A DNA stretch of 64,000 bases, from IMG/VR virus record IMGVR_UViG_3300021431_000075, positions 32,001 to 96,000 of that record; one strand, written 5' to 3'. Positions within the stretch are counted from its first letter, which is position 1. Every line of letters begins with the position of its first letter. This document shows, piece after piece, positions 1 through 64,000 of the stretch. The translations under genes and the position numbers were made by a program. Below the pieces are notes generated by a model. It searched no databases and was not told the origin of the DNA. It was given only the letters and a program-made list of their open reading frames with translations. This DNA is from a virus (lineage: Duplodnaviria; Caudoviricetes).

Positions 1-390
1 TGCCTGCGTGTTCTTCTTTTACAGCCCGTGTTCTCAACCAGCTTCCGTTCTTGCCGGCTTTCAGCCGCGCAATCTTCTTCTTCAAGGCAGACTTGAACAT
101 CTTTCCAAAGACCGTTGAAATATCGTTGTATCCAGAAAGGATTCTTTATGTTAATCGAACCATGTTCTCACGCCCGCGTCCCATTCCGCTTTTCCAGTCC
201 AGCCTGTTATCGGGACCGCTCTTCCATTCTTGCGTAACTTCTTTTATTTGGCGAAGTTGTATGCCGGATTCCGGGTTTCCATTCTCTTGATAGCGCATTC
301 TCATTTTCCATGCTTCTCGTCAGGATGTCCGGTGGCGCGTGTTCCACGCTTGGCATGATTCAGATTCTACTGAAAGACCGATATTGTTAA
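1..390 (-). other. Non-coding, relatively GC-rich region downstream of a late-type promoter; candidate structured RNA (runs off the window edge)
   Basis: GATAAATA on the minus strand at 393-400. All three minus frames hit stops between 390 and ~145. Local hairpins: GCGTG-GAA-CACGC, CCGG-AAT-CCGG, CGGC-TGAAA-GCCG. Confidence 0.3.
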
Positions 391-503
391 ATTATTTATC
401 AATGCGTAAAATGCCAAAAAATCGGTTTAATCATTGAAAAATCGTGAAAAATCGACCTTTTTAGACACGTTTTGCATAGATAACCCCTAAAAAGAACCAG
501 AAA

Positions 504-779
504 TCAGTGTTTTTCTTGTTCATTTGCAAGTGAATCTTTTGCTTTGGTTGTGGCTGCAATATCCAGAATGCTTGCCGAGTCAACAGGATACCTTGCGTCT
601 ATGAGTTCCCTGACGCTTCGGACTTCCGTCCTCAGGTTCTCGATTGAGTTGTAAGTGCGGGGGTTCGTCACGAAATTCTGCCATGCGATGCTCAGCGTTA
701 TGAATATGATTATCGCGACTGACAGGACACATGAGCACGTGTTGTAGCACTTTTTTGGTTGTTCGCTTGTGTCAATCAT
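504..779 (-). CDS. Small single-pass membrane protein
   Basis: 91-aa ORF with one hydrophobic stretch (VLSVAIIIFITLSIAW) followed by a short coiled-coil-like segment. Late-type motif at 882-889. Confidence 0.65.
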   Translation of the reverse strand: MIDTSEQPKKCYNTCSCVLSVAIIIFITLSIAWQNFVTNPRTYNSIENLRTEVRSVRELIDARYPVDSASILDIAATTKAKDSLANEQEKH

Positions 780-981
780 TTCATTTTGAATGTTATATTT
801 GTTAAACGAGCTAAGAACTGAAAGTTTTATCTCAAAAAAACTTCATATTGATAACTTTTGTCGATTTCGTCCTTCTAAAACTATTTATCATTGTGGTGTT
901 TTTGCAGAATTAAAAAGAAAAATAGCGTCAATTTCAAGGAACTTTTCTGATGTTCATTGAAAAAGACGCAGTTTTTTGTGG

Positions 982-1488
982 CTACTGGTTGTTCTCGCTT
1001 GCCGGATTGAAATTCTCATATGACTCGACAAGATGACCAATCATCTTCTCGTATGTCTCCTTGACGAACTGGCAGTCGTCCTTAAGGACCTTGAGCTGAT
1101 TCAAGGACTTGTCATCCGGATGGTTTCTCGACACATAGTCGATTTCTATGTCAATCATTCGCTCGTAGTTCTCGAACATCGTGCGGATCTGCTTCTGCAG
1201 CATCTTTGTCGAGATGACCACGTTGGAGACGTCATAGACATAACGGTCGTAGAATACAGTCGTCTTGCACTTCTCGTTAAGTTCGCTGATTTCAGCCCTG
1301 ACATCTTCCATGTCATAAGACATATAAATACGCTGCGTCACGAAGTACAGGCCGCCGAAAGCGACGACCACGATGAGCAGGTTCCTGAGCCAGACCGGCA
1401 TTCCGTCAAAGAACTTTTTCCCGAAGCTCGTGATTTTCTTGCCGAAACCGTCAGGAATCTTCACCACGAGATTCTTGATGTCTAACAT
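982..1488 (-). CDS. Single-pass membrane protein with helical soluble domain
   Basis: 168 aa with TM segment LLIVVVAFGGLYFV. Late-type motif at 1550-1557. Downstream GCGTC...GACGC hairpin at ~925-970. Confidence 0.7.
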   Translation of the reverse strand: MLDIKNLVVKIPDGFGKKITSFGKKFFDGMPVWLRNLLIVVVAFGGLYFVTQRIYMSYDMEDVRAEISELNEKCKTTVFYDRYVYDVSNVVISTKMLQKQIRTMFENYERMIDIEIDYVSRNHPDDKSLNQLKVLKDDCQFVKETYEKMIGHLVESYENFNPASENNQ

Positions 1489-1614
1489 TTTGGTGAATAA
1501 GATAACTTTTGTTTTAGATTAGCGTTAAAAGGCGTTCCAGCCGTTTCATTATTTATCATCATGCACAAACGGAAAGAGGCAGAAAATCCGTATACATTAT
1601 ATAGAAGCAGAGAA

Positions 1615-1632
1615 AATAAATATCTTATAATA
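1615..1632 (+). promoter_or_regulatory. Extended phage late-type promoter RATAAATATCTTATAATA
   Basis: The same motif occurs at 2435-2452(+), 15773-15790(-) and 51602-51619(-), with variants at 42833-42850(-) and ~63773-63789(-). It is always intergenic and just upstream of a co-oriented start. The core resembles the T4 late promoter TATAAATA. Confidence 0.75.
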
Positions 1633-1662
1633 AAGAAATCACAAACAACCCAGATTTAGGCA

Positions 1663-2403
1663 ATGACACAAAAGGAAATGCTAAAGTGGCTGAAGAACGA
1701 GGTCACGATGTCGGGAACCATCAGCATATCAATAACCGACGCGGAGTACGAGCGAATCATGGACAAGGAAATCCAGATGGTGTACCAGCTGTATCCTGTG
1801 GCTGCGAAGCACCAGTTCTTCATCATCCATCCGCAGCAGTTCAGGACGCCGGAGTTCAGAAGGAACAGGACCATCCAGTTTCCGGACTGCGTCCTGCAGG
1901 TGTCGAGATTCGAGGAGATGAGGAACCGCAACATGATATACGGATTTGCGGACCCGGACTTCGCGTTCAACAAAACGTTCATGGCTGACATGTGGATAGG
2001 CTCGATGATGAACCTCGACTCGACGATGTTCAGAACCCTGCAGTGGTCGATAGCGGACCAGCTCAAGCAGTTCACGCTCATAGACATCAAGCATGTTTAC
2101 AACGAGGCTGACCACACGCTGCTCGTGACAGGTCACGACCCGCACGTCCCTGTCTATTGCGAGGTCTATACGAAAGTTCCTGCAACCGAACTGTACGACG
2201 ACCCTTGGGTTAGGCAATGGATTGCAGCGAAATGCAAGCTGAACGTGGCAAAGACCATCGGAACGTTCACGTCGAACCTGATAGGCGGAGTTACGGTAAA
2301 CTACAACATATACACGGAAGAGGCGAACAACGACATCAACGACTGCAAGGAATGGTGGAAGAACCTGCGTGACGAGAACCACTTCTTCTACACGACTCCG
2401 TAA
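1663..2403 (+). CDS. Neck / head-tail adaptor protein, T4 gp13-like
   Basis: The N-terminus (MTQKEMLKWLK...ISITDAEYERIMD) and C-terminus (DPWVRQWIAAKCK...GTFTSNLIGGVTVN...EEANNDI) follow the gp13 pattern (W-x-K-x-Y...K...G...K-F...L-P-G-G-V-T-L-N...EA). Confidence 0.8.
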   Translation: MTQKEMLKWLKNEVTMSGTISISITDAEYERIMDKEIQMVYQLYPVAAKHQFFIIHPQQFRTPEFRRNRTIQFPDCVLQVSRFEEMRNRNMIYGFADPDFAFNKTFMADMWIGSMMNLDSTMFRTLQWSIADQLKQFTLIDIKHVYNEADHTLLVTGHDPHVPVYCEVYTKVPATELYDDPWVRQWIAAKCKLNVAKTIGTFTSNLIGGVTVNYNIYTEEANNDINDCKEWWKNLRDENHFFYTTP

Positions 2404-2434
2404 TTGCCGAGCAGCGTTCTGACTGTCATTTGAT

Positions 2435-2452
2435 GATAAATATCTTATAATA
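2435..2452 (+). promoter_or_regulatory. Extended late-type promoter
   Basis: GATAAATATCTTATAATA, 25 nt upstream of ATG 2478. Confidence 0.75.
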
Positions 2453-2477
2453 GAGAAAATACGACACATTATATATA

Positions 2478-2858
2478 ATGAGAAAACTTACACTTGAACA
2501 GCTTGACGCATATGCAAAAAGACTTTCTTCCGGACAGGTTGGAAAATTGTACGAGTCTTTCACCGGAACAAAGCACGTGGGCTACATCGCGGAAACAGCA
2601 GGCATCGACGAGAACAAGTTCTACACCGTATATCTTCCGCTGACTGCGTTCCCGAATGACATTGACGAGTCAGACTTCCTCATCGCCCTGAAGAAAATCA
2701 AGTACGACGACATCCAGTACAAGCAGACACAGACCGGACTTTATGCATACACGGAGCATTGCGACACGTACATCAAGATTCTTGAACTGATTAGGGACCT
2801 TGGCTATGCTGGATATGCAGACAAGGTTGAACCGGGCTACGAAGAATATCTTCAATAA
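2478..2858 (+). CDS. Hypothetical protein, possibly a head-associated late protein
   Basis: 126-aa ORF directly behind a late-type promoter. Contains LYE and IAE tripeptides near the N-terminus. Confidence 0.7.
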   Translation: MRKLTLEQLDAYAKRLSSGQVGKLYESFTGTKHVGYIAETAGIDENKFYTVYLPLTAFPNDIDESDFLIALKKIKYDDIQYKQTQTGLYAYTEHCDTYIKILELIRDLGYAGYADKVEPGYEEYLQ

Positions 2859-2876
2859 AAACTAAACTGATATTTT

Positions 2877-3587
2877 ATGGGAATATTGGTTAGAAAGAAA
2901 AGGCTGTTCGAAGATGGGCAGCCGAACGGCAACCAGCCGCAGACAAACATTCCGCAGCAGACGACACCCAACGCCAACGGCGGCGGGGGCAACCAGCCAC
3001 AGACAAACAATCCGCAGCAGACGACACCGTACGACAACAGTCAATCTGGCGGTAACCAGCCACAGACAAACATTCCACAGGAGACGACACCGAACGACAA
3101 CGGGCAGCACGGCAACCAGCCGCAGACAAATCAGAAGCAAACGCCAGCAGCCGAGTTGAACACAAAAGTCCAAAACTGCGTGAACTTCCTCTCGCAGACT
3201 GTCGGAAAGAACGATCCGTTCGCACTAATGACATTAAACATCCCTGACAAAATCAAGGAGATGGTTCCGGAATTCAAGGCAGAGAACCCGAAAGCGAAGG
3301 ATGCGATTGGAGCCTGGGACAAGTTCAAGGCACAGCCATCCAAAGAGACATGGGACTCCTTTGTCAACATGTTCGTCGCTTTCGGAAACAGCGGGCTTGA
3401 AGAAGAGAAGAACAAGGTGAACCCGCAGCCAGCCACGACGCCGCAGGCAACGCAGGCAGTCCAGCAGACCATGCAGGGCGAAAGCATGAACCTCAACTTC
3501 TCTCACATGCTGAACGAGAGAATCGAGCTCAAGAAGAACATAAGGACAATCTGCAGAAGCATCGAGGACACTTATCTGGACGACTAA
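2877..3587 (+). CDS. Q/N/T/P-rich repeat protein, possibly virion-associated
   Basis: 236 aa. RLFE near the N-terminus and MLNE near the C-terminus. Contains GNQPQTN repeats. Confidence 0.75.
   Translation: MGILVRKKRLFEDGQPNGNQPQTNIPQQTTPNANGGGGNQPQTNNPQQTTPYDNSQSGGNQPQTNIPQETTPNDNGQHGNQPQTNQKQTPAAELNTKVQNCVNFLSQTVGKNDPFALMTLNIPDKIKEMVPEFKAENPKAKDAIGAWDKFKAQPSKETWDSFVNMFVAFGNSGLEEEKNKVNPQPATTPQATQAVQQTMQGESMNLNFSHMLNERIELKKNIRTICRSIEDTYLDD
2928..3131 (+). repeat. Coding tandem repeat, ~3.3 copies of a 60-63 bp unit (GNQPQTNxPQxTTP...)
   Basis: GGYAACCAGCCRCAGACAAA starts at 2928, 2988, 3051 and 3111. Confidence 0.9.
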
Positions 3588-3611
3588 TCCAGCAAACGAC
3601 ACCGATAAAAA

Positions 3612-4430
3612 ATGAAGAAAAAAATATTTGACATAAGAGCCGGTCACTACATCCTGACAGAAGATGACTCGAGTTCAGCATCAACTGACACGACGCAACA
3701 GACAGGCAGCGAGAACAAGCCGCAGGACCAGCCGAAGCAGCAGAATGCAGTGATGAACAAGTCTGTCGAGTCAAGTCCGGACATACAGAAAGTCAACGCA
3801 GCAGTAGAAGCCGAGAACAAACGGTACTCCGACAGCAAGGCTCATGCACAGACAACATACACGACGCAGAAGACAGCCGCCGAGGATGCAATCAACAAGG
3901 CTCTTGCCGATGCCGGTCGCCAGTATGCGGAAACTTCATTCGACTCGGTACAGACGAACCCGGCAGTCATCACGGCAAAGAAGAACATGCTCGACCTTGA
4001 GCTGAAATATGCAGAAGCGATGGCTAAACTGGAAGTCGACCATGCAAGGAACATCCACAGAATCGAGAACGAAAGACTGCAGATTTTCAGCAAGATGAAC
4101 AACGAGAGCATCAACAGGCTCCCTCTGAAGTACAGAAGGTTCCTAAACGAGAGCAACATTCATCAGGCAAAAATATACATGGGAAATCTGGTCCAGAACG
4201 ACGACGAGCACATCATCAAGGACATGAACGACTTCAAGAGAGTATTCCGCGACTCCGCTCTTGTATATGGAAAGGACAAGAACGGATACTATACGCTGTG
4301 CATCGATCAGGAAGACTTCGACAAGCTGTACAACACGCTGCAGGAAGCAGGCTATATGCGTGACGAGATTTTCGCGGTCGTGATGCCGCAGGTTCTTGAC
4401 AGGAGCTCGATGATTGACTCGAAGAAATAA
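3612..4430 (+). CDS. Hypothetical coiled-coil protein, possibly head-associated
   Basis: 272 aa with ILTE, MNNE and FLNE motifs, a central helical region and a small C-terminal alpha/beta domain. Confidence 0.75.
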   Translation: MKKKIFDIRAGHYILTEDDSSSASTDTTQQTGSENKPQDQPKQQNAVMNKSVESSPDIQKVNAAVEAENKRYSDSKAHAQTTYTTQKTAAEDAINKALADAGRQYAETSFDSVQTNPAVITAKKNMLDLELKYAEAMAKLEVDHARNIHRIENERLQIFSKMNNESINRLPLKYRRFLNESNIHQAKIYMGNLVQNDDEHIIKDMNDFKRVFRDSALVYGKDKNGYYTLCIDQEDFDKLYNTLQEAGYMRDEIFAVVMPQVLDRSSMIDSKK

Positions 4431-4454
4431 GCATTATTGATAATAACATATTTC

Positions 4455-4503
4455 AGACTCTTGAACTCTGAACATCGCATACAGAAGTTCAAGAGTCTTT
4501 TTT
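4455..4503 (+). terminator. Intrinsic terminator
   Basis: AGACTCTTGAACT...AGTTCAAGAGTCT stem followed by a T-tract. Confidence 0.8.
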
Positions 4504-4525
4504 GAAAAACTTGAAACATCGAAAA

Positions 4526-6193
4526 ATGAACAATACGATATTCGGAGACAGTTACTACGACATGTACGGTTCGAAAGCCACAAGCAACACATTGAAAGAT
4601 GCAAAACCGGCAAAGCCTATCGAAAGAAAGCAAGCAACGAACAATTTCAATAAATACTACAACATGCACACATCGAAGCGCAGCAGTTCATTCAATACGT
4701 TCGAAAGCTTCGGAGCGACAAGAAGCAAGTCATTCTATGCAATCAAGCAAGGACTTCCGTATAAGTCATACAACGAGTACAAAGACCGATTCAAGGATGC
4801 ACTAATGCAACTTGAAACCGATGTATTGGTTCATAATTCTGATGTCAATAACAAGAAATGCATCATCGTCGTTCCTGCTTATAAGACTACATTAACTAAA
4901 CTTGAAAAAATAAGCATACAACAGACAGTTGCAGTGTTCGGAAGCAAATATGAAATTGCAATCGTGTGTCCGAAAGGTCTTGACCTGACAGAATACTACA
5001 AGCACACTGCTAATTTCAAGTTTGCAGTTCTTGAAGTGTCTCCGAAATGGTTCACTGCAATTTCAAGTTATTCAAGGCTATGCGAAGAGCCTGCGTTCTA
5101 CAAGCACTTCCTTGACTATGAGTACATGCTGATTTGCCAGCTTGATGCATATGTTACAGAAGATATGCTGGATAAGTTCATTGCATATGGTTTCGACTAC
5201 TACGGAGCGCAAGTCAGATGCTTTAGACGGATATACTACAACGGCGGTCTGTCACTAAGAAGGACAAGAGCGGTATATGATACAGTTTGCGCAAACACAA
5301 ACACTATTCTATTTCCGGAAGACTGTTACCTATGCACGACAAAGAAAAAGCCTTTGAAAGTCAATTCTCTTGCAGTATCAAAAAAGTTTGCTATTCAAGT
5401 CAATAACATGTTCAATGATTCCGGAGTATTCGGTTATCACTACATAGACAAGATTCCATTTAATAAGATTTCATCTGTCATTGCAAAAACATTCAAGGGA
5501 CAGCATTTAGAAGCTCCGAAAAACAAGACTGTCGTGTTCACATGCATAACAGGCAACTATGATCAACTATTAAAACTTGATTACATCAATCCGTCATATG
5601 ACTACATATGCTACACAGACAACATGTCAATGCAGTCAAACGGATGGTTGCTCAGAAAAATCCCAGAAAACCTTAAGAACTTGTCAAACAGCAAGATAAA
5701 CCGTTATATAAAGTGGCACCCGCATGAGTTCTTTCCAGATTATGACTTGTCAATATACATAGACGGATGCATCAACATACTGTCAGACTTCACAGAAATA
5801 ATCGAGAGATACCCGTCAGACTTTGACATTCTGGTTCCGAAACACAGTCTCACGACCTGCATATACCAAGAAGCAAGGAACGTCTTGCGATGCAAGAAAG
5901 ACGTCAAAGAAAACTTCGAGAAACAACTGCAGATGATGAGAGACGAAGGCTTTCCGGCAAACTACGGAATGACTCAAAACAATATCCTCATCAGACACCA
6001 CAACAACAAAAACATGATAGATGTCGAAAACATCATGTGGAATGTCATCAAGAACGGCTCGCATAGGGACCAACTCGTTTACAAATATGCAGTATGGAAA
6101 AACGGTAACTTAAAAGAGTACATTCTTGACAAGAACACATGCAACTCTAAATACTTCTCTTGGAAAGCAACACACCCGAAACCAAAAAAGTGA
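4526..6193 (+). CDS. Two-domain glycosyltransferase-like protein (DUF5672-like + DUF616/TOD1-MUCI70-like)
   Basis: First domain: IIVVPAYK...YEYMLICQLDAYV...FDYYGA...NGGLSLR...PEDCY...FGYH. Second domain: VVFTCITGNYD...YICYTD...SIYIDG...SHRDQL. ATG 4526 is preferred over the TTG at 4502. Confidence 0.75.
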   Translation: MNNTIFGDSYYDMYGSKATSNTLKDAKPAKPIERKQATNNFNKYYNMHTSKRSSSFNTFESFGATRSKSFYAIKQGLPYKSYNEYKDRFKDALMQLETDVLVHNSDVNNKKCIIVVPAYKTTLTKLEKISIQQTVAVFGSKYEIAIVCPKGLDLTEYYKHTANFKFAVLEVSPKWFTAISSYSRLCEEPAFYKHFLDYEYMLICQLDAYVTEDMLDKFIAYGFDYYGAQVRCFRRIYYNGGLSLRRTRAVYDTVCANTNTILFPEDCYLCTTKKKPLKVNSLAVSKKFAIQVNNMFNDSGVFGYHYIDKIPFNKISSVIAKTFKGQHLEAPKNKTVVFTCITGNYDQLLKLDYINPSYDYICYTDNMSMQSNGWLLRKIPENLKNLSNSKINRYIKWHPHEFFPDYDLSIYIDGCINILSDFTEIIERYPSDFDILVPKHSLTTCIYQEARNVLRCKKDVKENFEKQLQMMRDEGFPANYGMTQNNILIRHHNNKNMIDVENIMWNVIKNGSHRDQLVYKYAVWKNGNLKEYILDKNTCNSKYFSWKATHPKPKK

Positions 6194-6222
6194 TGAAGAT
6201 TAGGCTCTTCATCACTTTCTTT

Positions 6223-7053
6223 TTATAATTTAAGCAAGTCGCCGATCCGCTTTTCATCATTCCTGTCTTTGTAATGAAACAATCCCATCGTCGGCATAAA
6301 TGTAAGTTCTCCGAGATAAACTCTATCATTGATTTCATAGAAATCACACCTGACAAACTTGAATGGACTTGAGAGTTTCCTGCTATACTCTATCATTTCA
6401 TCAAGATGGTTTGGCTTTGGAGCAATGTTCGGATTTCTCTTATAATCTGCTTCTATTAATTCAAGACTCATTGGTTTATATGAAAGATCATAAAAACAGT
6501 ATTTGTGCGACTGTATTCCCATAACATATTTCGGTTCTCCATTAAAGCAGAAGAACTTATAATCAGAAGGACTCAACTTCATTTCATTGCACATATTCTT
6601 CTCTATAAATATCCGTCTCGGAATATCATGGTAATGCGCTTCGCAACCGCCATGAAAGAATGTATAATCAGTAGCCATCCATTTCTCAAGTTTCTTGATA
6701 GAACCAGCAACATCCATTTGATTTCTGTCATTAACTATGATATTCATTCCGGAACCGTGATTGCATTTCATAACGAACTTTTCAGGCAGTTCAAACCATT
6801 TAATGTTATTGACCGAATTATAGACATCAATAATCGGAATGCACAAATCTTCTCCGATTTTCTCTTTGCAATAATCATGTACACGAATCTTATCTGCACA
6901 AACACACTTCAACTTCATCGGATGATAAAGATTAAGCCAGTTCATCTTATCTTGAATTGTAACGGGATTCTTCAGATTCAAAGTGACACCGCGTCTCTTT
7001 GCAAGTTTAAGAATATCATTTAAATACTTTCTCTGATCATATGAATATTCCAT
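6223..7053 (-). CDS. TupA-like ATP-grasp fold amidoligase (polysaccharide-modification type)
   Basis: NPVTIQDKMNWL, ADKIRV, LPEKFVMKCNHGSG, DYKFFCFNGEP, FVRCDFY and YLGELTFMP are the typical motifs of this family. Late-type motif at 7079-7086(-). Confidence 0.85.
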   Translation of the reverse strand: MEYSYDQRKYLNDILKLAKRRGVTLNLKNPVTIQDKMNWLNLYHPMKLKCVCADKIRVHDYCKEKIGEDLCIPIIDVYNSVNNIKWFELPEKFVMKCNHGSGMNIIVNDRNQMDVAGSIKKLEKWMATDYTFFHGGCEAHYHDIPRRIFIEKNMCNEMKLSPSDYKFFCFNGEPKYVMGIQSHKYCFYDLSYKPMSLELIEADYKRNPNIAPKPNHLDEMIEYSRKLSSPFKFVRCDFYEINDRVYLGELTFMPTMGLFHYKDRNDEKRIGDLLKL

Positions 7054-7133
7054 TAGTTTCAATCAATTTTGCTATTGCTATTTATCAACAAAATCGGCGT
7101 TTTCAAATAAATACAAAAACCATAAAAACGCTT

Positions 7134-7931
7134 ATGGCATCTTTATCGCAGGAAGGCTTCAACTTCCTGAAAGGTCTCGAAGGATACAAGAACAAGCCGT
7201 ATCATCTCAAAGGCGAGAAATACTACACGGTCGGTCTCGGTCACTACGGTCCAGACGTAAACCCGAACCGCATATACACTGATGCAGAATGCATGGCTTT
7301 CTTTGCGGAAGACAAGAAACGATTCGAGATCGATGTCAACAAGGTCTGGCACGAGCCGATGACACAGAACATGTTCGACGCTCTGTTCTCGATGGCTTAC
7401 AACCACGGAAACGTTTCGAGAACCATTCTCAAGAACCTGTGTGCCGGAAACGGATACATGGACCGAGAGAAGATAACGAAAGCTTGGTGCAACATGTACA
7501 CCGTGAACGGTCTCCTGACAAACAGAAGAAAGAAGGAAGTCGCGTTTTTCTACGGAGTGGATTCCGTAACTCCGCTTCTATCTTCCCCATCATCGCCATC
7601 CGGAACCGCTCCGTACTCTCCGGCGACGACTTCGATTTACTCATCCGGAACCGACTACTCGCAGCCACCTATGCCGAATCCGAACTATCCGACATATGAA
7701 TCTGCTTTCAGTGGAACCAGACTCGGCACAAGCACTCTGCAGTCGCAGACGATTGTGAAGAACAGTCAAGAGCATACAAGAATATATACATCGACAGAAA
7801 TAGACCCGTCTAAAAGAATCAAGGTTGACGAACTCTCGATTCCGATTTCAGAAGCGGACTTGTCAGACACAGACATGGCTAACAAAATAAGTTTCAATGA
7901 AATAGACACGACAACGAACACAAACGCTTAA
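7134..7931 (+). CDS. GH24 phage lysozyme with S/P-rich linker and C-terminal extension
   Basis: LSQEGFNFLKGLEG...YTVGLGHYG...TQNMFDALFSMAYNHG...GLLTNRRKKE. Start placed at ATG 7134, behind AATAAATA at 7106-7113. Confidence 0.85.
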   Translation: MASLSQEGFNFLKGLEGYKNKPYHLKGEKYYTVGLGHYGPDVNPNRIYTDAECMAFFAEDKKRFEIDVNKVWHEPMTQNMFDALFSMAYNHGNVSRTILKNLCAGNGYMDREKITKAWCNMYTVNGLLTNRRKKEVAFFYGVDSVTPLLSSPSSPSGTAPYSPATTSIYSSGTDYSQPPMPNPNYPTYESAFSGTRLGTSTLQSQTIVKNSQEHTRIYTSTEIDPSKRIKVDELSIPISEADLSDTDMANKISFNEIDTTTNTNA

Positions 7932-7938
7932 TCTCATC

Positions 7939-10839
7939 ATGGCAAATTTCACATATGACGGAAAGACATATTCAGAATCCGAGATAGAACAGCTGCGCAA
8001 CCAGATCGCGCAGCTACGGACCGACATATCCACATATGAGAACAACAAGAACGGATACAAGAAGCAACTTGCTGAATTCAAGTCGAAGAAAGCAAGTTCA
8101 ACAGATGCAATAGAAACTGCCGAGATTGATGCCAAGATAACATCAATCGAGGCAGAAATCGGAAGAGTCGATGAAATCATAGCAAGCTATAGAGCAAAGA
8201 TAGGAAAATGGCAGCCGATAATCTCTGCTTATGACACATTCGCTGCAAAAACTAACGGTTCTTCCACAGAAAGAGACAGCATCAACGGTTCGTCGCAGCA
8301 GAACAATGCATCTGCATCATCTTCGTCATCGAATCCGGCTGATGCAGTTTCGGGAACATCATCATCTGCAAACAGGTCGTCAGCAGACTCAAACAACAAC
8401 ATCAACACTTCCCAAGGTTCCGTATCTGACAATGCAGCGAACTTGGGAAGCGGAAGCGGTCTTGACTACAACACAGTCAAGAACAAGGGAGTCGTATATC
8501 CAATCATAAGAATCAACGACCACTACTTCTCGTCATATGAAATCGAAGAGTTCTCGATAGAGACAGGCTTCTACAAGAACTACCATGACTGGAAAAAGTA
8601 CAAGTTTCCAAAAACCGGGTTCGTGCCTACGATGAGGCTTGTCATCACGACAACAGCATCCGACCTGTTAAAAAGGAACATCATCAAGTCCGGAGACAAG
8701 TGCGCGGTGTTCTTCTCAAGCGGCGGCGGAATCATCAAGTCGTACAGAGCGGACTATCTCATAACATCGGTTGTCACATCGGACAAGGAGACTGAAATAA
8801 CGGACAATCCTGTCACTTTCATCATAACAGGCGAACTGTTTATTCCGAACCTAAGGAACGAGACAGAGAAGTTCAACTTCAACGGTTCTTCAAGAGACGC
8901 GATGATGGACTGCGCCACAAGGCTCGGTCTCGCATTCTATTTCTGCGATCCAGATGACACGCAGGACTATCAGGGATGGATTTGTTCGAAAAACCTGCAC
9001 GACTACGCGCTTGAAGTCTCGTCGCATGCTTGGAAAGAGTTCAACGCATTCTTTGATGCTTGGATTGATCCGCGCTACGGTCTCTCGTTCATCAACATCA
9101 ACAAGATGCTTGTGGAAGACGGACTGGACGAGCCGATAGACCTGACACCGTTCATCAACATGATGAACCGTTCTGTCGGAATAGACGGAAACAAAGCGAC
9201 ATCATCGGAAGAATACAAGAAAAAACATCCACAACCGCAGGCAAAGATACTCACGAACATAACAAAAGACGACGAATCAATTACACCGTTCTATATAAAG
9301 AAGTGGAACATCGTGAACAAGGCGTCAGAAATTGCAAACGAAATCGGCGTGAACACGAAAGATGCCCTGACAATCGACAATCCGGGCATCTCGTCAGAGA
9401 ACAGCGACATAGACATGGAATATTCGATTCCGACAAACAAGACGAAACTGCAGAACGGCTTCTATGTCCTTATCGGTCCGGGCGTCAACCTGACATACAC
9501 GCAGGCTGACCAGAAGGACCCGAACATGTCATTCGTGAAGAAGTCTTACACTGTGAAAGGCGGCGGCATTGTCGAGACGATGTCAAGCGGAGACGCGGAC
9601 ATGATGAAGCAGACCGGCAACAACATGTACTCGTCCGGCAACACGAACCGTTTCTATGATGCTGGTTGGGAGCACAATATGCGAAACAACCTGCAGTTAC
9701 AGAAGCAGTATCTTGAAGTCGAACTGTCCGGACTCAACCTCGGCATCATGCGCGGAGAGAAGATTCCGGTTCTCATACTCGACCATGACAAAGTGCAGTC
9801 CTCGGCAAGAGCCAACAACTACGCGTCGAACATTCTTGAAAGCACGCTCTATGAAACAGCATCAGGATGGTACATCATCGACGGTCTCATGTATGAATGG
9901 AAAAGTGACGACAACGAAGGTCCGTCGAACTGGTGCACGAAACTCAAGCTCGTGCGCAGGGAGTGGCCTATTCCGGGCAGGGTTTCAACAGCAACAGTCG
10001 ATAACAAGACTGTAACATTCCAGACAACCGTTGATGCGACAGAGAACAACGCGCAGCTGGCAAGTTCAACAGGCTATATGCTTCCGGACATCGTCATCAC
10101 GCCGGAAAGCCAGTCAAGTTCTGTATCCGGTCTTGACTCGAACACGCAGTATGCATCAGACGGCGGTCTGCTTGACGAAGTCGTTATCAGCGCGACTGCG
10201 CCAAGACGCGCGAACGACACGGCGACAGGAACCGATGCAAAGCAAGCCCTTTCAGTTTCAGAAGAAGACATAACATCAGCCGAAGAAGTGCCGCTAACCG
10301 GACTCAAAAGCAGTCTCAAAACAGTATATTCTATGATAAAGTCGATTTGCCCGAACATCAGGCTTGTATCTGCAAGAAGATGGGCAGTTGACTTGGACGG
10401 AAAAAGAACAGAAGGAAACGCATTCGTCACAAGAAGCGGAATGTACAAGTGCGTGAATGCAAAAGGACAGGTGATGTATTTCAAGTCGAACAACTCAAAG
10501 CATCTGTACGGAGAAGCATTCGACATCATCAACGGTCCCGGACAGGACTTCAACTCGATTATGAGCAAGTACGTTATGATGAACAACCAGCTTCTTCAGG
10601 AAATGGCTCTTTCCGGAATCGGCGCTTGCATAGAACAGACTACTGACGACAGCGGAGTGGCGACAAAGCACTACCACTTCGGTACAGACAAGAACATACT
10701 GAAGCCGTTCTGGGATGCAGTGAGAGCATTGAACAAGAACCTTGACAGTGTGACATCTGCCGCGATTTCAAACTACATATCATATAACACGAGAAACGCA
10801 GCATCCGAAATCAAGAAAACGGAAATATCGGAAATTTAA
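7939..10839 (+). CDS. Large baseplate-hub/tail-associated protein with C-terminal M15-like zinc peptidase domain
   Basis: N-terminal coiled coil. The central region ends in LEVELSGLNLGIMRGEKI...SGWYIIDG...TKLKLVRRE, a hub/gpD-like beta-barrel pattern. The C-terminus has SARR...SKHLYGEAFD...HYH (SxHxxGxAxD...HxH). Confidence 0.65.
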   Translation: MANFTYDGKTYSESEIEQLRNQIAQLRTDISTYENNKNGYKKQLAEFKSKKASSTDAIETAEIDAKITSIEAEIGRVDEIIASYRAKIGKWQPIISAYDTFAAKTNGSSTERDSINGSSQQNNASASSSSSNPADAVSGTSSSANRSSADSNNNINTSQGSVSDNAANLGSGSGLDYNTVKNKGVVYPIIRINDHYFSSYEIEEFSIETGFYKNYHDWKKYKFPKTGFVPTMRLVITTTASDLLKRNIIKSGDKCAVFFSSGGGIIKSYRADYLITSVVTSDKETEITDNPVTFIITGELFIPNLRNETEKFNFNGSSRDAMMDCATRLGLAFYFCDPDDTQDYQGWICSKNLHDYALEVSSHAWKEFNAFFDAWIDPRYGLSFININKMLVEDGLDEPIDLTPFINMMNRSVGIDGNKATSSEEYKKKHPQPQAKILTNITKDDESITPFYIKKWNIVNKASEIANEIGVNTKDALTIDNPGISSENSDIDMEYSIPTNKTKLQNGFYVLIGPGVNLTYTQADQKDPNMSFVKKSYTVKGGGIVETMSSGDADMMKQTGNNMYSSGNTNRFYDAGWEHNMRNNLQLQKQYLEVELSGLNLGIMRGEKIPVLILDHDKVQSSARANNYASNILESTLYETASGWYIIDGLMYEWKSDDNEGPSNWCTKLKLVRREWPIPGRVSTATVDNKTVTFQTTVDATENNAQLASSTGYMLPDIVITPESQSSSVSGLDSNTQYASDGGLLDEVVISATAPRRANDTATGTDAKQALSVSEEDITSAEEVPLTGLKSSLKTVYSMIKSICPNIRLVSARRWAVDLDGKRTEGNAFVTRSGMYKCVNAKGQVMYFKSNNSKHLYGEAFDIINGPGQDFNSIMSKYVMMNNQLLQEMALSGIGACIEQTTDDSGVATKHYHFGTDKNILKPFWDAVRALNKNLDSVTSAAISNYISYNTRNAASEIKKTEISEI

Positions 10840-10857
10840 AAATTTTCTTGATTATAT

Positions 10858-10888
10858 TTTGTCATTTGATGAAATAATGCTACATTTG
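10858..10888 (+). promoter_or_regulatory. Bacteroidota primary-sigma promoter (-33/-7)
   Basis: TTTG (10858-10861), 19-nt spacer, TACATTTG (10881-10888), upstream of ATG 10915. Confidence 0.7.
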
Positions 10889-10914
10889 CATCCAAAATCT
10901 TTCTTATATGATTT

Positions 10915-11700
10915 ATGGCTGATAAAAGCTTGATGACATGTCTGAAATCCCATTTCGGCAAAATATACATATTGTCGCTTGTTGAAAGAGAAGACAGAAG
11001 ATATCTTATTGAAAAACAACTCAAGGCTCTCGGCATAGACGCGCCGGACTCGACTGACTACATCAGGTATTTCTATGCAACGACATTCGCGCATAACAAC
11101 ATCATAGCAAACGCATTCAACGAGTCAAATAAAGGCAAGTTCACGAAAGCAAACGAATACGACTGTGCAAGAAACCATTACGCGATGGTGAAGATTTGCT
11201 ATGTTCTCGGATGCCAGCATTGTCTGATTCTTGAAGATGACTTGCTTTTCAGGACAGAACCGAAAATACTTCAAGAATACATAGAAAATCTTCCGGAAGA
11301 CTATGACATAGCGCAGTTCGGCGGATTCACTACCGACAAGAGGATCAAGGACTATTGCGGTCATCTGAATGATGCTGCCGGAATGAACAAGTACTGGTGC
11401 AAGCACCATGATGTCGGCTTATGGACAACATCCATGTATGCAATGTCAAGACGCGGAATGGAGTTCTACATCCTGTTCATGGACAACTTCTTCTGGGTTG
11501 CAGACGGACCGATGTACAAGGCTCCGATCAACGACACACTGATTGACACATACTTGGCAAGAACACCGCTGGTTATCCAAGCGGACAAAGATATAATCAA
11601 GTCCGACATCAGAAACAAGGAAAACGACTCTATCGACTACAACAACAGCAATGTTTACGAGGAAGAGATTGACAGAAGCGACTTCTTCAACATTAATTAG
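10915..11700 (+). CDS. Glycosyltransferase family 25-like protein
   Basis: KIYILSL...EDRR, EYDCARNH, CLILEDD, DYDIAQFG, TSMYAMS and AD motifs of GT25 (Lex2B/LgtB-like). Confidence 0.75.
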   Translation: MADKSLMTCLKSHFGKIYILSLVEREDRRYLIEKQLKALGIDAPDSTDYIRYFYATTFAHNNIIANAFNESNKGKFTKANEYDCARNHYAMVKICYVLGCQHCLILEDDLLFRTEPKILQEYIENLPEDYDIAQFGGFTTDKRIKDYCGHLNDAAGMNKYWCKHHDVGLWTTSMYAMSRRGMEFYILFMDNFFWVADGPMYKAPINDTLIDTYLARTPLVIQADKDIIKSDIRNKENDSIDYNNSNVYEEEIDRSDFFNIN

Positions 11701-11760
11701 CATCATGAATGCAGTTGATAAATAGATAAATTTTTTACAAAAACGCTACTATTCATAACG

Positions 11761-12114
11761 ATGGAGTTGTATGATGAAGAATATGACGAGAACGTGATTT
11801 ATCCGATAGAGAACGACCCGGAACCGGATGAAGATGAGCAAGAACAGCAGGAAGAAGCGGAAGAACAAGAAAGAACAGTCGTCTCTTTCACGAGAGATTT
11901 CATAAACGCGGAACTCAGCATATCTGTAGAGAATGCAAAGACGGAGGTGAAGTTCATGTACAACAACATCTTGTATTCCGGAATCATCATAAAGGAGTTT
12001 CCGTCAGGAAATGATAATTATATCTTCCTTGTCGAATGCCTTGATGATAATACAGACAAGAAAGGAAAGTTCATGAAGAAGATTCACGTTCCGGACGCAA
12101 CCATCGTCAAGTAA
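11761..12114 (+). CDS. Hypothetical protein with acidic N-terminus
   Basis: 117-aa ORF behind GATAAATA at 11717-11724. Confidence 0.7.
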   Translation: MELYDEEYDENVIYPIENDPEPDEDEQEQQEEAEEQERTVVSFTRDFINAELSISVENAKTEVKFMYNNILYSGIIIKEFPSGNDNYIFLVECLDDNTDKKGKFMKKIHVPDATIVK

Positions 12115-12143
12115 CACAAACAATCACAAAAACACAAATCGCA

Positions 12144-12335
12144 ATGAGAAAACTATCTCCAAAAGTAAAAGTTTGTTCAGGCTGTCCGAAAAAGGATGCA
12201 ATTCAGCCGTTAAAAGTTCCAAACTTCAAGATAACGCTACCGGAAGAAAAGCAAGAAAGCACTGAAAAGGTAACTGTTGTCAATATGAAAAAATACAGGA
12301 ACGGCTCCAGCGGACCGACAAACACATTGTTCTAA
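12144..12335 (+). CDS. Small hypothetical protein with a CxxC motif
   Basis: 63 aa with an A-rich leader. Followed by a CAAGCAAACC...GGTTTGCTTG hairpin at ~12366-12406. Confidence 0.55.
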   Translation: MRKLSPKVKVCSGCPKKDAIQPLKVPNFKITLPEEKQESTEKVTVVNMKKYRNGSSGPTNTLF

Positions 12336-12484
12336 CTAAAATACATTCTTTCAAAAATATCTGTTCAAGCAAACCGCTATCATCAAACAAAATAGAGGTT
12401 TGCTTGTTCATTGTCTACAATGCAAAATGAAGATTGTTTTTGCTCGAAAGATAAATAAAAAAATGAGTGTATCCTTTAACTAAA

Positions 12485-13783
12485 ATGGAAACCCCTCTTT
12501 GTGGAATAAGAAACATAAACCATGAACACAGAGAAGTGCCACCTGTGATTCATATTCACAATAAAACACCGTTTGCAAACTATGACACAGCGATTGACGA
12601 GTTGAAGAAGAAGATTCTTCATCCCGGAGAAATCGCTATTGCATACTACTACAATCCTACTGCCGATGACGGCATATCAACGCTCATAGCAACCGGTCCG
12701 ATTCAACAAGGTGGATACAACGAGATATTCAAGAATGCCGCTGACATCGACAAGCTGGTAGAAGATTTCAACCTTAAGATTGACAGTCAAGAACAGCATG
12801 TCATCGACGTGACTGATGAAGCGCTTTCTGAAGTTCTCCGCAGAGCAGCAGAAATGAATGCATCGACGAAAGATGAAATATCAACCATCGTCAATTCAAG
12901 CATTTCAGAATTCACAGAGACTTTCAACACGACTATCAGCAATGTCGAGAACTCCATCAACTCAAGTTTCAACAGCCTTGTAGAGAACATAACATCAAGC
13001 ATACAGACATTGTCTGACAATGTGAACACAAGCATTGCCGAACTGTCAGAAAGCACAGATACAAGATTCCAGAGCATCGAGAGCCACATGGACTCAAGCA
13101 TCTCGACTCTTGCTTCAAGCACTAATGAGAAAATAGAGAATCTGTCAAGCAGAGTTGACGAGTTAGCAACCAGCACCAATGCAAGCTATGTAGAGATAAA
13201 CGAAAAGATACAAAACCTATCAAGTTCTATAGAGTCAAGCATCATTGAACTGTCGAACACTTTTAACGAAGAAATAGAAACACTATCAAGTTCTGTTGAT
13301 AACAGGTTCAATGACTTGCAAGCCAGCATTGATGCAAACTATGTAGAGATAGATGAAAGAATCCAGCAACTTGAGTCGCAGATAGACACAAGCATCCAAG
13401 ACTTCACAGAGAATCTGGCAGAGCGTATAGAGACACTTTCAAGTTCAGTCGATGAGAGGTTCAATGAGTTGAGCGAGCACATAGACGCAAGCTACATATA
13501 CATAAACGACATCGTCACAAACGCAGTTGAGAATCTGGATGAAAAGATAGAAAGCCTGAGTTCAAGCACATCTGACAGTTTCGAGTCTGTATATGTCGAA
13601 CTTGATACGATTCTGGAAATGCTCGGCGTCGATCCAAGCACATCCGGTTCCGGAACCATCAACAAAATCAGGGAAGATGTAGAATCCAACACGAACGCGC
13701 TGTACTGGAGACCGCTCGGCACACCGGACCCTGATTCTACCGACTATGGTTACTGGAGAGACTTGGCTGATTCTTCAAATTGA
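12485..13783 (+). CDS. Acidic S/T-rich helical-repeat (coiled-coil) protein, likely structural
   Basis: Recurrent ASYVEINEKIQNL / ANYVEIDERIQQL and IETLSSSVD units. Late-type motif at 12450-12457. ATG 12485 preferred. Confidence 0.75.
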   Translation: METPLCGIRNINHEHREVPPVIHIHNKTPFANYDTAIDELKKKILHPGEIAIAYYYNPTADDGISTLIATGPIQQGGYNEIFKNAADIDKLVEDFNLKIDSQEQHVIDVTDEALSEVLRRAAEMNASTKDEISTIVNSSISEFTETFNTTISNVENSINSSFNSLVENITSSIQTLSDNVNTSIAELSESTDTRFQSIESHMDSSISTLASSTNEKIENLSSRVDELATSTNASYVEINEKIQNLSSSIESSIIELSNTFNEEIETLSSSVDNRFNDLQASIDANYVEIDERIQQLESQIDTSIQDFTENLAERIETLSSSVDERFNELSEHIDASYIYINDIVTNAVENLDEKIESLSSSTSDSFESVYVELDTILEMLGVDPSTSGSGTINKIREDVESNTNALYWRPLGTPDPDSTDYGYWRDLADSSN

Positions 13784-13935
13784 TAACTTAACAAACTATA
13801 CTCATCCGTTTAAAAAAGAAGGATATGCTATTGTTTTGAGACATGGTAGTGATGATGAATATAAGATAGCCAGTAGAAGTAGGTTGACAAAGAAATAATG
13901 ATATAGATTACAAATAGTTTTAATTAGACAAAAGA

Positions 13936-13973
13936 AAAAGATGGCAAATTGATTAAGTTTGTCATCTTTTTTT
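13936..13973 (+). terminator. Hairpin, probable intrinsic terminator
   Basis: AAAGATGGCAAA...TTTGTCATCTTT followed by a T-run. Confidence 0.65.
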
Positions 13974-13993
13974 GTTAAATGATGTTAAAAACT

Positions 13994-14024
13994 TTTGATA
14001 TTTAAATAATTGTTTTTATCTTTG
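13994..14024 (+). promoter_or_regulatory. Bacteroidota primary-sigma promoter (-33/-7)
   Basis: TTTG (13994-13997), 19-nt spacer, TATCTTTG (14017-14024). A late-type GATAAATA follows at 14051-14058. Confidence 0.7.
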
Positions 14025-14084
14025 TTACAAAAACATATTTGTATATAATTGATAAATAATTAAATGATTTTTTGAAAAAAATAT

Positions 14085-14846
14085 ATGATAAGACAAAATA
14101 ATAGAGCTCTTTATGAGAGCATTATGAAAGACGTTGCGAAAGTTATAAAGAGAAGACTCAATGAAGGTCTTTATGACTACGTTACAACAAGTTCATATGA
14201 AGATGTTAATTCCATGCTTTCTAAAGAACGATTGAATAATCTTGAAATACATGAATACCATGAGGGTTTTGCTGTTATTGTAGATAGAGAGAATGATTGT
14301 ATGAATTACATAGATGAAGATGAAAATCTTCTTTCTGATATGTGGTTTGACGAATGTTCTTATTTTAGCGATGGATGCGGAAAAGTAATAAAAGACGACA
14401 AGATTAATTTTATAGACAAGACCGGTAGAATGCTTTTTCCTGAATGGGTTAAAATGAGTGTAGTGGATGTTTATAACTTTCATGAAGGATTTGCTGTTGT
14501 TAAAGAAAGTAAAGGCCAGTACAGATTTAATTATATTGACAAGAATGGAAGATTGCTTTCTAATCAATGGTATTTTGATGCTGGTTCATTCCATAACGGT
14601 TTTGCTAAAGTTAGTATCGGTTTAAACAGTTGGAATTATATAGACAAGAAAGGAAGATTGTTGTCAAAAGAATGGTTTGATTATTGTTGGAATTTTGGCG
14701 ATTCTGTAGATAAGAATCATGCTATTGTGTCAAAAATTGTTGATGAAAAAACATTCAAGAAAAAACGTTTTATGATAGACAAGAAAGGTAGATTGACAAA
14801 GTTTGATCGTTCAAAACAAATAGACAAACCTGTTGAATTGTGGTAA
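14085..14846 (+). CDS. Short WG-like beta-repeat protein with ALYESIM...RLNE leader
   Basis: Four repeats of N-[YF]-I-D-x-x-[GE]-x-L-L-S-x-x-W-[FY]-D...F-x-x-G-F-A-x-V type. Confidence 0.85.
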   Translation: MIRQNNRALYESIMKDVAKVIKRRLNEGLYDYVTTSSYEDVNSMLSKERLNNLEIHEYHEGFAVIVDRENDCMNYIDEDENLLSDMWFDECSYFSDGCGKVIKDDKINFIDKTGRMLFPEWVKMSVVDVYNFHEGFAVVKESKGQYRFNYIDKNGRLLSNQWYFDAGSFHNGFAKVSIGLNSWNYIDKKGRLLSKEWFDYCWNFGDSVDKNHAIVSKIVDEKTFKKKRFMIDKKGRLTKFDRSKQIDKPVELW

Positions 14847-14852
14847 TAGAAT

Positions 14853-14895
14853 AAAAAAACCCAAGAAATCAATGATTTCCTGGGTTTTTCTTTTA
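14853..14895. terminator. Bidirectional intrinsic terminator between convergent genes
   Basis: AAAAAAACCCAAGAAATC-AAT-GATTTCCTGGGTTTTTCTTTT. Confidence 0.8.
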
Positions 14896-14907
14896 TAGTC
14901 TAACTAA

Positions 14908-15459
14908 TTAGATGATAAACTCGTCCGGAATCTCCGAACCGCCTTCGTTGGCAGCCTTCTCATCATTGTCATAATCTTCGTCATCGATGGTGAAGTCTTC
15001 TGAATCGCTTTCCTTGCTGTCAGATTCCTTATCATTGCCACTCTCTTCTTCTGCATCTTCGGAATCAATATCCTCAAGACTCAGCATGTCATCATCGCCG
15101 CCTTCCAAATCTTCCTCGCCTTCATTAGACTCATCATCTTCGGAATCTTTCAAACCGAGAACAACTTCGATATCTGCACCCGGAACATAGTTCTTAAGGA
15201 AGTTCTCAACCAGTCCGCTAAGTTCAATGCAGTCCTCAATCTTCACGTTGTCAAGCATCTTTGCAATCTTCATCGCAATCTTCAAAGAGTCGATTCTAAT
15301 AGTCTCCTCATCGACTTCAGACTCGACTTCCGAACCGCTTTCGTCACCCTCGCTTACATTATCGTCCTCAACGAGAAACTCATCATCGTCAAAAGAATCC
15401 GATTCCTTGATGTACCTGTTCACTATACTGTTTCTATTATTAAACTTATTGTATTTCAT
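14908..15459 (-). CDS. Highly acidic hypothetical protein
   Basis: 183 aa, D/E-rich, with a basic N-terminus ending in YIKE. Confidence 0.75.
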   Translation of the reverse strand: MKYNKFNNRNSIVNRYIKESDSFDDDEFLVEDDNVSEGDESGSEVESEVDEETIRIDSLKIAMKIAKMLDNVKIEDCIELSGLVENFLKNYVPGADIEVVLGLKDSEDDESNEGEEDLEGGDDDMLSLEDIDSEDAEEESGNDKESDSKESDSEDFTIDDEDYDNDEKAANEGGSEIPDEFII

Positions 15460-15462
15460 GTC

Positions 15463-15744
15463 TTAAATTTCGTCATTTTTAGCGATGATGTAATTGAGGA
15501 TTATTGAAGAAATCTTCAATATGTCAACAGGAGAAGCCATTGAAGTAAGCTTCACGAACTCAAGAGCGCAATCAATACTCTTCATCTTAAGAGAGTAATA
15601 CTTCGTCGTCTGCTTTCCTATATTCGAACTTGTTTCTTCGACTTCATCTTCAAACTTGTGCAAGATGTCATCACCCGGTGTAGCAGGCTGAACATCATAT
15701 GTCACATTGTTATATTGTCGTTCCCGTTTGTTTGGAATTTCCAT
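15463..15744 (-). CDS. Hypothetical protein
   Basis: 93 aa behind the extended late-type promoter at 15773-15790. Its C-terminal helices resemble the helical core of the adjacent acidic protein. Confidence 0.7.
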   Translation of the reverse strand: MEIPNKRERQYNNVTYDVQPATPGDDILHKFEDEVEETSSNIGKQTTKYYSLKMKSIDCALEFVKLTSMASPVDILKISSIILNYIIAKNDEI

Positions 15745-15801
15745 ATAGTCTAATGAAAAACTTTTTCTTCTTTATTATAAGATATTTATCTTTGTACAAA
15801 A

Positions 15802-15978
15802 TCAAGAAGTGTACTTATCAATCGTACTTCCGCTTCCTTCCTCGTTGAAAACGACTCCGTTATCAAACCAGTAACTCTTGAGAACACTCTCACACATGTC
15901 CGAAAACTCTGCGGCATTCTCGAAACCGGCTGCTTTCGCCTTCTCGTCATCAACCTTGAATTCCATTAAAAATCTCAT
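15802..15978 (-). CDS. Small hypothetical protein (58 aa, not in the ORF track)
   Basis: MRFLMEFKVDDEKAKAAGFENAAEFSDMCESVLKSYWFDNG...TS*, behind GATAAATA at 16012-16019(-). Confidence 0.65.
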   Translation of the reverse strand: MRFLMEFKVDDEKAKAAGFENAAEFSDMCESVLKSYWFDNGVVFNEEGSGSTIDKYTS

Positions 15979-16022
15979 AGTTTCAATTATTTCTTTTTAC
16001 TAAATTTGATTTATTTATCATT

Positions 16023-17945
16023 TTAAACTTCGTGTTTCAAAACATCACGCCTGTCTTTCGCAATTCCCTTTCCGAACCACCTATTGATGCTCTGGTCGCT
16101 CAACTCGTCCTTCTTATAGTAATGAAACATCGGGTTCTGCATCATCTCCTTGTACTGCTGGTTATTGAGAGAACCGAGACCCTTTGCATACTTGATATTG
16201 TAGTTCTTCAGTTCCTTCTCTCTCTGCTTGTACTCCTTATATGTATATATGTTTATCGACTCCTTGTCATTGTATGCAACCATAATCGGAGATATGGACC
16301 TGCACACCATGCCGTACTCGAACAGTTCCGGAAACCTGTTGAAGAACACGAGCAGCAAACCGCATATGTGGCTTCCGTCATAATCCGCATCTGTCGCTAT
16401 GACAATCCTGCTGAAGTTCAAATCCTCTTTCTTGTTCTTGCAACCCCACTGCAGACCGATGATGGACACCAAGTCGCTCAATTCCTTGTTCTGCATAATC
16501 TTGGAAGCCGAGCTTGAAATCGTGTTATACGGACAACCACGAAGCAGATATGCAGCCTGTGTCTGAGGATTCCTTGCCATTCTGAAACCGGCATTGGCAG
16601 AATCACCCTCGAATATCCACAGCTCCCGTTCTGCACGGTTCTTTGAATTAGCATCTATAAACTTGTCGCCTCTGGAAATCTTCTTCTTTGAATCCTTGTT
16701 CAACTTCCTGATATTCTTCAAGTCTTCAACTTCCGTCTTCTGTCTGTACCAGTCCATGACAGTGTCTATCAAGTCCGTCTTGTTCACAGAATCAAGAAAC
16801 TTCTTCGACATCGCGAACTCGTAGTTGCTATCACTTATCTTAAACTTGCTAACCGGAGTCGTAAGCGTGTCTTTCGTCTGGCTGTCATACGCAGGGTTGT
16901 CAACATGCATCAAGCAGAATATGGAATACTTGCCGTCGATATCCTTCGGAACAAGACTGATCTTCTTCTTTGCATTGATATATGAAGACACGCTCTCGTT
17001 GATGTACTTGTGTATAGCCCTGATATGCGTTCCGCTTGAGCACTCGGCTCCGTTCACGAAACCGATGTTTATATTCCCGTCCGGGAAGAACCACACAGAC
17101 TTCATATCATCAGAATACGTTATGAGAGAATCCGCATCATCTATATAATTGCCATACAGCATGATATACTCCTCAAATTTTGAAAACTTCCATTCAGATG
17201 AATATTCGCAGAAACCGTTCCTATAATGCTCGAACTTGACAGTCAAGCCAAGATTCGCTGCTGCTGCATCAATGCACCGCTTCTCTACAACATCAACAAA
17301 CTCGTCCGATATGCTTGTTATATTCTCAAATCTTGACAAGTCGAAAATATACGATGATTCTGTAAAATGGTCCTTGCAGTTCTTCTTGACTGCATCCCCG
17401 TTATCCTTTCCCATATTATCGCTCCAAGAATGAAAGTACGAATGCTTTCCATCTGCTGTAAATATGCTAAAATAAGATGAGAAAATGCCTGTTAAGCAAG
17501 CGCCTATTCCGTTCGTTCCGACAACATCGCGACTTTCTGTATCATCATAGTTGGATGATGTTCTCAACTGCGAGAACAAGAAATCTGGAAGCATCATATT
17601 CGCAACCTTATGCATCACGACAGGAATGCCGCCGTTATCTCGAACAGAGAAACTTCCATTGTTGTCTATCTTCACGACAATCTCCGTCAATCCCATGTTT
17701 CCTTCACGCCTGAACTCGTCGCATGAATTCGATATGACTTCATCACACAACTTGAGAAGTCCCGGACAGCAATCAACCGAACACTTCTTCATCAACGACT
17801 CTTCAACATCATACAAGAACAAGTCCATCTGCTCGTTCTTCACAGAACCTATATACATCCCGCTTCTGAACAGAATATGCTCTCTCTGACTCATCTGACG
17901 GTACTTGTCCTCAATCTTCTTTACCTTGCTCATTTCTTTGTTCAT
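16023..17945 (-). CDS. DNA topoisomerase II ATPase/TOPRIM subunit (T4 gp39+gp60 / GyrB-like)
   Basis: EHILFRSGMYIGS, EVISNSCDE, DNGGIPV, TSSNYDD...GTNGIG, SQTKD, EGDSA, LRG, DADYDGSHI and KGLGS motifs. Confidence 0.95.
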   Translation of the reverse strand: MNKEMSKVKKIEDKYRQMSQREHILFRSGMYIGSVKNEQMDLFLYDVEESLMKKCSVDCCPGLLKLCDEVISNSCDEFRREGNMGLTEIVVKIDNNGSFSVRDNGGIPVVMHKVANMMLPDFLFSQLRTSSNYDDTESRDVVGTNGIGACLTGIFSSYFSIFTADGKHSYFHSWSDNMGKDNGDAVKKNCKDHFTESSYIFDLSRFENITSISDEFVDVVEKRCIDAAAANLGLTVKFEHYRNGFCEYSSEWKFSKFEEYIMLYGNYIDDADSLITYSDDMKSVWFFPDGNINIGFVNGAECSSGTHIRAIHKYINESVSSYINAKKKISLVPKDIDGKYSIFCLMHVDNPAYDSQTKDTLTTPVSKFKISDSNYEFAMSKKFLDSVNKTDLIDTVMDWYRQKTEVEDLKNIRKLNKDSKKKISRGDKFIDANSKNRAERELWIFEGDSANAGFRMARNPQTQAAYLLRGCPYNTISSSASKIMQNKELSDLVSIIGLQWGCKNKKEDLNFSRIVIATDADYDGSHICGLLLVFFNRFPELFEYGMVCRSISPIMVAYNDKESINIYTYKEYKQREKELKNYNIKYAKGLGSLNNQQYKEMMQNPMFHYYKKDELSDQSINRWFGKGIAKDRRDVLKHEV

Positions 17946-18019
17946 TTGGGTATTTATTTTCAATCTTCATTTCTATCTAAATCATCTTTTTGATTTTTCA
18001 GCGAAGATAAATATCAAAA

Positions 18020-18252
18020 ATCCAAAAAACTGAAGTTAATAGTTGCGAAACTCGATTCAGTTTTCATCGTGCTGGCTAACAGCGATTCTTTATTTCTTTC
18101 TTAACTTAATAACTTAAAACACTTAAACTCTATTTTAATTCAAGAAACAAGAAAAAGAAAAACAGCAGCAATGACTTGTGAAAGCCAGAACTGCAAATAC
18201 GAGCAAATATCGTAGCCATCTCCGAAGTGATTTCAGAGATGGCATATTTTTT
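18020..18252 (+). ncRNA. Candidate rod-shaped structured ncRNA with its own promoter and terminator
   Basis: GATAAATA at 18006-18013. Nested complementary segments and no ORF. Terminator GCCATCTC...GAGATGGC plus T-run at 18215-18252. Confidence 0.45.
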
Positions 18253-18274
18253 AAAATAAATAGTCTATAAAAAC

Positions 18275-18763
18275 ATGTCCGAAGAAAAAATGGAACTAAT
18301 CAAAGAACTTATATTTTTGATTTGCAAACTATTTACAAAAGCAAACAAAGGAGAAGAACTCAAACTAAAGCAAATGAAATTTTTTCCGTTCAAGAGGTAC
18401 AAGTACTTGATGTGGTGCGGTTATGCGATATATAGAGAAGACAAGCCGGAACTTGCAGAAATGGACCAGCGCTCAATAACACATGAGACTATTCATTATC
18501 TTCAGGCAATCGACAAAAAGTTCTGGATTGTTTTCTATGCATCATACTTGTGGAACCGAATCAAAAACAATCCGTTCTCACATCTCGGCTATTTCAAGTC
18601 AAGGTATGAACTGGAAGCATATGCGAAAGAAGACGACAAGACTTATCCAGAACGACGAGAAAGAAACGCTCATAAGAAATTTTACTTGACAGAAGAAGAT
18701 AAGAAGATGACGATTTCATCAGTAATCATAGCAAGGTTGAAAATCAGATATAAAGACTTATAA
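18275..18763 (+). CDS. Hypothetical zincin-like protein (HExxH)
   Basis: THETIHYLQ followed by YELEAY. Late-type motif at 18255-18262. Confidence 0.65.
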   Translation: MSEEKMELIKELIFLICKLFTKANKGEELKLKQMKFFPFKRYKYLMWCGYAIYREDKPELAEMDQRSITHETIHYLQAIDKKFWIVFYASYLWNRIKNNPFSHLGYFKSRYELEAYAKEDDKTYPERRERNAHKKFYLTEEDKKMTISSVIIARLKIRYKDL

Positions 18764-19531
18764 AAGCGGTTCCATCGACTGCTCGTACTGTATCCTTTCA
18801 ACACACTTGTCATAATATGACTTGTCCTTCTCTATTCCGATAAACTTCCTCTTCATGCGAATGGCGGCAATGCCCGTACTCGCGCTTCCCATGCAGTTGT
18901 CAAGCACAACTGCATTTTCATTGCTATAAGTCCTTATAAGGTATTCAAGAAGCTTGACCGGCTTCTCCGTCGGATGAATCTTTCCGTTACGGTTCGGAAC
19001 AACATCAAACTCAAGAACATCGCTCGGCTGCACATAGTCCGGATCGTACTTCTTCGGTTTCTTTCCCATCTGTATATGGTTGCTGTCTCCGCAATAATGC
19101 TCATAGTTATAGCATTGCTTCTTCTCGCCGACACGCTCTTTCATCTGAGGATTATAGACCGCTGACTTCGCTCCCTTGTTGAACACGCAGATTTCCTCGA
19201 AATACTTCATCGGTCTGTATCTCGCGCTTGACATTCCGGTCGGAACGTTTTTCTTCCATATAAGCCTATATCGAAAATCATCAAGATTGCTTTCCGCCAC
19301 CTTGAACGTGAACTGTCCGCTACTGAACAATACCACGTTTCCACTTTCCTTAAGAATCCTGTTGTATTGGTTCCACAACTTGTCAAACGGAATCAGAACA
19401 TCCCATGATATGTCAGTGATTGCATACGGCAAATCACACAGCACAAGATCTATGCTTTTATCCGGAATCTTGTCCATGACATCAAGACAATCTCCGTTAT
19501 ATAGAGTTACTCCATCAGATTCGAACATCAT
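18758..19531 (-). CDS. Orphan amino (N6-adenine/N4-cytosine) DNA methyltransferase, beta class
   Basis: GDCL...IDLVLCDLPY (motif IV), HPTEKP, VLDNCMGSASTG (motif I), FIGIE. No adjacent endonuclease. Confidence 0.92.
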   Translation of the reverse strand: MMFESDGVTLYNGDCLDVMDKIPDKSIDLVLCDLPYAITDISWDVLIPFDKLWNQYNRILKESGNVVLFSSGQFTFKVAESNLDDFRYRLIWKKNVPTGMSSARYRPMKYFEEICVFNKGAKSAVYNPQMKERVGEKKQCYNYEHYCGDSNHIQMGKKPKKYDPDYVQPSDVLEFDVVPNRNGKIHPTEKPVKLLEYLIRTYSNENAVVLDNCMGSASTGIAAIRMKRKFIGIEKDKSYYDKCVERIQYEQSMEPLL

Positions 19532-19633
19532 AATTATGATACATCAAAAATGCAGAAAAGTTTAAAAACAACCACATCAAACTGTTGAAAATAGATAAAT
19601 AATTCAAACGAGAGAAGCAAAAAATCTTGATTT

Positions 19634-19735
19634 ATGGACTGTTCAAAGACACTTGCCTGCTCAATCTGCACAAGTCGTTGTCCAGAGAAGCCGCAAGTCA
19701 CAACAGCATACGTCATCTTGCACGAAACAGCATAG
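19634..19735 (+). CDS. Possible 33-aa Cys-rich peptide upstream of phoH
   Basis: MDCSKTLACSICTSRCPEKPQVTTAYVILHETA*. Located between GATAAATA (19594-19601) and a terminator-like hairpin. Confidence 0.35.
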   Translation: MDCSKTLACSICTSRCPEKPQVTTAYVILHETA

Positions 19736-19801
19736 CCCTGTCATCCAATGCAACAAAATGACTTATGCTGTTTTCTTTTTTAAAAAATCAAAAATTACTA
19801 A

Positions 19802-20608
19802 ATGGCTCGAAAGAAACATTTGCAGGGAGTCGATGAAACCGACTTGGAAATCATCGAAGACAAGATGAGAGACACATCAAGCGGACAACCATATAGCGAC
19901 TCAACGATTTCATCAACGAACTATTCGTTCAAAATCAATCTCAAATGCAAAAACCAGAAACAGAAAGATTTTTTGAATCTACTGAAGAACGACGCATACC
20001 AGATCGTGATAGGTCTCGGTTCAGCCGGCAGCGGAAAGTCGATGATTTCTCTTGCTTATGCGCTCAATACAATCAAGATAGGTCAAGCAAGCCAGTTCCG
20101 GCACATCGTCTGCATGATTCCGACTTGTCCGGCTGGAAACATGAACATCGGATTCCTGAAAGGAACGCTTGAAGAGAAGATAGAACCATATCTTCAGGCA
20201 GACGGTCACACGATGGAAAAGATTCTCGAACTGTCAGGAAACACGTCATGCAAATCAACGATAGACGGTCTGTTCAGAAACGGAATCATTCGATACGAAC
20301 TTGTCAACTTCTCGAGAGGAAAGACATTCGACAACACGCTCATCCTTGTCAATGAGGCGGAGAACTACTCGAAAGAAGAGATGCTCCTGATTCTGACGAG
20401 AGTAGGAGAAGGTTCTAAGTTGATTCTGACAGGAGACCTTCAGCAATGCGACAGGCAAGACATCAAGCGTTCGAAATCAAAGTCCGGTCTTGAATATGCA
20501 TGCGACAAACTGAAGTCCCTTGATGAGTTCGCGATGGTCGAGTTCGGTCCGGAAGACGTGGTCAGAAACCCGATTATAACAAAAATCCTAAACCTGTGGA
20601 ACATATAA
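19802..20608 (+). CDS. phoH: PhoH-like ATPase
   Basis: KNQKQ, GSAGSGKS (Walker A), IGFLKGTLEEKIEPY, RGKTF, NEAEN, LTRVGEGSKLILTGDLQQCD and DVVRNP motifs. Confidence 0.93.
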   Translation: MARKKHLQGVDETDLEIIEDKMRDTSSGQPYSDSTISSTNYSFKINLKCKNQKQKDFLNLLKNDAYQIVIGLGSAGSGKSMISLAYALNTIKIGQASQFRHIVCMIPTCPAGNMNIGFLKGTLEEKIEPYLQADGHTMEKILELSGNTSCKSTIDGLFRNGIIRYELVNFSRGKTFDNTLILVNEAENYSKEEMLLILTRVGEGSKLILTGDLQQCDRQDIKRSKSKSGLEYACDKLKSLDEFAMVEFGPEDVVRNPIITKILNLWNI

Positions 20609-20673
20609 ACCATCATCAATCCGGCTCTCAAAAATAAATAAAAGAGAGCCGGAAATATTTTTTAATTACAGAC

Positions 20674-21954
20674 ATGAAAATCAACGAATCATTGTTCAAC
20701 AATGTAGATTCAGAAGAAATAGAAGACATCGAAGACGTATATTCGAACAACATAGACTCATATCCGATGATTCTATCAATGTTAATTCATAACGAATGGA
20801 ATGCCCAGAAAATGTCAATCGGAGACTTCTGTAGCAAAGTCATTTCAAAACTTGCAAATACGTTAGATGAAGTGCTTGATGACGACAGCAGCATTCTTGA
20901 TAGGTCTCCTCTGTTCTTTATGAACGACTGGTGCTATTCAGATTCAAAATATGAAAAACTGGCATCTGTCAAACCCCAGATGATGAACGGTTACTGCGCA
21001 TATGACTTCGGCAACAAAGACGGCAACTTCACTATCTCATGGTTCATATATCCGGCATTCCTGAGGTACTTCCAAATCCGCAGATTCTTTAAAAACCTAA
21101 TCGAACCGGCAGAAAAGTTAATACAAGACATTGACAACACTCTCTCTATATTCACTGTTCAAATTCTCGACTTGACACATAATAAACGAGGTTTTGTTTT
21201 AGAAGATTACTTCCATGAGAAATATTCAATTTTCCATGACACTAAAGGAATCGCTATGGCATATGCGATGCTGTTGCCAAAGTACAATGCGAACTCATTG
21301 ATTCATACGATTCTGACAGAAAAAGCAAACACGATTATAAAAGAAAGAAAACATGTAGAAGATATCATAAAAAATAATGAATTGCCGGCACAGTTCAACA
21401 AAAGAAAAATAAAGTTAATTGAAATTTCTGGTCCAAATGGCGAAGGTGCCATGCTTAACATGATTAAACAATCAGGAGAACTCATATCTAAAATATGGGC
21501 AAACAGCATCATAACATATGACTATGTTGTAGAACTATGCCTGTTCGGGAGCGGCATATACAACAACAAGTTTGAGACTCTAAACAATCAGCCAGTACGA
21601 TTGAACATGGTCAATATATGCGGAGAACTTGTTTTTGAGAAATGGATAGACAGAATCAAAGACATTGAAAGCGAATACGGCAAATTATTCATCGTGGAAA
21701 AAAACAGAGAGAGGAATTTCCTGAACCAATACGGCGTAATCATCGGAGAAGAATGGAAAAGCACACTCGGCGGTGAATGGCACAAACTGTCTTATAATGA
21801 TGGTTACACATACTATATAGATCCGATTGAACGCATTAATGCAAAAATATATCGAGAATACCCGGATGGAAAACTTGAACTGGCTCCTGAAATAGCAAAG
21901 GCGTTGAATGAAATAAAACCGGAGAAAAAGAAAAAGCCATCAAGAAGAAAATGA
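20674..21954 (+). CDS. Leader-family protein without WG repeats
   Basis: Starts MKINESLFNNVDSEEIED, the same leader as the array genes. AATAAATA at 20633-20640. Confidence 0.8.
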   Translation: MKINESLFNNVDSEEIEDIEDVYSNNIDSYPMILSMLIHNEWNAQKMSIGDFCSKVISKLANTLDEVLDDDSSILDRSPLFFMNDWCYSDSKYEKLASVKPQMMNGYCAYDFGNKDGNFTISWFIYPAFLRYFQIRRFFKNLIEPAEKLIQDIDNTLSIFTVQILDLTHNKRGFVLEDYFHEKYSIFHDTKGIAMAYAMLLPKYNANSLIHTILTEKANTIIKERKHVEDIIKNNELPAQFNKRKIKLIEISGPNGEGAMLNMIKQSGELISKIWANSIITYDYVVELCLFGSGIYNNKFETLNNQPVRLNMVNICGELVFEKWIDRIKDIESEYGKLFIVEKNRERNFLNQYGVIIGEEWKSTLGGEWHKLSYNDGYTYYIDPIERINAKIYREYPDGKLELAPEIAKALNEIKPEKKKKPSRRK

Positions 21955-23261
21955 AACATATCATCTACCAAAAAAACAAGTTCAATGCATTGAACGAGAA
22001 TTTAATGGGAGAATTAGAAGCGGAAGAAGTAACTGACGATTCTGACAAACTGGTCATAAATCCAGAAAACTACGACTTCTACGTCAGAATCACTATGCTT
22101 ATTGCGATTCCGGTTCTGATAATACGGTCGAAAGAACGTTATCTTGCAGCGATTAAGAAACTGAATGAAATAATAGACGAATCGACAGCGATATACGACC
22201 ACAGCACCGTTTGTAGTTTCTATGACGATATGGAGAATGCAGAGATGATGATAGTTCCTGTACATAATCAAGATGTTCCGAAGGACAAAATGATGAACAA
22301 TGGCATCCATTTTGCAATCTCAACAAACCATATCAGCAGACGAGAACTTTGGAAGCTTCTCCAAAATATAACAAAATGTCTATTCGAAATGGTTTCAAAC
22401 GACATGGAATCATTTGATGCGTTTTTCTCACGACTGTGCATTAACAAAAATCTCGGAAATGGTCAATTCGAAACAAACAGCAGCAATTCAGTCGATTTGT
22501 TACATTTCTTTCCGACATTCTTATCTCTATTGAACAAAGAAAAAGAAAAGGAAGCGGAACACGAGACGCTGATTAGTCATTTAACGAAACTATTCAATCT
22601 GTTCATTCCAGAACAAGAAATAAAGAACTATATATACATCATCGAGCAAAGTGGAATTGATGACATATTGCATTACTGCATCAATGGATTAGATGCTATA
22701 CAAGACAGCAGTAGCATTACAGATCCGTTAAACATAAAAAGAAAATTCCTTCAGGCATTCTATTTCAAAAGCAAGACTATCAATTTGCCAGACAAAGACA
22801 AAGAAACATTTATCGGCAAACCGTTCATTTTCTATTCAGCATTATCAAGCAATAACACATATGTTCTATTGAGTCCTATAACATCATTCGGCTTCATAAA
22901 TCCTTGTTTCCCAAAATCAACAACAACACAAAATGTTCTAAAGTCATTAACAAAGAGCCAGACGAAACTAAAAAGGATATTCGCAAGCAGCTGCTGCCTG
23001 ATGACAAAAGACTTGTCTAAAGGAAACAACGTAGAAGAATGCGTTGAAACTTTTCTTGCATTATATCTCGACTTTGGTTTCGTGAAAGTGAACTATATGA
23101 TACAAAGATGCATCGTCATGTTCCTGATTAGCTCGAATATAGACAAAAGAGATGAAAGCATAGCAGAACTACACAAGCTCATACCAGAACTGAACCCGAC
23201 GATTGCAAATGACTATCTAAATTTAGCGTTGAAAATGTCAACCAAACTAATTTATCAATAA
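21951..23261 (+). CDS. Leader-family protein without WG repeats
   Basis: ALNENLMGELEAEEVTD leader. ATGA overlap with the upstream paralogue. Confidence 0.8.
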   Translation: MKHIIYQKNKFNALNENLMGELEAEEVTDDSDKLVINPENYDFYVRITMLIAIPVLIIRSKERYLAAIKKLNEIIDESTAIYDHSTVCSFYDDMENAEMMIVPVHNQDVPKDKMMNNGIHFAISTNHISRRELWKLLQNITKCLFEMVSNDMESFDAFFSRLCINKNLGNGQFETNSSNSVDLLHFFPTFLSLLNKEKEKEAEHETLISHLTKLFNLFIPEQEIKNYIYIIEQSGIDDILHYCINGLDAIQDSSSITDPLNIKRKFLQAFYFKSKTINLPDKDKETFIGKPFIFYSALSSNNTYVLLSPITSFGFINPCFPKSTTTQNVLKSLTKSQTKLKRIFASSCCLMTKDLSKGNNVEECVETFLALYLDFGFVKVNYMIQRCIVMFLISSNIDKRDESIAELHKLIPELNPTIANDYLNLALKMSTKLIYQ

Positions 23262-23272
23262 AATGTAAGAAA

Positions 23273-23479
23273 ATGCAATCAAAAACCAACTTAATTAATA
23301 TGTTAAAGTCATCGCGTACTCCAATAGAGGGTGACATTGCGAAGGAGATTCGCAGTGCAGTTGCTCGTATATTCACTGGTCAGTTGAATGAAAAAGATAG
23401 AGCAAGCATAAACCGCTCTATAGAATCTCTGAGCAAGTATAAAGCGAACTGGATAGGACGCAATGGACAAAAAAAATGA
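23273..23479 (+). CDS. Small hypothetical protein
   Basis: 68-aa ORF in operon position; contains QLNE. Confidence 0.55.
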   Translation: MQSKTNLINMLKSSRTPIEGDIAKEIRSAVARIFTGQLNEKDRASINRSIESLSKYKANWIGRNGQKK

Positions 23480-23547
23480 ATTGATATCAAAATCAATAAT
23501 TTTGAAAATTGAAAAATAAATAGTTAAGCAAAATACACATATAGAAA

Positions 23548-23727
23548 ATGAACTTCAAAAACGGTGACATCATCAGGATTCTCTCGCATGGAATCATTCA
23601 TGACGGCATCATCAAGAAGATAGGAAGCAAGTTCATTTACGTTGAGACAGTCGGCTCCAAATCAATAACCGAGAAGTTCGACAAGAAATCAAGAACATCA
23701 GAAACAGGCTCCTTAATCATCAAATAA
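23548..23727 (+). CDS. Small beta-barrel-like (SH3/KOW-type) protein (59 aa, not in the ORF track)
   Basis: MNFKNGDIIRILSHGIIHDGIIKKIGSKFIYVET..., behind AATAAATA at 23515-23522. Confidence 0.65.
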   Translation: MNFKNGDIIRILSHGIIHDGIIKKIGSKFIYVETVGSKSITEKFDKKSRTSETGSLIIK

Positions 23728-23740
23728 ATCTCGAATCACT

Positions 23741-24535
23741 ATGAGCTGGGGAACAGTTGTTCAGACAGTAGGTTTATGGTATCAGAAGAACATCCACAAC
23801 TATAATCAGGGACAGTACTCGTCTTGCTCGATTGCCAACACCGGCAAGGTAAGACATGACTGCTCCGGATTCGTCAGCGCATGTCTCCGTGCCGCCGGAA
23901 TCATCAGTCCGACTTCAATATACAGAAGCGGCGATTTCCTGATGAACGGCGCGGCTGCCGCATCCCTGCGCAGAGCGGGATTCTATCCGATGACTTATTC
24001 ATACAGCCTGCTACAGCCGTTCGACATCATAGCATACAACGGTCATGTCGAAATCTATGCCGGAAAGCAGAACGGCGCGGACCGGTCATGGTCTTGGGGT
24101 TCATGCCATGACGGATTGAACGGCAGGTCCGGAATGCCAGCATATATGGCTGCGAAGACAAGATACGTCACGATATGGAGAGTCGGCGGAACAGCGCCTC
24201 CAATCTCGACTCCGTTCATGAACACTCCGTTCATCCCGTCCGCTGGATATGGCGGAGCTATGAACTTCAACAGCGCAGATACGGCAAACTATGCATCATA
24301 CGACTCGACGATAGACGGAAACATATTTGCATCGGCAGTCCAGAACTCATTCACGCCGACTACGACAAGCGTAATGAATGCTGATGCAGGCGGAGAACAC
24401 AGAACAAGAATATACTCTGCATCGAACCGAACAATAACAATCGACGAACTGTCAGTTCCAATCAACGAAGGGGACATCAGCACAGAAACAGCGGAAAATG
24501 ACATCAATGAGTCGGAAACCGCTTCAAGAGTTTAA
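23741..24535 (+). CDS. NlpC/P60-family peptidoglycan hydrolase with C-terminal extension
   Basis: HDCSGFVSACL (catalytic Cys) and LQPFDII...GHVEIYAG (catalytic His). Confidence 0.85.
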   Translation: MSWGTVVQTVGLWYQKNIHNYNQGQYSSCSIANTGKVRHDCSGFVSACLRAAGIISPTSIYRSGDFLMNGAAAASLRRAGFYPMTYSYSLLQPFDIIAYNGHVEIYAGKQNGADRSWSWGSCHDGLNGRSGMPAYMAAKTRYVTIWRVGGTAPPISTPFMNTPFIPSAGYGGAMNFNSADTANYASYDSTIDGNIFASAVQNSFTPTTTSVMNADAGGEHRTRIYSASNRTITIDELSVPINEGDISTETAENDINESETASRV

Positions 24536-24536
24536 A

Positions 24537-24568
24537 GAGAGAGAATTGCGTTTTGCAATTCTCTCTTC
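24537..24568. terminator. Hairpin between convergent genes, marking the 3' end of the array
   Basis: GAGAGAATTGC-GTTTT-GCAATTCTCTC. Confidence 0.75.
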
Positions 24569-24572
24569 ATCT

Positions 24573-25823
24573 TTATTTGAAACCGAATTTTGAAAGACAT
24601 CTGGTTATAGTTGCATCATCAGCATATTTGCTTTCGCTGTTGCATATCTGGTCAACCATATCCTGTTTCTGTTCCTGAGTGACATTCAAGTTATTCTTGA
24701 CAAAACTCAGCATCCTTGTTATAGATTCTTCTGTGTGTTCATAGTCAATGACACAAACGATAGCAACATATTCCTTTATATCATTAAAAACAGTTCCACG
24801 AAGATACAGATAAAGCACATTCGTGTCTTTTGGAAAAACATCATAAACATCTCTGCTTAATTGAACAGCCTTGACAAGAACATTGTTATTTCTTATCCTG
24901 TTCATCGTCCTGTCGCACAAATCCTGCATAACATCAACATCGACTCCTGTATTTTTCCTCAAAACAGCAAGTTCCAGTCGCTGATTCTCGTTGTTATATG
25001 ACGCATCAAATGCGACTTTATGAACAGGCTCCACAAACAGCACCCTGTCAAAATTACAATTCGGCTTCATGCGGACATCCGTCAGCATGTGTTTTTCATT
25101 AATATAAACCGAGTGGTTTTCTCCGCAAAATTGATGATAATAACCTTTATATGTATAACTCCGAACAAGATATTGTCCCAAACCTCCTGTACCGAAATAA
25201 GTGAACAGCCTATATGCTTTTGAAGTCAAATATCTGGACTTTGCATTTCTATAATCATAATCAAAACTAAACCCGGTATATGTCGCACTCGAATCTCGGT
25301 TAACATTACCAACAATACCAAACCCGTCTATATCAAGTTTTGTACCGTATATTTTTTTCAAACTGTGAATATTTTTTTCCAAATCGTCAAAGAACCGGAC
25401 AACCTCTTCATATCTCATATGACACTTCAATCTAACATAGAAATAAAAAACTTGCGTTGAAGGTTTTTCAAGTTGTTCTAAAGTGGCATAAGAGTGATAT
25501 ACAATACCCCCCAATTCCAACTTGTTATACTTATCTTTTGATTCTATATCCGTATCAACAGTCAGAACTATCTTTGAATACTCATATATGCTGAATTTAC
25601 TATCGAGCAAGGAACATAAGCATCTTGCAGCATACTCGACCTTGTAATTAAGGTCGTCTATGCTGTCATGTGAAATGGAAATATGGACTGACAATATAGC
25701 ATCATAGTCGTCATCATGCGGAAAGTCATCTACAAACAATCCGTCATTCGCATTATCATCAACAACTTCTTCAACATCAACAGAAGAAAGCATATCCTCG
25801 TTTATCGTCAACAACTTACTCAT
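24573..25823 (-). CDS. Array member: leader-family protein without WG repeats
   Basis: TINEDMLSSVDVEEVVD leader, then YDAILSVHIS-type first strand. Confidence 0.8.
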   Translation of the reverse strand: MSKLLTINEDMLSSVDVEEVVDDNANDGLFVDDFPHDDDYDAILSVHISISHDSIDDLNYKVEYAARCLCSLLDSKFSIYEYSKIVLTVDTDIESKDKYNKLELGGIVYHSYATLEQLEKPSTQVFYFYVRLKCHMRYEEVVRFFDDLEKNIHSLKKIYGTKLDIDGFGIVGNVNRDSSATYTGFSFDYDYRNAKSRYLTSKAYRLFTYFGTGGLGQYLVRSYTYKGYYHQFCGENHSVYINEKHMLTDVRMKPNCNFDRVLFVEPVHKVAFDASYNNENQRLELAVLRKNTGVDVDVMQDLCDRTMNRIRNNNVLVKAVQLSRDVYDVFPKDTNVLYLYLRGTVFNDIKEYVAIVCVIDYEHTEESITRMLSFVKNNLNVTQEQKQDMVDQICNSESKYADDATITRCLSKFGFK

Positions 25824-27067
25824 TTGTTATCATTGCTCAATTTTCTATATAGTTCTCCTCTAAAGCCCGGTTCTTTTGCATAAATCGAAGAAATGACAAA
25901 ATCAACAAAATTACGCTTTATCTCATCATTGTTTTCAGAAAGCATGAACGGCTTTACGAATCTTGCAACTTCATCAACCCTGGCGTCACAGCTCAATTCA
26001 ACAGCAACAATGTAGAAAACCTCACAACCATCATCCATCAACGTGTTCGGAATCAAATATGCAACAGCGATAGAGTCTTCAAGAGAAACATCAAAAACAA
26101 ATGAAAAGAAAACAGGCTGCCTGTATGTTCTGATAACTTTACCAAGACGTTCTCTGATTGCATTTTTGTCAGATATTTCTTCTTGAGACTTTAAATATCT
26201 AACATCCAGTTCAGTACATGCGACTTTATCATTCATCACAATTGATTCAAGAACATCCTTAGTTAATGAATGATAACCGAAAGGCTTTCTTGATTGTTTA
26301 TGCTGCAGCATGTCAAGCGGTCTTGACAAACACCAGAACGGGCACATATTCATAAAGGACTCTATAACTGGAAACTTGCCGCCGTTATTCTCTGCAAAAA
26401 TCTTCAGCAATGAAGGAAATATCTGCTCGTTCTCCGGGATGAGCATCCGAATCGTGTCGTACAATTCTACATTATATCTGTCAAGTTCAATAAACTTGGT
26501 GAATTTTGTTCGATGAGTATCATGATCCACTTTAATGATCTTGAATTTTATTGCCTCAAGATTTCCACCAAACAGCCCTGTGTACAATCCAAACTTCTGC
26601 AAGAACCTGTATACTTCCCTGGGATTCATAAAGTTCGAATTGAATCCGACATTCATCATAGATTCAAAACGCCAGTTCATTCTCGCCCAGTTCAAATCTT
26701 TATCCAGTTCATTTGGTTTTCCATTCAATGCATTGTCAAGATATTCTTCAGACGGGACACACTCTTCAATCAGCATCGGAGAAATGATAGCGCAGGAATA
26801 GTCGTCAATCGCCATCGTGCTTCCGAATATCCGTTCTGTTGCGTTATTAAGAATCTTGCGACCGGTAGAAGTGTCAAGAATATCAAACAAACTCTCATAT
26901 ATATTTCCGTTAAATGTACGATTTCCGTTCTTATTCTTCCAATGCAAAAGAATACAAAAGACATAATCATAAGAATCATAAAAACTCTTATAACCATTGT
27001 CGCTATCAGAAACATCTTCAACTTCGACCTCTCCGAACAGATTTTCATTCAATATACCTGTATGCAT
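25820..27067 (-). CDS. Array member: leader-family protein without WG repeats
   Basis: ILNENLFGEVEVEDVSD leader, then YDYVFCILLH first strand. Confidence 0.8.
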   Translation of the reverse strand: MHTGILNENLFGEVEVEDVSDSDNGYKSFYDSYDYVFCILLHWKNKNGNRTFNGNIYESLFDILDTSTGRKILNNATERIFGSTMAIDDYSCAIISPMLIEECVPSEEYLDNALNGKPNELDKDLNWARMNWRFESMMNVGFNSNFMNPREVYRFLQKFGLYTGLFGGNLEAIKFKIIKVDHDTHRTKFTKFIELDRYNVELYDTIRMLIPENEQIFPSLLKIFAENNGGKFPVIESFMNMCPFWCLSRPLDMLQHKQSRKPFGYHSLTKDVLESIVMNDKVACTELDVRYLKSQEEISDKNAIRERLGKVIRTYRQPVFFSFVFDVSLEDSIAVAYLIPNTLMDDGCEVFYIVAVELSCDARVDEVARFVKPFMLSENNDEIKRNFVDFVISSIYAKEPGFRGELYRKLSNDNK

Positions 27068-28530
27068 TTGTAATACAAAAGATCGTCTATTTTTTTATTA
27101 TTTTTACACCAGCCGTACACAAAGTTTCCATGACGATCAAGAACATCATACTCTTCTTTATCATTGTAAACAACGAAAAAGTCATTCCTATCGTGCCGTT
27201 TACAATCTTCATTGAACCAGACAGAATTGAACCAGACGTCACTCAAATAGCCATTCTCCATATTGAAGATTCTCGCTTTCCTATTCTTCTCAACCATCAC
27301 AAACATGCCATCTGGAGTTGATGGAACGTCTTCTTCCACTCGGTCAAACCACTCGTCAGAAACAACTTTGCCATCGATTCCAATATAATTCCATCTCTTA
27401 TTGCCATTGATTATTTTTAGAACCAATACATAACTTGTATGAAAACCCAGATCGTAAACATCGTTTTGACTTATCAAATCAAACCAATCTTTCGATAGAA
27501 GTTTGAACGACTTGGTAATAATGTTATATGCCGGCTGCTTTTCTCTCTTTATGAGTGCAAAGTCTCCTATAAACGCTGTTGCTTCTTCAAATGCAACTCT
27601 AACAATAGGCTTTCCATCCACATCAATATAGACATATTTGCCATCAGTCGGTCTCCTAACGACAGCAATGCCGTCATAGAATCCGCTTGCTTTCAAAAAC
27701 CAGATATTCGGAAGCATCACAGATTTATCCTTGACATAATTAAAATAACCACCAAAATAAACAACATCTCTTTTTTTGGCATTATCTTTTATATAATCAA
27801 AACCGAGGGCATTCTTGGTCTTGGCATCTTGAACGGCAAGTCTCGCATTCATCTCCATCGTCAATAGATGAAACCACTCATTCATCCCAAAGTCTCTTCC
27901 AGTAACAGCTTCATAGAATCCCTGCAAGTTGATTTCAGGAATAGCTTCAGTCTTAATCAAAAAGAGCGTATTGTTGCTGTACATCTTATTGAACTCGTCA
28001 CGACTCAAGTCATATTCAGAGAATGCGGTCATATAATTGACCTGAAATGAGAAGTTTTTTCCAAACGTGTTAAAAATCTTCCATACGAAACTGACCGCGC
28101 TCCTGATACTTACTTGTTCTCGTTTTATTCCAAAGACAGCCAGCAACTCCCGACTTCCAATATATTGTCTGACGGAATCGCCAAAATTTGTATATATTTT
28201 CACTCCGGAAACTTCAAACTGACGAAACGTTTCAAGCATTCGAACAACATTATTCACATAAGGCGAAAAATTAGAAGATTCCAATAAACCGAAAAACTTG
28301 TATTCATAAAAACTCGTAGTCATATCAACAATATTAACAAGGTCGGTAAATTCTCTGGAACCAATGATTCTCTCATAAAAATCAAATCTTTCCTCTGAAC
28401 CTTTTGCAGAACAATCAATATGGACACACAGAATGAAATCATAATTTCTGACATCATTCTCGTCAATGCCAGAATCATCCAGAACGTCATCAAGCTCAAT
28501 TTCAGTCAACAGACTGTTTTGCTCTTTCAT
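27049..28530 (-). CDS. Array member: leader + N-domain + short WG-like repeat tract
   Basis: Start reassigned to ATG 28530 (MKEQNSLLTEIELDDV), behind GATAAATA at 28557-28564. Repeats such as WNYIGIDGKVVSDEWFD. Confidence 0.8.
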   Translation of the reverse strand: MKEQNSLLTEIELDDVLDDSGIDENDVRNYDFILCVHIDCSAKGSEERFDFYERIIGSREFTDLVNIVDMTTSFYEYKFFGLLESSNFSPYVNNVVRMLETFRQFEVSGVKIYTNFGDSVRQYIGSRELLAVFGIKREQVSIRSAVSFVWKIFNTFGKNFSFQVNYMTAFSEYDLSRDEFNKMYSNNTLFLIKTEAIPEINLQGFYEAVTGRDFGMNEWFHLLTMEMNARLAVQDAKTKNALGFDYIKDNAKKRDVVYFGGYFNYVKDKSVMLPNIWFLKASGFYDGIAVVRRPTDGKYVYIDVDGKPIVRVAFEEATAFIGDFALIKREKQPAYNIITKSFKLLSKDWFDLISQNDVYDLGFHTSYVLVLKIINGNKRWNYIGIDGKVVSDEWFDRVEEDVPSTPDGMFVMVEKNRKARIFNMENGYLSDVWFNSVWFNEDCKRHDRNDFFVVYNDKEEYDVLDRHGNFVYGWCKNNKKIDDLLYYKCIQVY

Positions 28531-28601
28531 TAAAAACGAAAAAACCAAGATTTTTGTATTTATCTTAATTAAGCGTTTTTTTAGCAAATCACAAACAATC
28601 A

Positions 28602-30326
28602 TCAATCATATACAAATGCAAGTCCCGTATCCTCGATATTGACTAACTCGCCAGTCTCTTTATTAAAAACATTCCCAGAATAGTCAACTGCATAATCATG
28701 ATAACTAACGCCACAATAATGTCCATAGGTGTACTCCGACAACCAAATCAACCAGAACTTCAATAACTTTTTGCCGTTAACATCCATATAGTTATAATAC
28801 GCGACACCATTGAACTTCTTTGCCACAAGAATGCGTCCGGAAACAAAACCTTCAGTTGACGGTATTATCGTCCTGTCGTTGATTATCTTCTTTCCGTCAT
28901 AGCCAACAAAATCAAGTCCTTCTGAATCATAAACAATCGCGCGGCCGCACTTAAACTTATGGATACTATAGAACCAGTCCTTGCATAACATGTTTCCATT
29001 CCGGTCCATAAGGTTAAAATTACCATCCGAATCTTGCACTCTCATAGATTCACATCCCTTGGATGAACCGGAATCCTGACTCAAATCACAAATATAAATT
29101 TCGCTGATTTCTTTATCAAAGATAAGTTTCCTGTCAGACTTCCGGAAAACATTCTTGCGCTTATTGAGATATTCAACAATAAGCAAGTCTGGAAACTCGT
29201 CGGAAGAAACAATTTTTTCACAACGCTCGTCAAGCACTGCATTGAAATCTCTATCAATGATATTGCTTGTTCTCTGATATGTTCCATCAAGATACGAAAC
29301 AACCGCAAATCCATTATCAAATTCCGAATCAACACAATAGAACGACTCTTTGCATGCTCTTTTTCCGCTCTTATCAATAAAAGTCCATCCCGATTTTGGA
29401 ACATCAACAGCAGCAACACCTTCTGAAAATAACCGAGCGTTCACGAACCAGCAATTCGGAACAAGAACTTCATTGTTTTCATCCACGAAATTGTACATAT
29501 CGCCAAACCTAACAATCGACAATCCGCTTTCTCCACCATCTGAAACAACGACTCCATGAACACTTTCATCTTCATTTCTGCTTTCGGAACCAAACAAACC
29601 AAGCCGCAACTCGACTTCCCTGGAAAATATAACGCTCTGTGCCTTGTTAAAGATTTCATTCGATGAATCCAAGTTCAGCAAACGCATATAGAATCTACTT
29701 ACATTTTCAGCTTGATAAAAAAGCCTGTTTTGCTCATCATCTTTGTCCCATCTAAAGTAATTACGAACGATATGTCTCATCGGATTTAGCGAACTTTTAT
29801 TTTCTAAGTCCACTTCATCAGCCTTTTGTATAGTTATTCCGTACAAATCACAACTGTTCCTTTGCTCATATATGTTGAACCCGGTCTGAAAAATCAGACG
29901 TATCATCTTATGGATAACCGAAATTTTTCTGAATGAACAATCCAGTCCGAAAATAACATATCTTGTCTGTGTATTCTTACCGCCATAGTAGTAATTGATT
30001 GGGTCGGTCCGCACGATGTTGTCACCCTTAACAAAATCAAGCAAATACAAATCAAACGTTCCGTAAACAATAAAGCAAGCGTTTATGCTCGTCACTTCGA
30101 CATTGTAATTAATGATGTCATAAACACGTTCTATCAAAATGTCAAGAGCCTTGTCATTCGGCATCCTGTCATCATTTCCCTTGACTGTCAATGAAAGAAC
30201 ATATTTGCTTGCACCCATCCTTTCGAGATCAGTACGCTCATCATTGTCATTAACCTCATCGGCATAAAGGTTGTCGAAAAGTTCCTCAGACAAGACCTTA
30301 ATCTTATTTCTTCCAGCACCAGCCAT
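28602..30326 (-). CDS. Array member: WG-like beta-repeat protein
   Basis: VLSEELFDNLYADEVND leader; FSEGVAAV...WTFIDKSG repeats. Confidence 0.85.
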   Translation of the reverse strand: MAGAGRNKIKVLSEELFDNLYADEVNDNDERTDLERMGASKYVLSLTVKGNDDRMPNDKALDILIERVYDIINYNVEVTSINACFIVYGTFDLYLLDFVKGDNIVRTDPINYYYGGKNTQTRYVIFGLDCSFRKISVIHKMIRLIFQTGFNIYEQRNSCDLYGITIQKADEVDLENKSSLNPMRHIVRNYFRWDKDDEQNRLFYQAENVSRFYMRLLNLDSSNEIFNKAQSVIFSREVELRLGLFGSESRNEDESVHGVVVSDGGESGLSIVRFGDMYNFVDENNEVLVPNCWFVNARLFSEGVAAVDVPKSGWTFIDKSGKRACKESFYCVDSEFDNGFAVVSYLDGTYQRTSNIIDRDFNAVLDERCEKIVSSDEFPDLLIVEYLNKRKNVFRKSDRKLIFDKEISEIYICDLSQDSGSSKGCESMRVQDSDGNFNLMDRNGNMLCKDWFYSIHKFKCGRAIVYDSEGLDFVGYDGKKIINDRTIIPSTEGFVSGRILVAKKFNGVAYYNYMDVNGKKLLKFWLIWLSEYTYGHYCGVSYHDYAVDYSGNVFNKETGELVNIEDTGLAFVYD

Positions 30327-32680
30327 TAAACATATTCAATCATTTTTCCATCAAAACCGACAGTATTCTTGCAACAACCAATTTTGACTTCTATCTTATT
30401 TTCGTCATAGTCTATATCATAACCATCAACAAAATCATCAAGAAGCAAAGTGCCGTCTGTCTTCATAAAGTTGAATTTATTATCATCATTCATAATGACA
30501 AACATCTGGGTTCTCTCATCAAACATCACACAGTCTTTAAACCAAGTGTCTGATATGATTTTTGCCGTCTTTTTATTTATAATGTTTACTTCTGATTCTG
30601 ATTTGGTTACAATACAATATTCTGCAGAATTAAGCTTGTTTTCAATCCGAACTGATGAATCAAACAAGACTTTTCCATTTCTGTCTATTACTGTATACTT
30701 GCCGTTCAGCACAACTACAGCAACATTGCCTATAAACGTTGATGTATGTTCAAACCAATCATCAGATAATAGTTCTCCGTCCGGCTTCATATAGTTCTCC
30801 TTAATATGACTCTTGTCAAAAACTCGTGCAAAACCGTTTATGAAAGATGTACCATCATATAACCATTCATCCACCAAAAGAGAGCCATCCGGCTTTAGAT
30901 AATTGATTCTGCCATCACCATCACGTCTGGCAATCTTTGCAAATCCTTCTTTAAAATCTTCACCTTCTGAAAAAACAACATCAGTTATCAAATTTCCTTT
31001 TGTATCAATATAGTTTCTCTTGCGAGCTGAAGTCTTGACATATGCAAATCCTTCTGAAAATTCTCTACATTCAATGAACCAGTCATCTGATATGTAGTTT
31101 CCATGTTCATCTATAAAATTATAAACCTTATCCTTCCTCACGCGCATAAGACCATCATGGAACTCGCCAGTCATATCGCTATTGCTATCAAACCATTCTT
31201 CCGACAACTCCTTGTTTGTTTCAAGATTGACAAAATTCACCCTATAATTCTTGTCTATTACTCTGATAAATCCGTCTTGAATCTTACCACATAAGTAATA
31301 CCATTTGTTCAGCAAGTATTTCCCGCTATAGTCCATTATATTTTCTTCGTCATTCTTGTCCACTCTGACAATTTCATTTACATCATCAATAGAAGCACCG
31401 GAATACTCTTCTCCGTTATTCAGAAATTCTCCATTTCTATTGATTACACAAACAGAATTTCGTTGTCTATCATTGACTACCAATGCACATTCTGGCACTT
31501 TGAAACAATATGCAGTTTCAAACCATTTGTTTGACAACAGTTTCCCGTCAAGACCAAGATAATTCTCTTTTCTTTCCTTATTATATACTACAGCGAAACC
31601 ATTTACAAAACTGTCTATATGTGTAAACCACATTTTGGATGGAATTTTATAGTCTTTATTAACATAGTTATATTCATTGTTTCTCTTGACGATTATATAA
31701 TCAACATCGCCAATTGTAAAATCATCGCCAGCATTGTGTATACAAACTTCATCAAACGGCTCTTTAAAAAGAGAATTGCAATCCTTATCAATGAAATTCC
31801 ATTTATTCTGTTTTGAATTTGCATCATATACATTGACACAAGCATAACCGTTCTCAAAACCACCATTCAAAACATCTTCGAAATTTTCATCTGAAATCAT
31901 ATTGCCGTTCATGTCTATAAAATTATATGCAGTCCATCCATTCTTTCTATATTCTACTAATCCATATCCTTCTTTAAAAACATGAATATCTTCAAAATCT
32001 TCATTTGTCAATATGTCTCCATTATTGTTTACCAGTCTCCAGCGAAATTGATCCCTAATTTTATACAACCCGTTCTCGGCATCAACGCAAAAGAATCTGC
32101 CATACCTAATCGCGCTTGCAATATAACTCCGATATGCGGCATCATCATCTACAGATGGAAGAAAACTCTTATAGAAATTGACAATATTCGTCTTTTCTGC
32201 AAATACATCATGTTTTGACGGATACTCAAAATACGCTTTCTCTCTCGTATTCGGAGAACCGCTAAACGTAATCACTATTCTACTGTTAGAATCTGTATCT
32301 CTATTTGCATTATCACACCCGGAGTTCACTTCTATAACATCGCACATCGCGAACAGAAACGCATTGAAGTACCTCAACACTCCGAAAGATGCTGAAAACT
32401 TAATATTCATAGTAAGCAACTTATCCGGACAATCAACAACAACCTCATCAAACGAGTCTATAACCCGTCTAACATCCTTCTGATATTCAAGAAATGCAGT
32501 CATCTTACGTTTCATGTTATTAATAACATACATTCTTGGACCAATCTTATTAGAATTGATTCTACTTTTCACTTCCAAGTCATACTCCTGTCCTTGAGAG
32601 TCATCAACAATATCTTCTACTTCATCAGCATCAACATCGCCAAGAAGATTCTCGTTCAAAATATATGGTCTCCAATTCAT
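30326..32680 (-). CDS. Array member: WG-like beta-repeat protein
   Basis: YILNENLLGDVDADEVED leader; many N-[FY]-I-D-x-x-G...W-F repeats. Confidence 0.9.
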   Translation of the reverse strand: MNWRPYILNENLLGDVDADEVEDIVDDSQGQEYDLEVKSRINSNKIGPRMYVINNMKRKMTAFLEYQKDVRRVIDSFDEVVVDCPDKLLTMNIKFSASFGVLRYFNAFLFAMCDVIEVNSGCDNANRDTDSNSRIVITFSGSPNTREKAYFEYPSKHDVFAEKTNIVNFYKSFLPSVDDDAAYRSYIASAIRYGRFFCVDAENGLYKIRDQFRWRLVNNNGDILTNEDFEDIHVFKEGYGLVEYRKNGWTAYNFIDMNGNMISDENFEDVLNGGFENGYACVNVYDANSKQNKWNFIDKDCNSLFKEPFDEVCIHNAGDDFTIGDVDYIIVKRNNEYNYVNKDYKIPSKMWFTHIDSFVNGFAVVYNKERKENYLGLDGKLLSNKWFETAYCFKVPECALVVNDRQRNSVCVINRNGEFLNNGEEYSGASIDDVNEIVRVDKNDEENIMDYSGKYLLNKWYYLCGKIQDGFIRVIDKNYRVNFVNLETNKELSEEWFDSNSDMTGEFHDGLMRVRKDKVYNFIDEHGNYISDDWFIECREFSEGFAYVKTSARKRNYIDTKGNLITDVVFSEGEDFKEGFAKIARRDGDGRINYLKPDGSLLVDEWLYDGTSFINGFARVFDKSHIKENYMKPDGELLSDDWFEHTSTFIGNVAVVVLNGKYTVIDRNGKVLFDSSVRIENKLNSAEYCIVTKSESEVNIINKKTAKIISDTWFKDCVMFDERTQMFVIMNDDNKFNFMKTDGTLLLDDFVDGYDIDYDENKIEVKIGCCKNTVGFDGKMIEYV

Positions 32681-32704
32681 AAATCAATGCAAATAATCGA
32701 ATTT

Positions 32705-34465
32705 TTAAATGAATGTCACAACTCTGCAATCCCTATCAACAAATCTATCATAACCGATTCTGAATAAACCGTCTTTATATATGGCAAGTCTCTCTCCAAT
32801 CCAATCATTAAACAAAAATGTGCCATCTGCAAGAATGCAATTATAAGAGTCATCTTTCTTAACAATCGCGACACAATCCTCATAACATTCAACTGCTTGC
32901 ACGCTGCTTATAAAAGAGATGTCATCAAAAGTTATTTCTGAAAGCTTCTTACCTTCCGAATCAATTATTATATACATGCCAAGGTTTTCACTATTGCTAA
33001 TGATGGCATATCCACGGTCGTTGAAATTCTGCGCATATGAACACCAATCTTTCAGCAACGGCTTGCCGTCCTTCTTGATGAAATTTACATTTCCTTCATA
33101 GTCAATGACCATCCCGAAACCGTTTGTAAACTTGCTGCATATCTCATAATCACCACTAACTTTCTCTCCTTTATCATTTATATAGTGCTGTGAAAAATGT
33201 CTTTTTACGATAGCCATTCCTTCTGAAAAATCATCATAGATATTATTTAACCTGTCCTTGCCGTTCTTCCATATCTTCTTGCCGTCATATCTAATGTAAT
33301 TCACATATCGTCTACCGTCCTTGCCGCTATATTCTATTTTTGCAAACCCGTCAGAAAAATTCCCACAGTCGCCATTTAAACTCTTATCAAATAAAAGATT
33401 TCCTTTTGTATCCAAATAGTTGTATTTCCTGCTTATAGTTCCATCGCTTTCAATATCATCTATTGCTACTCTTGAATAACCATCATAAAATCGTTCACAA
33501 CTAAAGAAACGCTTGCTTGTCAATTCTTTTCCATTATAATCAAGAACCGTCCATCCGTCTTCATCTTTTACAGAAGCAAACCCATTAATATAACTTTCAC
33601 AAGACAACCACCCACTTGAAATCAAATTTCCGCTTGTATCTATATGACCGTATAAATCATCATTCAATTTGACAACAGCACGCCCATTACAAAAGACATT
33701 TGCAGATTTGTACCATTCAGAAGATATATATTCACCATTCTTGTTCACATAATTAAAGGTTTCATCTCTTATAACAAGACACCATCCACAGCTAAAAAAT
33801 GTACAATTATCAACCCAATCATCAAGAACTATGATTCCGTCTCTTGTAACAAGATTCATCTTATTGCCAAATTTGACACGATACAAGTCTTCTCCGCAAC
33901 TATTCATCAAACCGATAACGATAAAACTCTTGACTATGCTTCTAAACACATAATACGGAGAGTTAGAACCACAAAACCCATTATAATGTTCATAATAATT
34001 CTTGTCAATCGTCAACAGTTCATTATTCTTCAAAAGATTGATATTCAACCAATCATCGATTAGAAACATATCGAAGTAATCAAAAAGAGATGCTATGATT
34101 TTAACAATCATCTGATTCAGCACATCAACTGTACAGTTTGCCTTGCTTCCGAACCTGATACAAAGACCGCTCTCATTGTCATTTTTGACATATTCCAGCT
34201 TCTTGTAGCACAATATCTTTCTTCTCTTGACATTTTCAACAAGAACATTCTCAACCAAATCATACAAACCATGATTACTATAGTAATACTCGGGTTCGCA
34301 TTTATAATTGTTTCCGTTTCTTGCATATATTGTAAACTCAAAATCACATTCAGCTTTCATATCGCTGAAATCATCATCAACTTCTTCAAGTTCAACACTA
34401 TCAAGAATATTTTCATACACAGCATCAAAAAATCCGTATCTATTCATCAAAGAAAACGAAAGCAT
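32705..34465 (-). CDS. Array member: WG-like beta-repeat protein
   Basis: VYENILDSVELEEVDD leader; repeats; ends VVTFI. AATAAATA on the minus strand at 34476-34483. Confidence 0.9.
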   Translation of the reverse strand: MLSFSLMNRYGFFDAVYENILDSVELEEVDDDFSDMKAECDFEFTIYARNGNNYKCEPEYYYSNHGLYDLVENVLVENVKRRKILCYKKLEYVKNDNESGLCIRFGSKANCTVDVLNQMIVKIIASLFDYFDMFLIDDWLNINLLKNNELLTIDKNYYEHYNGFCGSNSPYYVFRSIVKSFIVIGLMNSCGEDLYRVKFGNKMNLVTRDGIIVLDDWVDNCTFFSCGWCLVIRDETFNYVNKNGEYISSEWYKSANVFCNGRAVVKLNDDLYGHIDTSGNLISSGWLSCESYINGFASVKDEDGWTVLDYNGKELTSKRFFSCERFYDGYSRVAIDDIESDGTISRKYNYLDTKGNLLFDKSLNGDCGNFSDGFAKIEYSGKDGRRYVNYIRYDGKKIWKNGKDRLNNIYDDFSEGMAIVKRHFSQHYINDKGEKVSGDYEICSKFTNGFGMVIDYEGNVNFIKKDGKPLLKDWCSYAQNFNDRGYAIISNSENLGMYIIIDSEGKKLSEITFDDISFISSVQAVECYEDCVAIVKKDDSYNCILADGTFLFNDWIGERLAIYKDGLFRIGYDRFVDRDCRVVTFI

Positions 34466-34534
34466 GTAATTTGTTTATTTATTTCCAGAAACAAAAATCA
34501 TGCCTTCGTCACAAGTCTAAAAACCAAACAAAAA

Positions 34535-36688
34535 TCAAACACAGGTAATCAGATTTCCGTCATAATCGCAACTAATGTTGCTATCTATATAAATCATACC
34601 ATCGTCACAAATAGTCGGAATATCATCAAACCACTCATTAGGAGAGAACAACAATCCGTTCGTATTCAATATGTTGTACCTGCGTTCTTTAACTCCGTTG
34701 ATTGACTCAAAATGGGCATAAACAACAACCGGCATTGAAGTCATCGACTGCAAAAACATAAACCATTTGTCATAAACAGGCTTTCCGTTGCGCCCCAATA
34801 TGTTACAAACCGGCTTTAGACTTGTATCTTGTGAAATCAGAATACAGTGTTCCTTCATTTCGAATTCAAACGGAACCCATTCATCAAACATCAACTTGCC
34901 ATCAGGACAAATACAGTTATTCTTGTTTTCAGTATCAGTAACAACTATGACCTTATAACCATTATCAAACGTATGCATATATGCATTTTTGAGCGGAATG
35001 TCAACTACCGGCTCTCCGTTTGGATAAATGACTTTATATGTTCTTACCACCCCGTCGTTTATATTGCTAACCCGGAACATTGTCTTGGAAAAACTCACAA
35101 CAGTGTCAAAATCATAATTATTTTCAAGAACTTGATTACCATTATCATCAACAAACGTGTTTGTTTTAGGTTCAATCATAACTTTCCATATACCCTCATC
35201 TTCTTGATAATCAAGAATATTCAAAAACTTCCATTCCTTGAACTTATACTCTCCTGTCCTGACATTCAAAGCATTCTTATATCCACCACGCTCAACAATA
35301 ACATACTCGAAATCATTGCTCTTGTGATTCAATGTCTTGACATAGTCAAAAACTTCATCAACTACATAAGAACCGTCAAAGCGAACCAAAGATGTTTTAT
35401 TGTCTTTCTCGAGTTTGTATATAAAGTACGGAGCATCATAACATTCTATTGATTTATACCAGTCATTAGAAAACAATTTACCTTTCTTGTCAATTAGATT
35501 ATATACAGTATCATTAAGTTTTTTAACGATTGCAAAATCTCCACAAAAATCTTGACAATAGCCAAACCACAAGTCTGGAGACAGAATCTTCCCGTCAGTA
35601 GATATGAAATTATACAACTGCGAATAATAATTTGCACCGTCCGATTTTCCAACAATCGCAAAGCCGTTCTTGAATGGCTTTATTGACTTGAACCCGTTAT
35701 TGTTGACCTTCCCGTTCCTGTCCATGAACGTATAATAGTCTTTTCTCTTAACTATAAACAAATCTTCATTCGAACCAGCAACGACATATTGGAACCATTC
35801 TTTCTTCGAAACAAGATTCCCTTCAGTATCCATAAAATTATATAGTCCGCGGTCATTATATACAATAGCATATCCATTCTTATCAAAACATCTGCATGAA
35901 TCAAACCAAACATCTGAAATCAGTTTTCCACTACAGTCAATAAAATTTTCTCCTTTATCTTTAAGTACAACTGTTGCAAAACCATTAGTAAAAAAATAAA
36001 TATAGTCATACCATTCAGAAATTCTCATTCCGGTCTCGTCGAATAACGCTTCTTTCTTTCCGACAGTCAACACGAAGATCATATGCTCTGTTTCAATGCA
36101 TTGAAGAAGTCCGAACCTGATTGCATACCTTACAAACAAGTAAGCAATCTTCTCATTATCAAGAGCCGGAAATAATTTCTTGAAAAACAATATCGACGAC
36201 AGCATAATCTGCTTTCCTACTTTATTGTTCGCAGAATCAAAATTTCTTGGCTTTGTAACATAACTTATAGTATATTTCTGTTCTCCGAAACGAATCTCCA
36301 CCGATTCGACATAACATGAAATATTTTTTATCAACGACATCGCTAACACGATAACAAAATCCGGAGAAAGGGGTTCAACTGTTTTAAATTGATACTGATA
36401 CACTTGCATTACCAGTGTTCCTTTCCCTTGAGTCCACCAAAACGAAGTTATCTTCTTCTTGGTTTGCAGATTATAAAAGACATTATAAGATGTGCGCTCA
36501 CACAACTTATGGAAATCCTGATCCGAACCGTTATATCTTTTTCCGAAATATGTGATTTTTACACCATACTCCTTTCCGGGTGAATCTTCATATGAATGCA
36601 CTGATGATTCATCATTATCTTCAACTTCATCTTGCTCTACATCGGAAAGAAGGTCCTCGTTCAACACATATATGTCATTTTTTATCAT
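34535..36688 (-). CDS. Array member: WG-like beta-repeat protein
   Basis: YVLNEDLLSDVEQDEVED leader; repeats; ends LITCV. Confidence 0.9.
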   Translation of the reverse strand: MIKNDIYVLNEDLLSDVEQDEVEDNDESSVHSYEDSPGKEYGVKITYFGKRYNGSDQDFHKLCERTSYNVFYNLQTKKKITSFWWTQGKGTLVMQVYQYQFKTVEPLSPDFVIVLAMSLIKNISCYVESVEIRFGEQKYTISYVTKPRNFDSANNKVGKQIMLSSILFFKKLFPALDNEKIAYLFVRYAIRFGLLQCIETEHMIFVLTVGKKEALFDETGMRISEWYDYIYFFTNGFATVVLKDKGENFIDCSGKLISDVWFDSCRCFDKNGYAIVYNDRGLYNFMDTEGNLVSKKEWFQYVVAGSNEDLFIVKRKDYYTFMDRNGKVNNNGFKSIKPFKNGFAIVGKSDGANYYSQLYNFISTDGKILSPDLWFGYCQDFCGDFAIVKKLNDTVYNLIDKKGKLFSNDWYKSIECYDAPYFIYKLEKDNKTSLVRFDGSYVVDEVFDYVKTLNHKSNDFEYVIVERGGYKNALNVRTGEYKFKEWKFLNILDYQEDEGIWKVMIEPKTNTFVDDNGNQVLENNYDFDTVVSFSKTMFRVSNINDGVVRTYKVIYPNGEPVVDIPLKNAYMHTFDNGYKVIVVTDTENKNNCICPDGKLMFDEWVPFEFEMKEHCILISQDTSLKPVCNILGRNGKPVYDKWFMFLQSMTSMPVVVYAHFESINGVKERRYNILNTNGLLFSPNEWFDDIPTICDDGMIYIDSNISCDYDGNLITCV

Positions 36689-36705
36689 AAACTCAAAAAC
36701 AAATT

Positions 36706-38631
36706 TTAAATATATGAGACAAGTTGCATCTTATTATCAACAAAAGTTTTCAAGCCAATCCTCAGCAAACCATTCTCATGTATATCTATCAACTCGTCAC
36801 TCCACTCATCAAGCAACAAGTTTCCTTCTTTATCTATCAAATTAAACTTCTTGTCTGTATTAAGTATAACGATGTAGCCATTTCTCTCATTATCTTCATT
36901 ATCGACAATATGAATATACATAATCCAGTCTCCTTCATCAAGACTATCATCAAGAAGGTATCTATGCTCCTTCACTGAATAATAATTTATCTTGTCATCT
37001 CTATTCTCATCTTCTATATGAACTACAACTACATAACCGAATACATATTCAATATCTATCAGATTGTCAAGAAGAACATTTCCTGACGTATCTATAATTT
37101 TCTTTAAACCGGCATCCTTGACAACAGCAAAACCGTATTCATTAAAATTTTTCACTATTGATTCAAACCACTTATTCTTTGAAACAAGTGAACGTTTCTT
37201 ACAATCAATAAAATTCCAACGTCCATCAATATTCTGTACAGCAGAAAAACCGTTTGATGGATGTTTGATTTCCAAGAACATATCTTTCATTATATGCTTT
37301 CCTTTTGTATCAATAATCGACATAAATCCAGTGTCTTTCAGTTTGACAACAGCAACTCCATCTATAAAATTGCTACAATCTGAAAACTCTTCATCTGTTA
37401 TATAGTTGCCTTTCTTATCAACAAAAGAAAAAACATCTTTAGACTTCTTAACCATGGCACAACCACATTGAAACCCAAAACATCTATAAAACATCTTGTT
37501 CATAATGATATTTCCAGTCTTGTCTATATATGTACTACATGCAGAACTGCTATTGTTTGATATTCTAACTGGAGCGTATCCTTCTGAAAAAACTCCAACA
37601 TCGTAATAATGAAATGTATCTATTGCAATGTTTCCATCCTTATCCAAGAAATCCCTTCCAAACTCCCCGTCGCTATTCTTATACTGAACTCTGATTAAGC
37701 CATCACTCAATTCTTCCGAAAACAGTAAAACATTAGAAAGAACCGTTTTCTTCTTTTTGATATCCATCAAAGTCCAGTACTCACGAGGCATTTCATATGC
37801 AACTATATCTGTTCCTTCAATAAAATCAAGATTCGTGATTTCTTGTTCTTTAAACATAAACTTTCCAGCTTCCAAGTCATATATATTGCATATGTTTTCA
37901 TCTCCCGACACACATCCATAAACTCCGATAAATCTTTTATTATAAACAAAGTCAATAAACCCCTTATCTCTCCAACATGGTATGCGTTTGGTTTCGTCGC
38001 AAACTACATTTCCTTTATCATCAACAATCAAGAAATAATCTTCATTATTGCAAATGAACGCATAATAACCGTCGGTGCCGTTCAAAAGTCTGTTTTGCAA
38101 TGCAAAAACCGTACAAATTCTAATTATTTCTTTCTCCGAATAATCCGGCTTAAACAAATCTACAAGATTTTTTATATAGAATTTAACATCCGGTTTTTCA
38201 TTATTGTCATTCAGAATGCCACATTGAAACAAACGTTGTTCATCTACATTTTCATATGATTCGTCAATATAACAAATCTTATAATCCAAATCATATTTGC
38301 TGCTAACGCAAATGATATTAATAAGGTACATCATGCATTGAACGAACAAATATGGAGAAAGAGAACCAATATAATTAAAAACAACATCTATAAAATCTCC
38401 GTCATCTCCATAATAATCGATTTCATAATCTATATGAACGCCATTTCCATAATCCGTATTCTTCATTTGTTCCAGCACGTCATCAATGACAGTATTCGGA
38501 GGTTCATTAAACATAATCCTCACAACAAGCCTATCATAATTATTCTCATCGTTATCAACAACATCATCCGTTTCAACTTTACCAAGAAGGTCCTCGTTCA
38601 ACATATATCTTTCTACGCTGCTCATAAACAT
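36706..38631 (-). CDS. Array member: WG-like beta-repeat protein
   Basis: YMLNEDLLGKVETDDVVD leader; repeats; ends LVSYI. Confidence 0.9.
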   Translation of the reverse strand: MFMSSVERYMLNEDLLGKVETDDVVDNDENNYDRLVVRIMFNEPPNTVIDDVLEQMKNTDYGNGVHIDYEIDYYGDDGDFIDVVFNYIGSLSPYLFVQCMMYLINIICVSSKYDLDYKICYIDESYENVDEQRLFQCGILNDNNEKPDVKFYIKNLVDLFKPDYSEKEIIRICTVFALQNRLLNGTDGYYAFICNNEDYFLIVDDKGNVVCDETKRIPCWRDKGFIDFVYNKRFIGVYGCVSGDENICNIYDLEAGKFMFKEQEITNLDFIEGTDIVAYEMPREYWTLMDIKKKKTVLSNVLLFSEELSDGLIRVQYKNSDGEFGRDFLDKDGNIAIDTFHYYDVGVFSEGYAPVRISNNSSSACSTYIDKTGNIIMNKMFYRCFGFQCGCAMVKKSKDVFSFVDKKGNYITDEEFSDCSNFIDGVAVVKLKDTGFMSIIDTKGKHIMKDMFLEIKHPSNGFSAVQNIDGRWNFIDCKKRSLVSKNKWFESIVKNFNEYGFAVVKDAGLKKIIDTSGNVLLDNLIDIEYVFGYVVVVHIEDENRDDKINYYSVKEHRYLLDDSLDEGDWIMYIHIVDNEDNERNGYIVILNTDKKFNLIDKEGNLLLDEWSDELIDIHENGLLRIGLKTFVDNKMQLVSYI

Positions 38632-38643
38632 TTAAAATCTTTT

Positions 38644-40680
38644 TTAGACAAAACTCACATAGTTGTGTTCATAATCAATAACGGCAAAATTACCGATCTT
38701 CATCAATCCGGGTCCATACTTCTCAATAGGCTCGTCAATCCATTCGTCAAACATCTTATTGCCATCGCAATCAAAGACATTGGACTTCATCATATCATTC
38801 ACGACAATAACCAACTTATTCGGCTCCAGAACTCTGTAATATTGATATTTGAATGTCATCGGCTTGAACAATGCCTTTCCATATACCGTGTATATGTTCT
38901 GATACCCTGACTTTGCATACTTGACATCAAAGAAACCTTCATGTGGATTCCCAATCGAATCAAACCGCAAATCTGAACACAACCATTTCCCGTTATCCAT
39001 TATGATGCCATATTCATCATTTAATTTTACATAAGCAAGCTTATATTCGCTATTATAATTATCGTATTCCCATAGCGTATAATCCTTTATTACTGTCCCG
39101 TCTTTCCTTACCAGTTTTGATAATACCTTCCCGTCGTCCAGCCTCTTCTTTATGCAAAAAACATCTTCACTCAATGCAACAGGATGAGCAACATTAGACC
39201 ATTCTTCAAACAACAGTTTGCCTTCACTTGTCACATAATTATAAAAAGTCTTATTTTCTCTGTACCAACGGCTCACTTTGCACATATGCATATCATATGT
39301 ATATTCATATTCAGACGGCAGCGAGCAATTATAGAATCCTTCGTCAAACAACTTTTTGCCGCTTGATATTTCTATGAAGTTATAACATTCATCTAAATTA
39401 TCAAAACATGCATAACATCCGCATTGCGGATAACCTGTTGCACGCCAATGCCAATATTCAGAAACCAGCGTTCCGTCAGTTTTCAAAAAATTCTCTTTCG
39501 TATCAGATTTCTCAACCTTGGCAAACCCGTCAATAAACTTGTAGCATTTCTTCAACTTGTATTCTTTGCCGAGTTCCTTACCATCCCTGTCTATGTAGTA
39601 AAAGAATCTATTATCCTTGACTTTGGCATATTCACAGTTCTGATCGTCAGCAAGCTCAAAGAAATTATTTTTAAACAAAAGTGTTCCATTGGCATCAATA
39701 AGATTGTTGCAGTTATCGCTATCATCTATTCTAACAATCGCATAACCGTCTTTATTAAACTTATTAACTGATAGAAAACCTTCATCTGTAATATATTTTC
39801 CTCTTTCATCAATGATATATCTCTTTGAATCGTTCTTTTTTAGAACAATTCCAAAACCGTTTTCAAATGATGATATGTCTTTAAGATCCTCTTCAAAAAC
39901 ATCATTTCCATCAAGGTCGATAAGATTGCATTCCTCGTTAATCTTCTTAATAAGCGCCATATATCCAAACCTGTTGTACTTGCAACTCATAGAACTACGT
40001 TCAGTAGGATGCACAAACTTATCAAAGACAAAATTGGAATCTTTATCAAAAACGCACATTATCTGTTCAGTAATCAAATAAATGTAATAACGACTCTTGG
40101 CTTCATCCATCGGCACGATAATGCCATAACGGATGAACAACTTGACAATATCTCTCAAAACATCAGAAAACTCACCTTCAATACCAAAAATCTTTTTATA
40201 AGTTTCAAAACCATACATATAGACCGTTCTTTCCAACTCATAATGTACTGCAGAATTGAGCAATGAAAAAAAGAGTTTTGATTCCACATCACCTTCAATA
40301 CACACTCTCAAAACAGCATCTCCTTTAACCAGCGTGTTCTTATGGCATTTGACCATAACCGACAATGCGTTTGTAACTATCTTATCAAACACATCCTGTT
40401 TCGTTTCTGAAAAGTGAACTTCGATACGAAAACGAAATGTCATTTCACTATGATAAGAAAACGAATATTCATCAATGTCATGAGAATCAACAAGCGCGTC
40501 CATATAACTTCTGAACATAGAAGTCATATACTCATATGTACGGTGATCATTCCATCTTGAGTCGAAACTCAACTCAAACTGAACATTATTTACAGATTCT
40601 CCTGCTTCGTCTCTCACCTCGTCCGGTTTGACTTCATCAAGCAGAGACTCGTTTAACGCGTATAATCTTTTGACATTCAT
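38644..40680 (-). CDS. Array member: WG-like beta-repeat protein
   Basis: YALNESLLDEVKPDEVRD leader; repeats; ends YVSFV. Confidence 0.9.
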   Translation of the reverse strand: MNVKRLYALNESLLDEVKPDEVRDEAGESVNNVQFELSFDSRWNDHRTYEYMTSMFRSYMDALVDSHDIDEYSFSYHSEMTFRFRIEVHFSETKQDVFDKIVTNALSVMVKCHKNTLVKGDAVLRVCIEGDVESKLFFSLLNSAVHYELERTVYMYGFETYKKIFGIEGEFSDVLRDIVKLFIRYGIIVPMDEAKSRYYIYLITEQIMCVFDKDSNFVFDKFVHPTERSSMSCKYNRFGYMALIKKINEECNLIDLDGNDVFEEDLKDISSFENGFGIVLKKNDSKRYIIDERGKYITDEGFLSVNKFNKDGYAIVRIDDSDNCNNLIDANGTLLFKNNFFELADDQNCEYAKVKDNRFFYYIDRDGKELGKEYKLKKCYKFIDGFAKVEKSDTKENFLKTDGTLVSEYWHWRATGYPQCGCYACFDNLDECYNFIEISSGKKLFDEGFYNCSLPSEYEYTYDMHMCKVSRWYRENKTFYNYVTSEGKLLFEEWSNVAHPVALSEDVFCIKKRLDDGKVLSKLVRKDGTVIKDYTLWEYDNYNSEYKLAYVKLNDEYGIIMDNGKWLCSDLRFDSIGNPHEGFFDVKYAKSGYQNIYTVYGKALFKPMTFKYQYYRVLEPNKLVIVVNDMMKSNVFDCDGNKMFDEWIDEPIEKYGPGLMKIGNFAVIDYEHNYVSFV

Positions 40681-40704
40681 TTCCTATTTCACAAAAAAAT
40701 CATT

Positions 40705-42825
40705 TTAAACAAATGAAACTATCTCTCCATATTCATCAACATTCGAATACGAGCCAACCCTGTATGTTCCGTCTCCGTTGTCGCTAATCGGCAATCTGGT
40801 CCATTCCTTCAGAACAAGCGAACCAGTCTTGCTGCTCACTATGTTGCATTCGTTCTTGTCATTCATAATGACAAAGTTCTTGGAAATCGTATCATCGACA
40901 CGAAACTTGCCTTCCAACCAAGGATCGAACAAAACTTCTCCACGGCTATTGATGATATTGAAAAGCAATTTCTCTGCATGCCTACCATTCCCGGTTTTCT
41001 TGCGAACATAAAACAGGTTCTCTGCAAAATCCACAATCTCGTCAACCCACTCGCCAAACACAAGAGTCCCGTCCTCTCTCAACACATTCCATTTCTTGTC
41101 TGTATTCTCCACTTCCGCATATCCGTCTGAAAAGAAAGTATCTCTTGTTATATATATGTTGCTATCCTTATCAACAAGCAACTTTCCGGTCTTGTCAATC
41201 ATATTGCACTTGCCGTCAATCACCACAAATGCAAAGCCATTATAAAAACGAACTGCCTCATCAAACCATATATCTGAAACAAACTTTCCGCTTCTGTCTA
41301 TGAAATTATATCCCTTGTCTTCTAAAAACACTTTTGAGAAACCCTCGTAGAAATCATAAATACAATTGAACCACGTATCGCTCAATAAACGTCCAGACTT
41401 ATCTATAACATTGAATACATTTCCAGACCAAGCAGAATAAGAACAAACGACTGCATTTCCATTAGAATCAAACGACTTACAATCACGATATTCTCTATGT
41501 TTAGAAAACAGGAAGTTTCCACTCGCGTCCACATAGTTCCACAAGCTTCCGTTATCAAAAGACACGACAGCATAACCGTTAGAGAAACCTTTCTCACATG
41601 AACAAAACTCATCAAGAATAAATTTCTTGGTCTTTAAATCCATAAAATTACAATGCAATATGTCCTTCTTCACAAGAACCAGACCATTTTCTTGCATTTC
41701 ATACTTGTCGCGTCCCGGATTGTTAAAAACCATATTGCCATTCCTATCAACAAGATTGCATCCGTTAATTCCTACAACAACTCCATAGCCGTTAGAGAAA
41801 CGCTCACAAGAACTAAACCACTTATTCTTAACAAGCATTTCTCCGTTATGCTTGATATAGTTCATTCTATCATCTAACGACGTAACAACGATAAACTCGT
41901 CTTCAAGCGGTCCGACTTTCGTGAACCGACATTTTGAAATCGGTTTCCCACTCTTGTCAATCAATGCATAATTTTTCGGATTTTCATCCTGATACTTGAC
42001 TTTTGCAAGACCGTTCACAAAATTCTCTCCGCTATATAAATCACAATCAGGTATTCGATAACCGAATTTATCCACATAATACACGCCTTGCTCATGATTG
42101 ACCATAAGCAAACCGCAATGATACATCATATTCTTATTTCTATTATGTTCACAACCCCTTAACTTGAACCGAACATCGCCGTCTTTCCCAACGATGCATA
42201 TATCATTATCCTCCAGAAATAGCACATATAGTCCATCTTCCTCATCGACACAATTTGCAAAACCACTTTTATGTGAATTTACAAAGAGACTGCGGATTAC
42301 GTCAGAAGCCTTTCTGTGAAAAACTTTCGCTATCTTGTCAATATTCTTGTATATAACCTGTCCATTATTGATTGTATGCTGCTTATCTATAACTATTTTG
42401 TCGGTATATTCAAGGTCAGTATAAGAGACGAGTATTTCAAAAGGTCCGTACTTGGCAAAACAATGACATATATATATGACAAAGCGACAAAAAATATCAA
42501 GGCTATTCTCATCAAGGTTCATTCGAAACAGAGCATTCAACCGATACTTTGAACTTGTTAATGAGATATCATAACCGTCTTGGACAATGCCCATTTCCAC
42601 AAGTCCAGCAAGATATGAATCAACAAAGGTCAAAACAGAATCAGGCAGACTGCCTTCTGTTGATCTAACAATGATTCCAAAACCGGCATCATGTTCATAT
42701 TCATCATTATCTGAAACTTCGTCAGCATCGATTTTTGCAAGAACATTCTCTTGCAAATAACGAAATCTATCAATTCTTCTGTCAAAATGCATCACATCAA
42801 AAGCAACAGAAACATCATGTTCCAA
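40705..42825 (-). CDS. Array member: WG-like beta-repeat protein (start uncertain: TTG 42825 or ATG 42792)
   Basis: YLQENVLAKIDADEVSD leader; repeats; ends IVSFV. Confidence 0.9.
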   Translation of the reverse strand: MEHDVSVAFDVMHFDRRIDRFRYLQENVLAKIDADEVSDNDEYEHDAGFGIIVRSTEGSLPDSVLTFVDSYLAGLVEMGIVQDGYDISLTSSKYRLNALFRMNLDENSLDIFCRFVIYICHCFAKYGPFEILVSYTDLEYTDKIVIDKQHTINNGQVIYKNIDKIAKVFHRKASDVIRSLFVNSHKSGFANCVDEEDGLYVLFLEDNDICIVGKDGDVRFKLRGCEHNRNKNMMYHCGLLMVNHEQGVYYVDKFGYRIPDCDLYSGENFVNGLAKVKYQDENPKNYALIDKSGKPISKCRFTKVGPLEDEFIVVTSLDDRMNYIKHNGEMLVKNKWFSSCERFSNGYGVVVGINGCNLVDRNGNMVFNNPGRDKYEMQENGLVLVKKDILHCNFMDLKTKKFILDEFCSCEKGFSNGYAVVSFDNGSLWNYVDASGNFLFSKHREYRDCKSFDSNGNAVVCSYSAWSGNVFNVIDKSGRLLSDTWFNCIYDFYEGFSKVFLEDKGYNFIDRSGKFVSDIWFDEAVRFYNGFAFVVIDGKCNMIDKTGKLLVDKDSNIYITRDTFFSDGYAEVENTDKKWNVLREDGTLVFGEWVDEIVDFAENLFYVRKKTGNGRHAEKLLFNIINSRGEVLFDPWLEGKFRVDDTISKNFVIMNDKNECNIVSSKTGSLVLKEWTRLPISDNGDGTYRVGSYSNVDEYGEIVSFV

Positions 42826-42864
42826 TTTAATATATTATAAGATATTTTAGTACATACATTATCC

Positions 42865-43075
42865 ATGCAGACAAATGCAATGCACAGAATACTCTATCTG
42901 TAAAGTCCAGAAAATGAATTCCCAGCGAAACTTTCTGACCTAATAGAAAATCAGAGGTTTCAGGTCGGCAGACTTTCCGGGTCCCCTTGCAAGTATAGCC
43001 GCACAGCTGCATTCCAACGCGTCCCGCGAAGCCACTCGCATTCATATCCGGCAGTATCTAACCTTCCTTTTATAT
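42865..43075 (-). ncRNA. Candidate omegaRNA/reRNA scaffold of TnpB element 1
   Basis: ~210-nt GC-richer stretch immediately 3' of tnpB, with hairpins GCGA-GTGGCT-TCGC and TCTGAT...GTCAGA. This is the position expected for a TnpB guide RNA. Confidence 0.55.
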
Positions 43076-44515
43076 TTATTTGCCGAAGTAAGTCGTGGTC
43101 ATTTTCTTAACATTGTGAGTCGTTTTCATTTGTTCTGCTGTTTTATTGAATTTCACTCTATAAGATATTCCTTTCGGTTTCAGATAATTGTAGTATATGT
43201 CTTTTAAAGATAGGTTCTGTTCTTTTATTTTGAACAGCTTGCAAGACTTGTCATAGAAATCCCTGTATATGTTTATGTCGGGAAAAATATACTTGTCTGA
43301 TGACGCGTCATAATCTGTAAGATTTAACGTTGCTGTCGTATATGCTCTTCTTGAAAGTTCGAATGCAGCGAGGCACATATCCGGCATATTCAGATACATG
43401 AACAGGAAATTTCCAACAACGCTTGAGAACGGAGCCTTCGTATGTACGACTTTTGCTCCGGACAATATTGCATTCTTCTTGTACGTTTGCGCAAACTTTT
43501 TCCGAAGCCAGTCATTGTTTACTGTTTTGTTAAAGTGTCTGCCTTTCTTCTTGTCGGATGTATATATGGACACATCATCAATAGATATGACTCCGCATTT
43601 GAAATGCTTTGCCATCTTTATCAAGTCGTTCGAGAATGACTTGATTTCATACTCCTTCTTCTCCGTGTAATGATAACGTCCGGTCGACGCTTTGCCAAGT
43701 TTGTTCTTGAGTTCACTTTCTCTGCTGTTCAGTTCTTTGAACGACTCGACGCCATATGATATTACTTTGAAGTTTCCGTCTTGTTTCCAGTCCGCAACTA
43801 CCCAACCATAATAATTCGGGTTCGTGTCGCATGCGAACACTCTGTTCGGAATCAAATCATTGTTCAATGATGTTGTCTCCGGATACAACTTAAGCAAATC
43901 GACTTGAATTGACAGTTTTCCGTTTTCTTCAAGCAGGTATGTTACAGGCAGACTATAGTCCTCCTGTTTATCATATATGGTTCTAAGCATATTCGCATAA
44001 TTATAAGGAATGTCATGCAACGACATTGTTATGTGGGTTTTCTTATTCGGCTGAAAGATGATATGTCTTAAGTCTTCTGTCAGTCTGAATTTCTGATTTC
44101 CCTTGTATGGACGCGCAGTGCCTATGCAACGGAACGGTCTCAGTTTACGACGTTCGTATTCTTCCTTGGTTAGCAAGCCTTTGAGATAGTCTTTATAACC
44201 CTTCTTGCTTCCGAACACCACATGCCTTCCATTCGTTTTCACCAGTTCATATGCATCATAATATGCACAGTGAAAGAACCATTCATTATCTTGAATCAGC
44301 TCTACATTCTTCATTGCTGAAAAGTATGTTCTCATATCGGATCCTTTCCTGTAGTATTCATTCTTGGAACGGAGTTCTTTTCCGTTCGACATAGAACGAC
44401 AAAGGTAGCAATAGATTATATGCACAGATGATGAGTACTGTTTTTGATATCTGCAATACTCGATAGCGTCAAGCGAGTTTTCTATACAGTATCTGGCTTT
44501 AATGCTTATAGTCAT
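43076..44515 (-). CDS. tnpB: TnpB-like RuvC protein, zinc-finger-less type, with RuvC-II Glu apparently replaced by Asp
   Basis: RuvC-I RVFACDTNP, RuvC-II VISIDDV, RuvC-III FSSVVGN...PDMCLAAFELSRR. Lies directly downstream of an IS607 tnpA. Confidence 0.8.
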   Translation of the reverse strand: MTISIKARYCIENSLDAIEYCRYQKQYSSSVHIIYCYLCRSMSNGKELRSKNEYYRKGSDMRTYFSAMKNVELIQDNEWFFHCAYYDAYELVKTNGRHVVFGSKKGYKDYLKGLLTKEEYERRKLRPFRCIGTARPYKGNQKFRLTEDLRHIIFQPNKKTHITMSLHDIPYNYANMLRTIYDKQEDYSLPVTYLLEENGKLSIQVDLLKLYPETTSLNNDLIPNRVFACDTNPNYYGWVVADWKQDGNFKVISYGVESFKELNSRESELKNKLGKASTGRYHYTEKKEYEIKSFSNDLIKMAKHFKCGVISIDDVSIYTSDKKKGRHFNKTVNNDWLRKKFAQTYKKNAILSGAKVVHTKAPFSSVVGNFLFMYLNMPDMCLAAFELSRRAYTTATLNLTDYDASSDKYIFPDINIYRDFYDKSCKLFKIKEQNLSLKDIYYNYLKPKGISYRVKFNKTAEQMKTTHNVKKMTTTYFGK

Positions 44516-44570
44516 TACTTTGATTTCATAGATTACTTTTATTATTTATCTTTGATATAAATTGCAAAAA

Positions 44571-45203
44571 TCAACTTTCTGAAGAATCTTCCGCTTCATT
44601 AAGCAGCTTCTCTATATTCTTGAATTTCTTGCGACTGTTATCATACATCTTCATTGAGTAACTATGAATAATCGTTATCAGGTCTTCTGTCAATTCTTGC
44701 TGGTATGTCTTGTTCGTCTCTTCTTTCTGGTCGAGAACGACTATCGTCGTTCCGAAGTATGCGAAAATGGATACGAAATAGTCGAAACCGAACCTTGACA
44801 AGCGATCCTTGAAAGTCACATATACCTTGTCTATTTCTTTTTTAAAGACAGATTCAAGCAGTCTGTTGAAATTCGTCCGGTTCTCGTTGAGGCCGGACGC
44901 TATGTCAGAATAGATTTCATCAACCGTTATTCCGTTCGAGAGCATATACTGCTTTATGAGTTCTATCTGGTTGTTCAGATCCGTTTTCTGTCTCGGCGTG
45001 GAAACTCGGCTATATATGACATTCTTTCTTTTTGTAGTGAAATTATCGCTATTAATGATGATAGAGTCTATGTCATATAAAACCTTTCTGTCTGAAAGTT
45101 TCATCGTGTTGATTCTTCCTTCGTTCTTCCAGCGCATAAGTGTCACGCCAGATATATGCAAAATGTTTTTTGCTTCTTTTGCAGATACATAATTCATATT
45201 CAC
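44571..45203 (-). CDS. tnpA: IS607-family serine recombinase TnpA
   Basis: N-terminal HTH (YVSAKEAKNILHISGVTLMRW), YSRVST, DIASGLN, TFKDRLSRFGF, QELTEDL...YSMKMY. Confidence 0.95.
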   Translation of the reverse strand: MNMNYVSAKEAKNILHISGVTLMRWKNEGRINTMKLSDRKVLYDIDSIIINSDNFTTKRKNVIYSRVSTPRQKTDLNNQIELIKQYMLSNGITVDEIYSDIASGLNENRTNFNRLLESVFKKEIDKVYVTFKDRLSRFGFDYFVSIFAYFGTTIVVLDQKEETNKTYQQELTEDLITIIHSYSMKMYDNSRKKFKNIEKLLNEAEDSSES

Positions 45204-45390
45204 ATACTTAATATTTGACTATTTATCTAACAAAAATTACAAAATTAAATAAAATTGACTTCTAACTTTTTATTTATTTGCATTTTGACTAATTTTGCAA
45301 AATCAACAATCAAGCAAAAGTCACGTCATTTCCACTATAGTCAACATAAGTATTGCAATCATGAACAATCATAAAAATCTATTAAGATTT

Positions 45391-47436
45391 TTAAATATAC
45401 GATACAATATTTCCCTCATAATCAGCAATAATCAAATCACCGATTTTCAAAGAATCATTCTCATTTGCTGAAATTTTTGCATCAATCCACTCATCAAACA
45501 TATATTTTCCATTACTATCAACAACATTATATCTATAATCTTTGTCAACAAGAACAACAATTCTTCCCGCTTCTATGACTTCAAACTTCTGTATATTCTC
45601 AATTCCCTTTTTCGGAAACAAAAATCTTCCATTTTTCATCAAAAGATTCAACGAGTTGTCACGATTCCTGACTTCAGCAAAACCGTCTTTCATAATTCCA
45701 ACATAGTTGAACCATTCTTCTCTTATCAACTTACCGCTTGTATCAATCAGATTAAACTTGTTCTTTGTCTTTTTGACCTTGTCATTCAAACCCCGTTGAA
45801 CCAGTGAATAGCCGTCACTGAATGACGTGAAAGACCAATCGCAATAATCAACCAAAACCGTACCATCGCTCTTGATTAGCATATTGAACTTGTTTTTGCC
45901 AATTCCTATTTTCTGACAACTCCACAAGTCTTCACCAAGATAAGCAACATCACTGAACCAATCTTTCTTATCTCCAAGCATTTGACCATTATCAAGAAAT
46001 ATCTTATAATTCACAGTATTGTCAATTGAACTTGTCATGCCCATCTTAAAAAAATGCTTATCGTATTCATTACATGGTTCTGCTTGATTAAAAAAACCAT
46101 TTTTGAAAAGTAACTTATTCTCTTTCCCGTCATATAGATTATAACTTCTACTATCCCTGTCAAAAACTATAAAAATGTCATTGACTACTGGATAATATAT
46201 ATCATCAATATTTCCTTTCTTTGTATTGAACCAAGTGCCCGAGACAATTTTTCCAGTTTCCAAATTCAAAAAGTTCACAAGTATGTCATTTGAACCACTT
46301 TTCTTTCGACTAACTTTAGCATAGTTATATTTTGGAGTGTGACCACCATCAAACCAGTCGCCTTTCCATATGACACGACCGGTATTGTCTATAAAATTAT
46401 ACTTATTGCTGGCTGTATTCCAGACAAGTGCATAATGATGCTCGTCGTCAAATAAAATCGTATCATAATGGCATATCTCATTGCCATCCGAATCTATCAT
46501 TACAAATTCATCTTCATATTTTCTTGAGAATAATGCGACGCCATTCTCGAAACCCTCTGCTTCATAAACCCAGTCATCAAGAAGCAGCTTCTTTTTCACA
46601 ACATCATAATAATTGTACTTATTTCGTCCAGAATCATAAACAACACATTTTCCTTCACTGATTGCTCCCATATTATAGTTTTCAAAAAGCAACTCACCGT
46701 CATAAGTCAAATAGTTATTACGGTCATTTGAAAACGTTATATACATCAATCCATACTCATTGAAAACGTTGCTACTACCGTTTATATAAAAGTCATCAAC
46801 AGCATGCTCAAATAGTTCATTTCCCTTCGCATCATACATCCGTATGAGATTGCTGTCAGTGAAATTTATAACAAACCTGTCCTTCTGCTTATCTGACGGA
46901 AACAAGACTCCTGACGCTGCAGTAACCTGAACAAACGTTCTTATGAATTCTGCGAAATCATTAACTCCAAAACAATCATAATAAGAATCATTAATCTGTA
47001 ACAAACTAAACTTCTCTGAAACAACCGGAGATGCAAACAAAACATTCAGAATGAAATCTCCACGCTCATTCATGACGACAATATTAAAGCCATAGTCATA
47101 CTTGTTGAACAGAGACGCAATACGGGCAATCATCTTGACAAACGACTCGTTATCATCATCAACCATTATCAAATTGATATAGACACACAAGCAGTCTTTA
47201 GCAAGGTTGATTGAATAACTACGAAGATAACCGGAATCTTCAAGTCTGCCCAAATAACTATCAACAAGCATCTTGAATGATTTCTCAACCGTATCCGGTT
47301 TTGCAAATTCACGACGAAAACTAACCGCGATGCAAATCTTAAAAGATGAATCATCTTTCACTTCATCCGATCCCACTTCATCAAGAAGCGACTCGTTCAA
47401 CACATATGCTCTTATATCTGCCATACCATCATACAA
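45391..47436 (-). CDS. Array member: WG-like beta-repeat protein
   Basis: YVLNESLLDEVGSDEVKD leader; repeats; ends IVSYI. Confidence 0.9.
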   Translation of the reverse strand: MYDGMADIRAYVLNESLLDEVGSDEVKDDSSFKICIAVSFRREFAKPDTVEKSFKMLVDSYLGRLEDSGYLRSYSINLAKDCLCVYINLIMVDDDNESFVKMIARIASLFNKYDYGFNIVVMNERGDFILNVLFASPVVSEKFSLLQINDSYYDCFGVNDFAEFIRTFVQVTAASGVLFPSDKQKDRFVINFTDSNLIRMYDAKGNELFEHAVDDFYINGSSNVFNEYGLMYITFSNDRNNYLTYDGELLFENYNMGAISEGKCVVYDSGRNKYNYYDVVKKKLLLDDWVYEAEGFENGVALFSRKYEDEFVMIDSDGNEICHYDTILFDDEHHYALVWNTASNKYNFIDNTGRVIWKGDWFDGGHTPKYNYAKVSRKKSGSNDILVNFLNLETGKIVSGTWFNTKKGNIDDIYYPVVNDIFIVFDRDSRSYNLYDGKENKLLFKNGFFNQAEPCNEYDKHFFKMGMTSSIDNTVNYKIFLDNGQMLGDKKDWFSDVAYLGEDLWSCQKIGIGKNKFNMLIKSDGTVLVDYCDWSFTSFSDGYSLVQRGLNDKVKKTKNKFNLIDTSGKLIREEWFNYVGIMKDGFAEVRNRDNSLNLLMKNGRFLFPKKGIENIQKFEVIEAGRIVVLVDKDYRYNVVDSNGKYMFDEWIDAKISANENDSLKIGDLIIADYEGNIVSYI

Positions 47437-49510
47437 AACTTATATTGTTTCCTTCATAATCAACCAGTCCTCTCAAGCCAACACGAAGAACGCCCGGACC
47501 TTTTCCACTAACAACATCATCTACAAACTTGCCAAATGACGCGGTTCCATCCTTGTCGAATACGTTGAACTGATTCTTCTTGTTCCGGACAACGACACGC
47601 TCATATGGTTCTATTATCCTGAAAAATGGTTCTATTGAAGTTCTTGCCGGAATCAACAGTTTTCCAGTTCTTGTGCTCAATATGTTACAAACTGACTTTT
47701 TCTTCACAAGAAAGAAACCATCATTAAAATCCGAAATGCTATCAAACCACTCGTCAATCAAGTAATTGCCGTCAGAATCAATGATGTTATAAACCGGATG
47801 CTTGCCATATGGATCATTCTTCATGGTCTTCTTAACCTTGCTAAAACCTTCAACCGGTTCCTCAACATACAATGAATACGCATTCGTTATTCCATCATAT
47901 TCATCAACAAACTTCCCTGTCGATGTCACTATCTGCCACTTGTGATTATGATTTTTGTCAATGTCAAGTTTGTGCCAGAAACCGCCTTTCTGATAATCCA
48001 GAGACCGGGTGAATTCATCAAACACAAGATTTCCTTCTTTATCAACAAGATTGAAATAATCAACGTTTGATTTTACTTTTTTTACTTTATAAACATCCCC
48101 TACTATTACGCACGACGTAAACCCGTCAGGAAATAGAATCTTTCCACTCTCAATATCTATGAAATTCCAAGAGTCGTTGCATATTCCACACACCTTACTT
48201 CCGGCAATATATCTCAAACCACGGTCTTGCCATTCCTTCAACAAGAACCGTCCTTCTTTGAATGAGTATATATTATGCTTTAATGAATCACATACACAAA
48301 CATATTCATTGTCATATGAATAGATCATTTCATAATCGCAGTTTTTCCAAACCAGCGGATGATGCTCGTCATCCACAACAATATAGTTAAACTTGTTACG
48401 ATACTTGCGTTTGACTCTTATGTATTTCTTGTCATTCGTTATTTCCATGCACTCATATCCCTTGCAGATGTCATTGCCATTAACATCAACATATGTTCTA
48501 ATATCTCTACCAACAACATTAGTACTAATATCAGCCAGTGCTATTCCATTCTCAAAGTTATCCAAATGTTTGTACCAGACTTTCGATATTACTTTTCCTG
48601 TCAAATCTATGAAGTTGTAATCGTGCTGGCTCATACGATATACAACTGCACGTCCACACTTGAAGTCATTGATAAAAGAATAGTCATCTGCCAACTTCTT
48701 GTTTCCGTCCTTATCAACAATATTATATACATTGTTTTCTATTTTAACAATCATCAAACCATTTTCATCATATTGAAACTCGTTTGTCTGAAATGCCAAA
48801 GTATTCATCGGCAAAGTAGATATGACATCAAGCTTGTCATCAAGCATATACATCATTTCGTTTGTCGATGAATGAATCACAGTCCTGTTCTTCTCAGCAT
48901 TTGCCCACTTAAGAATGTCATACTTTTTCGCTTGTTGAACTATGCTCTTGATTATCGTTTCTATATCAGAAATACCGAACATTTCAGAATAAAAATCATA
49001 TACATCGAGACCGAAACAGCCACACTGCTGAAAATTATCAGAAATGTCAAGGCTTACATAATCAACTTCGCCGTATGATTTTGTTCCGAAACATATTTCA
49101 GTTCCATCCACTATACCATATGCAGAAAAACTTCTAATCACAGCAAACAGATGCATTAGCATATTATTGAATGCATCAATATCAACATCAAGAAGATTCA
49201 GGTGTCCCGTGAAAAAATCATCTTTGCCTGAATCATCAACAATCATATCTTTAAATGTATAATCACTAATAAATCCTTTCTTGACAAACAAATCAAACGA
49301 CGAAATCAGTTTTGGAATGAACACTTCATTCTTTAAACTGCGTTTCTTCTTGGAATTAGTTTCTTCATCAAAAACGAACATAATCTTATACTTGCAGAAA
49401 TTCTTTTCATCCTGCTTGTCTCTCACTTCTTCTGCATCAACATTATCAAGAAGCGACTCGTTTATTATGCACATCCTTTTGTCTAACATAAGCATATGAT
49501 CATTTTTCAA
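47429..49510 (-). CDS. Array member: WG-like beta-repeat protein
   Basis: IINESLLDNVDAEEVRD leader; repeats; ends NISFV. Confidence 0.9.
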   Translation of the reverse strand: MKNDHMLMLDKRMCIINESLLDNVDAEEVRDKQDEKNFCKYKIMFVFDEETNSKKKRSLKNEVFIPKLISSFDLFVKKGFISDYTFKDMIVDDSGKDDFFTGHLNLLDVDIDAFNNMLMHLFAVIRSFSAYGIVDGTEICFGTKSYGEVDYVSLDISDNFQQCGCFGLDVYDFYSEMFGISDIETIIKSIVQQAKKYDILKWANAEKNRTVIHSSTNEMMYMLDDKLDVISTLPMNTLAFQTNEFQYDENGLMIVKIENNVYNIVDKDGNKKLADDYSFINDFKCGRAVVYRMSQHDYNFIDLTGKVISKVWYKHLDNFENGIALADISTNVVGRDIRTYVDVNGNDICKGYECMEITNDKKYIRVKRKYRNKFNYIVVDDEHHPLVWKNCDYEMIYSYDNEYVCVCDSLKHNIYSFKEGRFLLKEWQDRGLRYIAGSKVCGICNDSWNFIDIESGKILFPDGFTSCVIVGDVYKVKKVKSNVDYFNLVDKEGNLVFDEFTRSLDYQKGGFWHKLDIDKNHNHKWQIVTSTGKFVDEYDGITNAYSLYVEEPVEGFSKVKKTMKNDPYGKHPVYNIIDSDGNYLIDEWFDSISDFNDGFFLVKKKSVCNILSTRTGKLLIPARTSIEPFFRIIEPYERVVVRNKKNQFNVFDKDGTASFGKFVDDVVSGKGPGVLRVGLRGLVDYEGNNISFV

Positions 49511-51588
49511 ATGACTGAAATTATATTTCCATCATAATCAGTAAGCAAACTGTTCCCGACACGCAAAATTCCATCATCGTACTTCTCGATTCTGCTATAT
49601 GTCCAGTTCTCGAATGATTTCTTACCGTGCTTGTTGAACACATTATACATGAATGTCATATCCTCCACGATGATATACTCGTTCGGTTCAATGACTTTAA
49701 CATCCAGCATATTACCATCATTATACTTCGGCAAAAAATTCTTACCTTCATAAGAGATTATATTCTTGTACTTTCCCTCTTTTGACAAAAAGAATCCATC
49801 CGGGATATAAACCAAAGAATTTTTCTCCCATTTCTTCCCTCCGAACATCGGATTTCCATCAACATCAACATATTTGCACATCTGTTTGGAATCAATATCA
49901 ACAATCTTTATCAGACCGCTTTCATCCATATCATAATTAACTCTATCATAATCAAGGATAACTTTTCCAGAAAGGTCCATTATCTTATTCATAATGACAC
50001 TCTTCCCATCAACTTCAAACTCATTCTGACATACAATACGCCGATTGCATAAAAAAGATATACGCTTAAACCATTCTTTCTTCGAAATCAACTCGCCGTT
50101 CACATTTGTACAATTCCACATTTCGTCCAACATTGGACGCTTACGCTCCTTAACGATATAAAAACGGTCGCCGCCATTCAAACAATTGTTTGCAGTGCAA
50201 TCACTAAACCTCATATCATTCAAAGGTTCCTCGGTTCGTACATCTATGAATCTCCAGCTATAATTTTCTTGAACTGCACAAACTCCTGAATCCGGATAAC
50301 CTATCACGTCATCATACCAGTTTGTCAAAAGAAAAGTTCCGTCTTCCTTCAAATAATTATACTTTTTACCGCGCTTAACCTTGGCATAGCCGTTTATGAT
50401 CGTATAACAATTGGAAAACCAGCCATCAGAACCTTTATACACCAAACCGCTCTTGTAATTGAACAAGTTGTATAAACTGCATTGAACACCTATGAGACGA
50501 ACTATCGCATAATCACTATTGTCCAGTCTGGATATATCGTTAAACTCGGTTTTCGATAATAGATTCCCTGTATTGTCTATCAGATTCCACTTACCATTCA
50601 GATTCAACTTACCATGTTTACACTCAACTTTCCCAACGCCGTTTGAGAAATCTTCACAATGACTAAACATCTTATCTGTAATGAACTGTCCTTTCGTGTT
50701 GATATAATTCCAGTCTACACTATTGATTCTCACTCTACAAAAACCTTCTGAAAATTCTCCACAATAGTTGGCATACTCGCTCATGATAGGATGACAATCC
50801 AAGTCCCAATAATTGAAACCAAGGTCTTGGTCACGAACCTTCATAAGATCATTCTCGTCATAATTCCAACTGATATGTTCAGAATTCAAATATTCTTTCG
50901 GCTGTCCAATAGATGCGATTTCTCGCCCGTTCTTGTCATAGACATGCATCATAGATTCCGCCACAAAATAAAGACAGAATCTTGAATTGTGCCGGTCCAT
51001 CGGTTCAAGAACTCTATACTTAATCAGATGCGGAACCAATGAGTGAATCAGGTGTTCATCTCCGAATTGTTTCATATAAAAGTCACACCACTCCACTAAA
51101 ACATACCTTGATGTTGTATCTGAAATAGATTCTCCGGTGAATATATGAAGAGTGACCATTTGGTCATCATTATTGCTCAAATCACACAAACTACTCCAGA
51201 CACTAATCTTCGTATCACGGATACAATCTTTCTCATATGAATTAACCAGTCCGGCAACACGTCCAAGCAAATCATTAAATTCATCAAGTTCATCGCTTGC
51301 AACCGTTACATTAAAAGACAGTTTCGTTCTCTCATAATAGCCGTCTTTGATTCTCAAATCGGAACGCTTGATAACGTATCCGGAATTCATAGGCTTCTTC
51401 AATATATTGTCAAGCCCGTCAGAGAATGATTTATTAAGGCGTTGATCAGACAAATCAAAATAACAGTCAATAAGAAAATATATCACCATAAGTTCTTCTG
51501 GTGATACAGAATCTACGACTTCATCGCTCTCAACCTTATCTAAAAGCGATTCGTTCATCAAAGTTTCTCCATATCTTGACATGGACAT
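49507..51588 (-). CDS. Array member: WG-like beta-repeat protein
   Basis: LMNESLLDKVESDEVVD leader; repeats; ends IISVI. Extended late-type promoter at 51602-51619. Confidence 0.9.
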   Translation of the reverse strand: MSMSRYGETLMNESLLDKVESDEVVDSVSPEELMVIYFLIDCYFDLSDQRLNKSFSDGLDNILKKPMNSGYVIKRSDLRIKDGYYERTKLSFNVTVASDELDEFNDLLGRVAGLVNSYEKDCIRDTKISVWSSLCDLSNNDDQMVTLHIFTGESISDTTSRYVLVEWCDFYMKQFGDEHLIHSLVPHLIKYRVLEPMDRHNSRFCLYFVAESMMHVYDKNGREIASIGQPKEYLNSEHISWNYDENDLMKVRDQDLGFNYWDLDCHPIMSEYANYCGEFSEGFCRVRINSVDWNYINTKGQFITDKMFSHCEDFSNGVGKVECKHGKLNLNGKWNLIDNTGNLLSKTEFNDISRLDNSDYAIVRLIGVQCSLYNLFNYKSGLVYKGSDGWFSNCYTIINGYAKVKRGKKYNYLKEDGTFLLTNWYDDVIGYPDSGVCAVQENYSWRFIDVRTEEPLNDMRFSDCTANNCLNGGDRFYIVKERKRPMLDEMWNCTNVNGELISKKEWFKRISFLCNRRIVCQNEFEVDGKSVIMNKIMDLSGKVILDYDRVNYDMDESGLIKIVDIDSKQMCKYVDVDGNPMFGGKKWEKNSLVYIPDGFFLSKEGKYKNIISYEGKNFLPKYNDGNMLDVKVIEPNEYIIVEDMTFMYNVFNKHGKKSFENWTYSRIEKYDDGILRVGNSLLTDYDGNIISVI

Positions 51589-51676
51589 TATGACTCCTTT
51601 ATATTATAAGATATTTATTTGTTTTAAGCAAAAAATGCGAAAACACATACCAATCATAAAGAAAATGTCCATCTTA

Positions 51677-52348
51677 TCATACACAAAGAACAATCTCTCC
51701 GTTACAATCAACATAATTATCCAGACCTATACGGATAATACCTTCCGGAAGAACTTCAATCATATCTTTTGTCCACTTCGGAAACATCAGGTTTCCGCTC
51801 TTGTCGATTATATTTCTTGTATTATTCTCCTTCTCGACAAGAATGTGCTTTCCGTCATTAATGACTTTCCATTTCTTTATAATATGCTTCTCACGTCCAG
51901 TCCATTCAATCAACCGTTCTTTATATGTGGTCATTATGTTATTTTCATCATCCTCGTCCTTGAATATAATGAAACCGTTGCTTATATCAATAGACCTAAA
52001 CCATTTGTCCGACATAGGCTTTCCGTCTTTGTCTATGACATTTTCCAATGTATTGAAATCAGAATCCTGATTCATTGCACTAACAATCACAAAACCATCA
52101 ACAATCGTCTTGAAAAAATATTTATCGGAAAGAGTCTTATATAAGATTTTTCCATCTATCCTGCAAATATAACTAACTGGATGACCAGTATTGACATATC
52201 TCCGCAAATTGAACAATCCGTTGCTTATATAGTTCACAGAACTGAACCAGTCATTCTTGCGAATCATCTTTCCATTCTCGTCAAGAACACTCCACATCCG
52301 TGTTTCATTATATTTCTTTATATGATTGATTACGCAAAAATATCTTGT
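51677..52348 (-). pseudogene. 3' part of a short WG-repeat array member interrupted by IS607 element 2 (first 7 codons probably at 54924-54904)
   Basis: The frame stays open upstream of ATG 52297 up to the element end (TRYFCVINHIKKYNETR-MWSV...). It has the family C-terminus (IVLCV) but no leader or N-domain. Confidence 0.75.
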
Positions 52349-52356
52349 CCGAAGAA

Positions 52357-54009
52357 CTAAACATGTTCAAAACCATCTTTTGAAGATTGAACACATTCAC
52401 TCCCTGCATTTTGCTGCAGGTTTCTTCGAAACGACAACAGCACTTTCTTCACCTCGTCTTTCTTCAAATCCCTTGGTTCGTAAGAGCCGTTGTCCTGTTG
52501 TTTTAAGAGCTTGTCTCGCAACACGGTTACGAGCACTCTGTTTCTTATGTTGTTTGCAGCGTTGAAGTCTGCATTTGCTGAATAACTACAATTGACGCAA
52601 TGGAAAGTCTCTTGGTCTGGTCTGTTATCATCATCAATACATCCGCATACCGGACACATCTTTGAAGTATAACAAGACTGCACAGTCGATACGGCGATTC
52701 CGTACTTACGAGCGATATGCTCGACCTCATTCTTAAGACTGCTCAATCCGAGAAAACCGACTTTCCTGTTGTAGTTTATGTTATCATTCTCTGGGTCACT
52801 AACATAGCACTTTCCAAAACTGTTATTCAAGTCCTCCATGACTATGTGACCTACATTCCCAGACTGCAGTTTCTTGCACATCGTAGAAATCGTCTGCTGC
52901 TCTGACTTCAGCATCTTCTCGTCAAGCTTGTCAAGCTTGCGCTGCCTGCGCTTTCCGACCACGTAGTCAGGGTTCTTGCTTTTCAACTCGTCAACTTCAA
53001 GGCAGCACTTACAATAGTCATTGACAAGCCTTCTATCATAGTCGTATATAGTTCCGTCCGAAAGACTGAACAGGTTGTGCTTGCAGTTCACGTCTATACC
53101 AACCGTTTCCTTCTCAGAATCGACATCCGGAACATATCTACCATCAGTCTTGCACAGTATAATCTTGACTTGATGAATCTTATCGTCGAACATCATCAAG
53201 TATTCAAAGTTACCGGTTGATGCATTGTAGTCTTTCATGCTTCCGAACCAGTCCTTGTTGAACTTGACCGGAATATCAAATGCCTTTCTACTGAAGCCGC
53301 TCAATGTTATGAAAGCATTTATCTTGGAACCGAACCTCTTGTTATATGCCAGCAGAGTGTTCTTCCTGCTTCGTCCTCCGAAAGTCAGTGACTTGAACTC
53401 TATCGGATGTTCTGAATACTTTCTGACGATTCTCTCGCGCTTGCTCATCGCAAGTCTGATCAAGCGTTCGAAACCGAACTTTTTACAGCACTCTATGATA
53501 TCTTTGTAGAACTTCACCTTGTCAGCATCCGTACATACAAGAACCTGCTGCTCCAGATAGCGAAGCGTGTTTGCATTTCCGTATCTTGCAAGATATGTCA
53601 GGCAAACGCTCAACTTTGTTTTCCTCTTCTTGAACAGAACGCGCTTCAAGTCGCCATTCTTATGCTTTCTCGTATTCTTCTTGTATAATTCAAAACCCTT
53701 GAAATCGACAACATAGAATGACAGTTTCTTGTTAATAGCGGAAAACTTGTTCTGATAGCACACGTACACATCAGAATAAAGTTGATTGTCAAACGAACTT
53801 GATATACATCCGTGATAGCGTGAACGCATCTCTTTAGCAAACTGGAACTTCGAATAATCCAGATAGCGAAGAATGTTATCGTTCACGAATTGCGACACTT
53901 TGTTCTTGTGACTGCGAACAAGCACGGCAAACTCGTACAACTCGTCATACTTGCGGCGAGTCATACAGTTCGAATGGAAAATTCTTGCGTACTTGCTCTT
54001 TACAATCAT
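52357..54009 (-). CDS. tnpB: Large (550 aa) TnpB RNA-guided nuclease with intact D-E-D triad
   Basis: TVGIDVN (RuvC-I), HIVMEDL (RuvC-II), YTSKMCPVCG...FHCVNC (zinc finger), NADFNAANNI (RuvC-III). Hairpins CCTGCA-GCAAAA-TGCAGG and TGTTCAA...TTGAACA in the last ~70 nt fit an overlapping omegaRNA. Confidence 0.9.
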   Translation of the reverse strand: MIVKSKYARIFHSNCMTRRKYDELYEFAVLVRSHKNKVSQFVNDNILRYLDYSKFQFAKEMRSRYHGCISSSFDNQLYSDVYVCYQNKFSAINKKLSFYVVDFKGFELYKKNTRKHKNGDLKRVLFKKRKTKLSVCLTYLARYGNANTLRYLEQQVLVCTDADKVKFYKDIIECCKKFGFERLIRLAMSKRERIVRKYSEHPIEFKSLTFGGRSRKNTLLAYNKRFGSKINAFITLSGFSRKAFDIPVKFNKDWFGSMKDYNASTGNFEYLMMFDDKIHQVKIILCKTDGRYVPDVDSEKETVGIDVNCKHNLFSLSDGTIYDYDRRLVNDYCKCCLEVDELKSKNPDYVVGKRRQRKLDKLDEKMLKSEQQTISTMCKKLQSGNVGHIVMEDLNNSFGKCYVSDPENDNINYNRKVGFLGLSSLKNEVEHIARKYGIAVSTVQSCYTSKMCPVCGCIDDDNRPDQETFHCVNCSYSANADFNAANNIRNRVLVTVLRDKLLKQQDNGSYEPRDLKKDEVKKVLLSFRRNLQQNAGSECVQSSKDGFEHV

Positions 54010-54024
54010 CAGTTTGTCAAATTC

Positions 54025-54630
54025 TTATCCATTTGTTGTTCCTTGCTTTCTCTTCGAGTACATCTTTCCGCTGAACGACGCTATCAGCATCATCATGTCG
54101 ATCACGAGTTCTTCTTGCTCTGCATGTTCCTTGCTGTCAAGCAGCTCTATCTCTACGCCACAGTTGTTGAAGAAATACTCTATGAGATTGTAATGAAACC
54201 TTGTCAGCCGATCCTTGTGCTCTATGACAACCTTGTCTATCTTTCCGCTCGTCACAAGACTACAAAGCTGCACGAAGCCCTTGCGCTTGTCGTTCAAGCC
54301 GCTTCCTATGTCCTTTATCGAATATTCTACCTTGTACTTCTTCTTGATGCAATGCTCGAACAGCCTTGCAGACTGCCTGTCTATGTCGCCGCGCGTCTTC
54401 TGACCAGAAGCCGAGCATCTTGCATATGTAGCGACAACTACGCAGTCGCTTGACTTATGCTCTACATCATTACTTCCGACAAGGCTCTCTATTTCAGACT
54501 GCCTGTAGCGTCTGTGACCGCCGTCTGTCCGGACAGCGGTCAGACGGCCCTCGCGGTCCCACCTGTGCAATGTTGACTTGCTCACGTTAAGCAGTCGCAT
54601 CGTCTCTCTCAATGTCAGTAGCCTGTCCAT
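54025..54630 (-). CDS. tnpA: IS607-family serine recombinase TnpA
   Basis: LNVSKSTLHRWD...RTDGGHRRY (MerR-like HTH), TYARCS, DIGSGLND, EHKDRLTRF, ELVIDM...FSGKMY. Confidence 0.95.
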   Translation of the reverse strand: MDRLLTLRETMRLLNVSKSTLHRWDREGRLTAVRTDGGHRRYRQSEIESLVGSNDVEHKSSDCVVVATYARCSASGQKTRGDIDRQSARLFEHCIKKKYKVEYSIKDIGSGLNDKRKGFVQLCSLVTSGKIDKVVIEHKDRLTRFHYNLIEYFFNNCGVEIELLDSKEHAEQEELVIDMMMLIASFSGKMYSKRKQGTTNG

Positions 54631-54814
54631 ATATGTTGTTCAGTTTTTCAACAATAGCATACGTAATCTGCATTGCAGTGTTGACATGCTCTTGGATTTC
54701 ATCAGGCTCCATTCTCTCAAGACCCTCAAGCAGCGGAAATTCGGTTCCGTCTTCGCATATGAAAATTCCATTAGCAACATCAACAGAAAGAACGCTTATT
54801 TTATTCTGATGCAT
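54587..54814 (-). CDS. Small acidic accessory ORF inside IS607 element 2, overlapping the tnpA start
   Basis: 75 aa (IFICEDGTEFPL...EIQEH). First ORF behind GATAAATA at 54833-54840. Confidence 0.65.
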   Translation of the reverse strand: MHQNKISVLSVDVANGIFICEDGTEFPLLEGLERMEPDEIQEHVNTAMQITYAIVEKLNNIYGQATDIERDDATA

Positions 54815-54942
54815 AGAATTATCATCTTTTATTATTTATCATCATAAATATGAATGAATATTATTGATTGCTTATCAATATCTAATTTGACGCTGTTGAT
54901 AATCCATTTCGGAAGAACTTCCATCAAATGCAAATCTTGTTT

Positions 54943-57111
54943 TTAAATAATGGAAATAAGATTTCCCTTGTTATCAACATAGTTGTCAGCACCGACTCTA
55001 AATACTCCATCTTTGACATATTCAATCACACTGTCAGACCAGTCATCGAACAAAGTCGTCCCGTCAGGAAAAATAATGTTATATTTCTTCTTATAATATG
55101 CAACCTTGAAATAGTCGTCGTAACTATCTATATGAAGCTCGTCAGTTCTCAACCAGTTTTTAAACAAGAACTTACCATTGGAAGAATTCAGGAAATTGTT
55201 TATCATCATGCCATTGACTCTATTCTCAACAACATAAACATTTCCACAACAACCATTTATGTTCATAAACCAATCTTTTGAAACAAGCGTTCCATCAGAA
55301 CGCACAACGTTCCAGAGACCGGATGAGTTTTTTATTCTCGCACAATCATTCTCAAAATCACCAACAATGTATATATCATGCCAATAACCCTTGTCTTTCG
55401 TACTCAATATGTTTCCATTCTTGTCAACTATCTCTTTAAAGTTATTAATGATGACAACTGCACAACCGTTATAAAAATCCGACACAATGCTGTCAATCTG
55501 TATATCGAATAGCAAATTTCCATCACGACTGATAAAATTCGGACTCCCATCCCATCGATTTCGAATACGTGCAAAACCATCACAAAATTCAATAGGCGGG
55601 TTATCCTTATCAAAATATCTTACTTCAACATCCAACCCAAACCATTGATTTGTAATCAATTTTCCGGTAGTGTCAATAAAGTTATATTTCGACATGCCAT
55701 CTTTTGACACAACCAGCGCATTGCCGCCGGAATCAAAATTATAACATTCCCCAAAACCATCCGGTTTCCCGTTCTTGTCAACACACAATACATTTCCGCT
55801 TTCATCAACATAGTTCCATCCAGAAGAATAATACACCCTTGCATACCCGTTGCAAAAATCTCTACACCTACCAACCCATCTATCCAAAAGCAGTTTTCCA
55901 TCCTTTGTATAAAAGTTCCATGCGCCATTGTTGACAACTCTCCACACACCTTCGATTTCGGTTTGTTCAAAAGCATTATCAAAAACATCTTCTGGATACA
56001 AAATCCTGCATTTCTCGTCAACCAAAACAAATCCTTCCTTATCACCAGCGAATTCATCATCAGCATTGCAATAAACCCATCCGAAACCATTTCTGATAGA
56101 CTTGTATGACTTGATTCCTATATTTCCGAACATATCCTTTCCGTCTGCATCCAGAATATGAAAATAACCGCCTTTGTCCTTTACATAATAATATCCGCCC
56201 CGTCTAAAGTCAAGAACACCAAATCCATCTGACAAAATACGACCATGATTATCTATCAAGAATTGTTGATTCTCACTCTTTGGACGAACCACAGCTCTTT
56301 CATTCTCATCAAAAGATGTTCCATATGAATAATATTCTTCTGACAAAAGTTTTCCGCTTCTGTCTATATAATTAACTCCGCCACCATCTGAACTCAAACG
56401 CTGCACCTTCAGCATTCCAGACGAATATGTATTTATATCATTCAAATGAGAATTATCTCTTATAGAGAACAAATCATAACCTCTGGAATCAACAATATGC
56501 ATCATCTCACAATCATCATCCAATCTAACATATATCCTGTATATGTCATCCGAATCGCTTACCCTACATATCAAACCATATGCATTGCCAAGCCGAACAA
56601 CAGTTCTCATTACACTTATTCCCTCACATTCCGGAAACATCTCCTTAAGAGTTAATAAGTTTTTGAATCTCAAAGTCGCATGATTCTTTGTCGATACCCA
56701 GTCAACAGTCAGCCCCATATTTCCATAGTATTCAACATCATCACACTTATTGACAGACACTTCAAAATTATCCAACGAATTGCAATTTCCCTCACAGTAC
56801 AAACAGTACAACATAATCTTGACGACAAATTCTGCTGTAACACACTCTCTCCTGAACTTACAATCTATGATATATTTCCTGATACCACCGGTTGTATCTT
56901 TCTTGTATTCCATAGCAATGTTTCTTTCAATGAGATTATCAAAAAACGCATTGACTTGAACAATAAACCTATCAACAATAAGAGTTCTGTCACAAAACAC
57001 AAAACTTACAGAAATTGCTTCTTTGTTATCATTATCATCAGAAACTTCATCTGTTTCCAATTCTCCAAGAAGCGACTCGTTCATAATGTATGCTGTATTC
57101 ATATTGCTCAT
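54943..57111 (-). CDS. Array member: WG-like beta-repeat protein
   Basis: YIMNESLLGELETDEVSD leader; repeats; ends LISII. Confidence 0.9.
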   Translation of the reverse strand: MSNMNTAYIMNESLLGELETDEVSDDNDNKEAISVSFVFCDRTLIVDRFIVQVNAFFDNLIERNIAMEYKKDTTGGIRKYIIDCKFRRECVTAEFVVKIMLYCLYCEGNCNSLDNFEVSVNKCDDVEYYGNMGLTVDWVSTKNHATLRFKNLLTLKEMFPECEGISVMRTVVRLGNAYGLICRVSDSDDIYRIYVRLDDDCEMMHIVDSRGYDLFSIRDNSHLNDINTYSSGMLKVQRLSSDGGGVNYIDRSGKLLSEEYYSYGTSFDENERAVVRPKSENQQFLIDNHGRILSDGFGVLDFRRGGYYYVKDKGGYFHILDADGKDMFGNIGIKSYKSIRNGFGWVYCNADDEFAGDKEGFVLVDEKCRILYPEDVFDNAFEQTEIEGVWRVVNNGAWNFYTKDGKLLLDRWVGRCRDFCNGYARVYYSSGWNYVDESGNVLCVDKNGKPDGFGECYNFDSGGNALVVSKDGMSKYNFIDTTGKLITNQWFGLDVEVRYFDKDNPPIEFCDGFARIRNRWDGSPNFISRDGNLLFDIQIDSIVSDFYNGCAVVIINNFKEIVDKNGNILSTKDKGYWHDIYIVGDFENDCARIKNSSGLWNVVRSDGTLVSKDWFMNINGCCGNVYVVENRVNGMMINNFLNSSNGKFLFKNWLRTDELHIDSYDDYFKVAYYKKKYNIIFPDGTTLFDDWSDSVIEYVKDGVFRVGADNYVDNKGNLISII

Positions 57112-57127
57112 TGTTTAAAAACCCATT

Positions 57128-59350
57128 TTAAATAAAACTCAACACATTTCCACGTCTGTCAATATAAACACGACCAGTATTGATTTGAAACACACCGTCA
57201 ATATTCGTATCATCTATCTCATCACTACTCATCTTGTCATATAGCAGCGTTCCGTCCGGCTTAATCATATTGTATAGATCATTTGACTTATTATAGATAA
57301 TGACGACATCATCATATGTATGAAAATCGTACTTGTAATCGTCAAGCCATTCATCGAACAATAGATCTCCTGAAGTATTCATAAAATTATACTCCATAGT
57401 TTTTGACTTTGACTGATGTCTACCAACCATACAGACGCTTCCACAAAACTCGTCAACTTCATAGTACCAGTCTTTCGAGACAAAACTTCCATCGGGTCTT
57501 ATGAAGTTAGAATGTCCTTTCTTGTTGACAACCAAAGCGTAACCGTTCTTGAACGGTTCTATCGAAGTTATCATACACTTCTTCTTGATTACAAGTTTAC
57601 CGTTCTTGTCAATAAGATTCTTGCTCCCGTTTCCATCTATAACAACCGCATAACCACTTTCATCAAAATCATAAACCTGCTCGAACCACACATCCGACAA
57701 GACGTTACCTTCAACATCTATATAATTGCCAAAAATCCCACCATCCTTATATTTATATACTCTAACAAATCCTGCACAAAACGGTGTTTTAGAATATACC
57801 ATCCCGTAACCATTAACATAAAAATTCTCTTTTAATATAGACTTTCCTTTCTTGTTGATAAAATCAACATATCTGTCCTCTCTATAAACCATTGCGATTC
57901 CGCATTCATGAAAATCACTACATGAATTAAACCAGACAGGCTTTCCGTTGCTTTGCTTGCAAATGAATTTTCCATTCGTATCAACATAAGTCATCTGGTA
58001 ACACTTGTTCTTATAATCATATTTAGTGACAATAGCACAACCGTTACAAAAAGAATCACAGTCTTCATACCAATCATTCAACAGCAATCGACCTGTCATA
58101 TCAACAAAGTTTGTCTTCTTTCCGCTTACGTTTTTATCATCAATCAATGAAACTATCCAGAAACCTTCTGAACCAGAATCGCTAATCCAATCATACATAT
58201 TGTTCTGAAACAGCAAATGTCCGTTCTTGTCTATGATGCCGTTTCCATTCTTGTCTTGCACTATTGCGCAACCAGAATCATCATCAAGAAAATCACCACA
58301 CTTGGTAAACAACTTATTCGACAACAATCTACCTCTTGCATCAATATAGTTATATTTCTCACCCATACGAACAACAGCATAACCGTTCACAAAATTCTTA
58401 ATCTCAGAAAATTTTCGGTTTGTTATCACTTTACCGCTTGTATCTATCAACGCATAATAATCACTTGTGCTGCCATCTGGTTCTTCACTTTCGATAATGT
58501 TAACTTCAGCAACGCCATAGCTGTCTATAAAATTGCCACAAAATCCACTATAGAAATCTTCTAATATGAAATTTCCGTCCGTATCTATATAATTGTAATT
58601 GAAATCCTTCCTGTTTCCAATTCCGACATCCTTATGGACTAACATCCTGCCGCAATGGTACACAGTATCGAAACATGCATATATATCATCATACTCAAAT
58701 ACAACATCCCCATTCTTTCTGGCTATCATGTACATAAGTTCATCACTTGTTGTTCTTGTAAAGATAAACTTATATAGTTCATTTCCAGTCTCTTTGTTCA
58801 CACAGAACAAAATACCCAACGGCAATGCAACTTTCATGATGCTTTGAATGATACTCTTCTTGCTACAATCCGGAAACAAGATATGGTAAGAATCTATATT
58901 TTTTATACAAAGATAACACTCTGATTTGCGTTCTGCGATGCAGAAAGTCAACCCATTCTGTTCTGTAAAATCAATATCACCAAAGGAACTGACTACAATC
59001 GAAAAATCAAACCTGACTTTTTTAAAACATGTGACATATAGAAGCTTTATAAGAAAGTTGTTAAAAGTGTCGATATTGACATCGGCATCATCAAACAATA
59101 TAGAAAAGTCAAGTCTTTCAGGATTTTTCTTATATTCAAAATTCTGGATAGAACCATACTTGACCTTCGTATTCAGATACTGTTTGATACTATCAACAGT
59201 ATTATACATGAAATAACTGCCTTGAATTGACAAATTGATAACAAACTTTCTATCATCATTATCATACACAACATCTTTCACATCATCCGCTTCCACTTTA
59301 TCAAGAAGCGTCTCGTTCAGAATATATGTTGAATGCATACAGTTCATCAT
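57128..59350 (-). CDS. Array member: WG-like beta-repeat protein
   Basis: YILNETLLDKVEADDVKD leader; repeats; ends VLSFI. Confidence 0.9.
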   Translation of the reverse strand: MMNCMHSTYILNETLLDKVEADDVKDVVYDNDDRKFVINLSIQGSYFMYNTVDSIKQYLNTKVKYGSIQNFEYKKNPERLDFSILFDDADVNIDTFNNFLIKLLYVTCFKKVRFDFSIVVSSFGDIDFTEQNGLTFCIAERKSECYLCIKNIDSYHILFPDCSKKSIIQSIMKVALPLGILFCVNKETGNELYKFIFTRTTSDELMYMIARKNGDVVFEYDDIYACFDTVYHCGRMLVHKDVGIGNRKDFNYNYIDTDGNFILEDFYSGFCGNFIDSYGVAEVNIIESEEPDGSTSDYYALIDTSGKVITNRKFSEIKNFVNGYAVVRMGEKYNYIDARGRLLSNKLFTKCGDFLDDDSGCAIVQDKNGNGIIDKNGHLLFQNNMYDWISDSGSEGFWIVSLIDDKNVSGKKTNFVDMTGRLLLNDWYEDCDSFCNGCAIVTKYDYKNKCYQMTYVDTNGKFICKQSNGKPVWFNSCSDFHECGIAMVYREDRYVDFINKKGKSILKENFYVNGYGMVYSKTPFCAGFVRVYKYKDGGIFGNYIDVEGNVLSDVWFEQVYDFDESGYAVVIDGNGSKNLIDKNGKLVIKKKCMITSIEPFKNGYALVVNKKGHSNFIRPDGSFVSKDWYYEVDEFCGSVCMVGRHQSKSKTMEYNFMNTSGDLLFDEWLDDYKYDFHTYDDVVIIYNKSNDLYNMIKPDGTLLYDKMSSDEIDDTNIDGVFQINTGRVYIDRRGNVLSFI

Positions 59351-59363
59351 AATAGCGTCATTT

Positions 59364-61523
59364 TTAAATATAGTTCACAAGCGTCCCGGTCTTATCTACC
59401 ATAACACCATAACCTATTTCGAATAGGTCTTTATCCTTAATATAATTGATTTTATACGGTCTCCACGATTCACTCAACAACTTTCCGTCAGCAGTAATCA
59501 AATTATATCCATTACCTTTCTTTATGATATGGCAATCACCATATATCGTAATGTTGTTTGCATAATCGGACTCCAGCCATTCTTTCAGAATCAGATTTCC
59601 GTTCCTGTCGATAAAGTTAGTAATTTCATCTTTTTTGCGGTTCACTGCAAGAGTTACTTCACAAGCACCACCATAGAATCCACCGACTCTATAGAACCAA
59701 GTCTTGCTGATGCTCTTTCCGTCAATGCCTATATAGTTGAACTCTCCCTTGGCATTCTTCACACAAGCAAGACCATTAACAAACTTGCTTTCAATCTGAA
59801 CTTTCTTTCTGAATAAGATTTTACCAGAAGTGTCCACGCAACATGACTTTCCATCAATCTTGATAACGGCATAACCGCCACTAAAAACACATTCTATATC
59901 ATCACACCACTCATCCATCAAAAAAGTTCCATCTTTTCTGAAAAAATTATGCTTCATGGCATTCCCGTATTTTTTACAAACAGGAGCCAACCCGTCATTG
60001 AATGAAGAACTTCCGTCCAAGTTCACTCCCCAATAACGTTCAAAATGCACAGGAGATATGTATTTTCCGTTCGTGTCTATGAAATTCTCACAGTCGCCGC
60101 TAAAATCACTTATAATTACCTTTGCTATTCCATCTTCATCAAAGAAACTGCAGTTCTTGAACCAAACAGGACGACCATTTCTTTCACATACATAATTTCC
60201 GGCCTTGTCTATGAATGTCATCTCTCGTTGATTCTCAATTAATCCGTACCCATTTAAAAAACCACGGCACTTATCTACCCACTCGTCATTACCCGGCAGA
60301 TATGTTCCATCTTTTGTTATATAAGTCTCTTGTGTTGGAAGGCCTCCGTTGCTTTCATTTCTTCTCAGAATAAACACATCCTCGGACACACTGATGATTT
60401 TAACATCAGATTCTTCTGTATGAAACAATATATTTCCGCTTGTGTCTATAATACCTCTTCCATCATCATCAACAATAATTGCATAACCAGATTCAAAATG
60501 AATTGCCTTTGAAAACCATTTGTTCGGAGACAACACTTTTCCATATATGTCAATATAGTTATATTCTCCATCATAATTCTCAACGACAAAATAACCATCA
60601 TGGCTGAAACTATCAATATACTGATATCTATCTTCTGTGATGATTTCTCCTTTCGTGTTCATCAAACCCATAGATAGATCGTTAAATGTCACGACTGTAA
60701 CTTGCTCATAATATGAAAAATCTAAAGCACTACTAAAAAACTCATTAGATATGTAGTTTCCATTTATATCTATAAAGTTCCATCCCTTATTCTCTTGGGA
60801 ATATACTTTCAACAGACCGCAATTAAAAACATTGTTTGTCAATCCGCTTTCTCCCAATCTAACACGTTCTTTATATATTACTTTACCGTCTTTGTTAACA
60901 ACCAACCGTTCCCCCCATTTTACCAGATTTTTGTCTCTTTCATAATATACACAGAAACGATATACCTTATTTCGGGGTTCCAGACAATCACATAAACCGT
61001 ATTTGGACATAATGGTTCCGATACTAAAATAGACATCATTCATCGAAATATCCGGAAACAATTCTGCATATATGTTCAGATTCATCAACAAGACTCTGGT
61101 TGCATAGAATGAACATTCAACCGACAGAGCATCATCATTATATACTCTATCATCTATTTCTGTAACTCTCATTCTAAAAACCAATCCACAACTATCGAAT
61201 ACAACAGCAAGCGTCTTGAACATGATAGAGTTAAACAAATCAATATCAACCCTGTCGTTATATAGAAAGATAACTATGTCAATCCCCGCACCATTCCTAA
61301 ATCTTGAGTAATTTAGATTTATATTATAGCGCTCTATATATTTTCCTTCAACAAATGAATCAAATATATTATTTAGGACACTGAGAATTTCATCCTTCTT
61401 GGAATCGCCGACATTTAATGACAAAACAATCTTAAAACTGCCGTTCTTCTCATGAACTTCATCAACGTCAACTTCATCAAGAAGCGTCTCGTTCAACATG
61501 TATATCTTGTTTCTTTTCATCAT
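59364..61523 (-). CDS. Array member: WG-like beta-repeat protein
   Basis: YMLNETLLDEVDVDEVHE leader; repeats; ends LVNYI. Confidence 0.9.
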   Translation of the reverse strand: MMKRNKIYMLNETLLDEVDVDEVHEKNGSFKIVLSLNVGDSKKDEILSVLNNIFDSFVEGKYIERYNINLNYSRFRNGAGIDIVIFLYNDRVDIDLFNSIMFKTLAVVFDSCGLVFRMRVTEIDDRVYNDDALSVECSFYATRVLLMNLNIYAELFPDISMNDVYFSIGTIMSKYGLCDCLEPRNKVYRFCVYYERDKNLVKWGERLVVNKDGKVIYKERVRLGESGLTNNVFNCGLLKVYSQENKGWNFIDINGNYISNEFFSSALDFSYYEQVTVVTFNDLSMGLMNTKGEIITEDRYQYIDSFSHDGYFVVENYDGEYNYIDIYGKVLSPNKWFSKAIHFESGYAIIVDDDGRGIIDTSGNILFHTEESDVKIISVSEDVFILRRNESNGGLPTQETYITKDGTYLPGNDEWVDKCRGFLNGYGLIENQREMTFIDKAGNYVCERNGRPVWFKNCSFFDEDGIAKVIISDFSGDCENFIDTNGKYISPVHFERYWGVNLDGSSSFNDGLAPVCKKYGNAMKHNFFRKDGTFLMDEWCDDIECVFSGGYAVIKIDGKSCCVDTSGKILFRKKVQIESKFVNGLACVKNAKGEFNYIGIDGKSISKTWFYRVGGFYGGACEVTLAVNRKKDEITNFIDRNGNLILKEWLESDYANNITIYGDCHIIKKGNGYNLITADGKLLSESWRPYKINYIKDKDLFEIGYGVMVDKTGTLVNYI

Positions 61524-61536
61524 TCATTACTTCATT

Positions 61537-63732
61537 TTAGACAAAAGACAAGAGATTTCCAGTCCCATCGACATAAAAAACATTGTCTATTCGATAAACA
61601 AAACTATCGCCGTTTTCAACAGGAACAATCTTTATTCCACTCCACTCTCCATAAAAAAGAAGCTTTCCTTTGGATGTAATCATATTCCACTGCGGAGCGT
61701 TCTCGCTATCACACAAGATAATACTATCCACATAAGTGTTTATATTGAATCTTCCACTATTGAACCATCTTTTCCCAAGTATGAACTTTCCGTTCGTGTT
61801 ACAAAAACTATATTCTTTTGATTTGCCATTTTCATTATATTTGGATACTTCAAATACACTGATATTCTCAAATCTGGTTATCGTTTCATACCACTCTTTC
61901 AAAACAAGCGTTCCGTCTGTCCTGATGCAATTCCATTTTCCATCATAACTTTGAACCCGCGCGATTCCGTCTATAAAAACGTCAATCTTTGAATATTTCG
62001 AATAGTCAGAATGAACCATGACACCATACTTGTCTATAATGCCAAGATGATTGTCAATCTTCACTACAGCATATCCATTTTTAAAATTCGTTTCAACTCC
62101 ATCAAACCAGAATTTTGACAGAATCCTCCCTGTTCTGTCAATAAAATTGAATTTTGTTATAAGATCATTTTTCTTATCCGTCACAATAGCAAAGTCTTCA
62201 GAGAACTGCGACACAGACAAATCAATACCAACTCGCTTGTCAAACCACTTTCTTGAAATCAGATTTCCTGACTTATCTATGAAATTCATCTTGTTATTTC
62301 TAAGCACTATCGCGTTTCCGCCTTCATCAAAGCAACCACAATCAGTAAACCATTCCGGCGTACCGTCATCTTTCTCACACAGCACATCTCCTTTCATATC
62401 AATGAAAGTATATCCGAATTTTGAATTGCAAATCCACATCAGACCGTTATGAAAACTGTTTCCATACCCATAAAACCAGTACTTTGATAAATACTTTCCC
62501 TTCGTATTTACCAGATTGTTGCAATTCCCATCACTATGATTCTTATCCCTCACAATCCATAATCCATTGCCTACTCTTGATATGGCGTTAAACTTCTCTG
62601 ACTGAAATAGAATCTTCCCTTTATTGTTACAAACACCTATTCCGTTACTGTTTGAAATAATTCCATACCCATCATCATCAAAATCTTCACAACTAAAATT
62701 GTTCCCAGTAAGCAACTCGTTGCCAGTTGCATCTATATAATTATAACCACCATCCTCATACTCAACTACAGCAAATCCGTTCGAATATTGATTTATAACC
62801 TTATAGTTATTATCAGCAATAAGATTTCCTTTTCCATCAACCAATCCAACACTATTATCTTCAAAGAGCCGGACGATAACTCCATTGGCTGTAAAACCCA
62901 CAATATCCTTAAAAGACTTGTTGACAAACTTTCCATCCCGGTTCATAAGATAGTATTCGTTCTTTTGGAAAGAATATACGGCAAGCAAACCGTTATGAAA
63001 CAAATCAAATTTGTCAGCGATCATCAAGGACTTCACCTGAAACTCATATATGATTTCTCCATTCTTTCTAAGAATCAATCTTCTAATATTAGCTTCATCA
63101 TAATATACGATATACTCACCATCATGCTCTCTTACAATATAAAGATGATATATGTCATATTCTCTGTCTATACACCTTGTCAATCCATATTTCGCAGATG
63201 CCTTGACAATACTTGAAAGATACTCCGTTTCCGATATGTTTGGAAACATATTCTTATACTCATTCGTATTGACAATCAGAATTGCTTCTTTTGAATTAGT
63301 ATTATCAATGTATAACTTTTTTACAAAAGTATCATCATCTATGAACTTTTCAACACTCAAGCCAAATGTGAAGTATTCTTTCATTATAGCAATGATACAG
63401 AACAAGACTTCATTAAACAACTGCACATCAAGATATGATTTGTCAATCCACAAATGAATATTCGCATTTATAAGGTCCAATTTCTCAATATCGTACTTAT
63501 GAACAATATCGCGCTTTTTTAAAAAATCAAAGTAACTTTTGATTCTTTCTTCGACTGCATATGGAAACGCCCGTCGTCCATCCATGTCAATACGCATCAT
63601 AATGTAAACACAATCATCCTCGTTGAAGTAATCGTCGCTATCTTCAACCTCATCAGAGTCAACCTTACTCAACAAGTTCTCATGGAGTGCATCATCAACT
63701 TCGTGCCAGTATGTTTCAATATCTTCATTCAT
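61537..63732 (-). CDS. Array member (first gene): WG-like beta-repeat protein
   Basis: ALHENLLSKVDSDEVED leader; repeats; ends LLSFV. Confidence 0.9.
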   Translation of the reverse strand: MNEDIETYWHEVDDALHENLLSKVDSDEVEDSDDYFNEDDCVYIMMRIDMDGRRAFPYAVEERIKSYFDFLKKRDIVHKYDIEKLDLINANIHLWIDKSYLDVQLFNEVLFCIIAIMKEYFTFGLSVEKFIDDDTFVKKLYIDNTNSKEAILIVNTNEYKNMFPNISETEYLSSIVKASAKYGLTRCIDREYDIYHLYIVREHDGEYIVYYDEANIRRLILRKNGEIIYEFQVKSLMIADKFDLFHNGLLAVYSFQKNEYYLMNRDGKFVNKSFKDIVGFTANGVIVRLFEDNSVGLVDGKGNLIADNNYKVINQYSNGFAVVEYEDGGYNYIDATGNELLTGNNFSCEDFDDDGYGIISNSNGIGVCNNKGKILFQSEKFNAISRVGNGLWIVRDKNHSDGNCNNLVNTKGKYLSKYWFYGYGNSFHNGLMWICNSKFGYTFIDMKGDVLCEKDDGTPEWFTDCGCFDEGGNAIVLRNNKMNFIDKSGNLISRKWFDKRVGIDLSVSQFSEDFAIVTDKKNDLITKFNFIDRTGRILSKFWFDGVETNFKNGYAVVKIDNHLGIIDKYGVMVHSDYSKYSKIDVFIDGIARVQSYDGKWNCIRTDGTLVLKEWYETITRFENISVFEVSKYNENGKSKEYSFCNTNGKFILGKRWFNSGRFNINTYVDSIILCDSENAPQWNMITSKGKLLFYGEWSGIKIVPVENGDSFVYRIDNVFYVDGTGNLLSFV

Positions 63733-63772
63733 GTAGTCAAGCTATTCAAACTTTACACTTTTCCTTATATAA

Positions 63773-63789
63773 TATATAAGATATTTATT
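63773..63789 (-). promoter_or_regulatory. Late-type promoter at the head of the array
   Basis: AATAAATATCTTATATA on the minus strand, ~40 nt upstream of ATG 63732. Confidence 0.7.
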
Positions 63790-63799
63790 TTTATTATTG

Positions 63800-63843
63800 G
63801 AAAAAGCAAGCGGAGACCATGCCATCAAACATAGTTCTCCGCG
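63800..63843 (-). terminator. Probable terminator insulating the array from the upstream gene
   Basis: GCGGAGA...TCTCCGC stem followed, on the minus strand, by TTGCTTTTT. Confidence 0.55.
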
Positions 63844-63868
63844 ACTCAAATAAAAACCAATAAACAAA

Positions 63869-64000
63869 TTATTTCTTGTTTCTTCTCGGTGCAACAATTC
63901 GCATCATGTACTTTCCCACTTCTGATTTGTACAAAAAGACATCAACTGTATAGTCAGAACCAGCAACAAGTCTACAATTGCATCCACGCTGTTTCATTAT
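63869..64000 (-). CDS. 3' end of a hypothetical gene entering from outside the window
   Basis: Open frame IMKQRGCNCRLVAGSDYTVDVFLYKSEVGKYMMRIVAPRRNKK*. No repeat-family features. Confidence 0.5.
   Translation of the reverse strand: MMKQRGCNCRLVAGSDYTVDVFLYKSEVGKYMMRIVAPRRNKK

Follow-up and report, generated by a model that had tools for sequence, protein, structure and literature searches.

Some 50 very different repeat proteins, encoded across the 673-kb genome of a relative of the Lak gut megaphages, begin with one common short acidic N-terminal leader. As this leader contains a motif that the phage's own T4-like head protease seems to cut, these proteins are probably loaded into the virus head. 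The fuller reading, in which the leader would be a portable address and processing tag that brings its bearers into the prohead, is trimmed after a Glu residue, and leaves them as head cargo delivered with the DNA, seems to us about evenly balanced between right and wrong.

Leader genes and their promoter-like sites

The window analysed here is a stretch of 64,000 nucleotides (positions 32,001 to 96,000 of virus record IMGVR_UViG_3300021431_000075). Using ORFs and a family HMM, an array of 17 leader genes with products of 415-784 aa was delineated on the minus strand (24573..63732); two IS607-like elements break it up, and a hairpin terminator at 24537-24567 closes it. Two more leader genes (20674-21954 and 21951-23261) were found as ORFs on the plus strand (20674..23261). 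A preliminary description had reported the leader motif in 19 proteins, plus a degenerate version in the gene starting at 28530. The pattern itself holds, but six-frame translation gives 18 exact matches in the window, not 19, alongside the degenerate copy.

On the minus strand, exact matches lie at 63640..63687 (LHENLLSKVDSDEVED, gene 61537-63732), 61449..61496 (LNETLLDEVDVDEVHE, gene 59364-61523), 59273..59320 (LNETLLDKVEADDVKD, gene 57128-59350, the member that was folded), 57037..57084 (MNESLLGELETDEVSD, gene 54943-57111), 51511..51558 (MNESLLDKVESDEVVD, gene 49507-51588), 49418..49465 (INESLLDNVDAEEVRD, gene 47429-49510), 47353..47400 (LNESLLDEVGSDEVKD, gene 45391-47436), 42709..42756 (LQENVLAKIDADEVSD, gene 40705-42825), 40609..40656 (LNESLLDEVKPDEVRD, gene 38644-40680), 38554..38601 (LNEDLLGKVETDDVVD, gene 36706-38631), 36617..36664 (LNEDLLSDVEQDEVED, gene 34535-36688), 34373..34420 (VYENILDSVELEEVDD, gene 32705-34465), 32612..32659 (LNENLLGDVDADEVED, gene 30326-32680) and 30246..30293 (LSEELFDNLYADEVND, gene 28602-30326), and also in two genes whose bodies lack WG repeats, at 27005..27052 (LNENLFGEVEVEDVSD, gene 25820-27067) and 25758..25805 (INEDMLSSVDVEEVVD, gene 24573-25823). 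The degenerate leader, MKEQNSLLTEIELDDVLDD, occupies 28474..28530 of the same strand (gene 27049-28530). The plus-strand matches are at 20680..20727 (INESLFNNVDSEEIED, gene 20674-21954, preceded by MK only) and 21990..22037 (LNENLMGELEAEEVTD, gene 21951-23261, with no WG repeats detectable in its body). Outside 20674-63732, a WG-repeat protein on the plus strand (14085..14846) bears the basic leader RALYESIMKDVAKVIKRRLNE instead of an acidic one.

The motif is strictly N-terminal. Each of the 18 window matches lies 7-26 residues past the preceding stop and heads an ORF of 415-784 aa, while residue-shuffled frames gave 0.0 exact matches on average (200 shuffles). A scan of the whole genome, as the preliminary description had proposed, yielded 42 matches to a looser pattern, always 8-129 residues past a stop and before a frame of 376-775 aa, with the sole exception of one that heads a 76-aa fragment. 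Written as DNA, the leader pattern has 44 matches in the genome and 0 in a reversed control. An exhaustive search across 1.84 billion representative proteins gave 33 significant matches, every one of which starts at residues 1-18, and LNE is the tripeptide most enriched at the N-termini of the phage proteome (p = 2e-12).

The six promoter-like sites of the preliminary description are all present, five of them as exact (A/G)ATAAATA. On the minus strand, AATAAATA heads the sub-operon running from gene 61537-63732 through 54943-57111 (63782..63789) and that from 49507-51588 through 45391-47436 (51612..51619), and it also precedes gene 32705-34465 (34476..34483); GATAAATA stands 26 nt before the ATG at 28530 (28557..28564). 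The degenerate site CTAAAATAT (42842..42850, minus strand) has a flank, TCTTATAATAT, that is the same at 51612 and nearly the same at 63782. On the plus strand, AATAAATA precedes gene 20674 (20633..20640), in the loop of a 9-bp hairpin after the PhoH gene. Genome-wide, 148 of 192 [AG]ATAAATA occurrences are intergenic; intergenic DNA amounts to just 9.6% of the sequence, and for similar control words the intergenic share is 16-67%. The motif peaks 20-40 nt ahead of start codons. We see that (A/G)ATAAATA is a real intergenic signal, found also upstream of the portal, protease and terminase genes, and the leader genes may be expressed late. Two observations speak against such a late-gene reading: a search for a homologue of the late sigma factor gp55 found none, and there is no (A/G)ATAAATA within 140 nt of the capsid gene.

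Leader make-up and protein-level selection

The leader consists of three pieces. A variable start of 1 to ~25 residues, often basic and with a Tyr 3-4 residues before the Glu, is followed by an [LIVM]-N-E tripeptide, the putative target of the prohead protease (gp21 family) that the phage encodes, and then by a 13-residue acidic amphipathic helix (S-L-L-D-x-V-E-x-D-E-V-x-D), which an acidic linker joins to the folded body. The piece ahead of the putative cut can be as short as 1-2 residues (MKINE|S; MLNE|S in P0146).

As every gene has the conserved segment at its 5' end, and gene conversion is likely in tandem arrays, one could think of a nucleotide-level element, either a translation-initiation or regulatory RNA or a recombination homology patch between paralogs. 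This was tested by codon usage, which argues against it. Third codon positions in the leader are nearly free (0.8-1.9 bits of entropy) despite fixed amino acids, Ser is written with both AGY and TCN codons (AGC, AGT, TCG, TCC) and Leu with CTT, CTG and TTG, and leader genes have no conserved DNA ahead of their start codons. A nucleotide-level element is thus extremely improbable, and selection on the leader acts at the protein level.

The leader had been described as the best-conserved segment outside the repeats, and comparison of pairs between sister lineages bears this out, with leaders 65% and bodies 34% identical. In one sister lineage the bodies are only 26-39% identical, yet the helix positions hardly vary. 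In an AlphaFold model of the product of gene 57128-59350, residues 1-33 have pLDDT <50 and include one short helix (13-18); by this prediction, the leader is a flexible extension separate from the body. The WG-repeat proteins of the phage have an extra alpha/beta domain after the acidic leader. The tag is modular, in that the acidic leader heads 46 WG-repeat bodies as well as five or more bodies without detectable similarity to those, and the basic leader, whose last residues are LNE, likewise precedes WG bodies. The helix is kept and [LIVM]-N-E is lacking in the 28530 gene and in four paralogs located outside the window (18948, 20652, 24072 and 25690). Because paralogs without the cut motif retain it, the helix has a role independent of cleavage; to call it a docking tag is conjecture.

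A gp21-family protease and its putative cut motif

The preliminary description had proposed looking for a gp21-like protease in the full genome, and a Peptidase_S77 gene was indeed found (624491-626329, 612 aa). It reaches 31.6 bits on PF03420 (cut-off 27) and 21.9 bits, below cut-off, on the phiKZ-type S80 model. Its segments GELDHP and VSSRACG align with segments of T4 gp21 that we take to hold the catalytic His and Ser. Homologues lie directly upstream of or adjoining the capsid gene in PTm1, LR756504 and LR756500.

The protease chain contains six internal [LIVM]-N-E sites, four of them followed by Ser; of 604 proteins, none has a higher density (Poisson p = 7e-5, barely surviving correction for 604 proteins at ~0.04). 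Three of these sites are kept at aligned positions in the 47% identical proteases of Lak-A1 and Lak-B1, which also carry an additional N-terminal LNE; in all three phages such sites recur at conserved places around the catalytic domain, and the protease-scaffold protein of PTm1 has nine. The capsid protein, 71-72% identical between this phage and Lak-A1 and Lak-B1, has KLNE|DAF ~57 residues from its start, closing a variable N-terminal stretch. This site is kept in 12 of 13 aligned relatives, with VNE in the thirteenth, and LNE lies within the first 110 residues of 115 of 120 capsid proteins. Because of the conserved sites in the protease chain and KLNE|DAF in the capsid protein, a cut motif can be deduced without recourse to the leader; it is likely [LIVM]-N-E, mostly followed by Ser. 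The acidic leader has this same motif, and from this match we infer cleavage at its Glu bond.

A different enzyme might be responsible. The phage encodes a 219-aa Peptidase_C1 protein (30.9 bits, cut-off 20.7), whose gene lies immediately downstream of the portal gene with its own (A/G)ATAAATA motif. Papain-family enzymes favour a hydrophobic P2 residue, and such a cysteine protease would cut L-N|E, with Leu at P2. We judge this very unlikely, since the motif clusters in the chain of the S77 protein at domain borders, as expected for self-processing, and since proteases of the gp21 and gp175 families are documented to cut after Glu (PMC5694885).

Proposed packaging, its alternatives and known systems

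In the mechanism that we favour, leader genes would be expressed from (A/G)ATAAATA promoters alongside those for the portal, protease and terminase. Their products would be taken into the prohead during its assembly and trimmed after the Glu by the gp21-family protease. They would then stay in the head as cargo and enter the cell with the DNA. The acidic helix would remain on the mature protein, which would explain why paralogs without a cut site keep it. In favour of this mechanism are also the modular, flexible nature of the leader, the promoter motif in common with head genes, and the signal peptides that bacterial WG-repeat homologues bear in the leader's place.

Several points weigh against packaging, those paralogs among them. 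What is conserved follows the presumed scissile bond and, because the removed piece can be only M or MK, T4-style targeting by that piece is impossible here. We know of no precedent for packing ~50 different proteins of ~75 kDa. Lak-A1 and Lak-B1 have only 0-1 acidic leaders, and no WG repeats were found in them.

Some of these observations would suit a helix that acts as a handle of the mature proteins in the infected cell, docking each of them onto a common partner from phage or host, in the way of giant-virus repeat proteins that bear a short adaptor motif. The likeness to protease sites would then be incidental or secondary, and presence in the virion would not be required. Such a handle fits the conserved residues after the presumed cut, the free, flexible leader of the model, the near-invariance of the helix on diverged bodies, and the paralogs that keep LLDxVExDEVxD without [LIVM]-N-E, three of which have a host-type TAnnTTTG ≤32 nt before or overlapping the predicted start. 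However, N at P2 (34 of 45 leader copies) and a hydrophobic P3 are as strongly conserved as the helix and match the protease and capsid sites (the Glu is fixed by the search pattern), most leader copies are served only by the promoter type common to head genes, and the partner is still a hypothetical one. We regard the handle as possible but doubtful.

For packaging, the nearest comparison is with T4, whose capsid targeting sequences were reportedly the subject of work by Mullaney and Black in 1996. According to passages of PMC5694885 and PMC3012670, these sequences occur on IPI, IPII, IPIII, Alt and gp24 and are removed by gp21. They comprise the 10-20 residues before the cut and are discarded. 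The T4 internal proteins are very diverse, with only the targeting sequence conserved in common (PMC3012670). In both phages short N-terminal tags sit on otherwise unrelated, fast-evolving proteins from clustered, hypervariable genes, a hydrophobic-x-Glu site fits a protease that in either case belongs to Pfam family S77, and a capsid-protein site of the same kind ends an N-terminal stretch of ~57-65 residues; T4 gp24 even begins MAKINELLRES. The preliminary interpretation was right about a gp21-family protease, a matching cut motif and a real promoter motif, but its T4 analogy is inexact. Targeting information precedes the cut in T4, whereas here the conserved 13-residue acidic helix follows it and would stay on the protein; Asn is the middle residue here, at a position that varies in T4; and T4 packs a few small proteins, compared to ~50 cargo proteins of 45-90 kDa predicted from the genes of this phage.

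The giant phages phiKZ, 201phi2-1 and SPN3US, in which propeptides of head and ejection proteins are cut by gp175 or gp245 at (S/A/G)-x-E (PMC5694885), likewise have many internal head proteins, including paralog families, and a protease that processes its own C-terminus. Their propeptides differ in mostly exceeding 100 residues and in a small residue at P3, and the protease studied here scores better on S77 than on S80. The SPN3US paralogs gp53 and gp54 have identical N-termini on bodies diverged to 34% identity (PMC5694885), a similar arrangement of constant N-terminus and diverged body. By analogy, these two proteins and the diverse T4 internal proteins with their common targeting sequence may serve as precedents for packaging.

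Another parallel is this phage group's other leader, the basic (K/R)xLYESIMRDVAKVVKRRLNE. It has the core L-x-E-S-[IL]-[ML]-x-x-V in common with the acidic leader, is strictly N-terminal, has the same promoter motif upstream, and is also found on WG-repeat bodies. Its helix, in contrast, is basic, and since a second LNE closes it, all of the helix could be cleaved off in the manner of T4. Lak-B1 has 5 copies of this leader and Lak-A1 has 1, phages in which the acidic leader is absent or nearly so.

Finally, the leader could be an anchor that fixes the repeat proteins outside the virion, as head fibres or decoration with many alternative adhesins. The bodies model as long beta-repeat arrays, phage fibres usually combine a constant N-terminus with a variable C-terminal part that binds, and the cultured relative PTm1 reportedly bears head-fibre-like appendages. 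Against this, known fibre anchors are folded domains of at least ~100 residues and not ~16-residue peptides, the model shows no trimerisation or fibre features, and a protein outside the virion would have no contact with the internal prohead protease, making the motif match a coincidence. We consider an external anchor unlikely. It draws some support from bacterial WG-repeat homologues, which are secreted or lipoproteins, so that the fold usually meets extracellular ligands. These homologues (PF14903; Bacteroidota and other phyla) are 24-28% identical over 20-60% of the query, and begin with Sec or lipoprotein signal peptides, a place that the leader and the alpha/beta domain take in the phage proteins.

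Acidic leader and the proteins that carry it

Both the acidic leader, an N-terminal [LIVM]-N-E followed by the 13-residue acidic helix S-L-L-D-x-V-E-x-D-E-V-x-D, and the promoter-like octamer (A/G)ATAAATA are real features of this phage. The exact leader pattern of the preliminary description matches 18 times in the window and never in shuffled translations, each match lying 7–26 residues after a stop codon at the head of an ORF of 415–784 residues. That description had counted 19 leader proteins plus a degenerate version in gene 28530; the recurrence and the degenerate version stand, but the exact count is 18, and because the 28530 copy is degenerate we give the total as 18 + 1. A scan of the full genome for the motif, suggested there as a check, yields 42 protein-level matches, all 8–129 residues past a stop, and 44 matches to the DNA pattern versus 0 in a reversed control. 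The family profile gathers 55 paralogs in the genome; these, and five further genes that have the leader but are of other kinds, occupy 102 kb (15% of the genome). The consensus of 45 copies is a weak (K/R)-x-Y-x, then [LIM]-N-E, then S/N/T-L-L-D-x-V-E/D-x-D-E-V-x-D. Third codon positions in the leader are nearly free, and its Ser codons are of the AGY as well as the TCN kind. It is the protein sequence that is conserved, and we reject a DNA or RNA element on this codon analysis.

The leader stands on 46 WG-type bodies and also on at least five bodies that neither BLAST nor HMM nor Pfam searches connect with these, those in the window being genes 21951, 24573 and 25820. The WG repeat model (WG_beta_rep, PF14903) scores 44–46 bits on two window members (cut-off 25.6) and matches 75 times in the genome, with no repeats in window genes 20674, 21951, 24573 and 25820. 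A weak HMM built on the body's first domain gave no link of the non-WG bodies to the family, and in the ESM Atlas 24573 and 21951 had weak, mixed leads only. Remote homology of this first domain is possible, the AlphaFold model of 21951 being too poor to use (pLDDT 36).

Bacterial WG-repeat homologues start with Sec or lipoprotein signal peptides, in the place that the acidic leader takes up in the phage proteins. About 15 small proteins, WG-repeat proteins among them, start with a second leader that is basic, (K/R)xLYESIMRDVAKVVKRRLNE; the two leaders have the common core L-x-E-S-[IL]-[ML]-x-x-V, and the basic one terminates in a further LNE. The WG-repeat protein at window 14085–14846 carries the basic leader (RALYESIMKDVAKVIKRRLNE), so that one body type is found behind both leader types. 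In the AlphaFold model of gene 57128–59350 (mean pLDDT 81.6), residues 1–33 are of low confidence, with a short helix only at 13–18, and are predicted to be free of the alpha/beta domain (36–180) and the long beta-repeat array. Fold searches with this 740-aa model gave generic beta-propeller or repeat matches only (TM ~0.2). The signal peptides of the bacterial homologues, the bodies with no link to the WG type, the basic leader and the free-standing N-terminus all suggest a sorting tag.

The virus record is 673,114 bp long with direct terminal repeats, and reads well in the standard code; the window covers its positions 32001–96000. Its major capsid protein, a match to Pfam Gp23, is 71–73% identical to the capsids of Prevotella Lak megaphages, with farther relatives in the ‘uncultured phage’ genomes LR756500-504 (462–735 kb) and in Tenacibaculum phage PTm1, which is in culture. 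Human and animal guts commonly contain Lak-type megaphages; we know of no cultured member and no phage–host pair. A search of phage records gave no close DNA relative, and for a member of the array family the sole match among them was a Clostridioides phage repeat protein.

Distribution of the acidic leader is narrow. Its DNA pattern occurs 44 times here versus 0–1 times in Lak-B1, Lak-A1, LR756500 and LR756504, and WG repeats, so abundant here, are absent from Lak-A1 and Lak-B1 and number five in LR756504. Neither the family alignment nor the leader profile of 22 columns had a match in five relatives by a fast search that may miss short profiles, a negative result repeated by two methods with positive controls, the DNA pattern and the repeat model from Pfam. 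The leader profile found 19 matches in 5.8 billion proteins, and 33, all starting at residues 1–18, came from an exhaustive search that took in 1.84 billion cluster representatives. Among the database matches is a sister phage lineage from metagenome clusters (proteins P0170–P0189) with a paralog set of its own, in which the bodies are 26–39% identical to the present ones and the leader is the near-invariant (I/L)YMLNESLLDDVEVDEVxD. The basic leader is present in five copies in Lak-B1 and one in Lak-A1.

Promoter-like motif and layout of the array

All six promoter-like sites in the preliminary description lie where it placed them, one being degenerate, and the array is organised as it said, in six groups, each headed by the motif and with its genes tightly spaced. 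Genome-wide, [AG]ATAAATA occurs 192 times, and 148 of these copies are intergenic although intergenic DNA is only 9.6% of the genome, with a peak 20–40 nt upstream of start codons. It lies upstream of the portal, protease and large terminase genes and of the window's head-tail adaptor-like gene, and not before the window's topoisomerase, PhoH, lysozyme and glycosyltransferase genes. The intergenic enrichment, start-codon spacing and head-gene company therefore point to a real phage promoter class common to head genes. Within 140 nt of the capsid gene there is no copy, but the two small genes just 5' of it have one. Set beside the T4-type late promoter (TATAAATA, read by gp55), the motif is intergenic and precedes head genes; a T4 gp55 query found no homologue. 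It is for this company and this likeness that the motif may be called ‘late’.

The minus-strand run of 17 leader-bearing genes in the array ends at a hairpin with a 14-bp stem (24537–24567). Two IS607-like elements (52357–54630 and 43076–45203) interrupt it between sub-operons. The first comprises a serine recombinase (MerR-HTH plus resolvase, 54025–54630) and a TnpB-like protein (52357–54009; Cas12f1-like TNB, OrfB_IS605), and the second a resolvase (44571–45203) and a 479-aa ORF without a Pfam match; no DNA similarity was found between the two copies. Both genes of the second copy have (A/G)ATAAATA shortly 5' of them, and the genes of the first are without it. Adjoining the first element is a leaderless 206-aa ORF of the WG family (51677–52297), which may be the remnant of a disrupted paralog; its flanks contain no leader-coding piece. 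Between the plus-strand leader genes (20674 and 21951) and the convergent terminator lies a 264-aa protein (23741–24535) with a weak endolysin-like match (PF25309, 16.5 bits, below cut-off) and nothing else. Just past the PhoH gene, a hairpin CCGGCTCTC...GAGAGCCGG (20619–20661) with a 9-bp stem is followed by a T-run, and its 14-nt loop contains the AATAAATA motif that precedes gene 20674, so a terminator-like hairpin and a promoter-like motif overlap here.

The prohead protease and its predicted cutting motif

The gp21-like protease that the preliminary description proposed to look for in the full genome is present outside the window, as a 612-residue protein on the minus strand (genome 624491–626329, L005:2492–4330). 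A six-frame scan with PF03420 missed it, and a T4 gp21 query picked it out. The protein scores 31.6 bits against Peptidase_S77 (PF03420; cut-off 27) and below cut-off against the phiKZ-type S80 model. Its segments GELDHP and VSSRACG align to GELNHP and VSSRGLG of T4 gp21, which we take to hold the catalytic His and Ser. A sequence search found no solved structure for it. Homologues occur in Lak-A1, Lak-B1, LR756500, LR756504 and PTm1, beside the capsid gene in the last three, and the PTm1 homologue is annotated as prohead scaffold and protease.

Six [LIVM]-N-E sites lie within the protease itself (VNES, LNES, VNES, INEL, MNEN and VNES), more densely than in any other of the 604 predicted proteins (Poisson p = 7e-5; ~0.04 corrected). 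In an alignment to the homologues of Lak-A1 and Lak-B1 (47% identity), [LIVM]-N-E is kept at two sites right after the catalytic domain and one near the C-terminus; near the N-terminus the Lak enzymes have LNE and this phage LLE. Self-processing is expected at such positions; phiKZ gp175 and SPN3US gp245 are reported to cleave their own C-termini (PMC5694885). The PTm1 protein has nine such sites. In the capsid protein, KLNE|DAF lies ~57 residues from the start, between variable and well conserved stretches, a position resembling the end of the 65-residue propeptide of T4 gp23. Of 13 aligned relatives, 12 have KLNE|DAF and the other has VNE; in 115 of 120, an LNE falls within the first 110 residues.

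From the protease and capsid sites, and so without using the leader, [LIVM]-N-E followed by Ser is a reasonable prediction of the specificity of the enzyme. The acidic leader carries exactly this motif, and its link to the gp21-type protease has good indirect support. A covariation test, on whether N-terminal leaders change along with the capsid site, covered the whole genomes of PTm1 and LR756504, where the capsid site reads INE, or IHE or [hydrophobic]-A-E. No expanded leader family of any kind was found in either; LR756504 has a weak excess of N-terminal [LIVM]-N-E, and PTm1 a few single cases.

The protease extends ~440 residues past its catalytic domain. The middle of this extension is highly charged and rich in D, K and E, and a unit E-K-D-x-K-R-S-K-I-L-G-[MI]-E-[AS]-I is repeated twice within it. 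The protein probably doubles as a scaffold.

Candidate head cargo and other readings of the leader

Like a T4-type capsid-targeting sequence, the acidic leader is located at the extreme N-terminus, has a hydrophobic-x-Glu prohead-protease site in a genome encoding a gp21-family protease, and is portable, standing on bodies with no BLAST or HMM link to the WG type. The likeness fails at the targeting residues. In T4 the address is the 10–20 residues ahead of the cut, which are then discarded (PMC5694885), whereas here the piece ahead of the site is variable, as short as M or MK, and the 13 conserved residues follow the Glu. There is no second site after the acidic helix; the acidic stretch, whose net charge averages −7.6 over 25 residues, enters the first body strand directly. 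For all of this, the helix-only copies described below included, the simplest reading is that the helix would belong to the mature protein and the tripeptide would be a trimming site. The preliminary description had the leader proteins made late, packaged in the head and cut by a gp21-like protease. We infer their encapsidation, cleavage, injection and timing, and regard their being capsid cargo as an evenly balanced proposition, with the protease motif and head-gene promoter class on one side and the T4 mismatch on the other. The main rivals of this reading are an external virion anchor, which seems doubtful, and the ‘handle’ function taken up next.

The helix is kept without [LIVM]-N-E in gene 28530, which has GATAAATA, and in four paralogs outside the window, three of which lack the phage motif and have a Bacteroidota-type TAnnTTTG that overlaps the predicted start or precedes it by at most 32 nt. 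A leader serving as a ‘handle’ after delivery or in the cytoplasm would suit such copies, and the exact match of most other copies to the predicted protease motif speaks for trimming in the prohead; we consider the handle alone unlikely. Slightly less probable is a tag with two jobs, in which [LIVM]-N-E would serve for prohead trimming and the retained acidic helix, once delivered, would be the shared handle by which the proteins grip a single hub. That hub might be a partner whose basic helix matches, for example the second leader. About 50 beta-repeat binders would then be injected, and the few untrimmed copies would be made early from host-type promoters. With the WG-repeat family absent from Lak-A1 and Lak-B1, the 102 kb of leader-bearing and related WG-family genes would explain most of the ~125 kb excess over those genomes.

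Returning to capsid cargo, the leader supplies a testable list of candidates, ~50 proteins with the acidic and ~15 with the basic leader, and predicts exact mature N-termini that can be searched for in existing metaproteomes. If the reading is true, this would be the largest known virion-delivered protein set in a phage; its targeting tag would differ in construction from the T4 one, keeping the conserved part; and the growth of the genome in this lineage would be explained in large part. If it is refuted, a lineage-specific expansion taking up that 15% of the genome, with a nearly invariant N-terminal peptide, still stands.

A papain-like cysteine protease (Peptidase_C1, 30.9 bits; genome 658475–659134, L006:3476–4135, plus strand, outside the window) could be a second maturation protease; its gene lies directly 3' of the portal gene with its own (A/G)ATAAATA, and four small basic-leader genes follow. 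In the window, a 438-aa protein of serial helical repeats (12467–13783), encoded behind (A/G)ATAAATA and with apolipoprotein-like and tape-measure-like matches, could be a scaffold or other internal protein. Hydrophobic-x-Glu tripeptides are abundant in it.

What the first reader, a model, noticed from the sequence alone, without database searches (positions are those of the whole stretch)
24573..63732. 39-kb tandem array of 18 divergent paralogues (leader + variable domain + WG-like beta-repeats) in a jumbo phage
SEEN: 18 co-oriented genes, one of them IS-interrupted, mostly separated by <70 nt or overlapping. The block is bounded by a promoter/terminator pair at ~63770-63845 and a hairpin at 24537-24568. 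Sixteen carry repeats of the form N-[FY]-[IL]-D-x-x-G-x-x-x-[SL]-x-x-W-[FY]...F-x-x-G-[FY]-A-x-V. Scaffold positions are kept, while intervening residues and repeat number differ strongly between neighbours. Frames are intact despite the divergence, and no signal peptides are evident. KNOWN: this matches the WG_beta_rep / KWG-Leptospira repeat, a beta-solenoid/propeller-type scaffold common in Bacteroidota and of largely unknown function; here the 'WG' dipeptide is mostly [WYF]-N. INFERENCE: a maintained library of binders with different specificities, analogous to ankyrin/LRR effector expansions in large viruses. They could target host defence proteins or receptors across host strains. I am not aware of a described phage system with this architecture, but I could not check the literature.
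Basis: partly seen in the sequence, partly recalled or inferred. Interest (0 to 1): 0.9.

Follow-up and report, generated by a model that had tools for sequence, protein, structure and literature searches.

The report
Megaphage army of leader-tagged repeat proteins
A 673-kb relative of the Lak gut megaphages spends about a seventh of its genome on some 54 very different proteins that all start with the same short acidic tag, which looks like an address label for loading them into the phage head, so this may be a large set of binding proteins carried in the virion.

Summary
Window 24573-63732 (minus strand) carries 17 intact genes and one 5'-truncated remnant. All intact ones begin with one leader, x-Y-h-[LIM]-N-E-S-L-L-D-x-V-E-x-D-E-V-x-D; 16 carry WG_beta_rep repeats. 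Two different IS607-like elements lie in the block. The same leader heads 54 ORFs genome-wide (14.4% of a 673,114-bp genome with terminal repeats). The phage is related to Prevotella Lak megaphages (capsid protein 72% identical), and Lak-A1 and Lak-B1 lack the family. The AlphaFold2 model shows a disordered leader, a ferredoxin-like N-domain and a beta-propeller-like repeat body.

My reading (about 0.5): the leader is a T4-like capsid-targeting and prohead-protease signal, and the proteins are late, head-loaded binders. The support is indirect:
- a gp21-family protease that itself carries six h-N-E sites
- a conserved KLNE|DAF in the gp23-like capsid protein
- a second leader ending exactly in LNE
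- ATAAATA late-type promoters shared with the protease and sheath genes

Between close relatives the orthologues evolve under purifying selection (omega 0.18-0.42). In a distant relative, positional counterparts are 31-36% identical against 67-74% for flanking genes.

First-stage notes on other windows of this genome had already flagged the family and the same idea.

The parts
24537..24567 (.). 14-bp-stem hairpin between convergent genes; lower boundary of the array
24573..25823 (-). leader-bearing gene, 416 aa, no WG repeats, no paralogue
25820..27067 (-). leader-bearing gene, 415 aa, no WG repeats, no paralogue
27049..28605 (-). family member, 518 aa as listed (leader starts at residue 23, so the TTG start is probably too far upstream); 2 repeats
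28602..30326 (-). family member, 574 aa, 3 repeats
30326..32680 (-). family member, 784 aa, 11 repeats, PF14903 above cut-off
32705..34465 (-). family member, 586 aa, own ATAAATA promoter-like motif upstream
34535..36688 (-). family member, 717 aa
36706..38631 (-). family member, 641 aa
38644..40680 (-). family member, 678 aa
40705..42825 (-). family member, 706 aa, TTG start abutting IS element 1
42825..45270 (-). IS607-like element 1: serine recombinase 44571-45203 and a 479-aa ORF 43076-44515 with no family match. It lies directly after the ATAAATA at 45271-45277. Contigs of three other runs lack it.
45391..47436 (-). family member, 681 aa
47429..49510 (-). family member, 693 aa
49507..51588 (-). 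family member, 693 aa, preceded by ATAAATATCTTATAATATA (about 51600-51622)
51677..52348 (-). 5'-truncated remnant of a member. It equals residues 469-691 of the intact 691-aa orthologue P0057.
52357..54630 (-). IS607-like element 2: TnpB 52357-54009, MerR-HTH serine recombinase 54025-54630. One goat-gut contig joins 51660 to 54940 without the element and the remnant.
54943..57111 (-). family member, 722 aa
57128..59350 (-). family member, 740 aa. Modelled: leader disordered, ferredoxin-like N-domain 35-175, beta-propeller-like body 190-740.
59364..61523 (-). family member, 719 aa
61537..63732 (-). first gene of the array, 731 aa
63775..63788 (-). late-type promoter-like motif ATAAATATCTTATA ahead of the array
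63801..63843 (-). terminator-like hairpin plus T-run ending the upstream operon
14085..14846 (+). 253-aa WG-repeat protein with the second leader type (NNRALYESIMKDVAKVIKRRLNE)

Best explanation
The array belongs to a lineage-specific family of about 54 late genes in a Lak-related megaphage of ruminant guts. Each protein has four parts: a disordered acidic N-terminal leader, a variable ferredoxin-like domain, a beta-propeller-like body of WG repeats that probably serves as a binding surface, and a conserved C-terminal strand.

The proposed mechanism is inferred, not shown. The leader would act like a T4 capsid-targeting sequence. It would bring the protein into the assembling prohead core, where the phage's gp21-type prohead protease would cut after the Glu of h-N-E. 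The proteins would then sit inside the head with the DNA. From there they would either be ejected into the Prevotella-like host at infection, each binding its own host target, or act inside the head.

Shown: the anatomy, the family size, the late-type promoters, the presence of the protease, the shared h-N-E motif and the evolutionary pattern.
Inferred: targeting, cleavage, ejection and binding.
For: 1. Leader. All 17 intact window members and 54 ORFs genome-wide carry it, always at the N-terminus. So do 81 of the 150 best representatives in a 1.8-billion-protein library. Occupancy there is E 77/81, LL 72-75/81 and D-E-V-x-D 70-79/81. It also heads about 9 proteins with unrelated bodies, so it behaves as a portable tag.
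2. Protease. The phage encodes a gp21-family prohead protease: Peptidase_S77 at 31.6 bits against a cut-off of 27, and PHROG 207 at E 9e-29. This family cuts after Glu, at L/I-x-E in T4 (PMC9026906) and A-x-E in SPN3US (PMC5694885).
3. The protease's own chain has six [LIVMF]-N-E sites, four of them h-N-E-S. Three of the six (residues 174, 190, 247) lie just after the region that matches the protease profiles.
4. The gp23-like capsid protein has AKLNE|DAF about 55 residues after its likely start. Lak-B1 keeps it letter for letter and another relative has VNE. T4 gp23 loses a 65-residue propeptide (PMC9026906).
5. A second leader on about 15 small proteins ends exactly in LNE, and Lak-A1 has it ending in INE.
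6. LNE occurs 127 times against 65 expected. Forty-seven of these lie in the first 45 residues of proteins.
7. Array heads carry ATAAATA(TCTTATAATA). The same ATAAATA motif precedes the protease and tail sheath genes. Of 262 copies in the genome, 119 genes have one within 70 nt upstream of the start.
8. Fold: the leader is disordered and the body matches beta-propellers with Foldseek probability 1.0.
9. Precedent: the T4 capsid-targeting sequence works on foreign cargo, and SPN3US has a 20-member paralogous head-protein family (PMC9026906, PMC5694885).
Against: - No virion proteome, N-terminal sequence or expression data exist for this uncultured phage.
- In T4 the targeting residues lie before the cut. 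Here the conserved part lies mostly after the putative N-E cut, and only 5-25 unconserved residues precede it. About 10 library relatives are annotated as starting within 3 residues of it. A cut after LNE would therefore leave the acidic motif on the mature protein, which differs from the T4 model.
- T4 internal proteins are small and basic. These are 55-90 kDa beta-rich proteins, which would have to pass a narrow tail channel if ejected.
- Fifty-four cargo species would be without precedent.
- LNE is only three residues, so some of the coincidences may be chance.
- The late-promoter reading rests on likeness to T4 TATAAATA and on association with two structural genes.
Confidence: 0.5

Rival explanations
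1. The proteins are loaded into the head but serve a structural purpose. They would form an internal body, core or DNA-organising mass needed to build and fill a very large capsid, as in the phiKZ inner body or SPN3US paralogue family B. They would not be effectors with separate host targets.
For: The evidence for head loading is the same as for the best explanation. Giant-phage heads are known to hold paralogous families of unknown function (PMC5694885). Purifying selection on orthologues (omega 0.18-0.42) and the conserved N- and C-terminal ends fit assembly contacts.
Against: Lak-A1 and Lak-B1 build capsids for about 540 kb and gave no match to this family. Structural parts of one body would not be expected to diverge to 31-36% identity while flanks stay at 67-74%. 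Nor would they be expected to be lost or truncated in natural variants.
Confidence: 0.2
2. The proteins are not packaged. They are late cytoplasmic binders, and the leader docks them to a shared partner, such as a chaperone, a degradation or localisation factor, or the basic second-leader proteins. They would act on host or phage processes late in infection.
For: The conserved part of the leader lies after the putative cut, which does not fit a removable T4-type signal. Repeat-protein expansions in large viruses are usually cytoplasmic. No evidence for packaging exists.
Against: This does not explain why the tag contains the same h-N-E as the capsid propeptide junction and the protease linker. 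It does not explain why a second leader ends exactly in LNE. Late expression alongside virion genes is an odd time to counter host defences.
Confidence: 0.2
3. They are alternative receptor-binding or tail-fibre proteins. The shared N-terminus would anchor them to the virion and the variable beta-propeller would recognise different host surfaces.
For: A conserved N-terminus with a variable body and late expression is the usual plan of receptor-binding proteins. The BFVD list includes tail-related and adhesin-like rows further down.
Against: The leader is about 20 residues, acidic and predicted disordered, unlike folded anchor domains. PHROGs gave no match at all for the two non-repeat window members that were scanned; the WG-repeat members themselves were not scanned against PHROGs. 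Fifty-four receptor binders would be far beyond any known phage. First-stage notes place separate fibre and spike cassettes elsewhere in this genome (unchecked).
Confidence: 0.05

Closest known systems
T4 internal proteins (IPI, IPII, IPIII, Alt) with capsid-targeting sequences, cut by prohead protease gp21
   Same: A short N-terminal tag is shared by otherwise unrelated or divergent proteins. There is an h-x-E tripeptide, a gp21-family protease in the same genome and a gp23-like capsid protein with a propeptide. The cargo set varies between related phages, and in T4 it is linked to host defence (IPI*) (PMC9026906).
   Different: The tag is acidic, and its conserved part lies mainly after the putative cut. 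The cargoes are 55-90 kDa repeat proteins rather than 8-20 kDa basic ones. There are about 54 members rather than 3-4. Nothing has been shown experimentally.
Paralogous head and ejection protein families of giant phages (SPN3US family B with 20 members; phiKZ and 201phi2-1 inner-body proteins)
   Same: Large tandem arrays of divergent paralogues of unknown function in a giant phage whose T4-like protease cuts after Glu (PMC5694885).
   Different: The fold and sequence family are unrelated, and Pfam gave no PF12699 hit. SPN3US family B was found in heads by mass spectrometry, whereas here head location is inferred. This family is 2-3 times larger and carries a uniform leader.
WG_beta_rep (PF14903) proteins of Bacteroidota and other bacteria
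   Same: The same 35-37-residue repeat, above Pfam's cut-off in 9 window genes. The control genome that matched the family was Bacteroides thetaiotaomicron.
   Different: In the phage the WG dipeptide is mostly [YWF]-N, and the proteins add a leader, a ferredoxin-like N-domain and a fixed C-terminal strand. The bacterial family has no known function or solved structure (PMC8078820 lists it among families without one).
Repeat-protein expansions of giant eukaryotic viruses (ankyrin, BTB-WD40, MORN)
   Same: A large share of a very large viral genome is given to divergent copies of a repeat scaffold. Mimivirus and Megavirus BTB/WD-repeat proteins and a Marseillevirus MORN-repeat protein appear among the structural matches.
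   Different: Host domain, repeat type and biology all differ, and those families carry no shared N-terminal address tag.

Membership tests
WG_beta_rep (PF14903) | Pfam HMM match above the gathering score (25.6 bits) | tested here: met
   Nine window members score 28.6-61.5 bits. Others are below the cut-off (16.5-19.5 bits) or unmatched. The family's own repeat HMM finds 2-11 repeats in all 16.
WG_beta_rep (PF14903) | Conserved W-G dipeptide in each repeat | tested here: not met
   The family repeat consensus is NKYNFIDKDGN..., so the position is mostly [YWF]-N. The profile match holds despite this.
KWG Leptospira repeat (PF07656) | Pfam HMM match | tested here: not met
   Not listed for any member at E <= 0.01 in the Pfam-A scans.
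T4-type capsid-targeted, protease-processed head cargo | Phage encodes a gp21-family (S77/S80) prohead protease | tested here: met
   G000 624491-626329: PF03420 31.6 bits (cut-off 27), PHROG 207 E 9e-29.
T4-type capsid-targeted, protease-processed head cargo | Short N-terminal tag containing hydrophobic-x-Glu, shared by different cargoes | tested here: met
   The leader with [LIM]-N-E is at residues about 5-30 of 54 ORFs, including non-repeat cargoes.
T4-type capsid-targeted, protease-processed head cargo | The targeting residues lie before the cleavage site and are removed | tested here: not met
   The residues before N-E are few and unconserved. The conserved S-L-L-D-x-V-E-x-D-E-V-x-D follows it.
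T4-type capsid-targeted, protease-processed head cargo | Protein present in the head and cut after Glu | not testable with these tools
   The phage is uncultured and no proteome is at hand.
Giant-phage paralogous head protein families (phiKZ/SPN3US) | Sequence relation to PF12699 or to SPN3US family B | tested here: not met
   PF12699 does not appear in the Pfam scans. SPN3US family B itself was not compared.
Beta-propeller fold | Closed ring of 4-stranded blades | tested here: inconclusive
   Foldseek probability is 1.0 to propellers (2ymu, LRP6, WD40), but TM-scores are 0.1-0.3 over the whole chain. Blade number and ring closure were not examined.
IS607 family | Serine recombinase with N-terminal MerR-type HTH, followed by TnpB | tested here: met
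   Element 2 has Resolvase plus MerR/HTH_17 and OrfB_IS605/Cas12f1-like_TNB. Element 1 has Resolvase only, and its 479-aa ORF has no match.
Lak megaphage group | Close relation of hallmark genes to Prevotella Lak phages | tested here: met
   The capsid protein is 71-73% identical over 93-100% of its length to Lak-A1 and Lak-B1/B5/B8.
Lak megaphage group | TAG stop codon recoded | tested here: inconclusive
   82 of 598 ORFs end in TAG. Read-through after TAG is barely longer than after TAA or TGA, and one TAG follows a conserved family C-terminus. Lak-B1's capsid gene has an in-frame TAG; ours has none.

The most novel reading that the evidence does not exclude
Lak-related megaphages have a general address-label system: two leader types, both containing h-N-E. 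This ruminant-gut lineage has used it to pre-load the capsid with about fifty different beta-propeller binders. These would be injected with the DNA as a ready-made, strain-variable arsenal against host defences or for host takeover. That would be a protein counterpart of carrying many anti-defence genes, acting before any phage gene is expressed.
Probability: 0.25. Interest if true: 0.85.

Novelty: new variant of a known kind. Interest (0 to 1): 0.72.

Why it matters
Why megaphage genomes are so large is an open question. Here about 97 kb, most of the difference from the roughly 540-kb Lak phages, is one tagged protein family that Lak-A1 and Lak-B1 lack.

If the tag is a head-loading signal, three things follow:
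- The T4 capsid-targeting principle would extend to a distant, uncultured clade.
- Capsid cargo could be a major, evolvable compartment of phage-host conflict.
- It would offer a natural, portable tag for packaging foreign proteins into phage heads.

It would also give the first functional setting for the WG_beta_rep scaffold, which has no known role.

If the proteins are only structural or cytoplasmic, the finding is still the largest repeat-protein expansion that I could find described for a phage.

Tried and rejected
- Complex prediction of the full protease (612 aa) with the leader (residues 1-45, family alignment): no verdict (score 0.01).
- A degenerate DNA pattern for the leader found nothing in viral contigs. 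Own and near records may be left out there, and the later protein-library search found many relatives, so this blank means little.
- megablast of window 1-24000 against GenBank phages: no match.
- phmmer of the capsid protein against PDB sequences: no match, so I could not align it residue by residue to T4 gp23. The match between the LNE position and the T4 cut is by approximate position only.
- The genome search with PF03420 on the whole genome missed the protease. hmmscan on the protein later found it. A first-stage note gave the lead to its place.
- The N-domain alone has no PDB match at E <= 0.001 by Foldseek. VIA-align gave only generic ferredoxin-like or ACT-like folds at Z 7-8.8. No function follows from this.
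- PHROGs and Pfam gave nothing for the non-repeat leader cargoes.
- Sigma-70 promoter scan: no more sites than in shuffles (90 against 79.7). Not informative for this host.
- No RNA holder was listed among the public runs.
- Several long-range joints in laid contigs (for example 50763 to 60748, 43092 to 59596) have short sides (22-24 letters) at 85% likeness. I did not use them.
- Literature searches for WG repeats in phages and for the leader letters found nothing. The Lak papers read do not mention paralogues or repeats.
- Considered and dropped: a secretion signal (no hydrophobic N-terminus; the leader is acidic), and a recent duplication burst (best paralogue identity is 24-30% in this window and at most 52% in the genome).

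Full report
**What is there.** The window is bases 32001-96000 of a 673,114-bp virus record with direct terminal repeats. The standard genetic code gives long open frames throughout. On the minus strand of 24573-63732 lie 17 intact ORFs of 415-784 aa and one remnant. They overlap slightly or lie 12-119 nt apart, except where two mobile elements intervene. A 14-bp-stem hairpin at 24537-24567 closes the block at its lower end. At the upper end, a hairpin with a T-run (about 63801-63843) ends the preceding operon and is followed by ATAAATATCTTATA (about 63775-63788).

**The repeats.** Pfam places nine members in WG_beta_rep (PF14903) above its cut-off, with scores of 28.6-61.5 bits. A repeat profile built from the family finds 2-11 copies in 16 of the 18 genes. 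Its consensus is NKYNFIDKDGNLLSDEWFDDCSDFFEGGAAVVKKDNG, in which the WG dipeptide is usually [YWF]-N. PF07656 did not appear. The two genes at 24573-27067 have no repeats and no detectable paralogue.

**The leader is the true hallmark.**
- All 17 intact genes begin with x-Y-h-[LIM]-N-E-[STDN]-L-L-x-x-V-[DE]-x-[DE]-[DE]-V-x-D.
- A profile of this stretch finds 54 ORFs in the genome, nearly always at the very N-terminus (one ORF call places it at residue 112). They total 32,262 residues, or 14.4% of the genome.
- The arrays lie at 11-27 kb, 52.6-95.7 kb (this window), 208-226 kb, 287-293 kb, 302-326 kb and 362-366 kb. Single genes lie elsewhere.
- About 44 members share the full plan, including a conserved end ...G..R[IV]G....VD..G..[VI]S.[IV]-stop.
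- About nine carry the leader on unrelated bodies. Two of these are on the plus strand at window 20674-23261.

**Structure.**
- An AlphaFold2 model of the 740-aa member, built on 44 paralogues, has mean pLDDT 83. The leader (1-30) is disordered, residues 35-175 form an alpha/beta domain, and 190-740 are all-beta.
- Foldseek matches the body to beta-propellers (2ymu, LRP6, WD40 proteins) with probability 1.0 but low whole-chain TM-scores. Viral look-alikes are uncharacterised phage proteins and giant-virus WD-repeat proteins.
- The N-domain folded alone has pLDDT 82. It matches only the generic ferredoxin-like or ACT-like fold, at Z 7-8.8. No function follows from this.

**Which phage.** The major capsid protein lies just below the window (G000 29977-32100) and matches the T4 gp23 family. 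It is 71-73% identical to the capsid proteins of the Prevotella Lak megaphages. Public runs that hold this stretch are sheep, goat and bovine gut metagenomes. Lak-A1 and Lak-B1 (542 and 548 kb) gave no match either to WG_beta_rep or to the leader-plus-N-domain profile. The family is thus a lineage-specific expansion, and its roughly 97 kb accounts for most of the size difference.

**Relatives in public data.** The same profile searched against 1.84 billion representative proteins gave 1,924 hits at E <= 0.001 and 216 at E <= 1e-10. Of the 150 best, 81 carry the leader. Most of these are 25-97% identical to members of this genome, so related phages hold the family too.

**Evidence on how the leader may work.**
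1. The phage encodes a prohead protease of the T4 gp21 family (G000 624491-626329): PF03420 above its cut-off, and PHROG 207 at E 9e-29. Enzymes of this family cut after Glu: L/I-x-E in T4 and A-x-E in SPN3US (PMC9026906, PMC5694885).
2. The protease chain carries six [LIVMF]-N-E sites where about one is expected from rough composition (my estimate). Four read h-N-E-S, and three of the six lie just after the region that matches the protease profiles.
3. The capsid protein has AKLNE|DAF about 55 residues after its likely start. Lak-B1 keeps these letters exactly, and a 76%-identical relative has MVNE|DAA. T4 gp23 loses 65 residues (PMC9026906).
4. A second leader, about MRKQNKRALYESIMRDVAKVVKRRLNE, heads around 15 small proteins and ends exactly in LNE. 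Some of these carry WG repeats, for example window 14085-14846. Lak-A1 has the same leader ending in INE.
5. LNE occurs 127 times against 65 expected, and 47 of these lie within the first 45 residues of a protein.
6. ATAAATA, close to the T4 late promoter TATAAATA (from my own knowledge), occurs 262 times in the genome. For 119 genes it lies within 70 nt upstream of the start, among them the protease, the tail sheath (PHROG 34521, E 6e-87) and 20 of 53 family genes. Array heads carry the longer ATAAATATCTTATAATA.

Taken together, these observations make a T4-like scheme of head targeting and processing the best reading. Every step of it is still inferred.

One weak point stands out. The conserved part of the leader lies after the putative cut, whereas in T4 the targeting residues lie before it and are removed. 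A complex prediction of the protease with the leader gave no verdict.

**Evolution.**
- *Within the genome.* The best paralogue of each window member is only 24-30% identical, and the genome-wide maximum is 52%. The expansion is therefore old.
- *Close relative.* A sheep-gut-type contig (L020) is 93.5% identical in DNA and has the same genes in the same order. Family orthologues show dN/dS of 0.18-0.42, against 0.07-0.39 (median about 0.15) for ten flanking genes. By region, omega is 0.68 for the leader stretch (few sites), 0.28 for the N-domain and 0.31 for the repeats. There is no gene-wide positive selection.
- *Distant relative.* In L035 the flanking NT5C and 114-aa genes are 67% and 74% identical to ours. 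The array members at the same positions are only 31-36% identical. Three neighbours there all match one of our genes best, two foreign genes are inserted, and an array like our 304-317 kb array sits on the other side.
- *Natural variants differ in content.* The intact 691-aa orthologue of the remnant exists in related sequence (library representative P0057). Our copy keeps only residues 469-691. One goat-gut contig joins 51660 to 54940 with neither the remnant nor the IS.

Members are therefore conserved in the short run, and replaced, duplicated and lost in the long run, faster than their surroundings.

**Mobile elements.**
- Element 2 (52357-54630) is a typical IS607-type pair: a MerR-HTH serine recombinase plus TnpB.
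- Element 1 (about 42825-45270) has a serine recombinase and a 479-aa ORF with no family match. That ORF is unrelated to the other TnpB.
- Contigs from three other runs join 42823/42824 to 45269/45271 without element 1. The element sits directly after an ATAAATA motif, and the downstream gene now starts with TTG.
- The relative L020 has yet another IS607-type element at the spot of element 2. Its TnpB is only 30% identical over 103 residues.

**Comparison with what is known.** The nearest functional models are two.
- The T4 internal proteins, whose short capsid-targeting sequences load diverse cargo that is cut by gp21 and ejected. IPI* blocks a host restriction enzyme, and the cargo set differs among T4 relatives (PMC9026906).
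- The paralogous head-protein families of giant phages, notably the 20-member family B of SPN3US found in heads by mass spectrometry (PMC5694885).

The present family differs in four ways: scaffold (WG repeats), size (about 54 members, 55-90 kDa each), tag chemistry, and the placement of the tag relative to the putative cut. I found no paper on WG repeats in phages, on this leader, or on paralogue expansions in Lak phages. I file it as a new variant of a known kind.

**Earlier notes of this scan.** First-stage notes on other windows of this same genome had already seen the family and proposed the capsid-targeting idea. They are unchecked AI notes, not independent support. One of them led me to the place of the protease gene, which I then confirmed.

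**Verdict.**

| Reading | Confidence |
|---|---|
| Head-loaded, protease-processed cargo with binder bodies | about 0.5 |
| Head-loaded but structural | 0.2 |
| Late cytoplasmic binders, not packaged | 0.2 |
| Receptor-binding proteins | 0.05 |

Interest: 0.72.

Noticed in passing
window 14085-14846 (+); also G000 10217, 301885, 303076, 322404, 561285, 562151, 660035-662354: A second N-terminal leader, about MRKQNKRALYESIMRDVAKVVKRRLNE, sits on around 15 small proteins and always ends in LNE. These genes share a near-identical upstream region (gcaATAAATAaacaaaatgcatttttt). Some carry WG repeats. Lak-A1 has a copy ending in INE.
   Followed up: partly
window 20674-23261 (+): Two plus-strand genes (426 and 436 aa) carry the same acidic leader but have unrelated bodies with no family match. 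They lie just outside the finding's coordinates.
   Followed up: partly
window 42825-45270 and 52357-54630; L020 16730-19092: Three different IS607-type elements lie in or beside the array. Two unrelated ones sit at the same inter-gene spot in two related phages. Element 1 lies right after a late-type ATAAATA motif and is missing in other samples.
   Followed up: partly
whole genome; e.g. window 63782-63788, 51600-51622: ATAAATA occurs 262 times in the genome, and 119 genes have it within 70 nt upstream of the start. It resembles the T4 late promoter. About 35 copies carry the longer form ATAAATATCTTATAATA.
   Followed up: partly
G000 624491-626329 (-): The prohead protease is a 612-aa protein. 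After the N-terminal stretch that matches the protease profiles comes a long, highly charged tail that may act as a fused scaffold. It carries six h-N-E sites.
   Followed up: partly
whole genome: Unlike the published Lak phages, this genome shows no clear sign of TAG recoding. 82 of 598 ORFs end in TAG, and its capsid gene has no in-frame TAG, whereas Lak-B1's has one.
   Followed up: partly
L035 12373-14788: In the distant relative, two non-family genes with a shared N-terminus (MAKYLKLF.THTQYETYING.DAV.PNVSYCE) are inserted in the array.
   Followed up: no
library proteins P0023, P0045, P0070, P0071, P0083, P0123: Other WG-repeat proteins in public data carry a different N-terminal motif, [IL]-[TN]-E-S-Q-E-S-K-S-[IM]..A.+L. 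It also begins with hydrophobic-x-Glu and may be another tag of the same kind.
   Followed up: no
window 1-24000: The neighbourhood includes glycosyltransferase-like genes (4502-6193, 10915-11700), an endolysin-like gene (7041-7931), the topoisomerase II large subunit (16023-17963), a DNA methyltransferase (18758-19531) and a PhoH-like gene (19802-20608).
   Followed up: partly
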